Origin: Vitrella brassicaformis CCMP3155 | Taxonomy: Eukaryota; Protista; Chromerida | Direction: 5' to 3' | Assembly: GCA_001179505.1 (NCBI GenBank) | Contig: CDMY01000356.1 | Coordinates: forward strand, 62,001 to 126,000 | Length of the DNA stretch: 64,000 nt | Shown: piece after piece, positions 1 to 64,000 of the stretch | How the letters are laid out: each line of letters opens with the position of its first letter | How positions within the stretch are numbered: position 1 is the stretch's first letter | Notes under the pieces: model-generated | Database searches by the model: none | Told to the model about the DNA's origin: nothing | Seen by the model: the letters and a program-made list of their open reading frames with translations, nothing else | Position numbers and translations under genes: made by a program

Positions 1-1993
1 CCCGACAGGCACGGCGTCACGTGCCTGAGTGTCCAGGGGAAAAGTCGAGCTGAAGCGACTCGGGCTCTCCTCAGCTGCCGGTGGGGCCCACTGAATGGAT
101 TGAATGGACTCGGCTGCTGGGGGGCGGAGGTCCTGCATGGGGCTGTGGGAGGGTGGCGGGGTAACTGCGGGGTGACTCTCGATGTTTTGTTTGAAGTGGC
201 GTGTGATGCGCTCCATGGTGCGGAGATTCTGCGCCCACGACTCGGCGAGGGAGGAGAAGGAGGCGGGGCACTCCTTGGCTATGTCGGTGATGTACTGCTG
301 CACCACTTGGTCCAGGATCTGCAACTACACAGTCGCAGACACAACGAGCACGTATAGTATGTGTGATTGACGATGGGAGAGACGGCCGGTACCATACCTT
401 GGTGTCGCCATCGTGGTCCCCCTCGCCACCCTCCAGACGACCAACGCTCACACGAGGCATCATCCCGCCCCCACTGCTAAGCCGCGACCTCTCCTTCTCC
501 CTCTCCCCCGCCCCCTCTCGCACCCTCTTGCCCACTTGTGACCCAACACGCTTGCCAACACCCTCTGTACTTCGTCTCGCCGCCTCTGGCCCTTCTCCCC
601 CCAAAGCCGCCGCCTTCGGTCGCCGCACTGGCCGCATGCCAGCCTGTGACGGCGCTGCTGTGCTGCTCGTCAGGCCGCTCGCATGCGAAGGCGATCGCGT
701 GAGGTGCTTCTTGGCCTCCTTCGGCTTGTTCGTCCGGGGAAGGTCTTGCTGCCTGTCCTTCCTCTTGTCGATGAGCGACAGCTGTGCCAAGCTGGCCTGA
801 CGACTGAGGCCAGCACCGCCCTTGAGGAATGCCGCCACGGACGAGTGCGCCTCGGACAGCCGTGCGGCCTTGGTGCCGTGGGTCAGCCGATGCGCGGCGA
901 TCTCCTTCGCGAGCAGACAGCACTGAAAGAGAGAGGGGGATGGCTCGGGGTGGGCGGGGATGCAGAGGAAGACCACACAGGGCCCTGCGTGTCCTGTGAG
1001 GGGGGCTCGGAGTAGGTCCAGCAGAGGGTGCGATGGCCTCGCGTGTTTGCGGGCATCCAGCAATGAGATGACGGCCTCAATGGAGGGAGAAGGGGCAGCA
1101 GCGTCCACCGACGAGCTGTCATCGGGCGGCGCCGCAATCTCGACAAACGTGAAATGGAACTCTGTCGACATTTCATTTCATCTCCCCTTGTTGCCTGCCT
1201 GTCTCTCTGCTCGCTGTTTACCTCTACTCTGATGTACGATGGTGGCCTGGGTGCGAGGAGGCTTGATGACGACCCTATAGCAGGTGTGAGTGGCGGCCGG
1301 GGCTGCCTGTCGCATGCCCGCCGTGTACACGTCGAAGAGGTTCTGCATGTCGCCGCGCCAGTCGTGCCACGCAGCGGCCTCCGTATCCGATGAATCCGCC
1401 TGACACATACGTAGCGTAGATGTTGATGCATTCAGATGTAGGTGTATGTATGCTTTCTCTTCTTGATCTGACGTACTTACCCGATACTCAATGAACTGAG
1501 CCTTTGCCCGGGCCCCCTGCATGCCGTCCTCCTTGACGGCATCCTGCAGCTTCTGCAGACACCGCGGCACCGCCCCAAACTCCTTTGGCGCGATAGTGGC
1601 CCTCTCACCCTCACGCAAGAACCCGCCGCCCAGCGTGTAAGACTTGCCGCCGGCCTGCGGCCCAATCGCCACCACAGTCAAGCCCGTCCCATCCCTCACT
1701 GCTCGTCGCACCCTCGCCGCTGTCCTGTGAGCCACGGCCTCCTGCGTCTCGCAAACACCGTCACAGTCAATGGAATAAGCCGCCTTGCCGTCGCTGATGA
1801 CCGTCAGGCGCTGCCGGGCTTGGTCAGGGTGGACGCCCGGGCCATTATCGTGATGATGGTCGTCCTCATGATGGACCCGGGGAGGTGACGGGCGGACTCT
1901 CAGGAACATTTGCAGTGAGGGCGAGGGCCGGCTTCCAGGAAACCGGGTGTTGGGCGGTGTCCGGGGATTAACCGCTTGCCGAACCATAGCCAT
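1..1993 (-). CDS. Degenerate kinesin motor-domain protein (multi-exon, 3' end runs off the window)
   Basis: Spliced ORFs 1178..1993 and 71..1171, plus a further exon from ~325 to the window edge. GT-AG introns 1480-1400, 1221-1162 and 397-~325 keep frame. Kinesin landmarks in order: FLRVRP, P-loop GPQAGGKSYTL, GAVPR, FTFVEIA (DLAGSE position), LLDLLRAPLTG. Confidence 0.7.
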
Positions 1994-2112
1994 CTCGACC
2001 TTCTAAAAAAAAAGTCACCCGGAGGGAGGACTCCGGGTCGGGGAAAGGAGGCGATCTCGAATCAGGGTTTGTGGGGTCTAGGGTTCTAGAAACCCGGGGG
2101 TTCTGAGAGAAC

Positions 2113-2772
2113 ATGGGCGAAGAGGAGTCTGCGTACACGCTGACGTTGCCCGACGGCACGGCTCAGCCCAAGTCGCGGGACTTCACCGGGCAAGCCACCG
2201 CAGCCTACCCCAATGGCGATACCTACGAGGTCAGCACGGCACGGCTGCATCCATCCCACATCCATCCACCTTTGCCCCTCCTGCATGCCGTCCATCCATC
2301 CATCCATTGTCGTGTGATGTGATCTTTCCCCTCTCTATGTGTATCAGGGTCAGTTTGCGGGCGGTCTGCGTCACGGCAAGGGCGTGTACACGTTCAAGAA
2401 CGGCGATAAGTATACGGGCTTCTTCGAGTACAACAAAAAGTCGGGACTCGGCCGCATCGACTATGCCAAGGGCGGATTCTACCATGGTATGCAGTGCACT
2501 GCATCTGTCTGCACCATCTATCTATCTGCAAACGATATAGATCCTATCATTGTGTGGTGTGTGGTGTGGATGGTGTTGCAATGCATCCAGGTTACTTCGT
2601 GAATGGGAACCGTGAGGGTGAGGGCACGTTCAAGTACGCCAGCGGGGACTACTACTCCGGCCAGTGGCACCGCGGCCTCAAACACGGCAAAGGCACATAC
2701 GTCTACCACACCACCAAACAGCAGGTAGCCTGGCAGCCTACACAGACACAGACGCACACACACACACTCAAC

Positions 2773-2803
<31 letters not shown>

Positions 2804-3244
2804 CACAGACGCCACGCACCAAGCCAACACAACACGTGTCCATTTCCATGTGTGTGCATGGCATGTGTGTGTCGTGAGGTGCAGCTGGTGGGTGAGTGGG
2901 ATAGCGGTTCGTTGTGCAAGGGGCAGTGGGTGTGGCGCGGCGGCCCGCAGTACATCGGTCGGTTCAGCCACAACAAGCCGGCCGGCAAGGGCCTGTGGGT
3001 GTTCGCCAACGGGTGCCAGGTCGAGGGCACCTACACCCAGCGCATCCTGCCCGTAGACAACCCACTGCTGCTACCCAAACCCGAGAAGCCGCCCACCGAC
3101 GAGGGCAAGGAAGAAGGGGAGGCCGGAGAGGAGGGGGAGGAGGCCGCCGCAGCAGCCGCAGCGGCCAAGGTCAAGGTGCTGACGGAGGTGAAGCTCAAGT
3201 GGCAGACGGACAAGGTCGCCACACTCAAACCCAAACACCCCTAG
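2113..3244 (+). CDS. RSPH1: MORN-repeat protein, radial spoke head 1-like
   Basis: Exons 2113-2229, 2348-2486, 2591-2724 and 2885-3244 join in frame via GT-AG introns. Tandem MORN repeats (YEGQFAGGLRHGKGVYTFKNGDKY, YHGYFVNGNREGEGTFKYASGDYY, YSGQWHRGLKHGKGTY) are followed by an acidic tail. RSPH1 orthology is a guess from size and architecture. Confidence 0.75.
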
Positions 3245-3552
3245 CAATAGCATAGGGTGGACAGACAGATAGAGAGGGAGGGGAGAAGGGACGGGGCGGG
3301 GCGGGGCGGCAGAGGGACGGACGGCTGCTTAGTGAGTGGATGCATGGCATGGCATGGCATGGCATGGCGGGTGAGTGTGAGTGCGAGTCTGAGAGCAGCT
3401 TGTAGATTTGCATGTATGTATGTGTGACTAAGTGACATACAGTACGTACACGTGTGTGTATATATGCACCGGGGCTGGCTTGATTCATGACGTGTGTGCG
3501 CTGCCGAATGAATGCCTGCATCTCTAACCCAATTTTACGATCCATCTCTTCC

Positions 3553-4731
3553 ATGCGTCGTGTAGAGCCCAAGAAGCGGGGCGGGTACGCTTCTGCCAAG
3601 AGCAGCTGCCGTCCGAGTGCATCCGCCAGCCTCAAGGGCAGGTCTGCCCCACAGCAGCACGAGTCTGCCGGATCTGCCGTGCTGAGGACCGTAGGCGGGA
3701 TAAGGGAGGGCTGCGGTTATCTCCTGGGTACCTGGAGGCGGACGCACTTCTCGCCTGATATCTTCCCGCAAGGTAGGAGCATGGCGGCTGGCTTGTCCAT
3801 CCCAGCTGGCTATCTCTTTGTTAATTCCCGTCTGCAGCGTTGAATGGTGCCGGGTCGGTGGCTCATCTGGACGAGTAAGATGCAGAACACAACCACAACT
3901 TGCGGCGGCCCTGCGCAAGGCAGCCAGCCACATGTCATGTGCTGTTTGCACTGAACAACCTTTGCAGTCTTGACGCCGAGTATGGCAACGTGTGGCGGTT
4001 TGTATTTCTGAATGATGAGGGGCATTTCATCCTCGAGTGCACCAACCCAGGGCCAGGGACAGCCAAGGATAGCGGGGATCATGGGTCATCGGCCTTCCTC
4101 ACGCCCGACCTCTCCCTCGACCCTCACAGAGGTATTATATATGGAGGCAATCTCGGAGGGAGACGCTCACTCACCGCATCAGTGTGTGTTTGTGCGTATT
4201 TCAGGCCGTGCTGCGGTGCTGGAGCTCATTCCCTATCCGCCGTGCGTATGTCACACACGCACTCACTCACTCACTGCATGGTCGTGTTGCTGTGCTGTGC
4301 TGTGCGGTGGATGGTGGATGTACGTATTCATTGCATGTAATGAATGCGATGCGCCTGCAGGTTTCGGGAGGGGCCCACGGATGTGGGTCTGATGATCAAG
4401 GCGGAGGCGTCGGATTTGGTGCTGTGCAGTGCGGAGAGTACCAAGTCGGTGCACCTCCTCACCCAGCACGAGGCAAACACCACAAAGACCGGCGAGGCAG
4501 GTCAGTCAGTCAGTCAGTCAGTAAGTCAGCAAACACAATTAACACGCAGATGCAGACAGACACAGATATATCTTATACACACACAATCGGGGAGACAGAG
4601 AGACGGCACTGTCTGTGTGTGTGTGTGTGTGAGTGGTGTTGTCAGGGTGTTGTGGTTGGGTGTACAACATAGCGTGGGAGGCGACCCCTGATGAGGACAT
4701 CGCCCTCGAGCTCGGCGAGTACGCACACTGA
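3553..4731 (+). CDS. Hypothetical multi-exon protein, no recognised domain
   Basis: Six exons join in frame across five GT-AG introns (..FPQ|ALNG..HLD|DLDAEYGNVWRFVFLNDEGHFILECTN..HR|GRAAVLELIPYP|PFREGPTDVG..GEA|GCCGWVYNIAWEATPDEDIALELGEYAH*). Confidence 0.6.
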
Positions 4732-6194
4732 ACGAACGAATGGGTGGGTGGGTGCTTTGAATGCACGTAGAGGTAGACAGACTGTTTCAAGTCGACTCGA
4801 CGTGCGTCCGTATGAGTGAGTTCCCTGTATATATGCCTGCCTGTCAAGCTATGCTATCCCCTCTGTCATGTCATCGGCTGCCTGCCTGCCGGCCTCTCAC
4901 TCACTCACTCCCTCACTCACGGCTCCTTGCTCTCCTCGCCTCGCGGCACGAGTACCACGCACATAGGGATGCATCGACTCGACACACGTACGGCACGGCA
5001 CGGCACGCTCACACCACCTCCCTCGTCGACGGACACAGCACACCAAGAGACTCACGAAAAAGACGACAACACTCCACCACATCGCACCAGAGAGCAACCA
5101 CGCATTGGTCGATTCGTTATCCATTCACGGCAGCAGCAGCAGCAGCAGCAGAAGGCGGCTGGCATTAGCGTTTCCATCACCCTGCCCATCCCCCCCTCTC
5201 GAGAGGGGATGTGCGGCCGGCGACGACCACGCCAATGATGCACAGCCGGCCAGCTGCCGCCACGACCCAGCGCGACATGACCGCCCACACACCAACATCC
5301 GGTGCACAGCACACATCTGGACCGCTACGGCAAAGGGAGATGGCAAGACTGACTGCATTCAGTCGACCCGACGCCCAACGATCAGACAGAGAGAGAAAGG
5401 GATGGGTACACGAGTTAGCTAGAGGGAGTTGATTAAACGCTCTTGCAGCCAGCCAGTCAGACAGCCACCCAGGCATCCATCCATCAAAACGCAGGAGGCA
5501 GTCCCTCAGACCCGTCTGCCTCCTCGAGAGTGAGAGATTCGAGCATACATACCATACGTACAGTATATGTGAATGCATTCATTGATATTATGCATAGGCC
5601 CAAAAAGCGCCGCCCCGCACGCACACATGGCATCCATCCCATCGCACCAACCACACAGACAGAGCATCGATCGCATCGCCCGTCTCCCTCTCTCTCCGTG
5701 TATACAAACCCGCCACGCTAAGCCAGATAGATAGATATACACCACTTCACTGCATCTGTGTACCCGACCTGCTGACTGACTGACTGAAGAGCTCTCACCC
5801 TCTACCTCCCTCTCTCTCTCGGACAAAACCATGACGCGCCCCTGTCATTCATCCCTCCCCTCTCTCGCGTACATACATAGTCCAGTCAGACCAAAATTGT
5901 GGGTTGGCCCCTGACGGAGTGGGTGAGTGAGGAGACAGACAGACAGACAGAGAGGCAGACAGACGGACAAGCAATACAGTCGAAATACGTTGTGTACATA
6001 CCTAGGAAGAAAGATTGTTTGGCAGCCAGACCCTCCCCCGTCCCCCCTCTCCTGTCCTCTCTCACCGCTCTCCTCTCTCAAAGAATGAAAGAAAGATGTA
6101 TGGGATACATACATATGTACACACTCAAACAACGACAACAACAACAACAACAAAAGGCGCAAACCACAAACAAACAAACGTGCCGACCGACCGT

Positions 6195-8381
6195 CTATGG
6201 CTGATGGTAGAGCACCACAGCAGGCGCCACTCGAGCGGGCATTGTGAGGCGGGGGCGGGGGCGGGTGGGGGATGGGAGGGAGGGGTCGAGTCGGCTCTGC
6301 TGCTTTGTGGTTGCGGTGGTAGTGGTCTGGTCGGGCACGATGGCGTTGAGGAGGTCCTTGATGTGCTCGTTGATGAGCATGAGGAAGTAAAACGATATGA
6401 ATCCGCGCGCAATGTGCACACTCATACCTGCAGCAGCAGGGGCAAGAAAGAGATGAGAGGAGCCGAAGGTTGGTGCGTATACGTCGGTGTCTCTGTCTCA
6501 CCTCCGTAGAGGCCTCTGATGCCCTCCTCGCGAGCCACAAGAGCTGTCGCCTGCCACACATTCCTGAATTAACAAAGCCAGCATACATACCCGGGGGGAA
6601 GACAGCAACGCTCACGGACCGCCTGACTGAATGGCCTTTACATTTCCTTCCTTGTTGTGTTTGTCTGTGTGCGGTGCGCATACCTACCGGTATCTGCCTC
6701 CCTCGAAGAGTCGTGTGCGGACCACCTCATGGGGATAGGTCGCCAGGATGGCAACCACCTTGGAACACGCCGATGCAAACGATATCTGACCAGTGGACGG
6801 ACATTATAGCATCGAGTTCACAGCATGCAGTCGTGTCTCGGATAGATCTGTGGATGCTCACCCACCTCGGCCTTTGAGAGCGCCTTGAGGGGCTCCACGC
6901 CCTGAGACGCCCGCGACTGATTCTCCCTGCAACGCAACGCAAGGCATAGTACACACACATTCAAACATAAGTTATGGCCTGACATCCATCCATCCATGCC
7001 ATGCATACGATGCGGTGCACTGAACACGACAGGCACGTACACATTGAGTCGTTTCCTCTTGTAGAACTCGAATGTGTGCCAGAAGACGAGCCCCTCGGCG
7101 ATGCCAAAGTAGGAGGCCAAGTTGCCCTTGAAGAACCCACGAAGACCCTCGGTGGACCAGATGTTCCGCACCTGACATATCGTCGCCGCCAACCGACCCT
7201 GACCCTGACACACAACACAACACAACACAACACACGCACGTGAGACCACTCGCATGGCATAGCATAGCATACACACATACACGACTGACTGACTGCATGG
7301 CTGGCTTACTTAACTAACTTACCGCAGTGATGGTGTCGGCTGCCTTTGAAGCGGCCAGCTGGCATTTGGTGCCGACCATGAAGAAGGGGTTGGTGGCCGT
7401 GTAGGCACTCAGCCCCGCCACGATGGCAGCGATGCTCGTGGACCACGACCCGTCGCCCAGCCGCCTCAGACAGGCCGCCTTGGTGCCCTCGTACGACGCG
7501 AAGTACACTCCCTTCTTGCCAAACACCCCAAGAGACGTCCACACGGACCCCTTCCAGAAACCTTTGAGGCTCGAGGCGTCGTAGATGCTGCCCACCACCT
7601 TGGGGATCTGTCTGAGCCCGCCGCCATTGGACTGCAGCTGCGTCCGCACCACGTCGATGGGCGAGCAGAAGACGTTGGCCACGGACGCCCCCAGCCCCCC
7701 CGCCACACCGCCCTTGACGAACTTCTTGATCCATGCGGGCGACAGCACCACCACTGTGGCCGGTTCGCTGGTGCGGGGGATGGCTGGAGCTGGCCTCTGC
7801 CGACGGGGGGAGGCCGTCGACGCCTTCTCGTCCTTGCCAGAGCCATCCTGCATCCTGAAGGCCCTCTTGATCTTGGATGCGAGGCGGGTCGAGGGCGCCT
7901 CGCCGGCCAGGGGGGCGGTGGGTGGTGTGATGACCCTCCTGGCGTGGCTCAGCTGCCGCGGAATGACGTCGAGGAACGACTTGGACGGGGCGGCGTGGGC
8001 GGATGGGGCGGCTGACGAGGCCGAGAGGGCGAGAAGCACGAAGGCCAGTGTGAGTGGGCGGGTGTTGTGCTGCTGGCAGCACGACGCTGGCTCCTTCTGG
8101 GTGTGAGCGAGGAAGCTCTGGAGGACGACGGGCAGCGAGACTCCACACTGGGCCATGATGATGAGCACCGCCAGGCAGGTGACGTACTCGACGTCAGCAC
8201 AGATGCCGCACAGGGCCCGCACCAGCCGCTGCATGTCATCGTGCTGTCGGTGTGCGCACGTGGCCGAGGCCGAGGCCGCTGCCGCATCTCTCCTGAACTC
8301 AAAATCGTCGACAAACGTCAGGGATCTCATCATGCACCTAGTGGGGACAGAGTCAGTCGCACTCACACACGCGACCTTCAC
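6195..8381 (-). CDS. Mitochondrial carrier family (SLC25) protein with long N-terminal extension; SLC25A32/33/36-NDT-like nucleotide/cofactor carrier clade (tentative)
   Basis: Three carrier repeats with Px[DE]xx[KR]-type signatures: SPIDVVRTQLQ, TNPFFMVGTKCQL and TYPHEVVRTRLF. Linker motifs EGLRGFFKG and EEGIRGLYGG are present. Start codon uncertain (8381, 8234 or 8156). Confidence 0.85.
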
Positions 8382-8422
8382 AAAAGCAGGCGCAAGAGGC
8401 GGGCGATCGCGGGGGAGGCGTC

Positions 8423-8430
8423 TGCGAGCT
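8423..8430 (+). promoter_or_regulatory. TGCGAGCT candidate promoter element (carrier / RING pair), followed directly by TATAAG
   Basis: Exact 8-mer that recurs in six divergent intergenic regions of this window. Confidence 0.55.
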
Positions 8431-8458
8431 TATAAGTAGCTGTGGCTTTAGCGTCCAC

Positions 8459-11400
8459 ATGATTTCATGTTCCGAGTACATCCCGACTGGTGACGATGCA
8501 GGCGCCGACCGACAACAGAGGCACTGGAGGCAACCTGCTTCCCCCCTGGCCCACGATACTGCCACGACCGGTGAGGAGTGCCGGCACCGAGAGTGCAAAC
8601 ACCCTCAGAGTCGTGGGGTGGCCACGTGGACTGCAAGTGGACGGCGAGAACATACGTTAGTTAAGATCATTGCAAAGATCCGCCTACGTGCAGCTGAGCT
8701 CCCGTGTTTGCTCTGCTGTATGCATGCAGCCGCTTCAACGGGCTTGACCTTTTCCACAGTTACATGGACACTTTTGGAGCGGTATGTATGGTATCATGTG
8801 AGCTGCCAATCACAGACATCTCTGTTGGTTGTGTATGTGTTCTTTCTCTGCAGGCGGCCAAGCTGGATCCGACGCCTCGTCGCTGTCCCATTGTGGTGGC
8901 GGCGAGGGTGTGCTTGCCTGTCGACCCCGAGCAGGGCGAGATAGTGGCTGATCTGCTGCTGCATGACGAGCTGAGCAGGGAGGTGCTGCTGTCGCTACCC
9001 AAGCAGCTGCTCCTTGACGTGGGTGACGACCAGACGTGGGAGGGCAAGGACGAGGCTGAGCGCATCGAGATAGCCTACCATGACGTGTAAGTAAAGCTTT
9101 ACACACATACCCTGACTGGCTCCCTCCCGCACACCTAGCTACCAGGGGAATCGATCATTCACTCATTCATGTCATGTCATGTGTGCGGTGGGTGTTATGT
9201 TTGTAGGGCCACGTCAGCCGTCGCTTCAGAAGGAAGACGACTGACAGACCCCGAAGAGCGACAACGTCAGTCAGTAGGAAGGAGATGAATGACATGTGAT
9301 GCGTGGGTCTGTCTGTCTTGTTCTCACAAATGCCTTTTGTGTGGCTGGCTGTCCGTGTCACTCATCCTGTCTGTCTGTCTGTCTGTCAGTGGCCCGTCTG
9401 ATGGAGCCAGATGGCGGGCGCGACGATGCTGCCGTCCAAGTCATCGGCCTGCACAAGCCGCCCGAGTGGGACCTGCCCACCCTGCAGAATGCCATCAACA
9501 CATGCTTCGAGAGCCTAAACTACGATCTCTACGTGGAGGACGCTACTCCGCCCACAGTGGTCCGCGCCAATGAGGGCGAGGACGTGTGCATGCTTCGCTG
9601 CAGCGACATGGACTTCGCGACGCTGCTGCTGCGCATGAGGTGTCTGCACCTGGGGGTGGACCGCGAAATGTGCGGGACGAATGCGAAGCCCGGATCGTCC
9701 TCCATCTATGTGTCGGAGACTTACATAGAGCTCATTACGTGGTTGCAGGAGAGGCAGCATGCCATCGATCAGGGACAGACGAGGTGAGGTGAGAGAGATG
9801 GGTCCCCGGGGGGCGGAGGGAGGGAGGGAGGGAGGGAGGGAGGGCACGGTGTGTGTGTTGGTGTGTTGGTGTGTGTGCTGTCCACCAGCTATGCAGCATT
9901 CAAGCCCTACCTCTGCTTGCCCAAGCTCATCGATGACGGCAGGTGTGGTACACACAACGGCGGGGCGGGCAGCGCAGCGTGTATGGTGTGTATGTTTGTC
10001 TGCCTGGCCTGCCTGCATCATTCATTCATTGCATGCCATGGATGGGAGGGATGTGTGTTGATTGGTGTCTGTTTCATTCAGCCGACCTGGGGTGGCACCG
10101 AATCATCCAACAGAGCCGGTCGCCCCTCCCCCTCTCCCTCCCCCAGCAGCAGCAGCAGCGGCAGCCAACAGCGACATGGCGGACTCGTCTGACGCCGCCA
10201 ATCGCACGCCGTCCCCTCCTGCCCCTGCCATGCCCACTGGCCCGCCAGCTGCCCCCCCGCCAGCTGCCCCACCTCTCCCCCCAGCGGCTGACAGCGAGGA
10301 CACAGAGAGCGACGAAGGACGGGCAGCAAAGAGGAAGAAGGGCCAGGCCAAGGGCAAGGGTAAGGGCAAGAAGGGTGGCCTTGCTGCAGCCACCCGTGCC
10401 GCGAACAAGAGTCTGGATCTCCTGGCTGCCGAGCCAGAAGCTGCGCCCAAAGAGAAGACTCCGCCATCAGTGCAGCACAAGGCTGGTCCGTCGGCAGAGC
10501 GGCAGCAGCGTCCTGCTATCGTTGCGAAGGCTCCCCCACCGCCATTGCTGCCTTCATCTCCAGCAGCAGCAACCATTTCTCTCCCCACTGGCGCTGTCAG
10601 GCCCCCAGCTGGACCCTTAGCTGGCAGGAGGGACAATCTGCCTCTGAAGCAGGGGCTGGGCGCACCTGTGCCGATTGTGCCACCACCCAAACCACCCACA
10701 GCCACTGACAATATGCCCCTCGCCGCAGCCGCCGCCGCAGCAGTAGCAGCAAGGGCACGGCCTGTGATGGTGGACAAGGGTGTGCAGAAGGACCACATCT
10801 TCATAGAGAAGCTGTCGACCAAGAAGAAGCGGCGGAGGCAGGGTGAGAATGGGGCTGAGGGAGACACGCTCGACGGGCAGCCGCAGGCGGGCGGGGCCAA
10901 GACCGCGACGCCGGAGCCAGTCGTGCCACCGGCCAAGAGGCCGAAGGTAGGTGGGTAGCTGGGTGCACGCCACACAAGACCAGAAGCAAGTAATATATGG
11001 TGTGACTAGATGTCTGTCTGTCTGTCTGTCTGTCTGTGTACCAGGTTGCTGCGGTTGCACCGCCAGACCATCATGGGTGGGTGAGCTCATTCACAATTAG
11101 AAGCCGACAGACATGTGTTGTGCTTGAATGGATGGATGGATGGATGGATCCTTGTGTGTATTATGTGTTGCATTGTGTTGTGTAACGCAGGCCTGGTGCG
11201 GGTGGTGGTGGTGCTGCCGTCCTTCTCAATGGCGACCGCCACACCGAAGAAAACCGAAGATTGCGTGACCAGTGAGCCGGCCGCCCACTCATGTGTGTGC
11301 TCATCAACGGATGGATCAGCACCGATGCATGCATGTGTGCGTATGTGTGTGTGTGTGTGTGTGTTAGTGTTGAGCGCCTCAAGAAGACATTGGCGGAATC

Positions 11401-11860
11401 CAAGTCGAGTGTGGCGGGCCAGAAGGCCAAGTACAAAGGTCTTCTCGACCTGATTAAGGGACAGAAGCAGGAGATCGCGGAGCTGCAGGGCTACCGGGAG
11501 GCGACCAGCGCCAAGCTGCAGTGCGTCCAGTGTCGCCGCCGAGAGGTACGTAGGTATCACCACCTTTCACCACCCATCTCCTCCCCGTGTGAGTGTGTTG
11601 TGTAGATGAGCATCATTCTGCATCCGTGTGGTCACGGTTTGTGTGAGGGGTGCTACAAGGGCATGTCGTCGGTGAGGCCTGAGTGCCCCGAGTGCAGGAC
11701 GCACGTTGCTCACGCCACTCATATGAAAAATGCATTGGCCGGGGAGGGGAGGGGAGGGGAGGACCTAGCTAGATTGATTAGATTGGGGTCGGTGGCAGGG
11801 CCGGCACTTCACGTCACGTGTGCAGTGCATGGCTCTCTTGACTTCCATGTGCGTGAGTGA
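8459..11860 (+). CDS. C-terminal RING-HC E3 ligase-like protein with RRM-like domain, Pro/Ala-rich linker and coiled coil
   Basis: About 10 exons join in frame. RING: CVQCRRRE|MSIILHPCGHGLCEGCYKGMSSVRPECPECR. It is preceded by a heptad region (LKKTLAESKSS..EIAELQGYRE). RRM-like segment at 9420-9660. The 3' end is uncertain. Confidence 0.75.
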
Positions 11861-12093
11861 GTGAAGGGGTTGATTAAGTGCTTCATGGCACGGAGAGTTA
11901 ATGCGGCGTCCAACTCATGTATCTCAGTCAGTCAACTAACTCTGGCAAATAAGAATTGACGTGGGGTCGGCAGTTAACTAACTGTATCTATGTCAGTCGC
12001 TTCAAGCTTGAGAGGGAGGACAAAAACAAAAAGAGAAATGCACCGCGCTCGGCTCGCCACCCAGCCACCCATCCCCTTTGGTTATCCATTCGT

Positions 12094-15000
12094 TCATGAC
12101 CTGGTCTTGCCCTTGCCCTTGCCCTTGCCCGCCCCCTTGCCCTTGCCGCGGCCCTTCCTCTTGTCGCCATACTCCTCATCGCTGTCGCTCCGCTCGCTGT
12201 CGCTCTCGTTGCCCGACTTCGACCCGCTCGACGACCCGCTGCTGCTCGAGCTGTCCGAGTCACTGCTGCTGGAGCTCTCGCTCGACTCGTCGTCATCACC
12301 GCGGCCGCGCCTGCTTCCACTCATCTTCTTGTTGTGCGAATCCAACACACTCTGAATATATAATGAATGAGCCACACATGGGGAGGGAGAGGGAGAGGGA
12401 GAGGGAGAGGGAGAGGGGAGAGAGGGTGAATGTGGGGGGGAGGTGGGAGGGAGAGGGGAGACTTGACTTACCTCAGTGAGTCGAAGTCGTTTTCCGTTTT
12501 TGTCTTTTCTGCCTCGGGCGGGCCTCTTGCCGCGACGGGGCGGCGGGGCGTTGGCGGCGTCCTGACGCACCTGAGGCAAGCAGGGCAAAGGCAGGGCAAG
12601 ACACATACATACGTGCCGTGCGTTGTAAGGTAAGAGAGTAGGTGTCTGTCTGTGAGTGTTTGCGCCTGTCTTACAGGCTTGGGCGATGGCTCGGGTTTTG
12701 TGGTCTTGTCCCATGCATCCATCACACGCTTGAAGAACAACCTGGCGGGGTGGGGGACGGTACCAGGTGGGTGGATTGTCGAACGAACATGGGGGTGCGG
12801 GTGGCTTATGCATGTTATGTGCCCGCCCTTTCATCTCGTTTTTCCTCTCTGACTCACTCTCACTCACTGACCTCTGCCGCTGTGCAGGTGCGGTTTCTAT
12901 CTGGAGGCTGACTTCGACGTCGTCCGTCCCAACCTCCTGCTTGGTGCAGATCTCTTGGAAATCATTCAACAACTGCAGCCAGCCAAGCCAGCGTATGACA
13001 TGACATGCGCCCACCCCCACAGCAACGAGATGGGCCCGGCTCGAACCGCATGGCATGGCCTCTGTGTGCCTTTGTGTGAGTGTGTTGTGGTCAGTCACTG
13101 TGGCCGAGCCGACCTCTTGGCGTCCCTCGGTGGATAGCGAGTCCATGATGTTTTTGCAGGCAGCGATCTCGGCCTCGGACAGCTTGACCTCGCCCTGCGA
13201 TGTGGTGCGGTAACTGATGACCGACCGGCTGCCACCGTGCTGACAAACGGATGGAGGGTGGGAGGGTGGAAGGGAGGGAGGGATGCATTCATCAATGACA
13301 CAGAGATGCACTCACTGGGGTGATCATGTGTATTGTATGTGTGGGGTGTGTGTTACCCACCCACCTGGAGTCCCGAAGCTCTCTCATGGGCCACTGAGGG
13401 AGGCATGGGCAGCGCACACATAAAACAACACGTACAGCTACCGTACCGGTTGCATGCCATGCATCTGTCTGTCTGTCTGTCTATGTGTCAGTCAGATGGA
13501 GAGAGACAGCCCATGATGTGTGTTTTGTATGTATTATGTGTGTGTGTCAGGCTTACATGCGCCCCTGAACTTGTCGTCGAAGCGCTTCAGAAACTCCCGG
13601 TGCAGATCCTGTGGTGACACACGCCCACGGCCGTGCACACACATACATATACGCACATCACATTAATTAACGTACACACAACCACTTGTCCGTCCGTCCG
13701 TCCCTGCCATGCCCCCCCGGCATACATACATGTGCGTTGATCCAGAGCTGGTTGTCCAGCGGCACGAAGCGGTGCACACAGTTGAGGGCCTCCAAGAAGT
13801 CCCACGCAAACTCGCGAGGCTCGCCGTAGTCGCCACGCTCCAAACGGCTGTGTCACACACACACACACACAGACACACAGAGAGTAGAAGAGGGACGTGT
13901 GCACTTTGTTACGTTGCTGGTGTGTCCATCCATATATACATTTTGACAGTGTTGAGGTCGAGTGGGTCATCGGCGGCCTTGCGGAAGTCATCGAGCCGCC
14001 CGCCGATCAGCTGGCACAGGTACTGGGCCGACGCGAAGGCCTCGAAGTCCCGGTGCCGCACAAAGTCCCGCCACAGATCCTTGCACTTGACCGTGTCGCC
14101 GCCATTCATCGGCGGACCCTGATCGGATCCACACACGTACATTCACACACACCACACACACACACGGGCACTTGACTTGTCCAGATGGATGGGATGGCTT
14201 CTCTGCGTCTGTGTGTCTGGTCGTTGCTGACCGTACGTACCGTCCTCTGCGGCCGTTCTTTGTCTCCGATAGCGGGCCACTCGGTGGGGTCGCCCAAGGC
14301 CACGAGCGGCGGGGCGGCCGCCATGGCCATACCACCCGGGTCGGCAGCCGCTGCGGCAGCAGCACCCACCTGCCCGTTGACCAGATGCGATGGCGGCTGG
14401 CGCGCATACGGCCAGGGGTACCCTAGCGCACCGCCGCCGGGAGACGCCACACTCCCCGCCGGCCCGATCTCGCTGTGAGTGACAGGTCATCAACCCACCG
14501 TCACATACACAGACACACACAGACACACACAGACACACACACACAGACACACACAGACACGTAGAAAGGGCAAGCAGAGGTGCGCATCGTCTGGCTGGGG
14601 TGGCTGGGCTGGGCTGTGGGCTGGTTGCGCACCCACCTTTTCAACTCTACCATTCCGGCCGGCAGGGCGGGGGCGGTGCCCTTCCTCTTGCGATTGGCTC
14701 CCTTGGCAGCCTTGCGACCTCCAACCTGACAGAGAGAGACAGAGACAAACCAGAGCCATCAAGCACCGCACCCAGCCGGCATGATGTGTGTGAATGAATG
14801 GTTACCCACCTTTGGCTCCTTCCACGCGTCATCGTCCATGTCCCTTTTGACGCCCCTCGACGTCACCCCCGGCAGAATGAGCTGGTCGCCACCGATACCG
14901 ATATCGCCCCGCCGGCTCCTCCCCCCTCCCCTCCGGCTGCCCGACGCCGGCGACTCATCCTCATCCTCCGGGGCGTACTGCACTCGCGGGCGGCGCCTCT

Positions 15001-15622
15001 TGCCCATCATGCTGCCCCCATCATCCACACTCCCCGCTCCCAGTGACGGCGAGAAGGCCGACTGGCTTCCCTGCACGGCCTGGCCCTTGCCCATGCCCAG
15101 ACCGCCGAGGAGAGGCGACATGGTGGCTCCCGTCCGCTGGCGGCCGGGCGGCCTCAGCTGGACTTCCTGGAAGACGAAGGGGGATCCCATCCTCTTCAGC
15201 TGCGCTGTGAGGGCGTCGTACTCGCTCTTGGAGAGCTGGAGGGTGCCCCGCTGGCAGTGGAGGCCGTGGACGGCCGTGAGGGCGAAGGGACGGTCGGCCT
15301 TGGCTGCTGGGGAGGGGGACCGCTCGCCGACAGACTCGGAGAACAGAGGAGGGGTGGGGACGGACGCCAGAGGCATCGGATGATGTGGGGGGTGGCCACC
15401 CACTGCAGGCACACATCCACACACAGGGACAGATGCATCATCTGTGCGGCGTGAATCATGCCTGTCTCGTATGTGCCATCTCCCGCTGCCCTTGTCTTCT
15501 CCCAGCGCACCGTCATCAGCTGCAGCCGATGAGTGTGGTGCAGGGGGTTCATCGGACACCTGGACACACTCCTGCTTCGGCGGAAGGCCGACGACCTCCA
15601 TAGGGACGTCAGCCATGCTCAC
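12094..15622 (-). CDS. BET-like chromatin protein: one divergent bromodomain, ET domain and Ser/Asp/Glu-rich tail
   Basis: Spliced bromodomain: KCKDLWRDFVRHRDFEAF..RLDDFRKAADDPLDLNTVK|IRLERGDYGEPREFAWDFLEALNCVHRFVPLDNQLWINAH|DLHREFLKRF. ET-like: KLSEAEIAACKNIMDSLSTEGRQE|LLNDFQEICTKQEVGTDDVEVSLQIETAPAQRQR|LFFKRV. Tail: SSESSSSSDSDSSSSSG. Confidence 0.75.
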
Positions 15623-15803
15623 GATACGTCTTGATTCACAGGTACAGCAGCGGAGCTGGCATTCGCGCCGAAAACGAGGGGAGTCAACGGTTGACGATGG
15701 GTTGGCTACCTAGATGAACGTGGGCCAGTGACTGCCTGGGCTGACACGCTGTTGACGTCGGAAACGCCTAGAGGAAAGTCCCTCAAAGACAATTGCTCAA
15801 AGT

Positions 15804-15811
15804 TGCGAGCT
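15804..15811 (+). promoter_or_regulatory. TGCGAGCT candidate promoter element (BET-like / Pth pair)
   Basis: Exact 8-mer, about 104 nt upstream of the Pth ATG. Confidence 0.55.
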
Positions 15812-15914
15812 CGAAGCTTTGAAGCCGCTTAGCTCGCGTTGCTTGGCGTTCTCGCTGGTGGAGACGGATGAGCGTGTGTGTGTGTCTGAGATCTTCTCGC
15901 TCCGAAGCGTCACG

Positions 15915-17223
15915 ATGATGTTCCAGATGCTGTCAGCCTTCTTTGCCCTCGTCGCCCTTGTCTTCGCTCGCCGCATCAAGGCCTTCGTCGTCCCTGCGGC
16001 CCTCCCGTCAGCGAAGGCGTCACCGTCGCCTCATGGTGTAAGGCAGCACGTCCTTGCAGCTGCATCGGTTGATGGCATCAGGACGAGGGTGCTGCAACTG
16101 CTCGAGGAGGAACGGCAGAACACGCCGACACAGCCGCCCAAGAAGGACAAAAGAGGAAACCAGAAGAAGAAACAAAAGGTCCGTGTGAATGCCCTGCAGG
16201 CATTTCTTCCATTGCATGGTTGCATTGTGTGGGTGCACTGCATGCAGAGAGATGCTACTGGTACGGGCGAGAATGACAAGGCCGTGAGGGGCGAGAGGGG
16301 CAAGAAGCTGCTCATCGTGGGGCTCGGCAACCCTGGTTGGCATCTTATCAGCAGGCCTGTCGCATCCTCGTCAACACATGTGTGCATGTATTGCATGTCC
16401 TTGCTGCAGGTCCGCAGTTCGCTGGCACGCGCCACAACGCAGGCTGGATCGCAATCGACGCCATCGCCGCCCACTGGGGCGTCACCATGAAGAGCGACAA
16501 GAACTTCTTGGGTCAGTTCGGCTCGACAAGTCGACACGGCCGGATGGTGTATCTGCTGAAGCCCACCACAATGATGAACCTCTCTGGCGGGGCCGTCAAG
16601 AAGGTGCTCGACTCGTACGGCCTGCCGTCGCATGCTGTGCTCGTGCTGGTCGACGAGCTGGCCCTGCCCCTGGGCGTCCTCAACATCAAGCAGAGAACCA
16701 ACCCCGGTGCGTTCCTTCACACCCAGCCAGCCAGCCACCCAGCCAGACAGACAGAGGGCGGGACGGAGGGAGGGAGGAGAGAGCAGTGCGCTTGCTGGCT
16801 GGCATGCTACAGGCACGCACAATGGTCTCAGGAGCATCAAACAAAGGTGAGTGAGTCGGTGATCGACACAATGAGCATGTGTGTGTGTGTGTGTGTGTGC
16901 GTGCAGTTTGAGGACGGATGAGTTCTCTCGCGTGGCGCTGGGCATCGGGGGCGACAGGAAGGCCAAGGGCGGCACCGACTTCGTCCTCGGCAAGTTCACA
17001 AGAGCCGAAAGGGACGCATTCGACGAGGTGCATACGTTCACCTGCAGATTGCCTCGCATGATATGTGACTGGCCGGCCTCTGTGTTGTGTCTCTTCGTGT
17101 CTGCAGGGTCTGGTTGATCTGCAGGGCGTGGTTGATGACTGGGTGGCTATCGACAATATTCCCGAGGTGCAGAAGCGCCGCCAAAAGAGGCGAAAAGAAT
17201 CGGCGAAAAGCGTAGCTGCCTAG
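15915..17223 (+). CDS. PTH: Peptidyl-tRNA hydrolase (bacterial-type Pth1), plastid-targeted
   Basis: Motifs LIVGLGNPG, TRHNAGW, LLKPTTMMNLSG, VLVDELAL, GTHNGLRSI, RVALGIG and DFVLGKF. The leader is a signal peptide (MMFQMLSAFFALVALVFARRIKA) then FVVP and a Ser/Ala-rich transit-like segment. Confidence 0.92.
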
Positions 17224-18851
17224 CCTAGCTGGGATGTGAGAGCGACACTCCTTTGCTCCCTGAGCGAAGCAAGGAGGCAGGCAGCCGTCGCGGTGTGTGT
17301 AAATATGGGAGCATGTTGATGACAGACTGGGTGGCGTGACCTGACCCATTGTGTGTGTCTGATCGAATGTGAATACGGACGGTAAGTAACGGGTCGGTCG
17401 GTCGGAGTACGGTAGGTACGGTGTCCGTCACAATCCGCAGATACGCACCCCAGCACGGCACATACACAACACATGCATTGATCGATTGCAACCAGTACCA
17501 TGGCAGGCGATTCGTCCGGCATGGCATCCGTCCGTCCGTCCGTGCGTCCGAGTCATGCATCCCATCCAGTCATGCAGTGCACGCACTGCAGGCACACGCA
17601 CTAGCCAGCCACCAGAGACATAGATACCATACATGTCATGTACACCACACAAGACACGAGCCCACCCATGCCATGCATGTATTGTGTGCACGGAGGAGGG
17701 AAAAATACAACTAAGTCAGTTAGACAGGGAGCAAGCACGCAGGCACCATCCATCCATCCATTCGCCCCACACGTATGGAGGAGAGGACGCCACGCCCCTC
17801 CGCACATGACCTGACATGACATGACATGACAGGCAGCCGACGGCCGACAAATGAAACGAACCCGCGCCATTCATTCCGCCCCGCCCCGCCCCGTCCCGTC
17901 CCATCGACTCGACAGAGAGACAGACACATCACATGGGCGGACGGTAAAAGAGAAAGGCCACACAGATAGTCACACAGAGCTTATCCGTGGCATGCAACAC
18001 GTTACGTAACAACAAGTCAGTCATGTCGTGTGTGAGAGTCTCTCAATTGTGTGTTTGTGTGGGGACGGTACGGATTTCCGCACCCATCTATCCAACCATC
18101 TAGACAGCCCGTAGCAATACGGTGTGTGAGTGTGTGTTTGGCTTGACGGTGGGTTGATGTACGCAGCGTGCATGCACATCGGCCGGCCGTGGCTGAGCGA
18201 GTTGGTATGCAATGCATGCACACCCCACACACGAGCAAAAGCAAGGCAAGGCTGTCTCGATGGACGGACACATGTCAGTCGATGGACACATGGAGATGTA
18301 TTCATTGCAATGGTCTGGCTGGCTGGCTGTACGGACGGTAAAATGACTGACTGACGTACCAATCGGAATCGACGGCTGTGCTGTGCTGTGGGTGACTGGA
18401 CTGGACGGTATAGCGGCATACCGGCAGGCAGGCAGGCAGCAAAAAGCAGTCGTTGCACATTCATTCATTCATCATTCCTTGCGCCGCGACCGACAGCCAT
18501 ACATGACGAAAACATCCCGACATACATACAAGTACAGTAAGTACATATGTGTGCACCATACCAACCCTTCGCATCGACAGCCGAATGTAGTGAGTGCCCC
18601 CGCCCCAACCAACCCAGCCCCCCAACATACATAACATGTACATGCATGATCGACTGACGTCTGTACGTATGTATGTATGTATGCAGCCAACCAACCACAC
18701 CCACACACAGTGTGTGGTGCGTGTGTGTGTGTCTGCAGCCAGGACGGTACGGTACGCACCCACGGAAGGGAGTAAGTGAATAACTCCATCCATCCATCCA
18801 AAACAGCTATCGGGCATTCGCGCACAGGACCCAATCGAGCATCATCAGCCA

Positions 18852-18874
18852 GCCGGCCGGCCGGCCGGCCGGCC
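18852..18874. repeat. (GGCC)n self-complementary microsatellite
   Basis: Read directly: gccggccggccggccggccggcc. Confidence 0.9.
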
Positions 18875-19120
18875 AGGCACCCACTTACATTCATTCATTC
18901 GCACATAGAAACATGTAGACGGGCAGACATCCGATCCGATCCGCCAGACAAAGTAGATAGACACATACATACATACACATGAATGCACACATACACACAT
19001 GCGTACCGTGCGTGTAGCAAGCAGACGGGAATGAGGGGCCTGGCCAGAAGGAGTGAGTGAGTGAGTGAGTGAGGAGGGGATCCCGCCAGGAAAAATACAA
19101 CCACATCAGCAGACGTCATG

Positions 19121-19353
19121 ATTTGATGCATACATAACCACACCCAGCATCCACCAACACCATGCCACGTACAGACACACCCAGCCATACAGCCATACAG
19201 ACAGACAGACAGACAGATGAACAAAACCGAAAAACGTCGCTGGCGTGTCATCCATTCATTCCTTCCTTTCTTGACCATCCAGTCTTGTGCGGCCATCATA
19301 CAGCGACACAGCCATACAGCCATACAGACAGACAGACCGCCCCCCATTATCAC
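19121..19353 (-). mobile_element. Intergenic copy of the intron at 60960-61182 (candidate introner-like element)
   Basis: Shares a core including gatgaacaaaaccgaaaaacgtcgctggcgtgtcatccatt with 60960-61182. Similarity ends at positions equivalent to the intron's GT and AG. The flanks are unrelated. Confidence 0.6.
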
Positions 19354-20155
19354 CCACCCCACCCACTGCTCTCTGTATTGACACATCCCTCACTCACCAA
19401 GCCAAGAAGAGCCCCCGCTCCTCCCCAAGGCAAGGCAAGGCAAGACAAGAGTGTGCGGATCGATGGCTGCGACAACGTATTGCGTGTGTATGGCTGGTCA
19501 TTTCATGATGTGTCTGTCGTGGATCCGGAAGTAGAGAACCCTCCTCCTTCCCTCGTCCATGCAGGAGTGAATGAAAGACGCATTCGTCGAGCACAGGCAG
19601 GCAGGCAGGCAGGGGCGCCGGTACAAATTGGACCAGCGCGACGGACGGACGGACGGCAGGGATGTCTGTGTGAGTGAGTGACAGAGAGAGTGGGGCGTTG
19701 CCCACTCGAGCCAAGGACACTGACTGACGCGCACGCGAGCGGGATTACGAGACAGACGAGACGACTCCTCTCTCTCTTGCCCTCGGTGCGTGGTGAATCG
19801 TGTGTGGTGGATGATGGATGGATGGATGGATGGTTGGTTGTGTCGCGTGTAAGTGTGTGGGTGAGTAGGAAACTCTCTCTCTCCCTGGCTAAACTGAAAA
19901 ACGCCCCCAGTCATCACTTCCCCTCCCTCCCTCCCTCCCTGCCTCTCTCTGATGCTCTCTCGGATGACCCAGTAGGGTGTTGCGCTTTGGGTACACACGC
20001 ACACACAAGAATGCATGGCATGGCTGCCTCGATGGATGTCCTTATGCAAAGAAATAACCTATCACGTACTGGTATGGTTGTGCATTCATTCATTCATTCA
20101 TGGTGCGTATGGTAGGTATGCAGCCGCAGCGAAGCGAAGCGAGACGAATGAATCG

Positions 20156-20179
20156 ACGTACGTACGTACGTACGTACGT
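20156..20179. repeat. (ACGT)n self-complementary microsatellite
   Basis: Read directly: acgtacgtacgtacgtacgtacgt. Confidence 0.9.
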
Positions 20180-23100
20180 GACACGCAGACTTCTCGCACG
20201 CAGAGTGGGGAAAACTGGCCTGTCTGGCCTCAGCAGACGCACGTACACGTAGCAAGCACGACATAGACATACAGCAGCAGCAGCAGCGGATGAATGAATG
20301 AATGCACCAATAAAATTTCTCGATCGGCCTCCCCCCCTCCCCCCACACGACACAGCGAAAAATCTCTCACGTAACCGAATGTATGCAATGCAAGAGACTT
20401 CCCCTCTCCTCTCCCCCGCGCACACCACACCCACCCAGACACCCAGCAGAAAGAAGACAGGAGCTAGACGGTCGCCGTACGTACGGATGTGTGGATCTGT
20501 GTATGTATGTGTGTGTGTGCTTCAATACATTACATTACATTACGTGTGCCTGAGCGAGTATGTAAGTATGTATGGGTGCGGGAGAAACGAGTGGCGGAGT
20601 TGCATGCACGCCTGCCTGGGTCGAGAGCACGCAGCACAAGAAGAACAAGACGAAACACTACAAAAATGCCGACAATCCAATCAGTCAATCACTCAGTCAC
20701 TCAGTCAGTCAGTCAGTCGACAACGCACAGACAGAGTGCCCGTAAGTAACCGAATGCAATGCATGGCTGCAGCCCTCCACTCTTGAAACATACAATCAAC
20801 CAACACGGGAGGGAGGGAGGGACCAACGACCGACCGGCCGACCGACAAACGAAAATCGACCGCGCCACACACACAGACAGACAGACAGTCAGAATCAGAG
20901 GAAGAGAGTGCCGCCTACCGCCACATCAGTCCCACACGCCACGCTTACATCAATCAACAGGCAAGTCGGCATCCATCCATCCATCCATCCATCCATGAGC
21001 TCCCCTCCCTCCTCCCTCTCTCCCTCCGGCCCGCCCGTCCCCTCTCCGCTCGGCAAAAAATCTCCCTCGCAGACGAGTAGGCACGCATAGCATAGCATAG
21101 CATACAGCACACCACAGCACACCATCACACACGATTGAGTGCAGTCGCCGAGGCGTCACGCAGACATACACACGCACGCACGCACACAAGACGGACAGAC
21201 AGCCACGCCCCCTTGTCTCCCTCCCTCCCTCCCTCTCCCTGCTTACACGTTCCGTGTAGTCGTCGCTCGGTGCCCTCTCGTACATGCAGCCACGCAGACA
21301 CCAACATGCAGGAGGCAGGCATGCCACCATAGGTAGATCATTACCATGCAATCAATGCATTCTGTCATTCAGTCAGTCATGCAGGTGGACAGTAGCTAGT
21401 CATCTCTCTCTCTCTCTCTCTCCATCCCTCGCTCAGGCGTGGCGTGCATGTGATGTGTGTCTTGTCTGGTGTGTCTCAATCATCTGGTCTCTGGTTGTTG
21501 TGCCACAGACAGTGAGTGGCATTGCATTCATTAGTCATTCACTCGCACATGAGCGATAGGAGAGCAGCCCCAAGACATGACGGGCTAGACATCTCTCGGA
21601 CGTAGCGTTAGTCAGTCACCTCCACACTGATTTGTCCCGACCCCTCACTTCCACCCCTCACTCAGGAAAAAACCAGGCCACAGAGCATCAGACACAGGCG
21701 CATACAGGCAGGAGACACGGATGGCATGGCGACACACATGCACGCGTCGTGGATGGATGGATGGATGGGGGATGGTGTGGTGTGGTGTGGTGTGGGTTGA
21801 AAAACTGCTCGGTGTGGGTGTGTGAATCGACGAGTGCACAATGCACTCACCAGTCCATGCATCCATCCATTCCTGGAAACGGATCTCTCCACTCACTCCA
21901 CTCCGCTCCAAAAGAGAGAGGCCATCCAATCCGTTGACAGCACAGCACCCCTTCCCTCCTCGTCATGCACCGCACCCCACCCCCACATCACAGTTATCAT
22001 GACATTGACATGTACGCATGTGTATGTATGCAGCAACACACACCACACCACACCACATCCCACCACCCGGTTGAAAGAGAAAGCAGAAACGCAGATAGAC
22101 AGGACGACAGACAGACAACCGACAGTTAGACTAGCTAGCCAGAACTGCATGCACATCTCCCTCACTGCTTTGCTTGCTGTCCGCCCCTCCCCTCCCCTCC
22201 CCTCCATCACCTCACCCGATCCACCCACCCATTGCTCTCTCTCCACCACACATAATAGTACAGTGCCGTCCACAGGCATCCCTCCCTCCCTCCATCGATG
22301 TCTCGGTGCAAAACGCGTCCGTCTGTGGTGAAAATGGCCCCGCTCGCCCGCTGCCCCCCTGCACTGCACGGCATGAGGGGGGCAGAGGCCGACCGACCAA
22401 CCTACATGGAAAAGACGGACTGGACTGTCTCGTCGTCGTTGTATGCATCAGCGCATCGCATTGGTTGCATCTCTCTCGGGTCATCTCTCTCTCGCCCTCC
22501 CTCGCTCCCTCGCTGATCTGGCCCGCCCCTCTCCGCCTGTCTGCCGCATTGGATGGTTCATAAGATAAGGCACGCCACGCCACGTCACGTCACACTGGTT
22601 GGTGCATGTCGACACCATTCGGGATGCATTACGTATGAGCCGCGGAAAACCCCAAGCAAGGCCGCCTGACCTGACCCACCCATTCATTCTCTCAATCGGA
22701 TCGCCTCTCTGAGGCACACACGCACAGCGAGCGACACACAGGGATGGATACCCAGACAGACAGACAGACAGCACACGGCACACGGCACACACTTACTTGT
22801 CACGGTCACCACATGACATTTATCGCATGCATGGCAGATAGATAGATAGCAATGGGTTGATGATAAGTCGATAGATAATAGGTGGATGGAATGGAATGGA
22901 ATGGAATGGATGAATGGATGTCCATTCATTCTTCTGTTCATTCAGTCATTCAGTCATTCTTCACGAATACACACGGCCAGACAGACACATGCCTGCCATG
23001 CCGCTCACATGACTGTGCGGCAGGGCAGGGCATGCAGCACGGCCGGCGATTGGAAGAAAAATACACGCAGACAGACACAACACACGACACAACACACGAC

Positions 23101-24910
23101 AGGCAGGCAGGCGATAGATAATAGGTAGACAAACAAGACTGGCAGGCAGGCATCACATGTCGATGGGCGGCACAGAATAGCATGCCATGCATACGCAGCA
23201 TTGTATGTATGGCGTAGGGTAGCAGCAACTAGAACCGACCAAGGGGCCGGGGAGGGGAGGGGAGGGGTAAGTAAGAAGCGGGAGAAAAGCGCAGCGACGG
23301 CAACGGGGCATCACGGACACACGTGTGTCGTGTCGATCTATGCAGAGGATGAACATCGACTGTCTGACCGATCGGCAGGCCTCTATCTTAGCCACAGGTA
23401 GGTATGCGGCTGTGTGGACGAGGGGCGGACAACATGGACGCACAGACAGACAGGCAGGCAGACAGGCAAGCAGCAGGCCAGCGCTCACGGTCACGGACAT
23501 GCATCTCTCTCTTTGTATGGGCTGACTCTGATCGATCGGTCGGTTCAAATGACAGCCAAAACATCATCCATCGCTCCACCCACAGTTGCCCCTGTCGCCC
23601 TCATGCGTCACCATCCCCTCCTCGCACGCACACATGCATTGCATACACAGACAGCACGGAAGCCAACACGGCAGCCAGGCAGTCAGCAGCAGCATCCATC
23701 GAGAGAGTGGCACGGAACGACGGGTGAGTGAGGTGAGAAGAATGAATGACCTTAGGGAAAAAACCCAACCTCGCTCAAAAAGCGAGCATTGCAATGCATT
23801 GCCAACATGCACGCCACGCCACGCCACGCACAGAAACCCAGCACCTAACCTCCAGCAGTCACTCACGTCACCCCTCCCTCCCTCCCTCCCTCTCCGGCTC
23901 TCAGACGCTCCATCGCTCCATCGCTCGCCTCTCACTCAGGTGTACACGCACGACTCACTCGTGTCTGTCGTGCCGTGTCTGTGTATGTATGTACTTACAA
24001 GACTTGTGTCTCAAGAATGGCTGTCTATGGTCGATTCGATCTAAATGCACGTGTGGCTGTCGCTCGCTCATACCTCACTCAGTTGCTCTCTTCGATCTGT
24101 CTTCACACAGAACTCTGGCATGCATGCTTGCTGTGTGTGTTGCCCGCCTGCCGTCAAAAAGGCCCCGGCTGCCTGGCTGCTGGCTGTCTTGTCTGTCTGT
24201 CTGTTCTTGTCGACCGGCAGATCCGCACCACCCAGTCCACACAGCGAGCAGCGCTCCCTCTCGTGTGTATATACCTCTCTCGATGCATGTCACGCCATGC
24301 GTGCGTGTGTATGTATATGTGTGTGTGTGGTGGGTATGGTTGAGGGGGGAAAAGGAAGGCTCGCTCGCTCGCTCCTTTGGGACGGCGGATGGGTCATTCA
24401 TTCAGGGACAGACGGACAGACAGACAGCAACAGCAACAGCGGTGCCGATTCTCACTCATAGCACATGCCATGCACACGTACATGGAGACGAGCAAGAAAG
24501 ACGAAGGAGCAGAGTGGTAGAGAGGCGAGGGAAAGGGGATAGAGAGGGCAGGGATCGGTCGGTGCTGTGTTGTGCTGGTGCTGTGCTGGTGAAGTGTCGA
24601 TCGATCACAAGACGGACAGACAGACAGACAAACATGAAGCCAGCCATGGACACCGGGAGAAAAAGCAACACACAGCACCGCACGCCAGGCAGCCAGCCAG
24701 GCAGCCAGAGTGCAAGAAGATGACCGCCCCATGGGAAAGCCAGCCAAGCCAGGCCAGGCACAGACCGATCAGACATGCAAGCAGCGTGAGCTGATATCAA
24801 TCAGCATCGACATGCACCATCCATCCATCCATCGATACATGACATGTAAGTGAGTGTGTGTGGTCGTCATCCATTCATCCATCCATCCATCCGTTCATTC
24901 GTTCATTCAT

Positions 24911-27900
24911 TCATTCTTCGTATTGCACGTTGGCGGCGGCCTTCAGCAGGTCTTCGGTCACGGTGGGCATTGGCACGGGAATGGGCAGCGGCATCGACAG
25001 CGCCCGGTACTCCTCCATCCCGCCACCGCCCCACATGCCGCCCCACCCGTCTCCCCCCTGGTTGCCCTGTCCGTACCCGAACTCGCCGCACCCCATATTG
25101 TGCATCCCGCCGTACTCCATGCCCCAGTCGTCCATGCCTCCACCATGCCCCTGGTGCTGGGGGTGCATGTAGCCGCCGTGGTGGGGCTGCATGTAGGGGT
25201 AGTAGGAGGCGTTGTCGTAGTAGTGTGCGGCCGCGTGGGCCTGGGCCTGGGCGTGGTGGTGGTGGTGGGCGAAGGCGGACGAGTCGTTGAAGTCACTGAT
25301 GCGGCGAGGGTAGGGGCCGTGCTTGTGGGAGGGGTGGGGGAAGCGGCCGCCGCGGTGGTGCCTGTACCCGTAGCGCCATGAAGAACCGTAGCCGTGATCC
25401 TGACACGCACAACACACACACACGCGACAGCAGCACAGTACGTGACTCAGTGTTCACTCCACTCACTCCCAGATTCATGTGTGTTGCCTGCCTGCCTGCC
25501 TGCCTGCCTGCGTCACCCCGCTCCCTTTTCTCTCACCGACTTACCATGGATGCAGCTCTGTGTCCGCGCGCCATCTGCCAGTCGTGTTCGGCTAGAGCCT
25601 TGACCACCTGGATGCTTACTTCCTCGCCGTCGCCCTCACCATCGGCCTTGTCGACAGAGATGCCCAGGCTCTCCAGCGACAGCGGGCGGAAGTTGGGTGG
25701 GTGGGGACCCACGCCACCCTCCTCCTTGTCGCTCGCCGTCTCCTCTTTGTCGTCCTCTTGCTCGTCGGCCGACTGCTCCTGTTGGCGCTTGTTGTCGGGC
25801 GAGCTGACGGGCGAGTTGCTCGACGAGTCGCTGACGCTGGTGGATGTGGAGCGGAGGGAGAGGGAGGGCTTGGGGGCGGGGTGGGTCTCGCTCTTGGATG
25901 AGGGGGAGGGGGACGACCCGGTGGTGCTCTCAGCACTGTCGCACGCCACAGTCGACGCCACGGACATGTTGCGGTTGCGCAGCAGGTCAGACGCGGCACC
26001 GCCGTCACTTGGCTTGTCGCTGCTCTCGTCGGCCGCCGGCTCGTCAGCACCCTGCTCCTGTCCGTCGGTGTCCTGTTCATCGTCCTCCTGCTGCTGTTGC
26101 TCCTTGGCATCTTGCTCGTGAGGGTGGAGTGGGAGCAGCACGTCAAATGCCGGCGGGGTGGCGGGTTTGGTGTTGGCGGTGGGGGTGGCGGATCGGGGTG
26201 AGGGGATGGAGAAGAACGAGGCGGGGGAGGATGGCTCCTTGAAGCTCTTCGAGTCCTCAACGCACTCGGGGTGGTCGCGGAGATCGATCCACGCTGAAGA
26301 AACAGAAACCACAACCACCAAGACGTATGGGCACGGCGCATCCCTTTCTTTCCTTGTGTGTGAGTCGAGCTGTGTCTTACGTGTCTGTCTCTCATTGTGG
26401 GTGTCAGGCGATGCATCGATGGCCGTCGAGGGCGTCACGTCGCTCAGAGTGATGGTGGTGGTGGGGCGGTCCTTCTTGCTTGGCGTCTCGCACCCCTCGA
26501 GCTCACCGGACCTCTCACGCTCGGGCTCCATCGTGTCGGACGACCCGCACACACCAGCAAACGCACCATCACCATCCTCGGCCGTCTTGGAAGCAGCGGC
26601 CGTGGGAGTGCTGTCGTCGTCGTCCTTTTGCTCCTCCTGCGGCTGGGAGGGGACGATCTCTGCCTCGGCTTCTGGCTCGGCAGACACGTCCTCCTCAGGC
26701 ACGGGCTGCTCGCCGTCTTTGGGTGCCTCGCCGTACTCCTCTTCCTGTGCCTTGCCGCCCTCATTGCAGCCCTCGTGCTGCTGCTCCTGCTGCGCGAGGC
26801 CGAGCATGCGCGCCAGCTCCGCCACCCATGTGGCATCAGCCGTCGGCTCGGTGTCGTCCATCTGTCCCTCCTGCTCCTCGTGAATGGTTTCCTCGTAGAG
26901 CAGGCCCTCGCACTCGCGGCCCGGCCCCGCGGGGGGCCCGTATCCGTTGATGCTGTCGGCGGTGCTGCAGCTGCGGGAGCGGTGGGGATACATGGGGCCC
27001 AGCATGTCGGCCACCACGTGGTCTGCGGGGCCGCAGCCCATGCCAGGGAACTCGCCCCCGTAGTGCATGGCGGCGTCCATGTCGGTGAAGGCGCCGGCCA
27101 TGTTGATGTCGGCGCAGTTGATGGACGCCGATCGCATCTTGCCGTGGTGGCCGTATCTGTGTGGGGCGTAGGGCGAGGCGAACGGCGGCAGCGAGTCGAA
27201 CGAGCAGCCGCGGGAGGGCGGCCCGCGGGGGTTGAAGTACTTCTGCTGCTGCATCTTCTTGAGTCGCATCAAACGCTTCTGCTTCTCGGATCGACGATAC
27301 CTGGACGGCAGCAACGGAGAGAGAGACGACGGCAGGGCGTCAGGTGGTGTGCGTGTGTGTGCGGGTGTGTGTGTGTTGGGTCTCACCTTCTGTCGCGGAG
27401 TTCTTCGTCGCCGTGGGCATGCCTGCAGTACTCGCCCAGCGGACACGCACCATCTGCAAATCATAGCGGCACACATTGGACACACGAGCGAGATCGATGA
27501 ATGTCAGTCATCTGTGTGGCTCGTTCACCTTTCTTGAAGAACTTGCACATGGTCGTCTTGTAGTAGTCGTCGGTGCACCGCAGCTCCGCCACACCGTGAG
27601 CAAACTTGCCTGCGATGCATGCAATCCAATCAACACACACAAGGCATGACCGCCATGCGCGGCAAAGTGGTGTTGCTTCCTTACAGTCTCTTCGGTTGCA
27701 GAGTCCCCGCTCCCATGCCTTGCAGAGTTTGGTCTTGTAGAGATCGACCGTCTCGCGCAACTCGTCCTCGGAGTGGGCGTACGTGCAGCTCTCACCCTTC
27801 AGGCAACGACCCTGACCAGAGCGAGGGAGTCAGTGACGACACGCAGCCATCGCTCAAGATGCATTTGCTTTACTCTTCTGTCGCACGCACCTCTAGGAAG

Positions 27901-28159
27901 AAGGGGCACATCTTGGTCTTGTAGAACTCTGATGATTGACTCATTCATACACATCGCACACATCACACGCGTCGCAAACAAGCAAAGCACAGACACAGAC
28001 ACATGGGACAGACAGTCAGACAGTCAGTCAGTCATCGGTGGCTCATCCGCCCGTCTCCATCAGTCAGATCTCCCCACCCCTCGTGTGCTTACGGTCTGCC
28101 GGAGCGCCCCCGCTCTGAGTGCCATCCTCAGAGTCACCGCACACCGAATACGCGGACAT
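24911..28159 (-). CDS. Tandem 3x CCCH zinc-finger RNA-binding protein with long low-complexity C-terminus
   Basis: Spliced fingers: [13 protein letters not shown]|[38 protein letters not shown]|[11 protein letters not shown] and [12 protein letters not shown]|[20 protein letters not shown]. The last exon ends [12 protein letters not shown]. Confidence 0.9.
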
Positions 28160-28290
28160 GTCGCTGTCTGTCGCACAGCAGGAAAGGCCTCTCGGGATTG
28201 ATTGAGTCTCTGTGCGTATGGGTTTCCGAGCCACACACGCCCGTCCAAAGTCTTCCCTTAGCAGAGATCTGAGTTTACGCTGACTGGCAA

Positions 28291-28298
28291 AGCTCGCA
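28291..28298 (-). promoter_or_regulatory. TGCGAGCT candidate promoter element (CCCH / LHC pair)
   Basis: AGCTCGCA on the plus strand, between ATGs at 28159(-) and 28345(+). Confidence 0.55.
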
Positions 28299-28344
28299 GT
28301 TGAGATCTCCAGTCCCAGCGTGAGCGCTCGACGACACCACCAGG

Positions 28345-28798
28345 ATGAAGGTCGCCCTCACATTTGCATGTGCTCTCGCGCTTTGCTCCTCTGCCCTCGG
28401 TGAGCACTGCACGGCAGCGGACCACAAACGATGACTGACATGGGACGAAAGCAGCACTGCCGAGCCGGAAAGCACAGCAACTTGTGCATCGCGCATATCT
28501 GTGTCTGTCATGTGTGCGGCTTGTCATGTCATCCATCTGTTGGTCTCTCAGGTGGCGAGGAGACTGCATTTGTCGGCGCACCTGCGCGCCTCGGCGGTCT
28601 CCGAGCCTCACGCAGTCCCTCAAGGCAAGTCACAACACAGACACATACACCTCACAATGCAAAGTCATCTGGTCTGTGTGCCTCTATGTGTGCTCTTTGC
28701 GTGTTCATTGCAGGACGATGCAGATGGCCCTTGATCCCTCTTTCGCTGGTGGCCTGGTCGGCAACGACATCGATGCACCCAACTTGTGAGCACGGCAC

Positions 28799-28835
<37 letters not shown>

Positions 28836-29366
28836 CAGATAATCCATTCTCTCTGTTGCTGTTGGTGTGGTCTTCCCCTCCCTCTCCCTCTGGCTCTCAG
28901 CGACCCATTGGGTCTGTCCAAGACGGCCGACGATGAGACGCTCAAGTGGTACAGAGCGGCTGAGCTCAAGCACGGGCGTGTGGCGATGCTGGCGGCGCTG
29001 GGATTCCTGGTGCAAAACATCTACCAGCTGCCCGACAGCCCCTTCCAAGAGGCGAACCCCATCAACGCCGTCTACAAGCTATGGAGCGAGCGGCCCCTGG
29101 CCATCATGCAGATCCTCACCGCCATCGCGGCCATCGAGGTGCTGGGCAACCAGGTGCAGCTCCAGACGGAGGACGGGGGCGACCTGAAGTGGGACCCGCT
29201 GGGCATCAAGCCCAACGACCCTGAAGAATTCCGCAAGATGCAGCTCAGGGAGCTCAAGAACGGACGGCTGGCCATGATCTCCGTCCTCGGCATGACGGCA
29301 CAGGAGGCGCTCACCGACCAGGGTCCCATCGACCAGATCCTCACCGGCAACGTCAACCCCTTCTGA
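28345..29366 (+). CDS. Light-harvesting complex (chlorophyll a-binding, red-lineage LHC) protein with bipartite plastid leader
   Basis: FDPLG, helix 1 AELKHGRVAMLA and helix 3 RELKNGRLAMI. Leader MKVALTFACALALCSSALG..TAFVG. Four exons; intron 2 needs a GC donor at 28625. Confidence 0.95.
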
Positions 29367-30050
29367 GCTCACTCGAGGGCGGGTGGCAAGAGGAGAGGAT
29401 AACAAGACCGAGAGAGAATGACGCGGAAAGAAGGGGTGTTTTTGGGCGTAGTGGTGCGAGATGTGGGCCCCCTTCTTGTGTGTGTGTGTGTGTGATGGTG
29501 GTGTGGGTGGTTCGCTGGGGGACCGCCGCTCATCGGATGTGAATATCGATCCAGGTGTGGTCGGTTTGCCAACGCAGTGTTGCACTCTATCATGATAGAC
29601 TGGCTGCCTGACTGACTCACCCATTCATTCCTTCATGACGGATTAATTTTTGCATCTTGTGGTGCAACACAAGGTTGGTTGATGCAGTCGGGCGAGCCCC
29701 CCATCTGTGAAGCAAATCCGGCAGTCCCCTCAGGCTGCGTACACAAGCACATACATAATCACGTGTCTGTCTATCGACAAGCGACAAGCGAACAAAGGTA
29801 GCAATGATTATCACACGAATAAATAAATAAGCTGGAGAGGAGAAGCCCACGCACGGCACGCCATCATGCGATGCGATCAGACAGACACAGAATCAAAACT
29901 GCTGCTGACAAGGAGACTCGCCGGACACTCATGCACCCGCAGCGTTTCCACACACTACCATGGCACCAACCAATGGGGGAAACGCATCTCTCTCCATCAC
30001 GCAAACGACCATGCGACAACCCACCCCACGCCTCACCCCAGCCCACAGCG

Positions 30051-31073
30051 CTATCCCCCCCAGGCGGCATCTTCGCCTCTCCTGCCCTCCGCGCCCTCAT
30101 ACACGCCATCCGGCGTCACCACCCAGTCGAGGAACATGTCGAGGGAGTCCATCGGGATGGTCGCCAGCGGCAGCAGCTGCTCGCGGAGGCCGATCCCGAT
30201 GGTCGTGGTGCGAGGACGGCCACGATCCTTCAAAGAGGCAAACAGACGCGCGAGGAAGCAGTCGTAGTAACCCTGCAGACAATACACACATGCACGAGAT
30301 GAGGTGCGTGAAAACATATATATGTGCGCCGCATCTGTCTGTACCTTTCCGTGTCCGAGTCTCCTGCCGCTTTGGTCGAATGCCACCCCGGGGCAGATGA
30401 CCAGGTCGATGTCACCGCAGTAGGTGCCATCCTCCCTCCGGAGCGTCTCGTCCAGAGAGAGCTCTGGGATGCCCCAGGGCGACATCGGAAAGGAAGATAT
30501 CTCATCCACACTACTCACCTGAATGAAGACAAACCCAGCCACACACACACACACAAAAAGGATAGACATGGTGGTTGGCGAGCTGGCTGGATGGCTCTAT
30601 TGTGGTGTGGCTACGTGTAGCGAGCGTACCTCGACCATCCTCATATCAGGGGGGTTCTTGCCCACCACCCTCGGCACGAACACCCTCTTGCCCTGACGGA
30701 AGGCCTCACGCACCAAGGTGTGCGTGTCTATCTCCCCGCTAGGCATGGAAAGGTAGACGCACACGCATTGGCTCCTGACGAATGTCGGATGCTGCGAAAG
30801 CTGCGCGAAGACAGCGGCCGACTGCGGTTCAATCGACTCGTGGGACAGCGACTTCAGCTGGCCGCGGACCTGCCTCCTGAGGGCCTTCTTCTGCTCCGAG
30901 ATGGCAGATACTGACGTGGCACCGGGTTGCACGTCTGACGTCGACACTGACGCACGAGCAGACGAAGGGGCGTGCGGCGGCGACATGGTGGTTCGCGACA
31001 GCGGACCGAGCTGTTCGAGTCCTCTACGAAGGCCGCCACCACAGCATAAGTACCCCAGAAGAGGCAGGCGCAT
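30051..31073 (-). CDS. MTHFS: 5-formyltetrahydrofolate cyclo-ligase
   Basis: Motifs KKALRRQVR, CVYLSMPSGEIDT, KRVFVPRV, WGIPE, IDLVICPGVAFDQSGRRLGHGK|GYYD and DMFLDWVVTPDG. Two GT-AG introns. The N-terminal extension may target an organelle. Confidence 0.93.
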
Positions 31074-31094
31074 CCATCCGGCCGTCGCTCTTTT

Positions 31095-31102
31095 TGCGAG
31101 CT
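31095..31102 (+). promoter_or_regulatory. TGCGAGCT candidate promoter element (MTHFS / giant LEA_2 pair)
   Basis: Exact 8-mer, 22 nt upstream of the MTHFS ATG. Confidence 0.55.
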
Positions 31103-31515
31103 GTGTGTGTACGGAAAGGGCACCCAACGGCTCTGATCGAGGTGACCAGCAGCAGGGGGGGAGTCAGAGCTCCATGCGCTCCACCAAAAGCTATGCTCAA
31201 GCCCCGTGACATGTATCGTAGCTCCATCCACCGGTCCACAAGGTCCAACACTCAGCGCAGCGGCTGCTGATGTTCGGTGACTTTGATGCTTCCTTGCTGT
31301 GTCTGGTGTAGGTTCTTCTCATGCTGATTGATGAGGTTGTGATTCTCTCGCTGGTGACGGTGGAGCTCTGCCGCCACGTTCCCGGGCTGGTGAGATCTGG
31401 TGTCCGCATGCAGCGGAGATTCTTTGATAATATCGACGTGCGGGCTGCAACCACGACCGACGCTGTCGAGAAGCTATACCTGGTGCTCGACTTCTAAATC
31501 GGGCGGCCCCACGAG

Positions 31516-34500
31516 ATGAGTCGTCCGGTGGGATCGTCAGGAGAGGGCCTCTGTGAACAGGACGAGCAGACAAGACGGTCAGCAGGGCCGACGCCACGCA
31601 CAGCAGAGGCGCCCTCCGCCACATCTCTCTTCATCCGCAACATCCTCAGCCCGCTGTCGTTGGGCTTCATCAGGAAGCATCCGGAAGCAGATCATACCAC
31701 CGCAGATGGCGACAGCACCACGGCAGGGCCGCGAGAAAAACCGGTGGCGGCACCCACACCGAGCGCGGGTGACGCTGCCACGTCGGTGGGGTCGCCCGAC
31801 GCATCCACCAGGACCACTCGCACCCCCACCACCCTGCCCCCCTCCCGCTCGGCCGCCTCCCACCTTCCCACCCCCTCCCCATCCACAGGCAGGAGCAGAA
31901 TGGAGGCAGGGCAGCAGACCACACGCAGCTCATCGCAGGCCACGACGCCCACCACCACCACGCCGACCACGCAGCACGTCGCCCTGAAGCCCAAACCGGG
32001 CAGCGGGCGGCGGAGGAAAGGCACTGACGTCGGGTGGATCGGGTGGCTGAGGCGTTTGTTCAAAGGCGACAGACGGCAGCGGTGCTTACGCATATCGGGA
32101 ATCGTGGCTGCGGTGCTGTTTCTGCTCATGGGGATCGGGGCGATTTTGTTTTTTACTGTCGGGCTGACGCCGCTGGCCCAGTCCATAATTGAGTCGAGTG
32201 ATCTGGCGATCGATACCATCACCGTCACCGCACCCAGAGAGGACGGATTCCATCTGGCACTCAAGGGCGCCTTACGGCGGGGGGATTTCGGTTCGGGGAT
32301 TGATGTCATTCTGCCGGCCCTCTCGCTCGACACCTATGGAGTTCATGGTGGCAAAGAGAGGAGGCTCGGCAGGTTCACCATACCCACAATGCGGCTCAAG
32401 GGCAGCCGGGCGCCGCTGGCATTCAACGCGTCTTTCACCATCTCTGACATGGAGGCATGGAACGAGTTCACTCCTGCCCTCCTGGAGGCTGGTGGGAGGA
32501 GTCGGCCGACGTGGCGTGTGGCGAGCCCCAAGCCGTTTGCTCTGCGCATCCGGCTGATGGGCATTAAGACGGAGATATCCAATTTGCGATTCGACAAGAC
32601 ACTCGACCCCAATGGTGAGACAGTGAGCACATTTCCTACTACACGCGCATCCATGATGTCTCTCTTCGGCCATGCGCGTTTGCTCTGCAGCAATGGGGGC
32701 GTCTCTCGGGTCAGGCCTTCAGGACTTCAAAATCACCGACTTCGGCCTGGACGGCTCCCCCGACATCTCGGGCGGCGCCGCCCTCTCACTCACGGCACGA
32801 TTCAAGTCACCATCCAAGCTCGGTGTCGACCCACTTGGCGACCTCGATCTTACCCTCGTCTACGCCAACACCACAGTGGCATCACTGCGGGCACGGCAGC
32901 CGTCGCTGCGGCCAGGACAGAACGAGTGGCATATGGACGGCGAGCTGGCGACTGTTGTGGCTGGCGAGGGGTCGGCGGAGAGGGCGCGGGCGATCAGTGG
33001 GTTTGTGGCGGCTGCGATGGACGGCAAGGGCATGACGGTCAACGTGAGGGGCAACAAGACGACCGAGCCGATCTTTGCAAGTGAGTGAGTGAGGCAGGGA
33101 CAGGAGGTGCTGCACGCAAGAGAGAGAGGGGCAGTGTGTAATGATGAAAATACGATCGGCTAAGTGAGTCTTGGCATCATCACATGCATGGTGCACAAGA
33201 TGAGCACTATTCACGTCCGCTGAACAACACACCACCACATCCATCCATCCATCCATTCGTCCGTCCATCCATCCATCCATCCACACACGTGCACTTCCCT
33301 GCCCACACACACCACACCCACCCTCTCTCCTTCTCTGTCTGTGTGTTGTCCTGTCTGCCATCAGCTGCGGTCGAGGCACTGGACCTCTCCCCACCGATCG
33401 GCGCCCTCCCCGGCCTCGCAGACGGCGGTGTGTTCAAGTCGCTAACATTCAAAGGTCTGAGCATCGACCTCAGCCCGTTCGACCATGCATCGGAAGATGG
33501 CAGCCCGTCTCTGGCCATAAACAGCGTCGACAGCGGCCGCAAGCTGCAGGGGAAGACCAAGACCAACGTGGTGGGGCTGGGCGGGACGGCTGAGGTCATG
33601 TTCGACAGCCCACTGGGAGACAACTCCCCCATATACGTTGACAAGGTGAGCAGGGCAGGGGGAGGGAGGGATGGCAACGGGAGGAAAGCGTGTAGGGAGA
33701 TATGTGGTGTGTGGTCTGTCGTGTTGGTGTCTGTGGATGTGTGTATGAAGGTGTCTCTGACAGCGTCGATCCATGACGGCATGGTGGCGGGCGAGCCGTC
33801 GGTCGGGACATTGAGTGCTCTTCTGAAACCAATCGCACAGCCCGCCGAACCACCAAGTGAGTGACCACCTTCAGTTCACCAATCGGTGCATACAAACAAT
33901 GCGTACGGCTTATGTCTCCTGTCTGTCTGTCTGCAGACATGTCTGTGTACGAGTGGCTTGCCGGGACTGGCCCTTACGTCGGCCCAACACCCCCACCCAC
34001 CGTGACCGTCAGGGAGCCGCTCAGCCCCCCTTCGCCTCCCCTAAAGCACCACCGATCGCACCAACCATCGCCCAAACCCACCACACACCCACACCCACGC
34101 CCCACATACACCAGCGACCCGTTTGCCGGCCGGCACCTCGCTGCTGCAGCAGCGGCTCCTGTGCCCCTGCTGTTCGACATCCAAGGCAATATGACTCTGG
34201 CGGACGGCGGCAAGCCCTTCAGTACATTCACGAGTGCCTTCCTGACGGAGCCTGACGTGTACATGCTCATCAAGGGGGGCAGCGCACAGGTGCGGCTGCG
34301 GACGGCGCTGGGGCCACTGGTCCTCCCCAGCCTCACCATCGAGACGAGCAGGGAGACCGCACAGCCTCTCAAGGGATTTGGCGGCAGGGAGGACAGCAAG
34401 GGCGGCGAGGGGGCAGAGAGTGGCTTGGCGGTGGAATTGACCGGATTTGAGTTCTTGTCCACCGGCAAGAGGGACGCCCTCGACCTGGAGGCCAGCGCCA

Positions 34501-37500
34501 CTCTCACCAATCCCTCCAACACCTCCGTGTCGCTCGGTGACCTCATACTGGAGATGACCCTGCCGGACGCCAGCCTGGCGACATCATCAAGGCGGAGGCG
34601 CATGCAGAGAACCGCACCGGTCCTCGGCTATCTAGCGGCATACGGTGTCGAGATCACGCCTGGCGACACCACTCTCAGTCTGAAGGGACGTCTGCGGCCC
34701 GACGACATGGACCTTCCCATTGTGTCTGAGCGCCTGTCGGCCTACCTGCGAGGCCACCCACTCCCTGTGCGCGTGGCCATTGCTCCCCCACCAAGCGGCG
34801 CCGTCTGGACTTTCGCCGACGAGCTGTTCGCGCGGCCAGGATGGTTCTATGAGGCCCTGTCATCCTTCGAGACAATCACGGCCCTCCCCCCACTCAGTGA
34901 GCTGATGGCCAAGCCCGGAGAGACGCCGAGCGGAATCTCCTCAGATCTAGTGCAGAAGGTGACGTACGAGAGCCTGACGGTGACCATCAGCCAGACTCCC
35001 GACAGGCTGCCGCTCAAGGCCCTACTCGACATCGAGACCCGCAACCCTCTCGGGGGCGGCAACACCATTGTGGAGACCGTCAGCCTGGCCGCCACCATCA
35101 GCTCATCTGAGGGCAGGCCCCTCACGCGCCTGAACACCGCCCCCCAGAAGGCCGTCATGACCGAGAGCAGCACCGGTGACAACCTGGCTTTCCGTCTGCC
35201 GTACACCGGTGACATGATTCTCTACGGCAACGGCGAGGCGGTCGCTTCATTCGCCACCGACACCCTGTTCGGCAAGGGGGCGGACTCGGATGCATCTTCC
35301 GTCGGTTTGATGGTGAATGGGACGGTGTCTGCCGTGGTGGACACGCCCATGGGCCGCCTCACCCTGTCGGATCTGCCGGTGGAGCAGGTGACCACTCTGG
35401 ATGAGGGGGGCAGCCTCTTCGACAGCCTGGGGGTGAAGCTGGTGCTCTTCCAAGTCACGAAGCTCGCCATCAACCCCTCCTCGCCACACACAGGCTCGGG
35501 GGCCTATTCGACACGCGATCTCACCATGGAGGTGCTCGTTGAGCTTTCCGTGGCCAATCCCTCGCCGTTCGGCGTCGTCTTCGACAAGCTGGACCTACCC
35601 CTGCACGTGTACATGAAGTCGCTGGGGGTAGGCGGCGACCTCACACTGATCGCCCCCACCCTGGCGCCTTCACCTGACCTCTCCCGGCTGCGGCTTGTCG
35701 GGCGGGTCAAGGCCGACGCGGCCGTGCAGGAGCCGACAGTGAAGGGTGAGATGGCCCGCCTGGCCAACGGCCTGTTCTCGGGTGGGGTGTTCCCCGTCAA
35801 GGTAGCCGGCCGCGACGACAACAAGGGCGCAGGTGGGAAACTGCCTCCGTGGTTAAGATCAGTGGTCGATGACCTGGCGCTGGACTTCAACCTCGACGGG
35901 TAAGCTAAGCGACCAAATGACAACCAAACAGAGGCAACAAACATCACATGACGATCGTGTCTATGTTTGTTTCTCGCCTGTCATTGATTGCAGTGGTCTC
36001 GGCGGCTCCTTGATCGACACAGTCGGTGTGCTCAATCTGTCCGTGCAGCCGGTCGACGACGACACCCTTGTGCTGGCGGGTATCCTTGACGTCACGGCCA
36101 ACAGCCCCTTCGGCTCCGACGTGCCCCTCACCGTTCGCAAGGTGTCCATCGACTCGACCCTCCACTTCCGGCAGGGCGATGACGCATCCCTCACTCTCGG
36201 CCGCATGAACCTCCCCAGCCGAGCCCCGCTGGTCCAGGAGCTGACGCGCGTCAACGGCAGCGACAAGCTGATACTCCAGCTTCAGCTCAACGACACTGTC
36301 CGCATCCAGAAGCAGTCGGCCGTGTCGTCCATCACGCCCTTCGCCGCCTTCATCGGCGCACTGGCCAAGGACGGATACGTGCCGCTCGACATCCGCGGCA
36401 AGGCGGGCATGGACGTGGTCGTGAGCGCCACAGTCACCGAGGGCAGGCAGAAGAAGCTCTCCGACATCCCGCTGACTCTTGACGCGATCCCGCTGGACTT
36501 CACCCTCACCATGGGCGAGAAGGATGGCGAGGGGATATCGGTGGACCTCGACTCGTTCGTCTTCGAGGGGCCGTCCGAAGAGGGCGGGCTGGACATCTCG
36601 GCCACTGCAGGCATCGTCAATCCGTCAGACGCATCGCTTTTCCTCGGTGATCTCTCATTCGAACTCTACCTACCGGCGTACGATGACACCAACACCACCG
36701 GCGACGGCCCAACAAGACGCATGCTCCAGGCAGCAGCCGCGTCCTCATCTGTATTGCTCGGCACAGTGGAGGCCAAGTCGGTGTTCCTGCGGCCGGGCAA
36801 GACGCCCATCGAGCTCACCGGCAGGCTCAACCCGGCAGCCGCGGCCCTGGTGGTTGTCTCACGCCGCTTCAGCGAGTACGTGCGCGGCGGCGACCTGCCC
36901 GTGGTGGTCAAGACGTTGCCCAAATTGAGAGAGGGGGGCGGGTGGTTCAATCCTTTCACACCCTCCGAAGAGTCGTCGAGAGAGGCGCCACCTATATGGC
37001 TGAAGGAGGCACTGGAAACGATTGCGATTGACACAAAGCTGCCCCCACTGAGCGAGCTTGGAGGCGGTGAGGGTGGTGGTGACCTGGTCTCTGACATCTC
37101 GGTGGGGCGTTTCGAGATTGACCTCGGTGGAGTGGCGGAGACGCAGCGTGCGATCGGTGTGGTGGGGGAGGTCGGGACGGTCATCAACAACCCGCTGGGG
37201 GAGGACACGCCCCTGACCGTCGAGGCCATCGAATTGGCTGTCGACCTGCTGGGAGACAACGGACAGGCGTTCGGGGTCATGAAGACGCAGCCCACCCAGA
37301 TACCTGCAAGCAAGCAGAAGGTCAGATGCAAGCGCCGCGCCCTGACACTCTCGCTCAGCTCATGTATGTATGAATGGATTTGTTACTGTCTGTCTGTCTG
37401 CCTGTTGCATACATGGCATGTGTCACTCACAGGTGCTCGGCAATGGCCAGATCCGTCTGGACTTCCCACTGGTGGCCACCCTGTCCCTCACAAGCGACGG

Positions 37501-40500
37501 GTCACCCTTTGTCGCATTCACGCGAGATCTCCTGGAGCGCAAAGGGGCCGCTGCCCCTCTCACCATTCGAGGCCGGACACGAGTCAACGTGCAGACGCCG
37601 ATGGGCCTGCTCGACCTCGACGGCCTGCCCATCACATCCAAGCTCAACCTGACAAGCGGCGACCAGCGGGAGGAGGATGCCCTGCAGGTCTCCGTCGATG
37701 ACTTCAAGCTCACGGGCGACTTCGACAACCTCACTGCTCCGGCAATCGCCCAGAGCCTCACGGACGTTGGCAGGAGCACGTCGCCCGATGGCTGGGTGGC
37801 CATGGAGATCGCCACCACCCTGACGTCCAGATACCTCATCACCATCGACTTCGGCAACCTGGCCCTGTCCGCCGCCCTGAGATACGGCAACCAGGATATC
37901 GGCGTGGTGGAGACGGACGGGCCTTTCATGCTCAAGGCGGGTGACAGCCAGCTGCGGCTGAGAGGCTACCTCTGGCGCACAGTGAGGAACAAGCGGCAAC
38001 TCAGCGACCTGTTGCAGGCGGCCATGGGGGGTGCAGAGGGTGGCGGGGATGCCAGAATACAGCTGGAGGGAGTAAGGCTGGCGTATCCCCTGGGGTCTAA
38101 GCAGGAGGGTGGGAAGGGGCTTCCCGGCTGGGTGCCCAAGGTGGCGCAGGTCGTCAAGTTCGACACAACCATACCAAGGTCAGTCAGTCAGCATGAATGA
38201 GCGAGCACACAGGCAGGCACGCACACGCCCTTCGTGTGTGGTCAGCTTCGGCTCCCCAGCAGACTTTCTGAAGCCACTCGACGTCTCGTCTGTCGCCCTC
38301 GCCCCCGTCGTGAATCGACCGACAGACGTGGACGTCCACCTGGGCACAAATCTCACCTTCGGCGGGCCTCTGATGCCCTCCCTCACTATGACCTTCACAG
38401 ACGTCGTATTGGGGGGAGACCTTTCCGCGGGGCCCGGCCAACTCGGCGCTTTATCGCTCAAGTCCAGCAAGATGGCGACTGGGACAGGGGGAGGTGGCGT
38501 GCTGCTCAACCTCGGGGGCCGGATGAAGCTGCCTGAGCAGGGGGACGCCCTGACGGCCTTCATTGAGGACTTCCTCAACAGCACAGACCGGCAGCATGAC
38601 CTTGCATTGGCGGGCACATTCAGTGGCCGCGTGGACCTCGGCACACTGGGCGTTCCCATCGACCTGACAGACGTCGCCCTCAACCAGACCCTGCCGCTCG
38701 AGAGCTCTCTGGATACCTTCGGCGTCGAGGTTGCGGGTGTTGAGTTCACGGGGGAGGATCGGAATGGCGGCCTTGCGATGGACATCTTCATCAACATCAC
38801 CAACCCCTCGCCCGCCCAAGTCACCCTCGGCGACCTGCGGCTCAACGTCTTCCTGCTACCAGTCGAGGGCGAGCCTGTCGACGCGCCAATGGTGCCCATC
38901 GGCCACGTGGACGTGAGGCAGTATGTGCTCAAGCGGAACGAGCACGAAAGCAAGTGCACGGGCATCCTGATGCCGGCCGCCGAAGACATGGATGCGGTGT
39001 CTGCGCGTATAAGCAGGTTCCTGCAGGGGAAGACCCTCTCTGTGCGGACGGTGCTCGATGAGACCTACAAAACATCCAACACCCCGCCTCCATGGCTGCA
39101 AAACGTCATCCATGGCCTTGACCTGAAGTCTGAGCTACCCTCCCTGGCCAGCGTGACGGCCGGGGCGGACTCGAAGCTGGTCGACTCCCTGGTGATCAAT
39201 GACTTCTATCTGCGGCTGGACGAGGTGGAGGACGGGGCGGAGGAGCCTGCCATTCCACTGAAGGGCGTGCTGGAGGTGGTGGTCAACAACCCTCTGGGGT
39301 CGGCTACCAAGATGAGCATAGAGTCCCTGGGGATGTCTCTGTCTCTTCTGGACGGGAAGGCGGAGGACGCACCTGTCCTGGGGAGGCTTGAAATCCCGCC
39401 AGTCGAGATCAAGGACTCCCGATTCGTCAACGGGGTAAGAACGAAACCACAAACACTACGACGAAGCTACCAACCAACCAACCAACCAACCAACCGGTGT
39501 CTTGACTGACATGTTTGCTCTGGTCTCTCTAACATCAGGATGACGACTACAGCCAGATTGCGTTGACCATCCCGCTGTCCACTCCGCTAATGCTCGATGA
39601 CGTGGACAACACAGCCGCCTTCGCCAAGCGGCTGCTCAGCGCTGTTGAGAGCGGTGCAGCGTCCAACACGACTGATGCGCTTCGGGTGATTGGGGGCGCT
39701 GACGCGGTCGTGTCGACCCCAATGGGACGGCTGTCGCTCACCGACCTGCAAGTCGATGAGGAGCTGCCGCTGACGGGCCCGGCAAGGGAGGAGGAAGAGA
39801 CCGCTGTGCCCCTGTTCGAGGTGCAGAATTTTACCGTCGAGGAGTTCCTGTTCCTTGAGGACTCGGGCTCATCGCCGATCACCCCGGACTTCCCGCTCGA
39901 GTCGCAAGAAGCCGACACCCCCTCGCCCCCTCTCTCACCTGGCGGCGACCCCCTCACGCCCTCTGACCCCTCCACGGACACCTCCACGGACACCTCCACT
40001 CCCTCCGAGCCTTCCCTTCCTTTTTTCCCGCCGCCCCCGCCCCCCCAGCCGGAGCCACCAGGGCTGCCGAATGGAGACCAATTCTTCGTCGACGGCTTAT
40101 TTGGCCGCCGTGACCGGGCTACCTTTTTTGGGCCGCCGCGAGCGCTGCAGCGGCGTGGCCAGATCGCCAACGGCATGAGGGTTTCGTTGGGCCTGGCTGT
40201 ACGAAATCCCGCGCCGATTGGGCTGGCATTGGGCGATCTTAAGTGGAGCGTGAGAAGGGATGACGTCACGATTGGCGAGCTGAGGACGATGGACGTCATT
40301 CTGGCACCTGGGTCGGATGAGTCGGCTGTGAAGGTGAGAGGCACGCTGCAGGCGCCTCCGGGTGTGGACTCTGAGGCCTTTTTCACTGAGCTGGTGGGCG
40401 AGATGTTTGGTGACGACCAAGCGGCACTACAGCTGACACCGAGACCGATGAGGGAAGGGGCACCCGACTGGCTGACAAGAATTGTCAACGGCGTCTCAGT

Positions 40501-43500
40501 GTCCGTGCCTGTCAACGGGTAAGTGCATGCCTAAGAGTTGTGTATCCATCCATGCATGTGTGTGTGTACTTGCCCTCTCTCTCTCTGTGTCTACCCTTTG
40601 CAGCATCCTGAGCAGTGACTCCCTGGTCGCCTCACTTGACGTCTCCTCCCTGAGCCTCATCCCTCTGGGTGGCCAGGAGGTGCAGCTCAAGGGCTCCCTC
40701 ACCATCACAGCCAACAACCCCCTCGGGGCCAACGTCGACATCGGCGTGTCGGAGCTGGGACTCAGCGGCACTCTCTACGGCCCCTCCTCCAAGCCTATAT
40801 GCGTTCTGCGCGTCCCGTCGCAGACTGCAGTGGTCTTGACTGGCGACAATCTCGACGTCGAGCCCAACCAGATTGTGGTGGGCTATGACTTCGAGGGCAC
40901 ACTGACCATGGAGGAGGACGGCGAGGCCTTTGCCGATCTGGTCGAGTCGATGCTATCTAAGGGCCCATCCTCGGCAGCCCGGTCGCTGGCGATGCAGCTT
41001 ATGGGCACGTCGGCAGTCACCGTCATCAGCCCCCTCGGCACGCTCCCTCTCGACAAGGTGCGGATCGACAATGCCATGCCCCTGCTGAAGGAAGGCAGCG
41101 AGGCCATCGACCTCTCCAACGCCTCGCTCGGCGACATCAAGTTCGGCTCGCCGCCCCGCGGCCAAGAGGGCGTCACCTTCACCACCAATCTGGAGGTCGA
41201 CCTCCCTGCTTCCTTCCCGCTCAGCCTCGACTTTGGCAGTGCTACCTTCGACCTCACCTTCACGCCTCCGGTCGACAACGCCACTCGTGCTGTGCTCGGT
41301 GACATCACACTGACGCCCCTGGCCCTCAAGAGGGGCACCAACAAGATCCCCGTGGAGGGCTCGCTCGTGCCGCCCACCACCGACAGCGACCGTGCCGGTC
41401 TCAACTCATTCGTGTCGCGGTACGTTGCGGGCAAGCCGGCAGCGTTGAAGGTGGTGGGCAAGTCCATCTATCTAGAGGACACCTTACCATCGCGAGCGAG
41501 CCCCAAATGGCTGCAGAAGGTGGCGGCGGCGCTTGTGGTGGAGATGGATGTGCCGGGGGGCAGCAAGGCGGCCTTCGGTGACATTTCTGTGAAGGACCTC
41601 GGCATCACCGCCCGTCGCGGGAGCGACGATGGGGTCAACAATGCCATCCGCTTTGAGGCTGTCGTCTCGGCTGAGCTGATCAACCCCCTCGGCCCCGACT
41701 CGCCCGTCACCGTTGACCGAGCTGCTGTGGCCATGAAGCTCATGAGAGGGGACGCCATACTCGGATCTCTGGATAGCGGCCTGCTGGAGGCGGGCTCTGG
41801 CTCGTCGCGCGGCAGCAAGCAGATGGTGACGCTGCCCTTCAAGAAGACCGAGCTCGTCTTCCCTGACAGGGGCAGAGCCTTCGGCGCTCTGGCCGCTGAC
41901 CTACTGAAGAGCGACACGGAGGGCGAAAGCCCCTCCCTCACCATCGACGGCACCATTGCGGCATATGTCTCGTCGGATCTCGGCCCTCTGCATCTGACCG
42001 AGCTGCCCCTGTCCACAAACGTCACTCTCTCCGGCCTTGACATTGCTGTCGAGTCCGACGGAGGGCTGCGTGAGTGGGGGCTGACCGACGCCAGTGATGG
42101 CTTTCAGCTCGACGCAACCGTGGCATTCGATGTGGGAGGGTCGGCATCTTCGTCGACGGGTGCATCGATGTCGCTCATCGACCTGGGCGCGGTCATGCTC
42201 GACGCCTACATGGGCGGGAAGCGCCTCCTCCGCCTCACCGCACCCAGCCTGCGGCTCGTCGACGGCAGCAACACCCTCAAGATCCTGGGCCAGATGACCC
42301 CCAAGTACACCGACATTCCCACTGCGGCCAGCCTCATGTCGTCGGTCGTGTCGGGCGATAGCGTGAAGCTCACCGTCAGGGGGGCGGAGGGGGACGACTC
42401 AAATTCCCCTGAATGGGTGAAGGCGGCTGTGTCTGCGCTGGAGCTGGAGGTGCCGGTGAAGATCACCGCTGAGAGGGGCGGCGGTGGGCGTGAGGAGGGT
42501 GAGAGCGCTTCGCCTTTCCTGAGGGATGTCGAGGTCGGCGGCATCGTGCTGGATTTCGTGAGGGGAAAAGACCCCTTCCTGGAGGGTAGCGTGGTGGTCG
42601 AATACGCGCTGCCCAAGGGAGTCAACATCTCCTTCGACGTGAATCAGCTGTCCCTTGCCACCAGCATGTCCCGCGCACCTATCTCGGAGGTGGGTGCCGG
42701 TAAGCCCACATCACTCCCCACACAGGTGGGCCGTCTCAGCGTCACCACGGCCGACGTCTCAATCCCCGGCGACTCCAAGTTCCGGGCGGTCTTCGACAAC
42801 GGCGTCATTAAGGTGAAGGACGGCGAGCGGGCCGCGTTTGAGGACTTCCTGTCTGCTGTCTTATATGACTCCGGGGCCACTCGGCTGTACCTGAGTGGTG
42901 AGGCATCACTGGTGCTCGTGACCAGGCTGGGCCAGCTCTCGCTGGATGGCGTCAAACTCGACCTCTCCCAAGACCTCAAACGTATGCAAATACAGCAGGA
43001 GATGGCGGGCGACTGCTTACCTTACTGTGCCTGGTTGCTTTCTCTGTCTCTTTGTAGACTTGGGTGGCATCGACAGCGACTCCGTCAGTCTGGGCACTCT
43101 GCAAGTCTCAGAAGGCCGCGCGGACGGTCTCATCATGAGCACAGAAATTGGCCTCAAGAACGCCGCCTCCTTCGGTGCCCGTCTGGGCGACGTCAAGCTC
43201 GACCTCTACGTGGCCGAGAAGGACCTCCCAGAGCGGCCTCGCCTGAGGCCCCCTCCTCGCAACGGCGGCGGCCTCCTGGCCCCACCCCCTCGGCCCATGC
43301 CTATCCCTATCGAGCAGCAAGCGCCGCCACTGCCTGAGGACGGCGACCTGATGCTCTATGTGGGCCAGGTGACCGTCCGCAACCTGACGCTGCTGCCGGG
43401 GAAAGAGTCCAAGATGCCGATCGACGTCCTGGTGTTCCCCACACGTGAGGGCGACAGCGCCCAGGGGCCCCGCCGGCTTATATCGCAGTATGTGTCGCGA

Positions 43501-44182
43501 AAGGGCAGCGCCACGCTGCTCAAGGGCAGGCAGAACAGCACGAGGGTGCCGCTGGTCAACAAGGCGCTGAGCCGGTGGGAGTCGGGAGTGGCGATATCAG
43601 GGGCCAAGGAGAGCTTCATGCAGGGGGCGGAGCTGGACCTCGCTTCGCTGCCGCTCTTCGGTCGTGGGCTGGAGGTGACTGCCCGTTTGATCATCAAGAA
43701 TCCCTTCCCTGTGGACGTCAAGCTGCTCTACGTCGACTCGACCCTTTTCAAAGACGGCGTGTGAGTACCCACCACCACCGCACACAAAGAGATGGATGAC
43801 ACACACACGTGTTTGTGTGTCCCTCCCTCGCTTTGTGTCTGTCTCGTCTCCCAGCAAGATAGGCCAGACGACGATAGACTGGCGGAATGATCCGATGGTG
43901 ATTCCCGGGGAGTCGACCACCAAGACGGATGCCTACAAGCTCAATGTGGGGGCCGTCACACCACAGGCACTCACCACATTCTGGCAATCGCTCCAGGGAT
44001 ACTCGACCGTTTCGGTGCGTACGTACGTGCCTGCATCACCAGCATAGCATACATGGATGGGATGTGTCTGTCACCCCACCCCCTTCGGTTGTGTGCAGGC
44101 GGAGGGCATTGTTGAGGTTGTTATCGGCGAGTACGGGACGCTCATCGATTACAACGAGGCCACGATACCGACGACATTCTAG
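31516..44182 (+). CDS. Giant (~3,700 aa) type II single-pass membrane protein with ~21 tandem LEA_2/DUF3712-like beta-sandwich units
   Basis: Long ORFs (31516..33084, 33861..35903, 35869..37701, 38109..39509, 39563..40522, 40482..43337, 42946..43764) are linked by short GT-AG introns. Last exon AEGIVEVVIGEYGTLIDYNEATIPTTF*. One TM (ISGIVAAVLFLLMGIGAILFFTVGL) follows a basic cluster. Recurrent NPS..LGDL and NPLG..TPMG.L.L motifs. Length is estimated by hand. Confidence 0.8.
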
Positions 44183-45902
44183 CCATGCAGGCAAACCGGA
44201 TACGTGTCGGTCGGTCGGCTGGTGCGCCATCGCGTTTTTCGGTTCGTCCGCCATGCGTTTCTTGCGCAGTGTGGCATACCATCCATGCACCGGTCGGTCA
44301 TGTAGAGTTAGACATAGCAGCACTCAGTAAGTACGTGGGGGTGATAGGAGAGGCGAGGCGATGCTCTGCACACAAGTACGTTGGTTTGTTGGTCCTTTTT
44401 TTGCCGTCTTTTGATTGACTGATTGATGACCGATTTTATGCATGCGGCTCGCTCGTTCCTGGCTAATTGACAGTGCTCCTGGCACGCACTGTGTGGGTGG
44501 TGGGTGCGATGAGTGGGTGCGATGGGTGGGTGTGGCGGGTGGACATCGACCTATATTTGTGAAGCCACCAAGTGACGCGACACACACTAACTTCTTCTCC
44601 TTCTATGTAGATACTCAATGTAATGTGGACCTCCCTCCTGTGATGTATGGTATGATGTAATGTCTCATGCATCAGCCACATCAACGACCGATCGCAGCCA
44701 CCGTCAGGTATAGATGTCCATAACTGCGGATTGGGGTGGATCGTAGGCAGGAGTGAATAAAACGACCAACACAGGCAGACAGACAGACACACAGGAGGCA
44801 GACAGACAGACACACAGGCAGGCAGACAGACAGGCGGACTGATGGTTGAAGGCAATTAAAGGGGCTGCCCGGGCCGACTCCCTTGCAATTGAGAGCAGGT
44901 CAGGCAGGCACTCAGATGCACGATACGATGTACATGTGTGTGTGTGCATATGCATATGCATGTGTGGTCACACACATCGTTATTTATGTGGGCCGGCCAA
45001 AGTGTCTACCTGCCTGCCTTACCCTACCCCACCTGCCTTCTCTGTGTGTGCCCATGTGCATATACATGTGATTTGATACGATAGATACGTGTGACTTACT
45101 TATATATTGCTATGTAGGGTAGGTAAGTGGAGTGGATGGATGCTGCATACAGTAAGTACTTACACCTGCAATCGATCGATCGCAGCCACTCAGTCACTTT
45201 GTTGTAAGTAAGGAACCCACTGACCGACCGAACAGCACCGCACCATTAATTGAACAAAGGACGTCTTGCACACCTGCGGGATGCATCTGCGTCCGTCGGC
45301 GACTGACTGAGGTCACCAGCAATGTGACGTGGTCAGCGAGAAGACACTGATATACATGAAACAGCGATGCTGCTCGCCCAGCAGCCTCTCAGCTTCCTCC
45401 GTCCCGCGCGCCTTCTGAACGATGTACGGAGAGACACACCACGACATGAGTGGTGTGTGCAGGCTCGTACGTGTGCTCCCGACCAATCCATGGCCCTCTG
45501 CTTCTCTTCCTCGGCTGCCAACTCAATGGCGGCTGATGGACAGCAGAGACGAAACAAGAGACATTACGCGAGACACCACATTTTCCTGCCAGCCATGCAC
45601 AACGTGCTCACCAACTCGGTGTCAGCTGCCGAGACGCATCAGAGCTGAGAGAAGAAAGAGCCGTCTCAAGTGCGGTGGCCAGTTAGTTGAGTTGGTTGGT
45701 CAGGTGCGGTGCGGTGCATTCATTCATTGCGTTTACTTACGTGCATAGACCATCATTCATTCATTCGCCAGCAACGTAACGTCCGTCATATACACAACAC
45801 ACGACAGCCATATATACACACATGTACGTACATACATACGCAATGCGTATGTATGCAGCATCCATCCTCCCATGTACATACATACAACGATATATGCCCG
45901 CC

Positions 45903-46201
45903 NNNNNNNNNNNNNNNNNNNNNNNNNNNNNNNNNNNNNNNNNNNNNNNNNNNNNNNNNNNNNNNNNNNNNNNNNNNNNNNNNNNNNNNNNNNNNNNNNN
46001 NNNNNNNNNNNNNNNNNNNNNNNNNNNNNNNNNNNNNNNNNNNNNNNNNNNNNNNNNNNNNNNNNNNNNNNNNNNNNNNNNNNNNNNNNNNNNNNNNNNN
46101 NNNNNNNNNNNNNNNNNNNNNNNNNNNNNNNNNNNNNNNNNNNNNNNNNNNNNNNNNNNNNNNNNNNNNNNNNNNNNNNNNNNNNNNNNNNNNNNNNNNN
46201 N
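45903..46201. other. Assembly gap (299 N), followed by a poly-C run
   Basis: N characters in the sequence. Confidence 0.99.
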
Positions 46202-46267
46202 NCCCCCCCCCCCCCCCCCCTTCGCCGGGGCGGGTCATCCATCCATCTGCCTGTCCATCCCATCACT

Positions 46268-47082
46268 CTACTCAATCGACTCAAACCGCACGGTATCTCT
46301 CACACTCGCCTCTGCACGACTCACCCACCCCCGCCCCATACCCAACCCACCACCGTCTTCAGCTGCAGCTCCCTGGCCTGGATGCCCCTCGGCTGCCGAG
46401 GCCGACGCCGATGCCTGCGCCTCCTCCAGCTGTGATATCTCTTCAGTCTCGCGCTGGAGGGCCTCTTGGCGGAGCCGCCTTTGACGCTGCCGCTCCTGCA
46501 GACGAAGGGCCACGACCCAAGGCGACACAGACAAATGCACCGCCATGAACGAGAGTGCGGGTGCGTCTTAGTGTCGGTCTATCTGCGTTTCTGCCCCACC
46601 TCCTTCTCCCGTTTCTTGGCCTCGTCGATGATGTCCTGATAGGGATGCTGGTCGAGCCCAAAGAAACTCACCAACACCTCGCCAGCAAATGTCATATCTG
46701 ACATACCAAGACAAGAACAACACCAAACAACACGTGGCCCTCGACCAATCACACGAGTTGCCCGCGGTGCCAGCTTGCTGTGAGCTCGCTTACTGTCCAC
46801 CACACGCTCGCCAACGCGCCACAGGAAGCGGCCCAAGCCACGGCCCTCCCCGCCGGCAACCACATTATCATCATCTCCACTCGCCGGCGCCTCCTGTGCC
46901 GTCCGATGCTGCAGCATCACCCAACCAGCCCCCCGCAAGCCATGCAGAGCGATTTGAGCGTCGCATCTTCCTTCGAGCGCCTGTTCTAGTGTGATGGCCT
47001 CATCTCTCTCTCTGACGCTGTCAAACGATTCGGCGACGTCGCTGAGAGTCCCAGATGACGGACAAGTCGTGAATGACTGCAT
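46268..47082 (-). CDS. Hypothetical protein with FAM177-like C-terminal motif and coiled coil
   Basis: Three exons join in frame: ..RFLWRVGERVVD|NMTFAGEVLVSFFGLDQHPYQDIIDEAKKREKE|ERQRQRRLRQEALQRE.. This resembles the FAM177 pattern FxGExxASxLGIxxPKYQxxIDE, recalled from memory. Confidence 0.5.
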
Positions 47083-47141
47083 TGTGAGTCACCGCGCTGC
47101 CATGTCCGACGCTATCCTCCCCAGATCGTCATCCGCAGCCG

Positions 47142-47149
47142 AGCTCGCA
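47142..47149 (-). promoter_or_regulatory. TGCGAGCT candidate promoter element (FAM177-like / RNase H pair)
   Basis: AGCTCGCA on the plus strand, between ATGs at 47082(-) and 47297(+). Confidence 0.55.
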
Positions 47150-47296
47150 ATCGGGATTCGTTCGTAGTTTCTTTCGCCTTGACGAGAACTGAGAGGACGG
47201 TTGTTTCATTCAGCAACTGTTTCCGACGCTCGATTTCCAGCGCTCGCTCGAGGAAGCCTTGATTGTTGTTGAAGGAGGAGGTTTTTGTCTGCGACG

Positions 47297-48270
47297 ATGA
47301 CGGTGCGCGTGTGGACTGACGGTGAGTGAGGGGAGGGACAACAGGGGGATGCATGGGATTCGATGCCTTCTACATCTCTCTCTCCGCCGCTTCTCTGTGA
47401 GCGCTGCCGCGTGCAGGTGCCTGCCTCGGCAATGACCATCCGCTCGTGCCGGCTGGGCCATCTGGTTCGGCGATGACCATCCTCGGTAAGGGAAGGCACA
47501 GAACACAAGAGACACGACAGGAGGGGGGAAGAACACTGGTGGGTGCGTGTGTGTGTCTGTGTGTGTTGCTTGTGTGTTAGCAACGTCTGTGGTCGTCCGT
47601 TCGGCAAGGAGACGAACCAGCGTGCAGAGTTGGTGGCCGTCATCAAGGCACTCGAGGCGTGCAGGTGCGGGCAGACGTGTGTGACGGCCATCAAACACAA
47701 CGGATGGACTTCTGTGTGCATGTGCAATCTGTGCAGGAATGACCTCAGCACCACCCTGGTCATCTTCACGGACTCCAAGTACACGATCGACTGCATGCGC
47801 AAGTGGCTCAAGAAGTGGAAGAAAAATGGCTGGACCAACTCATCGGGCAATGTAAGTACACTCTCCCACGCGGACCAAAGACATGCAACTCAACATCATT
47901 GCATCATTGCTCTATGTGTGTCGTGTGTATGTGTTGTTCAATCAGGACGTTGCCAACCAGGACCTGATCAAGAAGTTGGACTCCCTCATGCAGGCAGGCA
48001 CAGCCACAACCCAAAACAATACCGACCCGCACGTGTGTATGTGTGGTGTGTGTGTGTGTGGGTCAGGAGCGCAAGAAGGGCGGTGCGCATTGCCACCTCG
48101 AGCACCTGCCGGCCCACAACAACAAACATGGCAACGAGCAGGCCGACCTCATGGCCAAGAGGGCTGCCCAGAATCTGCCCGTGCCTTCCTATCCGGACAG
48201 CATCATCCTCTACGTCAACTACGTCAACTACGATGACGACTCCGACTCCTCCGATGACGACTACTACTAG
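47297..48270 (+). pseudogene. RNase H1, tandem copy A; frameshifted in exon 2 (pseudogene or consensus error)
   Basis: Six exons: VWTDGAC, RAGWAIWFG, TNQRAEL, FTDSKY, WLKKWKKNGW, VANQDLIK and HLPAH..GNEQADLMAK. Only 11 nt (47434-47444) lie between GGCAAT and CGTGCC, which breaks frame. Confidence 0.7.
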
Positions 48271-49904
48271 TCCTCCTCCGATCCCTCCGATCACACACAC
48301 ACACACACACACACACATACATATACACACACACACATACACACACACACATACATGCATACAGGCTGGTGGTAGTGGTGCCTTGGGGGAGGGGGAGGGG
48401 GAAGGAAAGCGGAGGACACGTGTCGGTCTGAGTGTGTACACACAATACAGATACATAGATGACTTACTTACGTCGTATCCATCCATCCATCCACCCATAC
48501 TCACTCGGGCGATGTGGCGGTATGGGTGTTCAGAGGATAGGCTGGCCTGTCATGTGCAGATTAGGGCAGGCAGCTCACCTTGTACAGTCAGTACAGCACC
48601 TGTGAGAGAGCACCTCTCCTTCCATCCACTACACACACACACATAGATACACACAGAGGTGGGTGGGTGTTCCTGTCTTGTCGATATGTGGGGAGGCAGG
48701 CATCTCGCCACACCCAAGAGTTGCATCTCAGGGAGGCACCTCAGTTGCCACCCTCGGATGTTGCCTTGGGTGTGGCGACGTGCCTCCCTTCCCACAGCTG
48801 CGCTTTTTGTCGACGGACAAAAGCAAGCACTAATGGACTGACAGATGAGCGATCGAGCGAGCGAGCGAGCGTGTGCGTCGCTGCAAAGCAAAGGCAACGC
48901 AGCAGAAGCACACGATCGCTGCTTGGCTCGGATCTGGTGGCCTGCCTTGTGGGGGAAGGAAGAGAGAGAGGGCAGACAGCCATGCAAATGGTATGTCTGA
49001 TGCCGCTCTGGGCCTGTGGGTAATGCGCTAATGTAGTGCACGCATGTACACACTTATACAGTATGTATGTACATATGTGGGCGCTGACAGACAGGCCCTC
49101 CCGGGCCCCTGTTTTGTCAGAGTTCGTCTGACAGTCATGACTGACCGACAAACGTGAGTGACGTGACTGAGTGCGATTGATTGGCCGGATGGGTCAATCA
49201 ATGCACCTGTTGTGGGTGGAGCCACTGCTATGTCTCTCATGTCTGTCTGTCTGACTGACTGTCTGTCTGCACCCAGAGCGGAGTGCCTGTACAGAAGGCT
49301 GCGCACACGACGGACGAGTTGGTTCTGAGTGAATCACATCACATCCTCCCGGTGCGATTTGATTTGTCGCGTGTCGTATCGCGATGGTCAGACAGGGCGA
49401 TGCGATGAGGTCGTGTGTGGGCACACATTCGGGCCACCCACTTCAGACACCTTCACCCACCCCCACGCCACACTACACACCAACCGCCATTGCAAAACCC
49501 ACACACATTCCAGCAGCTGGCCACAGCACACCATCACATCAACCCTCATCTCCTCCCTCCTGCGGATGAGTCAGACAGTCAGACAGACAAACGCACGGAG
49601 GGAAGGGTAATTTCACCAGATTCTCTCGCTTCCTGCGCTTGCACAAGACGAACAGAGGACAGTCACTCACCCCCACACGACGGAGACACGGAGAATGGGA
49701 AAAATCCCATCATCCAGGGTGACCGGAAAACGGGACTCCCAACCGTCAACCGCAGCCCGCACATTTGGGCGTTGAGAGTCTTCTTCAGTTGTAGTCGTCC
49801 AGACAAAGGCGAAGGAAGGAATCTTCGGTCAGTTCGAAACTGTTTGGAGCACTTGAGCACAGCTTGTTGGTTGAACGTGAGGCTTGGCTTGCTGCTGCGC
49901 GAAG

Positions 49905-50899
49905 ATGTCGGTGTCGGTGTGGACGGACGGTGAGTGGGAGGGACAAAGGGGGAGAGGAGGAGAGGGGGGATGCGATGTGCCCTTCTGTATCCCTGCTGTC
50001 ATTTTGCCTTGTGTCCCCTTGTCTTGTCTGTGTGCAGGTGCCTGCCTTGGCAATGGCACGGGGTACCCTCGCGCTGGATGGGCCATTTGGTTTGACGACA
50101 ATGACGCCGAGTAAGCGAGAGAAGGAACAGAGCACAAGAGAGAGGTTGTGCGTACCTGCGGCTTCCCCTGTGTGTGTGTGTGTGTCTTCTGCAGCAATGA
50201 CCTCAATCGCTTGTACGGCAAGCAGACGAACCAGCGTGCGGAGATGTTTGCTGTCATCAAGGCACTCGAGGCGTGCAGGTACGGTCCTGATGGCACATCT
50301 AACACTCATGTGCCACATCACTCGGGCGCACGTCTGCGGCGCGTGCGGTGTGGGTGTGCAGGGATGACCTGCGTTATCCCCTGGTCGTCTACACGGACTC
50401 CAAGTACACGATCGACTGCATGTACAAGTGGCTCAAGAAGTGGAAGAGCAACGACTGGACCAACGCGCTAGGAAACGTAAGCTCTCCCACACGCGCACCC
50501 CACCTGAACCCCTGCCAGCCGGATCGTCTCTGTGTTGTGTCTGTGTTGTTCAATCAGGACGTTGCCAACCAGGACCTGATCAAGACGTTGGACTTCCTCA
50601 TGCAGGCAGGCAGAGCACCACGAAAGAACATCAGACGTACGACACCGACTCTCTCTCTCTCTCTTGTGTGTGTGTGTGTGTGTGCCTGTGCGTGTCAGGA
50701 GCGTGAGAATTCTTCCTGGGTGTGCACGTTGTGCGGCGCCACGAACGGCGGCGTGACCCTCGAGCACGTGCCTGCCCACAGCAACAACAAGGGCAACGAG
50801 GAGGCCGACCTCATGGCCAAGCACGCCGCCCAGTTCTACGACGAACCCTACGACCAGGACGCCATCATCCGCGAGTGCCTCGACCAGTACGACGACTAG
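49905..50899 (+). CDS. RNH1: RNase H1 catalytic-domain-only protein, tandem copy B
   Basis: MSVSVWTD|GACLGNGTGYPRAGWAIWF, TNQRAEM, VYTDSKY, WLKKWKSNDW, VANQDLIKTLD and HVPAHSNNKGNEEADLMAK. All four D-E-D-D carboxylates are present. Intron positions match copy A. Confidence 0.88.
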
Positions 50900-52744
50900 A
50901 TTCACACATAGATAGATCCATGCAGCAAACTGAGGTTGGGAGGGGTGGGAGGTGGCTCATGGGGCGGGGATTGGGAGGGTCGGGGAGGTTTGGGGGGGCT
51001 GACCTGTATACGTACGATATTGATATCCAATCCATAGATGTGTATTGTAGGTGATGTGGGGCGCTCTTGTGCATAGGTAGGTATCTGTCCATAGGATGGA
51101 TGTGTAGATTTGTCCAGCCGTAGTCCAGGCATCTCACCGCACCGCACCGCACCGCACCGCACCTTGCCTCCACTCCACTTGCGCACACAAACACGCAGAC
51201 ACACACACACACACACACAGGTACACACGGGTGGGCGTGTGGGCGGGTGTTCCCGTCTTGTCGATACCTTTTTTGTCGACAGAGGGTGTGTACTGACTGA
51301 CTGACTCTGACCGAGCACTGCGGTGCTGGTTTGATAAGGGAGCGAGCGGGCTCGGCTCGTGAGGGAAGGAACAGAGAGAGAGCGCGTCAAGCCATGTCAA
51401 GCCATGGAAGCTGGCATGATGCCGCTCTGTCATGTATGTGTGGCTAATGCGCTAATGTAGTGCATCGCTCACACATCTCTGTGGGCGCCGAGAGCGGTCG
51501 CCGCACCCCCTTTGACTGACTGAGACATGACTGACGTGGCTTGTGCGACTGTCACGCATACAATGCGATGGCGATGAACTCGCAAAGTGAAGAGTGTGTC
51601 TCGTCTGTCGTTCTGCACCACGAGTGCATCGATACAACGAGCCGGCCCGGAAGGGCAAACAGAGCCGTGTGCCACTCGTGGCGGCGGACTCATGAACGAA
51701 CGAATGATGCTGATTCTGAATGAATCGGATCACTCGTGTCGCGGTGGCCAAGTCCATTGACAGATGCGATGGCTCGTGCCATGCAATGACGGACAGTCAC
51801 GGGCCCAGAAGGCGACCCGGCCCTGCATGCGCGCAGCACAGTGCATGACATGCGAGAGGCATGCCGAGCGACGAGAAGCGACCAGCACAAGACGGTCCGC
51901 GCTCACCGCACACGAGCTGACACAAAGTGTCACTCATCGATGCGATACCGAGCGACAGATGGGGGGAGAGAGAGAGAGGGAGATGGGCAGGCAGGCAGAC
52001 AGGTACACATCCGCCACACATCCACCAGCAACGCATCTATGCATCAGGACAACCAAAAATGTCAGAGAATCAAAACCGAACACCACCGAAACAACCCCAG
52101 CCGACCCACACTCCCATCACCCAGGGCGTCGCTGTCCATTTCCTCACGCGCCATGAACTGCTTCATCTACAGGAACACACACACACACACACACACATGG
52201 CGTGACATCCCGCCTCATGTGCTTCTTCTTCTGCTATACTCGCGAGCGTACATGTCTCCAGGTGTGGTCAATGGTCATGTTGATTGCAGCGGGTGACGAA
52301 GAAGAGACACACATGTACACAAGTGCTGTTGTCTCTCGTTACTGCAGATCGTGTGGCGGCGGTCACCTGCAGGTCTGTGTGAGTTTGCGTGGCCCTTTCT
52401 CTGTGCGAATGACTTATCCGACACCGACTCACACACAAGTTGTTGAATCAATCATGTCAACAGAGTCATGTACACACACGCGCGCACACGAACATATGGA
52501 TCGATCACACAACAAGGTCAGCCTGCCGTCCTGTCCTCTGCCACCAATCAGCGAAAAAGTCCCCTCGATCCCCCCCTCACTCACTCACTCACTCCACAGT
52601 TTGTCTGTCGTCTGTCTATCTATGTATCTATCTACAAGGCTAGCTCCCGCGCTGCATTCAGCCAGACCACTGACTGTGTGAGTGTGTGCCTGGCCTGTGT
52701 GTGCCCCTTGGAAGCACACACGCCCCTGCCTGCCTGTGCCTGCC

Positions 52745-53601
52745 TCACAGTGGCCTTTTCTTGTTCTTGTTGGCGTAGTACTGGTCCTCTCTCTCCTGCT
52801 CCTCCTGCGCTGACAGCACCAGCATCTCCGCCTCGTCAACCGTCAAGTCGTCCAGACGAGCAATCAGCACCTTCCGCTCGTAATCGCGCAGCTGCACACA
52901 GAACACATCACATGAGACAGCGTCAACACAGCCACGTCACGTATCCATCCACCCTCCCCTCCCTCCCTCCCTCCCTCGCTCCCTCTGACTGACTGACTGA
53001 CCTGTCGAGCGTATGTGGTGTCTTTGGAGTAGACGCGGAAGACATAAGTGAGTGTCCAAATGAGTGTGGCGACGCCCACGGCGCCCACGCCAAACCACCG
53101 CTGGAGGTCGAACTCGTCCATGCCCGTTGTCTCCAGGATGTAGCTGTAGAGGAAGAACGGCGCTATCGACAGGAACAGCGTGCCCAGGATGACATTGCCG
53201 CGGGTGAGGGGGATGGGGAAGTCGTTCTTCTCCACGTCCTCCTCCCCCAGCTTGACCACGGCGGCCTTGAGCTCCTCGATCAGCTGCCGCCGGTCCTCCT
53301 CGCTCATTTCTTCTTCGTCTTGGCCGCCCTTCCCGTCGCCCTGTGCTGATGCCGGTGTGACGGTCTTCGTGTCCGCATCTGCCTGCCGCTGCGTCGGCTG
53401 CTGTGCCGGCGGTGCGAGAGATGCCGACGGCTTCTCTGCGACTGTGTCGCTGAGCCTCGTCCACTGCGGTGAAAGGAGGGATGCACGCCGGCCGATAGAG
53501 GAGAGCCGCACGCCAGATGGGGAGAAGCAGAGCAGCTGCTGCAGCGGTGCAGCTAGCAGCAGCAGCAGCAGCAGCGTACCTGATGACAGAGATGGCCACA
53601 T
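52745..53601 (-). CDS. DUF3007-family plastid (cyanobacterial-origin) membrane protein with bipartite leader
   Basis: Two TMs, then WTLTYVFRVYSKDTTYARQ|LRDYERKVLIARLDDLTVDE, matching the remembered DUF3007 pattern TYxFRVxxKxMTYxQQLxDYE. Leader MWPSLSSGTLLLLLLLAAPLQQLLC-FSP. Confidence 0.8.
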
Positions 53602-53636
53602 CTTTCTTCTTGACCAGCCAAGCTCGCCATCGCATG

Positions 53637-53644
53637 AGCTCGCA
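53637..53644 (-). promoter_or_regulatory. TGCGAGCT candidate promoter element (DUF3007 / HPR pair)
   Basis: AGCTCGCA on the plus strand, with a near copy AGCTCGCC at 53621. Confidence 0.55.
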
Positions 53645-53806
53645 AATAGATGAGCCTCCGTTCCTGGCGCTTCGTCTTCGAGCTGCAGCATGTCTGTGGT
53701 ATGCACCTCATCATCGATTCGCGGAAGATCTTTGCCCATCCAAGCTGAGACCTGACTCTGGGGCCATCTGCTCACGTCAGCACTCATGGAGGAGGCCACG
53801 TCGCGG

Positions 53807-56800
53807 ATGAGATGGCTGGCTGCGTCACGGCAGTGCATGCCTGCCGCATCCAGCCATCCGAGGGGTACTCATGCCCTCTGGTTGTGGCGGCTGGGTCAGC
53901 GGCGGTTCAAGACGCGGGTTCAGCAGGCCGTCAGGATTGGCCAGAAGAACCTCAGGCAGCACATGAGAAGGGTCAGCCGCCCGCCGACACGAAGCGATGA
54001 ATCACTGGATGCATCCCATCTCATCTCTCGCTTGTTCTCTGGTGGTACCATCGCAGGCTCTCAACCGTGAGGACCGTCTGATAATGCAGGAGCGTCGTGT
54101 GGAGCGGCCATACCGCTACCACATGGTCAAGCACGTCACCGACCCGTCAGTGGCCTCCCGCACCTCCCTAGGGAGCGGCCTGCGGTCTGCCGGGCAGGCC
54201 ATTCGGTATTTGAGCCCCTTCGGCAACATCAAGACGGCCTCGCCCAGCGAACTGGTGCAGATCGCAACTATCAGCACTGACGTGTTCAAAAGGCATCACA
54301 GGCTGTGGTGACCAGACGGGAGGGAAGGGGGCGTGCTTGCCTGTCTGTCTGTCTAGCGGATGTGTGTCTGGCGTGTGTTGTGTGCAGGAGTCGGATTGCA
54401 GGTCGGTGTATGACGCTGATGCCCCGGCTGTCGGGCAGCGAGATGGCGCAGCTCATGCACTGCTTCGCCACGGTGAGGTTCCCCTGTGCTGCTCTCTTGC
54501 GGGCTGTCGTGCCTCGGATGGACCAACTCAGGTCGGCGACCACAGCAATGAACTGTCATGTCAGGGCCGTTGTATGTTTCGTGTCTGTGCGTGTGTGTGT
54601 GCAGGATGTTTCTGAGTGGGTCTGACTATGCGATGATCCTTCATGCATTTGCCGTCTTCGACGTTAAGGACCCACGGGTAAGTGGGTGTGCCAAGCCAAG
54701 CCAAGCAGGGAAGAGTGGGTGTACGTCATGTGTGCATTTCTGTATGTGTGTGGGTTCGTGCAGGTGTTACGGCATGTGTTGGGGGCCGCCCCGCAGTGCT
54801 TTCTGGACGAAGACTATGCTGTGTGTATACAACGACAGACATTGATGGACACCACATGGAGCGGCGGGGCGTAGCGTATGGGCCCCGTGCTGTGCTGTGC
54901 TGTGCTGTGCTGTGTGTTCCTCAGGGCGACTCGTCGTGTCTGCACCGTGACCTGGCTCTCCTGTGCAAAGGTGAGAGTGTGAAGCCATCAACCCATCCCT
55001 GCAGGCAGGCAGCACAGATGCTCTGTCTGTCGGTCTGTCTATCTATCTTTCTCTGTGTGTGTGGATTGGCTGGCTGCCACTGCTCAGCGTGTGGCCACTT
55101 CGGCGAGCAGCACAACGCCCTCCTCAACTACACCTCCGAGACCTACCGCACATCCATCGATCGGTACATCAAGGCCATCGCAGAGAGACAGAGGTGAGAG
55201 AGAAGCCACACCACACGCCAGCCAACATAAAAGGGGGGTCGAGTCGGCAGACAATCTCTCCCACCATCGCATCGTGCCATGCATGTCAGGTGTGCGGCGG
55301 AGCGTGTGGGTGCTGGCCAGCTGTTTGAGCTGCCGGATGTCGACCAGGAGGCTGATGGTATGAAGGATACACACGATACATACACCACATAAATGAGGCT
55401 TGGTGGGCAGCCAGCCAGCCTTGCAAACCGTTCTCTTTTCTTCCTATTGCTCAGACCAGGACATTGCGCCTCCCAGCAGCAGAGACATCAGGTGTGTGTC
55501 CGTTTCACACACATCCATCCATCCATCCATGGCTCCATCAATGACTTGCTGTGTTTGGCGTGTGTGCACTGCAGCCACGTGGTGGGTGCCTTCAGCCGGC
55601 TGCAGGTCAAGGACGAGCCCCTCTGTGCAGCCGTCAAGACACTCATCACACGCACCACACCACCACACAAACCGGTTGCCCCGGCCGGTGGTGCTGCCGG
55701 CACCTACTGGCTCGCCGCTGACCGATATGAATACGCACACGCGTGCAGCAATCGACAGACGTCACCACCCGTACAAGCGGCCGCCGGTGGTGGCGATGAG
55801 AGCGTCATGGGGCTGCGGGAGCAAGGGAGGGGCGGTGGCTCGGTGTACAGGTGGGGTGTGGGCGAGCTGACCAGGACGGTGACGGCCATGGCGGACTGTG
55901 GATATGTCGATAAGGTAGGTGGGCGGCATGTGCGTGTAGTGTTTTGTCTTGTCGCCTTGTGTTGTGTTGTATTTATTATTTGTCAGGATGTGACGGTGCG
56001 GTGGATGGATGGAGTGCGAAAGACGCTCCACACGCTCGACATTGAGACGACGTAGGGCTGGCTACACACTCACGAACGAACGAACAGCTCGGCAATCCTG
56101 CATCCTGCGTCCTGTGTCCTTGGTTGTTTGAATCAATGGTGCAGAGTGGATGTACTGAGGGCCGCTGACCGCCTCGGTAATCATATTACCTATCCTTCCC
56201 ACCGACTTTGCACTGTGACATGTATCTCATGCCGACTTCTGGCTGGCTGCATGTCATGTCGTCAGGTTGCTACAGCCGTTGGCTGCTGCGGAGAGTGTAC
56301 AATCGCCTCTACAAGATGATGCACACTCGCACGCCACCTCCACTTGAGGTGTGTGTAGTGCATGCCAGAACTGACGCCACACCAGGCCGCACCGCACCGC
56401 ACACAGTGGTGGCCTGGCCGTGTGTGTCCCTCACACAGGTGACGCTAGACCTGCTCGATATCTACGGGCAGCTGCCATATGCACACGCCGGCCTCTCGTG
56501 GGAACTCCATCGCCGGGTCGCCCGGATTGGGGCATCGTGGACGGCTGCCGCACTGCCCCCGCTGCCCAGTGACCCCACACAAGACGACACACGCCTGTTC
56601 CTGCCATCACCCTGTGGACCCCTACTGCCACACCCACAGCCAGGACTACCAAATAAGGACCCTCGTGTCTCTTCATTGGCGCCACCAGCAGCGGTGCACG
56701 TGGCGAGCGGCCTGTCGTCAAGTGTTGTTGCTGTCGAGGATAGGGTGTATGTGCCGACGACGAGTGTTGTGGGTGTCGGCAGGGGTGCGGTGTTGCCGTG

Positions 56801-58641
56801 GCGGCCAGTGGAGTTCTACTTCCCTGACAAAGTGCCACATGCACTGCTGCCCAGAATACTACAGGTCAGTGCGCTGTAGTGACCTTGTGCCACATTCTGG
56901 TCATGTGTGATTGGTGAGATGATAGAGGGATGGATAGATGTGGACGGACGGATTCTGGTGCATTCATTGTCCATTCGTTCAGGCGACTGTGGGTGTGTTT
57001 GGCTCCATGAATGCCCCCATCCCGGTGTCTCAGCTGGCCGAGCATCTCAACAAGGCCGCCTTCGCGGGGCTGCCGACTTCTCTGCTGGTCAAAAACCATA
57101 CACACCTAGGCAACCACATAGCACAACATCCATCCAGATGGATGGATGGATGTATGACCCTGTCTGTGTGCAGCTTGATGTGATGGAGTCATGCAACGAC
57201 CACAACGGCCAACAGCAGCACCAACAGCACCAGCAGCAGCAAGACCCATCCACCCCCTCTACCAACCTCTTCGATGCCCTCCCCAAGGTGTGGCGTGCTC
57301 TCGACCGCCGGATGGCCACCTACCTCAGGCTCCCACCAGACGGCGGCAATGGTGCACAGCCTCAGCAAGGAGAGTCCCCCGTATTCCAGAGCGAGGGTGT
57401 GGGGCTGCGAGAGGCATGTCGATACGCGAGGGTGATGGCCGGGCGGCTGGGGAGGGTGGGTGGGGGCGGTGGCGATGACGGTCCGATGGATGCCATGAGG
57501 CGCCGCTTGGACGGCACCAGGGCCTGGATTGTGGACCGACTCAACGACCAAACGGTGAGGGAGGATATCTGCAGAGATACATGTGAACATATTATTGAGG
57601 GGATAGGGTGGTGCGTTCGTTCAGCCCCACCAATGGCGGACAGTCGACGAGGCGATCGATGTGTTTGAGTTCGCCCTCACGCCCTTGATGCAGCACGGTA
57701 GTGGCCATGTTGACGTGGCGGCATCCCCCACTACTGCTGCTGCTGCTGGTGCCGTTGATGCGTGGGGCGGGTCAGTGGCTCTGGAGAGCATCTCTGTCTT
57801 CCTGAGTGAGAACGGACCCCTCCTTAACAAAGCCCATGTCCAACGACTGCTGATGGTGAGCCAGGCAGCACACCCACACGAACCAGTCAGGAGCTATGTC
57901 TTCCTCTCTCCCACCCAGGTCGCCTTCACGGCCCTCTCCCACCCGTCGCTCCAAGACAGCATCGGACGCCTCACCTCCCAATTGCACCTGACGACAGCAG
58001 AGTCAAGCCAACTACAATCCTTGCTGCAGTGGGTGCAGGCCCTTGCGTCGATCGTATCGGCGGTGATCCACCGGCTCCACGAGCTGATGCCCATCTTTCC
58101 CTCTCCATGGCTCGCCATGGCCGCGGCAGAGAGCAGCCACCTGGTGCGGCTACTAGATGGCCTCCATGGAAACCTCCCTGCAGAGCATAGTGGGTGGCTG
58201 GCGGAGCTCTATTTCTCGAGCACGATGCAGCTTGCCCAGGACTGTCGGCGGCTGGTACTGCGGCCGGTGCTGACGCGGCTTGCTGAGAGCCCTGCACTGC
58301 TGCTGCCGCTCGATGCCACCACGCTGATGTGCCTGCACACGGCACTGCAGTCGAAGGGCGAGGCGTCTGCCGCCATCAGGAGACTGTCGTGGAACGCGCT
58401 CAGGTCAGCCACACCGATGGAAAGAAAGTTCATACGGCCTTCCACCCTTGTTCTGTGTCTGTCAGGTTTCCCCAGCTGGCCGCGAACAAGGCTGGCGGCC
58501 CCTTCACCGACCTTGCTCGCCACCGTGTCAGCCCACGGGCATCAGGAGAACCACCAGCTGATGCTTCTGCGGCACCCACACACGAATGGGGTGAGAGGCG
58601 GCGATCGGTCAACGACTTGCTGTCAGCTGAGCATGAGATGA
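53807..58641 (+). CDS. Heptatricopeptide-repeat (HPR) helical-repeat protein, likely mitochondrial RNA-binding
   Basis: Arg-rich, acid-free N-terminus (MRWLAASRQC..RRFKTRVQQAVR). Spliced repeats start exactly 37 aa apart: ASPSELVQIA.., LSGSEMAQLMHCFA.., LSGSDYAMILHAFA... The later exon structure is less certain. Confidence 0.7.
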
Positions 58642-59264
58642 GGCGGGGAGCGGCGTGGTCAGCCACACCTGCTGCCGCTGGTGGTGGTGGTGGTGGTGGC
58701 GTTGATGGAGTGTATAGCTACAGTGACGTGTACAGCTTGCCGGAGTGCTTCACTGCAAGTGGTTGGAGTAGTGCATCGTGCAGCGGGATGGAGGGTGGGG
58801 GTGGTCAGTGGTGCGTGTGTGCGAGGGTGCTTCGGGGCATCCGTGTGCGGGCAGTGATGGATGTATGAGACATCTGCACGGAAAATGGGAGACACACAGA
58901 CAGACGGCCAGACGGCCAGAGACGATTAGTTAGTTGAGTACACAGAGTTACATAAAAATATGCTTACCCCGCGCAAGTATGTAACTTGGCTGGCTGTCCT
59001 CTGCCTGCCTGCGTACCTACGCACGAGGATACATGGGCAAATGCACGGGAGAGGCAGGAAGAAGAAGCACACGGGGCGTGACGCGTGCCATGTCTCCTCC
59101 TCTGACCACATGCACCACACAAGCAATGTTTCCACGCCCACGTATACCATATGTGTCACTACGGCGAGGGAGGGCCCGCCTATCTCGCTTTGGGCGAGGC
59201 GACCGACTGACTGGGTAGACGACAGACTGACTGAGTAGCGTTTCTTTTTGGCGAGCCAGCGCAC

Positions 59265-59356
59265 GCATGAAGGATCATCGCATAGGCAGACCCACTCAGA
59301 AACATTCTGCACACACACAGTGTCACACACACAGACACGAAACATACAGCGGCCCG
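59265..59356 (-). repeat. Inverted duplicate of an intron-end/exon-start fragment of the HPR gene (54564-54646)
   Basis: The minus strand reads gggccgctgtatgtttcgtgtctgtg..gtgcagaatgtttctgagtgggtctgcctatgcgatgatccttcatgc, nearly identical to 54564-54646. Confidence 0.85.
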
Positions 59357-60059
59357 CCACCGCGCAGATAGAGAGACGGAAGGCGGATGATGTGTGGGTG
59401 GCCACGCGGGGATGGACGCTCGTCGTCTCAGGTGCGTACGAGCTGAATGACAGACACATGTGCATGACCGCGTGGATCCCTCCCTCCCTCCCTGGCTGTG
59501 CTGTTGTGCTGCATTCATCGTGCGCTTTCCCCACAGGTCTGTCTGTGTATCTCCGTGTCCGACGGCCCTGTGTGCTGTGATCATTAATGAAGTGTTCAGC
59601 TGGTAGCTAGATACAGTACCTACCTGGGTAGATGATGATGAATGGCGCGGCGCCAGCACTGGGGCAGCCTCGTCTGTGTGTGTGTGTGTGTGTGCATGTC
59701 CGTGCTAGCTAAGAGAAGGTCAACCGACAGATCAAAGGGCCTGCCTGCCTACTGTCGCACGTGACGTGTTCGTGTGTTAGTGAATGAGTCAGTGTGCACG
59801 GCACGGCATGCCTGATGGGGGAGCTCAAAGGAAGGAGCCTGATCAAGGGACACGACAGTAAGGAACTAGCTAGCTAACTTGGCGACTTGACCCCTTCACT
59901 CCTCCCAATAACTCATCTATATGACATGGGAGAAGATTGGACGCAGGTATGGTATGCATGACCGGTATGTCTGTCTCCCTGTCCATCCCTCTTTCAAATA
60001 AACGGTCCTCGCGTCCGTACTCCGTACCCCTTGCTCTCAGTCAGAATCCAGTCCATCCA

Positions 60060-61935
60060 TCACCACACCTCATCATCACTCGTCGAATTCAACAGCGCGC
60101 AGCGCTCCATGTGTTTTCCTTTAAGGTGTCCAAACTTGCGAGCATACTTGGACACCTTGAAGGCCGATCTGTCATCGCAATTGTCGGCGTCAAACTTGAC
60201 CGTCTGGTCAAGTTTGTGGAAGGCCGAGGCCTCGGTAGGGTCCAAGTCTGTGGGGCAGGGGTAGGCGCCATCGGCCGTCTGGCAGAGGCGATAGATGGCT
60301 GAATTCTGAATAGCCTTGTTGACACGGTCCCGGGCTGCTTCCGTGATGGCACCTCTCTTCAGTAGAACGTGAGCCAGCTGCTTTATGCTGGCACATGTGT
60401 GGTGGCGGGGAGACACACACACACACACCGAGAGACACAGAGGGGGTGCGTTACGTCGGCGCTGTTGGTATCATTCTCACTCACCTGGTGTAGAAGATGA
60501 ACTTGTCTCTTTGGCTGTCAGGAAGTGTGGCGAGATCTGGCTGATGGCTTTCCTTGTTGGACTCGAGGTTGTGGATGAGCACGTATGCAGGGTCCTCCAC
60601 GTCGGGGTTGTGCATCAGGTTGAGTCCGGTCAGAAAGTCACCCTGGCCACTGTCTCCTATCCAAATGTAGCCTGTGGCCACACAACAGACAGAGAAAGGT
60701 CATCGGTGTCTGTCTGCCCCGCCCCCTATATATCTGTGTGTGTGACAAGGCAGGCAGTTAGGCGCCACTCGCGCCACCCACCGACCTTTTGCGCCATCAC
60801 CGGCTTGAGTGTAATGGCCTCCTGGCTTGGTCAAGCTTTTGATGATGTTCTGTGCCTTCCTCTCCGCCGTCGCGGCCCAATCTGTGCTAAAGAAGTCCAC
60901 AAACCTGCCAAACCCGGACCGATCCTCGTCAACGCCCCAAGTGCGGCCGTTGAGCAACCCTTTGATGCATACATACATGACCACAGCCAGCATCCACCCA
61001 CACCACGCCACGTACAGAACAGACACACCCGTACAGACAGACAGACAGATGAACAAAACCGAAAAACGTCGCTGGCGTGTCATCCATTCCTTCCTTCCTT
61101 TCTTGACCATCCATTCCGTGTGCGGCCATCATAAAGCGACACAGACAGACATACAGACGGCCAGACGGCCCCCCATTCTCACCGGTTGCGTTGGACAGCT
61201 TGTTCCAGGATTTCTTCTCTAAGCTCTGCACAGTCACAGACAGAAAGACAGACAGACAGACAGACAAGGATTCCGATGCATGCACGTTTTGATGGCCCTG
61301 ATGCTACTGCACCCACCTTGGGGTCCCCAACGGTGATCTTTGGCCGTGCCGATACCAGACGGAAGAAGGGAGGGTGCGCGACGAAGTCGGGGCCGGCAGA
61401 AAGCTCGAGGTACAGCTGCATGAGGCCAGGGTACACCTGCACGCACACACGCACAGGCAGGCAATGGATGGGTGCAGAGGGGCCATGGTGTCTTCCCATG
61501 CACTTCATCGGTGTAGCACAAATCGTCTGACACACAAAGAGAGGGAGAGAAGAGAATTCGATGCAAAGCCACGTGGGTAACTGCCTTGTCTGTCTGCAAT
61601 GGGGAATCACCCACACCACACCTGTGCCTTTGGGCCAGGAACCTCCGCTGCCTGCACACACACCGCACAGTCCTCATGGCATTCATTGCATGTACTGTAT
61701 GCATTGGTCAAGCCAGCTGATGTATGGACTTGTCCATCCTTCCGCACGCATACGTACAGATGATGGTGTCGTCAATGTCGCTGAACAGGAGATACCCTTT
61801 TCCCATCTCATTTTGTTTGGAGAAGAGGAAGCCATCATTCTTCTTTTCTGAGACGGCCAAACGCGCATCACCCACGCAAGGGACCGTTGCCAATCCGACG
61901 AGGGTGGCGATGCCACCAAGAAATGGAATCAGCAT
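60060..61935 (-). CDS. APP1/DUF2183-like HAD-superfamily (phosphatidate) phosphatase with signal peptide
   Basis: Motif I LLFSDIDDTI, then SGGSWPKG, VYPGLMQLYLEL, LVSARP and motif IV WIGDSGQGD. Hydrophobic N-terminus MLIPFLGGIATLVGLATVPCVG. Confidence 0.75.
60960..61182 (-). other. 223-nt phase-1 GT-AG intron of the APP1-like gene, with a near-identical intergenic copy at 19121-19353
   Basis: NAT-G|gtgagaat...atcaaag|GG-LLNG; removing it restores the reading frame. Confidence 0.8.
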
Positions 61936-62026
61936 TTGCCTCGAAATCTAGCCGGACGGGACGTATGCCAGTGGAGACGCCGCAAGCCCCCACTGGCACC
62001 CCATCGCTATGGTTTCACGGAATGGT

Positions 62027-64000
62027 GTATGGCCTCCTCTCCCGAGATGCAGACAACACCGTTCAGCAACCTCGTCAACCACAATGTCGTTCAGCCGCAG
62101 AACCCGCCTCCGCCGCCGCAGCTAAAGGTGCTGCTCAACAGGATCGACGCCAAGACTTTCGAGAGCGGCCACTACTATGATTTGGACGGCAGCAGCAGAC
62201 ACAGAGCTTATCGAGCCGCCCGTATCGAGGCAGAAGGCAAGTGGGCGTGGCTGTGTGTGCCTGAGATGCGGCATCGTGCAGGCGTGTCGGTGGCGGTGTG
62301 GGACACCAGTGGCGTGCACCTGCTGCACTGGTGGGAGGAGATCGGGGTCGGCGCGAGCGGCGGAAGGTCGACGGACGCCAGCTGTGTGTACCCCATTGTG
62401 GTGGACAAGGGAGGTGGGAGGCCGCACAGAACGATGGTGGCCCTCATGGCGAGACCAGGTGGGAGAAGCACGAGAAGAATGCCAACTAAGTGTTTGTATG
62501 TATCTGTTGTCGATATGCATGTCTGCCTGTCTGTGTGTTTGATGGGCGCGGTGCAGGTGAGAAGTTGACGGCCTTCTTGACCGAGATCCCCGACAGCCAT
62601 CCTGTCTGCGGCACCATCGTCCCCTCGCACGCATCTGCAGTCATCAGCCTGGCGAAAGATGGTGAGCAAGCCAAGCCACCCAAGCCAGCCAGTCAGTGGG
62701 TGAAGGGATGCATGTGTGTGTTTCCGTTCAGAGCATGACGTACCTGCCTTCGTGGCTGGAGTGGGCAGCGAGTCCGAGCAGGGGACGGCCACGTTTGTGG
62801 TGGCCATGTTGTCGGGCAGGATGGCCACCGTCCGAGTGACCATCGACCCTGACGCGGCCCCTCTGGTGGCCTCACTCCACTTCAGCCACGAGTGGTCGAC
62901 GGGCGACAAGATACACGACATATCGGCATCATCGCCGGGGGGCATATACGTGAGCCAACCGCGCCGCCCGCACCACACACTTTGATGCATCCTGTGCGTG
63001 TGTGTGTGCAGGGTTTGGCGTACAGTGCTGCGAGCGCGGCAGCCTCGACGCCCGTCAGGGTGGTCAATTGGGGTCTAAGCAGGCTGTTCAAGACCCCCGG
63101 TCCCATGAGAGATGACGAGCAGAATCAGACGGTCTCACAAGTCGCTGTTACCGCCAGGTCTGAACGAACAAAACGCAACAACGGGCAGTACAGATGCACA
63201 TGTGTTTATGTCTTTGTGTGTTTGTGTGTTTGTGTGTGTCCTGACAGGCATGGGCATGAGGACTTCACCTGCGCTGTTTTGACGTCTAGTAGCATCCAGC
63301 TGTGGCACCACCACTCCCTCACAGGGGCCAAGAAGGTGAGTGAGTGAGTGAGTGAAGTGAGGGACCATGAAGTCAGTGCCCTGACGGATGCACACCATCT
63401 CCCGCCCGCTCATCTCGTTCATCGTCTGCTGTGCCTTTGGTGCGTTCCTGCGTGGATGGATGGATTCAGTTGCTGTGGCGGAGCGAGTGGTGTGCGGGTC
63501 TCCAAGACGACCATCCCCTACTGCTGCCCATAGCAATGGCATTCACACACCCGTACGTTACGTACGTACGGCATCATTAATCACATCACAAAGCGCGCCG
63601 AGACCAAGTTGGTGGAGAGCATCGTATGTATGTATCGTTGTGTGTGTCGTGTCAGGGGTCCACCGTCGATAGTTGTTCTGGCTGTGAGGATCGGAGGCGA
63701 CTGGCAGCGCACTCTCTTGATCCGAACAGTGAGTGAGAGTGAAAGACGAGACAACGAACGCCCTGAACACAACGGTAAGCACCCCAAACCCGTCCTGTGT
63801 TTTGTGTGTTCAGGGTATCTTGTCCAGCACCGGTGTGCAGTGGAGAGAGCCAGTGACGATCGCCGACCTCACGCCACACCCTCTGCCCATCACAAACACC
63901 GACCCCCTCGCCATCATCACCGCGCCCCTCCAGCCGCCCCCGCCCCCCGAGCCTCCGATGAGCCTCCCGCCCCTCCTGGGCCTCTTCCACCTGGCCGCCA
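62027..64000 (+). CDS. Multi-exon beta-strand-rich protein, 3' truncated by the window; possibly Nup133-like N-terminal propeller
   Basis: Spliced short-strand segments GKWAWLCV, VSVAVWD, FVVAMLSGRMATVRV, CAVLTSSSIQLW and IQLLW. The Nup133 resemblance rests on a few motifs only. Confidence 0.45.

Follow-up and report, generated by a model that had tools for sequence, protein, structure and literature searches.

How a spliceosomal intron is born is a long-standing question, and few recent gains have been traced to the sequence that gave rise to them. The question is raised anew by a locus in the chromerid alga Vitrella brassicaformis CCMP3155, where a 223-nt intron has a second, free-standing copy elsewhere in the 64,000-nt stretch of DNA that we analysed (hereafter, the window). 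An earlier note on this DNA had read the pair as the candidate trace of an introner, a mobile element that creates introns upon insertion. Where did this intron come from, and does its twin point to a mobile family?

A spliced intron whose homology to a second copy ends at the splice sites

The host gene was delineated by tblastn of P0003, a protein derived from the ORF of an MMETSP transcript, on the window. Its coding sequence (60061–61935, minus strand) encodes 359 aa in eight exons (61935–61758, 61651–61622, 61526–61504, 61436–61317, 61225–61183, 60959–60786, 60671–60485 and 60387–60061), and the protein has a signal-peptide-like N-terminus and, by eye, DIDDT and GDSGQGD motifs. The label "APP1-like" previously given to it holds as a resemblance to Pfam PF09949 (APP1_cat; E = 0.014, residues 50–109 of P0003) and not as a family assignment, the score of 15.7 bits being below the gathering cut-off of 27.1; Pfam searches of single exons and of P0001 gave no match. 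The spliced host model was searched exon by exon, and full-length comparisons were made with the proteins P0001 and P0003. A search for contigs encoding either of these proteins returned none, and metagenome contigs held only two weak matches (P0007 and P0008, 23–24% identity), neither usable as an outgroup when intron positions are compared.

Intron 5 of this HAD/APP1-like gene (60960–61182, minus strand; 223 nt, GTGAGA...AAAG, phase 1) is spliced as had been proposed: P0003 skips exactly these 223 nt, joining SNATG directly to LLNGRTW, and exact splicing restores the reading frame, as seen both at this junction and at the empty site of a paralog described below. The intron is an outlier in size (223 nt, vs 58–114 nt in the other introns of the host gene and of the neighbouring Pth-like gene) and in its acceptor, which is AAG where 11/11 other introns of these two genes have CAG. 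Both properties fit a young, unoptimised intron.

A whole-genome BLAST search and a pairwise global alignment bore out the recurrence of this intron at positions 19122–19354 of the minus strand (233 nt; homology from 19122 to 19353/4, E = 7e-68), in the same orientation and at a distance of about 42 kb, both of which depend on the scaffold join across an assembly gap of estimated length (45903–46202). This gap lies between the two copies and is not part of the element; the DNA around it is non-coding and of low complexity, a run of poly-C borders it on the right, and it is clear of both copies and both genes. In the alignment, 201 positions are identical, 16 are substituted (7.4%) and 22 columns contain gaps. 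The near-identity of the core and the concentration of differences in microsatellites were likewise confirmed, as an 84-nt core is 98% identical and all five indels fall in (GTCT)n or GTATGGCT-type microsatellite arms. The better conservation of the core is marginal (about P 0.05).

Similarity is indeed limited by the splice boundaries. The shared block runs from the G preceding the GT donor to the A preceding the last acceptor G, so that it starts and stops at most 1 nt from the splice sites, and the flanks of the two copies cannot be aligned, meaning that they have no exon sequence in common. A larger segmental duplication with decayed flanks can be rejected, because under neutral decay the flanks derived from exons should have stayed closer to each other than the intron copies did; moreover, apart from the twin the surrounding 7.8 kb is unique, which also speaks against a third, pseudogene copy of the host gene at 19 kb. 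We also considered a snoRNA or other RNA gene hosted by the intron, for which there was no Rfam match (best E 0.73) and fold z-scores were +0.3 to +2.0.

The twin lies antisense in the 3' UTR of a neighbouring gene

The twin had been placed in a gene-free region and regarded as a decayed insertion that had lost its terminal AG. It is located instead in a transcribed 3' UTR, antisense to a plus-strand, peptidyl-tRNA-hydrolase-like (Pth-like) gene (15850–19917), which is defined by spliced RNA contigs with five GT..CAG introns and supported by coding potential and a Pth-like peptide. The coding sequence of this gene stops near 17223 and is followed by at least 2.7 kb of 3' UTR, with further RNA contigs carrying transcription on to about 20995–21209. 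RNA contigs L015 and L016 are colinear with the genome across 17105–19917 at 100% identity, such that the twin is retained, unspliced, in the one transcript seen. Its antisense orientation and its retention argue against reverse splicing with that RNA as either target or source.

The twin has no terminal AG, and there is no need to assume that one was lost. If the shared 223 nt (a G followed by GTGA...CAAA) are placed after ACC and before GGG, the result is identical to the gene sequence, and it is the exon that provides the acceptor G. Since the shared block includes the G at position −1 and lacks the terminal G, an insertion derived from the twin accounts for every base, and the twin is more likely the source than a degraded descendant.

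A close paralog carries the empty site

The host gene belongs to a duplicated block (59363–62003) homologous to C498:26189–28621, and the 223-nt intron is the sole interruption of this homology. Colinearity with the recent C498 paralog extends through six other introns, but the paralog lacks exactly these 223 nt: its empty site reads ...AACCGGGGTGCTC, as compared with ...AACCG, the 223 nt and GGTTGCTC in the window. All other introns, including the neighbouring one located 43 nt upstream, are kept in the paralog. The two paralogs are 93% similar and their introns have diverged by 7.4%, equal to the 7.4% divergence between the intron and its twin, which would suit a gain that coincided with the duplication or shortly followed it. 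No other intron-bearing homologue, and with it no outgroup, was found. The suggestion that the repeat is tied to intron turnover is therefore upheld, by the paralog without exactly these 223 nt and by splicing in mRNA, in a form that does not extend to a mobile introner family.

Short patches with matches elsewhere border the duplicated block

Both edges of the block in the window are accompanied by short stretches with a match elsewhere in the genome. A 91-nt patch (59265–59355, minus strand), 7 nt from one block end, is an inverted copy of a segment 4.7 kb away (54564–54646, plus strand), has no third copy in the genome, and reads as filler-type DNA. Its source spans an exon–intron junction of a plus-strand gene, with ~45 nt from the end of an intron and the initial 41 nt of an exon of 72 nt (CAG before the exon, GATGTT...CCACGG within it and GTAAGT after it). 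At the other end, 32 nt past the block, a 49-nt patch (62036–62084, plus strand) is identical at 48/49 positions to C447:283866–283914; this is possibly a third templated patch, with copying possible in either direction. Because the search of the genome's own DNA scores only the best candidates, the background rate of such short patches is inexact. No patches were found at the ends of the C498 block, which marks the window copy as the rearranged one, and none elsewhere within the host gene.

A model for intron gain by templated insertion

Taken together, we consider it probable that the intron arose by a single, fairly recent gain through DNA-level templated (filler) insertion rather than from an introner family. 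Both the absence of the intron from a close, colinear homologue and the homology of the insert to non-intronic DNA are features of such a gain. Under this model, the template would have been a unique, non-coding stretch of 223 bp, situated on the same strand of the scaffold at a distance of ~42 kb and belonging today to the antisense strand of the long 3' UTR of the Pth-like gene. In the course of break repair or of template switching, a copy of it would have been inserted into an exon of the HAD/APP1-like gene, at the point where ACC meets GGG. The inserted piece, a G followed by GTGAKA at one end and CAAA at the other, would together with the exon G have supplied a usable donor and an AAG acceptor, allowing the spliceosome to take out precisely the inserted length and restore the reading frame.

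The proximity of the two copies on the scaffold as joined favours local DNA copying, as finding the sole other copy in 72.7 Mb within 42 kb and in the same orientation has a chance of ~1e-3 under random placement. Against the model, microhomology at the junctions is limited to GG (1–2 nt) on the left and is absent on the right, with no clear direct repeat. We infer the direction of copying (from the 19-kb locus to the gene), a repair mechanism, and the derived state of the gene copy in the window. If copying took place at the DNA level, only the direction from twin to gene explains why the homology ends at the splice sites, because of selection for exact splicing. This same coincidence also weighs against the DNA-level model: limits of an insert that match splice sites call for luck or strong selection, while a unit defined at the RNA level would give the match for free.

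More tentatively, and with somewhat less than even probability, the gene duplication and the birth of the intron may have been one mutational event. In this version the C498 gene would have been copied into the scaffold by multi-template repair or replication, with synthesis jumping for 223 nt to the 19-kb locus and then returning to the C498 nucleotide at which it had left, so that the new gene copy would have possessed its intron from the start. To the same event would be owed the patches at the block ends, namely the inverted 91-nt filler, taken from 54.6 kb, and perhaps the 49 nt from C447. The equal divergences (7.4% in both comparisons) and the presence of patches at all three breakpoints fit this version.

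Alternative origins of the intron

The strongest competing explanation, which we regard as unlikely, is that the intron is ancestral and was precisely lost from the C498 paralog, either by cDNA-mediated conversion or by a deletion at GG microhomology, and that it was separately copied into the 3' UTR of the neighbouring gene, where its final G later changed to T. Such a history would explain why the limits of homology are those of an excised intron, is compatible with the equal divergences, and could draw on the GG repeat at both intron ends to mediate an exact 223-nt deletion. However, it needs two rare events on one intron, and an RNA-derived copy is not expected to integrate within 42 kb of its origin. 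Adjacent introns are often lost along with a cDNA-mediated loss, yet the paralog has retained the one 43 nt away and all the others. The atypical acceptor and length suggest youth, and the filler patches single out the window copy, not C498, as rearranged.

A considerably lower probability is assigned to classical intron transposition, in which an unannotated minus-strand transcript contains, or once contained, the 19-kb element as an intron, and this intron entered the HAD/APP1-like mRNA by reverse splicing and became fixed through reverse transcription and recombination. This mechanism yields exact boundaries; the twin opens with a good donor (GTGATA) in the sense orientation on the minus strand, and that strand is G+T-rich and intron-like in this region. 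Nevertheless, every transcript seen at the twin is a plus-strand Pth mRNA contig in which the element is retained, the end of the twin has no AG, the adjacent introns that recombination with a cDNA tends to erase are intact in the host gene, and the proximity of the copies is left unexplained.

The mobile introner family originally proposed did not survive the genome-wide search. The matches delivered by BLASTN do end at splice sites, as anticipated, but no family of similar introns in unrelated genes emerged: searches with the full element, with a 106-nt core (E ≤ 10) and with a 37-nt pattern allowing 3 mismatches returned two copies only in the 72.7-Mb genome, one of them alone being an intron, and a metagenome scan for the element returned none. 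The terminal inverted repeats (TIRs) and target-site duplications (TSDs) sought at both copies were not found, the gene site showing a mere 1–2 nt GG ambiguity and the 19-kb copy no duplication, and the published survey lists V. brassicaformis CCMP3155 as introner-negative (ie = 0 in Suppl. Table 4; Gozashti et al. 2022, PMC9860276). A low-copy introner or non-autonomous transposon with two surviving copies, for which one might cite the shared orientation of an intronic and a non-intronic copy and the published families without TIRs and TSDs (PMC9860276), is the least probable origin of all, given two copies even at these permissive thresholds, neither with a TIR or TSD, arms of ordinary microsatellite, and no introner family for this genome in that survey. 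The twin of the 223-nt intron is not evidence for introners in the Vitrella genome.

Relation to known routes of intron gain

In Bigelowiella, the introns gained through double-strand-break-repair (DSBR)-type events had organellar DNA as their source. Akin to such introns, the Vitrella intron can be traced to captured non-intronic DNA, but here the source is nuclear, local and single-copy. Gains in both Bigelowiella and Daphnia have been classed under DSBR (PMC3443670 Table 1), and new insertions in Daphnia are removed cleanly by splicing from end to end, their sources being rarely known (PMC4202315). The case described here resembles the Daphnia gains in its presence/absence pattern at an otherwise colinear coding site, in the splicing of a whole segment at its own termini, and in being a single insertion of non-intronic genomic sequence with no family. 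It differs in that paralogs rather than alleles are compared, that a unique nuclear source segment is identified 42 kb away (most Daphnia sources being unknown), that the site has GG only and no clear flanking direct repeats, and that the event is tied to a gene duplicate with another filler patch at its edge.

Templated insertions and junctions built from several templates are produced by replication- or repair-based rearrangements such as MMBIR/FoSTeS and polymerase-theta end joining. Here, too, the breakpoints of a duplicated block bear short patches of nearby origin, in either orientation; the microhomology here is minimal and one patch is now a functional intron, and the likeness is one of sequence alone. 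Introners, in comparison, are found in Micromonas, Aureococcus, dinoflagellates and fungi, their families comprising at least 4 introns in the survey pipeline and, among the families reported, from 5 to >2,000 copies per genome, with TSDs (3–9 bp) and/or TIRs in many, not all, families (PMC9860276). With these the Vitrella insert has in common its exact removal by the spliceosome and a splice-site base supplied by the host exon, and it departs from them in having two copies, one intron and neither TIR nor TSD. Indirect cases of transposition by reverse splicing are documented in Oikopleura and Mycosphaerella (PMC3443670 Table 1), where the new intron also matches another locus with homology bounded by splice sites; there the partner is itself an intron, whereas the Vitrella partner is antisense in a 3' UTR, lacks a terminal AG and is retained in RNA.

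Significance

This locus offers an unusually complete case, combining a filled site, an empty site in a 93%-similar paralog, and transcript proof of exact splicing with a unique candidate source nearby and junction patches that point to templated repair. It opens the birth of introns from filler DNA to direct testing in a chromerid alga.

A spliced intron in a HAD/APP1-like gene

The HAD/APP1-like gene (CDS 60061-61935, minus strand) was searched exon by exon, and an exhaustive search with one exon led to P0001, the protein model of a paralog, from which a word search led to P0003, an MMETSP transcript ORF that is complete at 359 aa. Aligned to the window with tblastn, P0003 resolves eight exons and skips 61182-60960 exactly, at the junction SNATG|LLNGRTW, where the residues on either side are window-specific rather than of paralog type. 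The 223-nt intron 5 (60960-61182, minus strand) is therefore real and removed in mRNA, as the earlier note had supposed. It is the longest of the twelve introns of this gene and a Pth-like neighbour (223 versus 58-114 nt) and alone has an AAG acceptor, CAG being used in 11/11 others. The gene product starts with a signal-peptide-like segment, carries DIDDT and GDSGQGD motifs and scores below the threshold for APP1_cat. An 11-residue patch of P0003, VKLMRSGGEEP (residues ~216-226; 60600-60640), is paralog-type and the rest window-type; either the transcript assembly is chimeric or the paralogs underwent gene conversion in the culture that was sequenced.

A single twin, limited by the splice sites

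Reading both loci on the minus strand confirmed the twin 42 kb away, and alignment together with whole-genome BLAST (E 7e-68) placed the limits of homology at 60960-61182/3 and 19122-19353/4. The first shared base is the G preceding the donor GT and the last is the A preceding the final acceptor G; the flanks are unrelated, so the similarity is bounded by the splice sites without shared exon sequence, as claimed. In a global pairwise alignment, 201 positions are identical and 16 are substituted (7.4%); the five indels, 22 columns in total, all fall within the GTCT / GTATGGCT microsatellite arms. In the 19-kb copy, ~36-nt direct repeats of this type (19182-19217 and 19301-19336; 89% alike) flank the unique core; the arms of the intron copy are shorter and more degenerate. 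Searches with the whole element, a 106-nt core (E<=10) and a 37-nt pattern (<=3 mismatches) found exactly two copies in the 72.7-Mb genome, and the 7.8 kb surrounding the twin are otherwise unique. An assembly gap in low-complexity non-coding DNA (45903-46202) affects neither copy; their 42-kb spacing and shared orientation rest on the scaffold join there.

The twin had been placed in a gene-free region, but it lies within a transcribed 3'UTR. A 163-aa ORF across it occurs verbatim in JGI contigs, and the RNA-derived JGI contigs L015/L016 join plus-strand segments 15850-16178, 16246-16337, 16409-16707, 16812-16846 and 16905-17028, then run continuously through 17105-19917, all introns being GT..CAG on the plus strand; other contigs span 19228-20995/21209. 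They describe a plus-strand Pth-like gene whose CDS ends near 17223, with the twin ~1.9 kb into the 3'UTR, where the RNA keeps it, in antisense to its GT..AG direction. This 3'UTR (17224-20995) is unusually long for a compact genome, at least 2.7 kb and probably about 3.8 kb; several RNA contigs end at 20995-20998, and one that connects the region with a methionine-synthase transcript (L017) is probably an assembly chimera. Farther along, ORF 24045-24458 (plus strand) is verbatim the MMETSP transcript ORF P0006, indicating that the downstream side of the minus-strand CCCH-like gene at 24920-27616 is transcribed as well; about 21.2-24.0 kb is the sole stretch without transcript evidence.

An empty site in the paralog

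P0001 is encoded by another contig, C498, where DNA alignment pairs window 59363-60959 with 26189-27759 and window 61183-62003 with 27758-28621. Six other introns are common to both genes. Where the window gene reads ...AACCG(223 nt)GGTTGCTC, the paralog reads ...AACCGGGGTGCTC, a precise presence/absence difference of the intron. Shared introns differ by 7.4% (40/541), the same divergence as between intron and twin, so that the two events appear about equally old.

Exons of the paralogs are ~3-fold more diverged than introns (20.6% versus 7.4%; window 60061-61935 against C498 26189-28621). The differences form near-complete replacement patches amid identical sequence in exons 1, 6, 7 and 8, exons 2-5 differing by 2-5%, which points to a secreted protein under diversifying selection or subject to patchy conversion. 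The intron 7 donor (ACCAG|GTGAG; window 60484) has become ACCATTTGAG in the paralog (C498 ~27290), and reading past it meets a stop after ...FIFYTI; this would cost the paralog its C-terminal exon of 109 aa. P0001, as modelled at NCBI, also has its start in an intron tract.

Short patches border the duplicated block in the window. A 91-nt inverted copy of 54564-54646 (79/83 identical plus an 8-nt gap) lies 7 nt off its low-coordinate end; because 54564-54646 runs from the end of an intron 41 nt into a well-formed 72-nt exon, the 54.6-kb locus is taken as the source. A 49-nt patch 32 nt past the other end is 48/49 identical to contig C447. Such patches were not found at the C498 block ends, and the window block looks like a rearranged, derived copy. 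Tandem RNase-H-like paralogs aside, dispersed repeats other than microsatellites are limited, across the 64 kb of the window, to the intron twin and the 91-nt patch, each at breakpoints of C498 homology; the own-genome DNA search scores best candidates only, making the background frequency of short patches approximate.

The C447-shared patch forms the first 17 codons of ORF 62029-62409 (plus strand; start MASSPEMQTTPFSNL...), divergent from the HAD/APP1-like gene, and the frame is the same in C447. The RNase-H-like ORFs (47477-48643 and 50147-50833; ETNQRAEL... motif) are 79-93% identical in pieces, at 2.6-kb spacing, with a weaker relative on contig C317.

Proposed intron gain: direction and mechanism

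In the proposed mechanism, DNA would have been copied from the 19-kb locus into the HAD/APP1-like gene, the shared 223 nt (G+GTGA...CAAA) being placed between ACC and GGG and the exon providing the acceptor G. This placement recreates the gene sequence exactly, and the loss of an AG, which the earlier note supposed for the intergenic copy, need not be assumed. The intron's only genomic partner lies <=42 kb away in the same orientation, for which the random-placement chance, given the scaffold join, is about 1e-3, favouring a local DNA-level process; under such a process, selection can account for limits that coincide with splice sites only if copying ran from twin to gene. Together, the exact insertion, the atypical intron, the proximity, the orientation relative to Pth RNA and the rearranged block favour copying from 19 kb into the gene. 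We consider it most likely, with moderate confidence, that the intron arose as a single event, from DNA templated nearby, in a recently duplicated gene.

The intron might instead be ancestral, having been precisely lost from the C498 paralog and separately copied to 19 kb. A search for an outgroup returned just two weak homologues (23-24% identity), both on metagenome contigs. We regard ancestry as rather unlikely: it requires two rare events and does not account for the intron's length and AAG acceptor, the same-orientation partner at 42 kb or the rearranged window block. The twin's orientation excludes an exchange with the observed Pth RNA by reverse splicing, in either direction. A mobile introner family, as the earlier note had proposed, is made very unlikely by two copies of which one is an intron, by the failure to find inverted termini or a target duplication at the element, and by a survey that retained introner families with >=4 introns and gave Vitrella_brassicaformis_CCMP3155 ie = 0 (Gozashti et al. 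2022, PMC9860276). The observation of an intron with a twin stands, its interpretation being supported in part only.

The 223-nt element lacks the defining behaviour of introners and, judged by the Pth RNA observed, of intron-to-intron transposition. It behaves like introns gained by break repair with captured filler DNA (reviewed in PMC3443670), and shares clean terminal splicing with new inserts in Daphnia, which splice at their own termini and whose sources are mostly unknown (PMC4202315). On the favoured reading, the Vitrella intron would belong to a known, sparsely documented kind of intron gain.

What the first reader, a model, noticed from the sequence alone, without database searches (positions are those of the whole stretch)
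31516..44182. ~3,700-aa membrane-anchored chain of ~21 strictly alternating LEA_2/DUF3712-like modules
After a cytosolic low-complexity N-terminus and one TM, the protein is a chain of ~150-180-aa units alternating between two types. Type A (10 copies) has NPS..LGDL.L..G.V..L.PG..G.L.P and ends P.W[LV]..[VL]..L. Type B (11 copies including the first and last) has NPLG..+.V..+.+ and ends V.TP[ML]G.L.L..L. Many NxS/T sequons fit a luminal or extracellular location. Related small proteins (yeast Tag1 and Vac7, human TMEM106B) were predicted by remote homology to carry LEA_2 domains with possible lipid-binding grooves. A 21-unit A/B chain could be a very long lipid conduit or tether, for example across the multi-membrane plastid, the alveoli or the thick cell wall. 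The function is inference.
Basis: partly seen in the sequence, partly recalled or inferred. Interest (0 to 1): 0.75.

Follow-up and report, generated by a model that had tools for sequence, protein, structure and literature searches.

The report
Giant membrane-anchored chain of LEA-2 domains
This is a real gene of the alga Vitrella for a roughly 3,750-residue single-pass membrane protein made of 21 alternating LEA-2 (DUF3712/Tag1-type) beta-sandwich domains. The protein type is already described in fungi and is shared with Toxoplasma-like parasites, and its function is still unknown.

Summary
Window 31516-44182 (+) is one 13-exon gene of Vitrella brassicaformis. My model gives 3,730 aa and the public model (P0195) 3,801 aa.

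The protein has a 190-aa Ser/Thr/Pro/Arg-rich tail, a basic cluster, one transmembrane helix, and then 21 gapless modules in strict B-A-B…-B order (10 A, 11 B). The family call also holds:
- DUF3712 scores 141 bits and LEA_2 38 bits, both above the Pfam cut-offs.
- AlphaFold models of B-A and of A (pLDDT 82 and 86) show seven strands plus one helix.
- Their best solved neighbours among 48,161 chains are the LEA-2 structures 1XO8, 8B7D (TMEM106B) and 3BUT.

It is not a new kind. Levine (bioRxiv 10.1101/2021.03.12.435176) already described fungal DUF3712 proteins of over 4,000 aa, one with 15 gapless LEA-2 domains. This scan also reported a paralogue earlier on other DNA (s1-239471).

New here:
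- Vitrella has four paralogues.
- Collinear giants occur in Rhytidocystis, Hammondia and Besnoitia, with shorter or partial relatives in Cyclospora and Chromera.
- The A/B di-domain is the repeating unit in alveolates and partly detectable in fungi.
- The ectodomains are almost cysteine-free.

Presence in fungi argues against a plastid- or alveolus-specific role.

The parts
31516..44182 (+). Whole gene: 13 exons (31516-32614, 32691-33080, 33365-33645, 33751-33856, 34150-35899 [public model starts this exon at 33937], 35994-37320, 37433-38178, 38246-39434, 39539-40518, 40604-42981, 43058-43760, 43855-44014, 44099-44182 including the stop)
   Evidence: Frame chaining and GT-AG junction search; public protein P0195 maps to these exons at 98-100% identity
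31516..32082 (+). Cytosolic N-terminal tail, aa 1-189. It is low-complexity (T, S, R, P, A, G) and ends in a basic cluster just before the transmembrane helix
   Evidence: Composition and sequence; the same basic cluster precedes the helix in all homologues checked
32083..32160 (+). Single transmembrane helix (aa ~190-215). The positive-inside rule gives type II topology: N-terminus in, C-terminus out
   Evidence: The only Kyte-Doolittle 19-residue window above 1.6 in the protein
32188..32613 (+). Module 1, B-like first LEA-2 module
   Evidence: The Pfam DUF3712 best stretch (aa 284-421 of P0195) covers its second half plus the start of module 2, as at other B-to-A junctions
32720..33058 (+). 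Module 2, type A
   Evidence: modA HMM, 54.5 bits
33550..34349 (+). Module 3, type B. It is split by introns 3 and 4, and in the public model carries a Pro-rich insert
   Evidence: modB HMM halves at E3 and E5
34428..35894 (+). Modules 4 (A, 34428-34904), 5 (B, 34938-35405) and 6 (A, 35448-35894)
   Evidence: modA 86.6 bits, modB 155.9 bits, modA 93.2 bits
36004..38176 (+). Modules 7 (B, 36004-36528), 8 (A, 36538-37068), 9 (B, 37078-37657, across intron 6) and 10 (A, 37775-38176)
   Evidence: modB 121 bits, modA 134 bits, modB 33+52 bits, modA 28 bits
38256..40513 (+). Modules 11 (B, 38256-38708), 12 (A, 38721-39164), 13 (B, 39174-39778, across intron 8) and 14 (A, 40169-40513, preceded by a ~130-aa acidic, Pro-rich insert)
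   Evidence: modB 114 bits, modA 135 bits, modB 28+37 bits, modA 41 bits
40614..42977 (+). Modules 15 (B, 40614-41093), 16 (A, 41118-41564), 17 (B, 41565-42035), 18 (A, 42060-42485) and 19 (B, 42516-42977), all in exon 10
   Evidence: HMM scores 149, 124, 132, 122 and 37 bits. The AlphaFold model of modules 15+16 has pLDDT 82 and pTM 0.75; the model of module 16 alone has pLDDT 86
43081..43545 (+). Module 20, type A with a Pro-rich insert
   Evidence: modA halves, 22 + 8 bits
43582..44179 (+). Module 21, terminal compact B-like / canonical LEA_2-like module across introns 11 and 12
   Evidence: NPF motif and a B-type final strand pair seen in the sequence. It aligns collinearly with the C-terminal ends of the Rhytidocystis, Hammondia and Besnoitia proteins

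Best explanation
This is a giant member of the DUF3712/Tag1 branch of the LEA-2 superfamily: a type II single-pass membrane protein. Shown: one gene; one transmembrane helix preceded by a basic cluster; 21 gapless LEA-2 beta-sandwiches built from a repeating B-A di-domain; conservation of this plan in chromerids, apicomplexans and fungi. Inferred: the disordered 190-aa tail faces the cytosol, and the roughly 3,500-residue, cysteine-poor, sequon-enriched chain lies in the lumen of an endomembrane or vacuolar compartment or on the cell surface. There it forms a fairly stiff rod, which I estimate at very roughly 70-100 nm if each module adds 3.5-5 nm. My preferred mechanism, by analogy with yeast Tag1, Vac7 and human TMEM106B, is a membrane-anchored luminal scaffold or sensor. 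Its LEA-2 modules would bind hydrophobic ligands or luminal material along the rod, and its short cytosolic tail would pass the signal on or anchor the protein. I do not favour a continuous lipid pipe between two membranes.
For: Gene model and public model agree. Pfam on P0195: DUF3712 141.4 bits in 5 stretches, LEA_2 38.2 bits (cut-off 25.4), Tag1_C 23.9 bits. Orthologues score Tag1_C 48 and 61 bits. The DUF3712 match runs from the second half of a B module into the first strands of the next A module. This is the out-of-register relation Levine describes. Fold: both modules have 7 strands plus 1 helix. In an unbiased VIA-align search of 48,161 chains, module B's ranks 1, 3 and 4 are 1XO8 (Z 7.0, 129 aligned), 8B7D TMEM106B (Z 6.7, 126 aligned) and 3BUT (Z 6.3, 119 aligned). 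Module A's rank 1 is 3BUT (Z 6.3, 116 of 125 aligned), 1.2 Z units above rank 2. The A and B profiles are homologous (hhalign E 1.4e-5, 108 columns). The topology is conserved: a single N-proximal helix after an R/K cluster, and 0-8 Cys per 2,000-4,000 aa of ectodomain in nine full-length homologues that have a helix. Sequons are enriched 1.7-fold. pTM of 0.75 for a two-module model suggests a fixed interface. The presumed Toxoplasma orthologue TGME49_281440 was detected in tachyzoites, and its gradient profile tracks SAG1 (r 0.97) and V-ATPase subunits (r 0.95), not a cytosolic marker.
Against: No localisation, ligand or phenotype exists for any giant member, so the function rests on analogy. 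The structural Z-scores (6-7) lie in the range the tool calls middling; the case rests on all three LEA-2 structures converging at the top together with the Pfam scores. Tag1_C is below its cut-off in this protein. The rod length is my estimate, not a computation. The hyperLOPIT comparison used 9 markers and one replicate. The orthology of TGME49_281440 to HHA_281440 rests on ToxoDB's shared numbering, which I recall but did not test.
Confidence: 0.55

Rival explanations
1. The 21 LEA-2 modules would line up their strand-1/strand-7 grooves head to tail into one continuous hydrophobic channel, as LptC-LptA-LptD jellyrolls do in the bacterial periplasm. Lipids would move from the anchoring membrane to a second membrane or the wall some 70-100 nm away.
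For: [quoted passage not shown] The modules here are gapless and the two-module model has pTM 0.75. Module A has weak matches to the lipid-holding sandwiches PDE6D (Z 4.6) and UNC119B (Z 4.4).
Against: The groove is absent from the plant LEA-2 NMR structures and from Levine's TMEM106B and Vac7 models. No C-terminal membrane anchor or docking domain is seen. There are no Pfam matches to chorein/VPS13-type or other lipid-transfer families. Long disordered Pro-rich or acidic inserts interrupt the chain at modules 3, 14 and 20 and would break a continuous groove. The PDE6D and UNC119B Z-scores are tied with unrelated glycosidase sandwiches.
Confidence: 0.12
2. A purely structural stalk or spacer. 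The chain would be an inert rod of sandwich domains, like bacterial Ig-repeat adhesins or the yeast wall stalk proteins. It would hold two surfaces apart or project a terminal binding module from the plasma membrane, with no lipid binding.
For: The Foldseek two-domain hits are tandem sandwich adhesins and similar proteins (Esp, SdrG, transglutaminase C-domains). The only invariant residues across 16 pairs are P (of NP), G and W, which look structural. The terminal module 21 differs from the others. The Toxoplasma profile is closest to the surface marker SAG1.
Against: It does not explain why the LEA-2 fold specifically, and the strict A/B alternation, are kept from fungi to alveolates. The shorter relatives Tag1, Vac7 and TMEM106B are lysosomal or vacuolar regulators rather than wall proteins.
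Confidence: 0.25
3. A gene-model artefact: the region would be several shorter genes, or a decaying pseudogene array, wrongly fused.
For: Only that no transcript data can be read here, and that one splice acceptor (intron 4) is ambiguous.
Against: All 13 exons are open and in phase through canonical GT-AG introns. There is only one transmembrane helix or start-like feature. The public model is a single 3,801-aa protein. A complete 4,271-codon ORF comes from one Rhytidocystis transcript contig. The paralogues and the Hammondia and Besnoitia models of 3,680-4,152 aa are collinear to both ends.
Confidence: 0.03

Closest known systems
Fungal multi-copy DUF3712 proteins (for example the Ustilago maydis protein with 15 gapless LEA-2 domains; Levine 2021, bioRxiv 10.1101/2021.03.12.435176)
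   Same: Short cytosolic N-terminus, one transmembrane helix, then a gapless concatemer of LEA-2 sandwiches up to over 4,000 aa. The Pfam DUF3712 model sits out of register across every second junction. UMAG_02810 (2,507 aa), Ramicandelaber, Sphaerobolus, Umbelopsis and Backusella proteins are direct HMMER hits of the Vitrella profile. A-type modules recur in them at a spacing of about 300-450 aa.
   Different: This protein is from an alveolate alga, whereas the paper says DUF3712 is almost all fungal. It has 21 modules. The B modules of alveolates are well conserved, while the fungal ones are too diverged for my B profile. The paper does not describe explicit A/B alternation.
Saccharomyces cerevisiae Tag1 (vacuolar type II membrane protein that terminates autophagy)
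   Same: Type II topology, a short unstructured cytosolic tail, and a luminal concatemer of DUF3712/LEA-2 domains. Pfam Tag1_C matches the end of B modules: 23.9 bits here, 48 and 61 bits in orthologues.
   Different: Tag1 has 3 modules, not 21. Tag1_C is below its cut-off in this protein. No localisation or autophagy link has been shown for the giant forms.
Human TMEM106B and yeast Vac7 (single LEA-2 luminal domain)
   Same: Same fold: 8B7D is rank 3 for module B (Z 6.7, 126 of 147 aligned). Same type II lysosomal-type topology.
   Different: They have one domain only and no detectable sequence similarity to this protein (the profile search of PDB sequences found nothing). They belong to a different branch of the superfamily.
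Apicomplexan and chromerid orthologues: Hammondia HHA_281440 (3,680 aa), Besnoitia BESB_030960 (4,043 aa), a Rhytidocystis pertsovi transcript ORF (4,270 aa), Cyclospora OEH76291.1, Chromera Cvel_765
   Same: Collinear A/B chains, the same transmembrane helix and basic-cluster layout, and Cys-poor ectodomains.
   Different: All are annotated only as hypothetical or transmembrane proteins. The coccidian B modules carry large inserts. None has been studied: no paper in the library names these gene IDs in its main text.

Membership tests
Pfam DUF3712 (PF12505) | HMM score above the curated cut-off (24.1 bits) | tested here: met
   141.4 bits in 5 stretches on P0195. Three separate exon pieces score 31.7, 25.4 and 29.8 bits.
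Pfam LEA_2 (PF03168) / LEA-2 superfamily | HMM score above the curated cut-off (25.4 bits) | tested here: met
   38.2 bits on the whole public protein, with the best stretch inside B module 9. Single exon pieces alone stay below the cut-off (13.9-14.9 bits).
Pfam LEA_2 (PF03168) / LEA-2 superfamily | Fold: a beta-sandwich of seven strands with one alpha-helix | tested here: met
   DSSP on the AlphaFold models shows 7 strands plus 1 helix in B, and 7 strands plus 1 helix plus a short C-terminal helix in A. Top solved neighbours are 1XO8, 8B7D and 3BUT (Z 6.3-7.0).
Pfam LEA_2 (PF03168) / LEA-2 superfamily | Hydrophobic groove or cavity between strands 1 and 7 that holds a lipid (proposed, not established, for the family) | not testable with these tools
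Tag1-like type II vacuolar LEA-2 concatemer | Unstructured cytosolic N-terminus, single transmembrane helix, all LEA-2 modules on the C-terminal (luminal) side | tested here: met
   One hydrophobic helix at aa 190-215 after an R/K cluster, with all modules C-terminal to it. The orientation is inferred from the positive-inside rule.
Tag1-like type II vacuolar LEA-2 concatemer | Pfam Tag1_C (PF22786) above its cut-off (27 bits) | tested here: inconclusive
   23.9 bits here; 48 and 61.4 bits in the Hammondia and Rhytidocystis orthologues.
Tag1-like type II vacuolar LEA-2 concatemer | Vacuolar or lysosomal localisation and a role in ending autophagy | not testable with these tools
   There is only a weak hint. 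The gradient profile of TGME49_281440 resembles SAG1 and V-ATPase subunits.
Bridge-like lipid transfer proteins (VPS13/ATG2 repeating beta-groove; Lpt-type jellyroll bridge) | Chorein/RBG or LptA-type domains forming one continuous groove, with both ends docked on membranes | tested here: not met
   There are no such Pfam matches. There is no second membrane anchor. Groove continuity itself could not be tested.

The most novel reading that the evidence does not exclude
The B-A di-domain chain could be a new kind of luminal or extracellular bridge-type lipid transporter. In this reading the LEA-2 grooves of successive modules join into a hydrophobic track of about 70-100 nm that carries lipids from the anchoring membrane to a distant membrane or wall. 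Such a system would be shared by fungi, chromerids and coccidian parasites.
Probability: 0.1. Interest if true: 0.8.

Novelty: new member of a known kind. Interest (0 to 1): 0.35.

Why it matters
The LEA-2 superfamily includes TMEM106B, which is linked to dementia risk and serves as a SARS-CoV-2 receptor, and the yeast regulators Vac7 and Tag1. No molecular activity has been demonstrated for any of them. The giant concatemers are the least studied branch. This work shows that a 21-module, strictly alternating form is conserved module for module between a free-living alga and coccidian parasites, and that the presumed Toxoplasma orthologue is present in the Toxoplasma proteome. That gives a genetically tractable organism in which to ask what the long LEA-2 chains do. 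The practical gain is a sharper annotation and a testable target, not a new principle.

Tried and rejected
- **Word-index search with exon 10:** the 792-aa query found nothing. The tool's length window excludes the giant relatives, so this blank carries no weight.
- **Profile search of PDB sequences:** the B-A profile gave only chance hits with E above 0.05. The link to solved LEA-2 structures is visible by fold only.
- **Foldseek on the two-module model:** it returned generic tandem-sandwich proteins at TM 0.13-0.29. These were not informative, so I used the all-against-all VIA-align search instead.
- **Literature search for gene IDs:** searching the Toxoplasma, Hammondia and Besnoitia gene IDs found no paper.
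- **HyperLOPIT class assignment:** it could not be read because the stored tables are cut. A CRISPR paper on hyperLOPIT-unassigned proteins does not list the gene.
- **Plastid, alveolus or wall specialisation:** considered and rejected because of the fungal homologues.
- **Independent repeat expansion in each lineage:** rejected at least for the terminal modules, because the strongest alignments are collinear to both ends.
- **Joined spliced model:** I did not build or search one. Exon pieces were searched by reference, and whole-protein scans used the public protein P0195 returned by a tool.
Full report
**Source and gene model**

The assembly has 72,700,666 bases in 1,064 contigs, and the window is C356:62001-126000. 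Proteins encoded here and at the paralogous loci are deposited as Vitrella brassicaformis CCMP3155. On the + strand between 31516 and 44182, long open frames follow one another in changing phases. A search for GT-AG junctions that keep the frames open gives 12 introns of 67-293 nt and 13 exons. These sum to 11,193 nt, or 3,730 codons plus the stop at 44180-44182.

The public protein P0195 (3,801 aa; precomputed Pfam PF03168 and PF12505) maps to the same exons at 98-100% identity and starts at the same ATG. It differs only in using the acceptor at 33936 instead of 34149. That adds 71 Pro-rich residues inside module 3.

I did not build or search a joined spliced model. Exon pieces were searched by reference. 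Whole-protein statements rest on P0195, which a tool returned.

**Architecture**

- Residues 1-189 are rich in Thr, Ser, Arg and Pro and end in a basic cluster.
- Residues 190-215 are the only hydrophobic segment in the protein (Kyte-Doolittle mean 2.7).
- By the positive-inside rule this is a type II protein with about 3,500 residues outside the cytosol. That part has 2 cysteines.
- It has 25 NxS/T sequons against 14.6 +/- 3.5 in shuffles.

**Repeats**

- Exon pieces match each other at up to E 9e-27.
- I aligned 16 in-exon B-A pairs from this gene and its paralogues. I split them into A and B alignments and built HMMs from them.
- On the exon translations and on P0195 the HMMs find, in order: a B-like first module, nine A-B pairs, a tenth A, and a compact B-like last module. 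That is 21 modules, 10 A and 11 B, with scores up to 156 bits.
- The first module counts as B-type because the Pfam DUF3712 model matches aa 284-421. DUF3712 elsewhere spans the second half of a B module and the first strands of the next A module.
- The A and B profiles are themselves homologous (hhalign E 1.4e-5 over 108 columns).
- Three disordered inserts interrupt the chain, in modules 3, 14 and 20.

**Family and fold**

- On P0195, DUF3712 scores 141.4 bits in five stretches and LEA_2 scores 38.2 bits. Both are above the curated cut-offs. Tag1_C scores 23.9 bits, just below its cut-off.
- The AlphaFold model of modules 15+16 has mean pLDDT 82 and pTM 0.75. The model of module 16 alone has pLDDT 86. 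Each module has seven strands and one helix, and A has an extra short helix formed by the P.WL motif.
- Foldseek on the two-module model returned only generic tandem sandwiches.
- The VIA-align search against 48,161 representative chains does not depend on Foldseek. For module B it ranked 1XO8 (Arabidopsis LEA14; Z 7.0, 129 aligned) first, 8B7D (TMEM106B luminal domain; Z 6.7, 126 aligned) third and 3BUT (archaeal LEA-2; Z 6.3, 119 aligned) fourth.
- For module A, 3BUT ranked first (Z 6.3, 116 of 125 aligned), 1.2 Z units above the next hit.
- These Z values are middling by the tool's own note. The convergence of all three solved LEA-2 representatives, together with the Pfam scores, makes the fold assignment secure.

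**Relatives**

- The genome holds three more loci: C613 at 55% identity (public model CEM26372.1), and two nearly identical copies on C376 at about 35% (CEM07275.1, 4,152 aa; CEM07615.1).
- A profile of the exon-10 region from the four copies was scored against 1.84 billion representatives. It found only 244 proteins at E <= 0.001.
- The best non-Vitrella hits are a complete 4,270-aa ORF from a Rhytidocystis pertsovi transcript, Hammondia HHA_281440 (3,680 aa), Besnoitia BESB_030960 (4,043 aa), Cyclospora and Chromera proteins, and Rhodelphis. Fungal hits include Ustilago UMAG_02810, Ramicandelaber, Sphaerobolus, Umbelopsis and Backusella.
- The A/B alternation holds in the alveolate proteins: 21 modules in CEM07275.1, 23 in Rhytidocystis, and 16 in an environmental protein.
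- In fungi, A modules recur at a spacing of 300-450 aa, with the intervening modules too diverged for my B profile.
- The strongest alignments between P0195 and the paralogues and apicomplexan proteins are collinear and reach both termini. At least the terminal parts of the array therefore predate the chromerid-apicomplexan split.
- Among the full-length homologues checked, nine have one N-proximal helix after an R/K cluster and a cysteine-poor ectodomain. Two showed no helix: CEM26372.1, whose alignment to P0195 starts only at P0195 residue 205 and so may be N-terminally truncated, and an environmental ORF.

**Comparison with the literature**

Levine's preprint (10.1101/2021.03.12.435176) makes four relevant points:
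- DUF3712 is an out-of-register LEA-2.
- DUF3712 proteins reach over 4,000 aa.
- One Ustilago protein has 15 gapless LEA-2 domains with six DUF3712 matches.
- Tag1 is a type II vacuolar protein with three such domains.

The kind is therefore known. The preprint calls DUF3712 almost entirely fungal and does not describe the A/B di-domain unit. The alveolate giants and the alternation are modest additions.

This scan had already reported a paralogue on another contig with the same conclusion (s1-239471). I reached the apicomplexan link independently through.

**Function**

- The lipid idea rests on one archaeal crystal structure with a hydrophobic groove and an unmodelled ligand. The plant structures and Levine's TMEM106B and Vac7 models lack the groove.
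- I could not inspect model coordinates, so continuity of a groove across modules is untested.
- Three points weigh against a pipe between two membranes: there is no second anchor, there are three disordered inserts, and no bridge-type lipid-transfer domains were found.
- The fungal and coccidian homologues argue against a plastid, alveolar or algal-wall role.
- The presumed Toxoplasma orthologue TGME49_281440 is in the hyperLOPIT tachyzoite data. The orthology rests on ToxoDB's shared numbering, which I did not test.
- Its first-replicate profile correlates with SAG1 (0.97), V-ATPase subunits (0.95) and CPL (0.90). It does not correlate with a cytosolic marker (-0.67) or with GRA14 (-0.16). 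This fits a membrane protein of the surface or endomembrane system but does not go further.

I therefore favour a Tag1-like luminal or surface rod acting as scaffold or sensor, possibly binding hydrophobic ligands module by module. The plain structural stalk and the lipid conduit remain as rivals.

**Verdict**

The family assignment is confirmed. The finding is a new member of a known kind.

Noticed in passing
window 28431-29366 (+): An ORF with a strong Pfam chlorophyll a-b binding (light-harvesting) match, E 8e-37, lies just upstream of the giant gene. This fits a photosynthetic alga.
   Followed up: no
window 47543-48646 (+) and 44001-46000: An ORF with an RNase H match (E 6e-12) lies downstream and may be a retroelement remnant. 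GC falls to 0.50 in the 2 kb after the gene's stop, against 0.62 inside the gene.
   Followed up: no
window 52864-53838 (-): An ORF with a DUF3007 match, E 2.6e-9.
   Followed up: no
L003/L015 (C376:~43-53 kb, +) and L004/L016 (C376:~276-281 kb, -): Two paralogue copies on one contig, in opposite orientation, are nearly identical in protein over more than 700 aa. This is either a recent inverted duplication or an assembly duplicate. Their public models differ greatly in length (4,152 versus 2,524 aa).
   Followed up: partly
P0195, P0001, P0004, P0007, P0008, P0012, P0018, P0172: The ectodomains of the whole family are almost free of cysteine (0-8 Cys per 2,000-4,000 residues). This is unusual for a luminal or extracellular protein of this size.
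   Followed up: partly
window 33937-34149 (+): The public model reads this stretch as coding, a 71-aa Pro/His/Thr-rich insert inside module 3. An alternative GT-AG intron would remove it. The choice cannot be settled without transcripts.
   Followed up: partly
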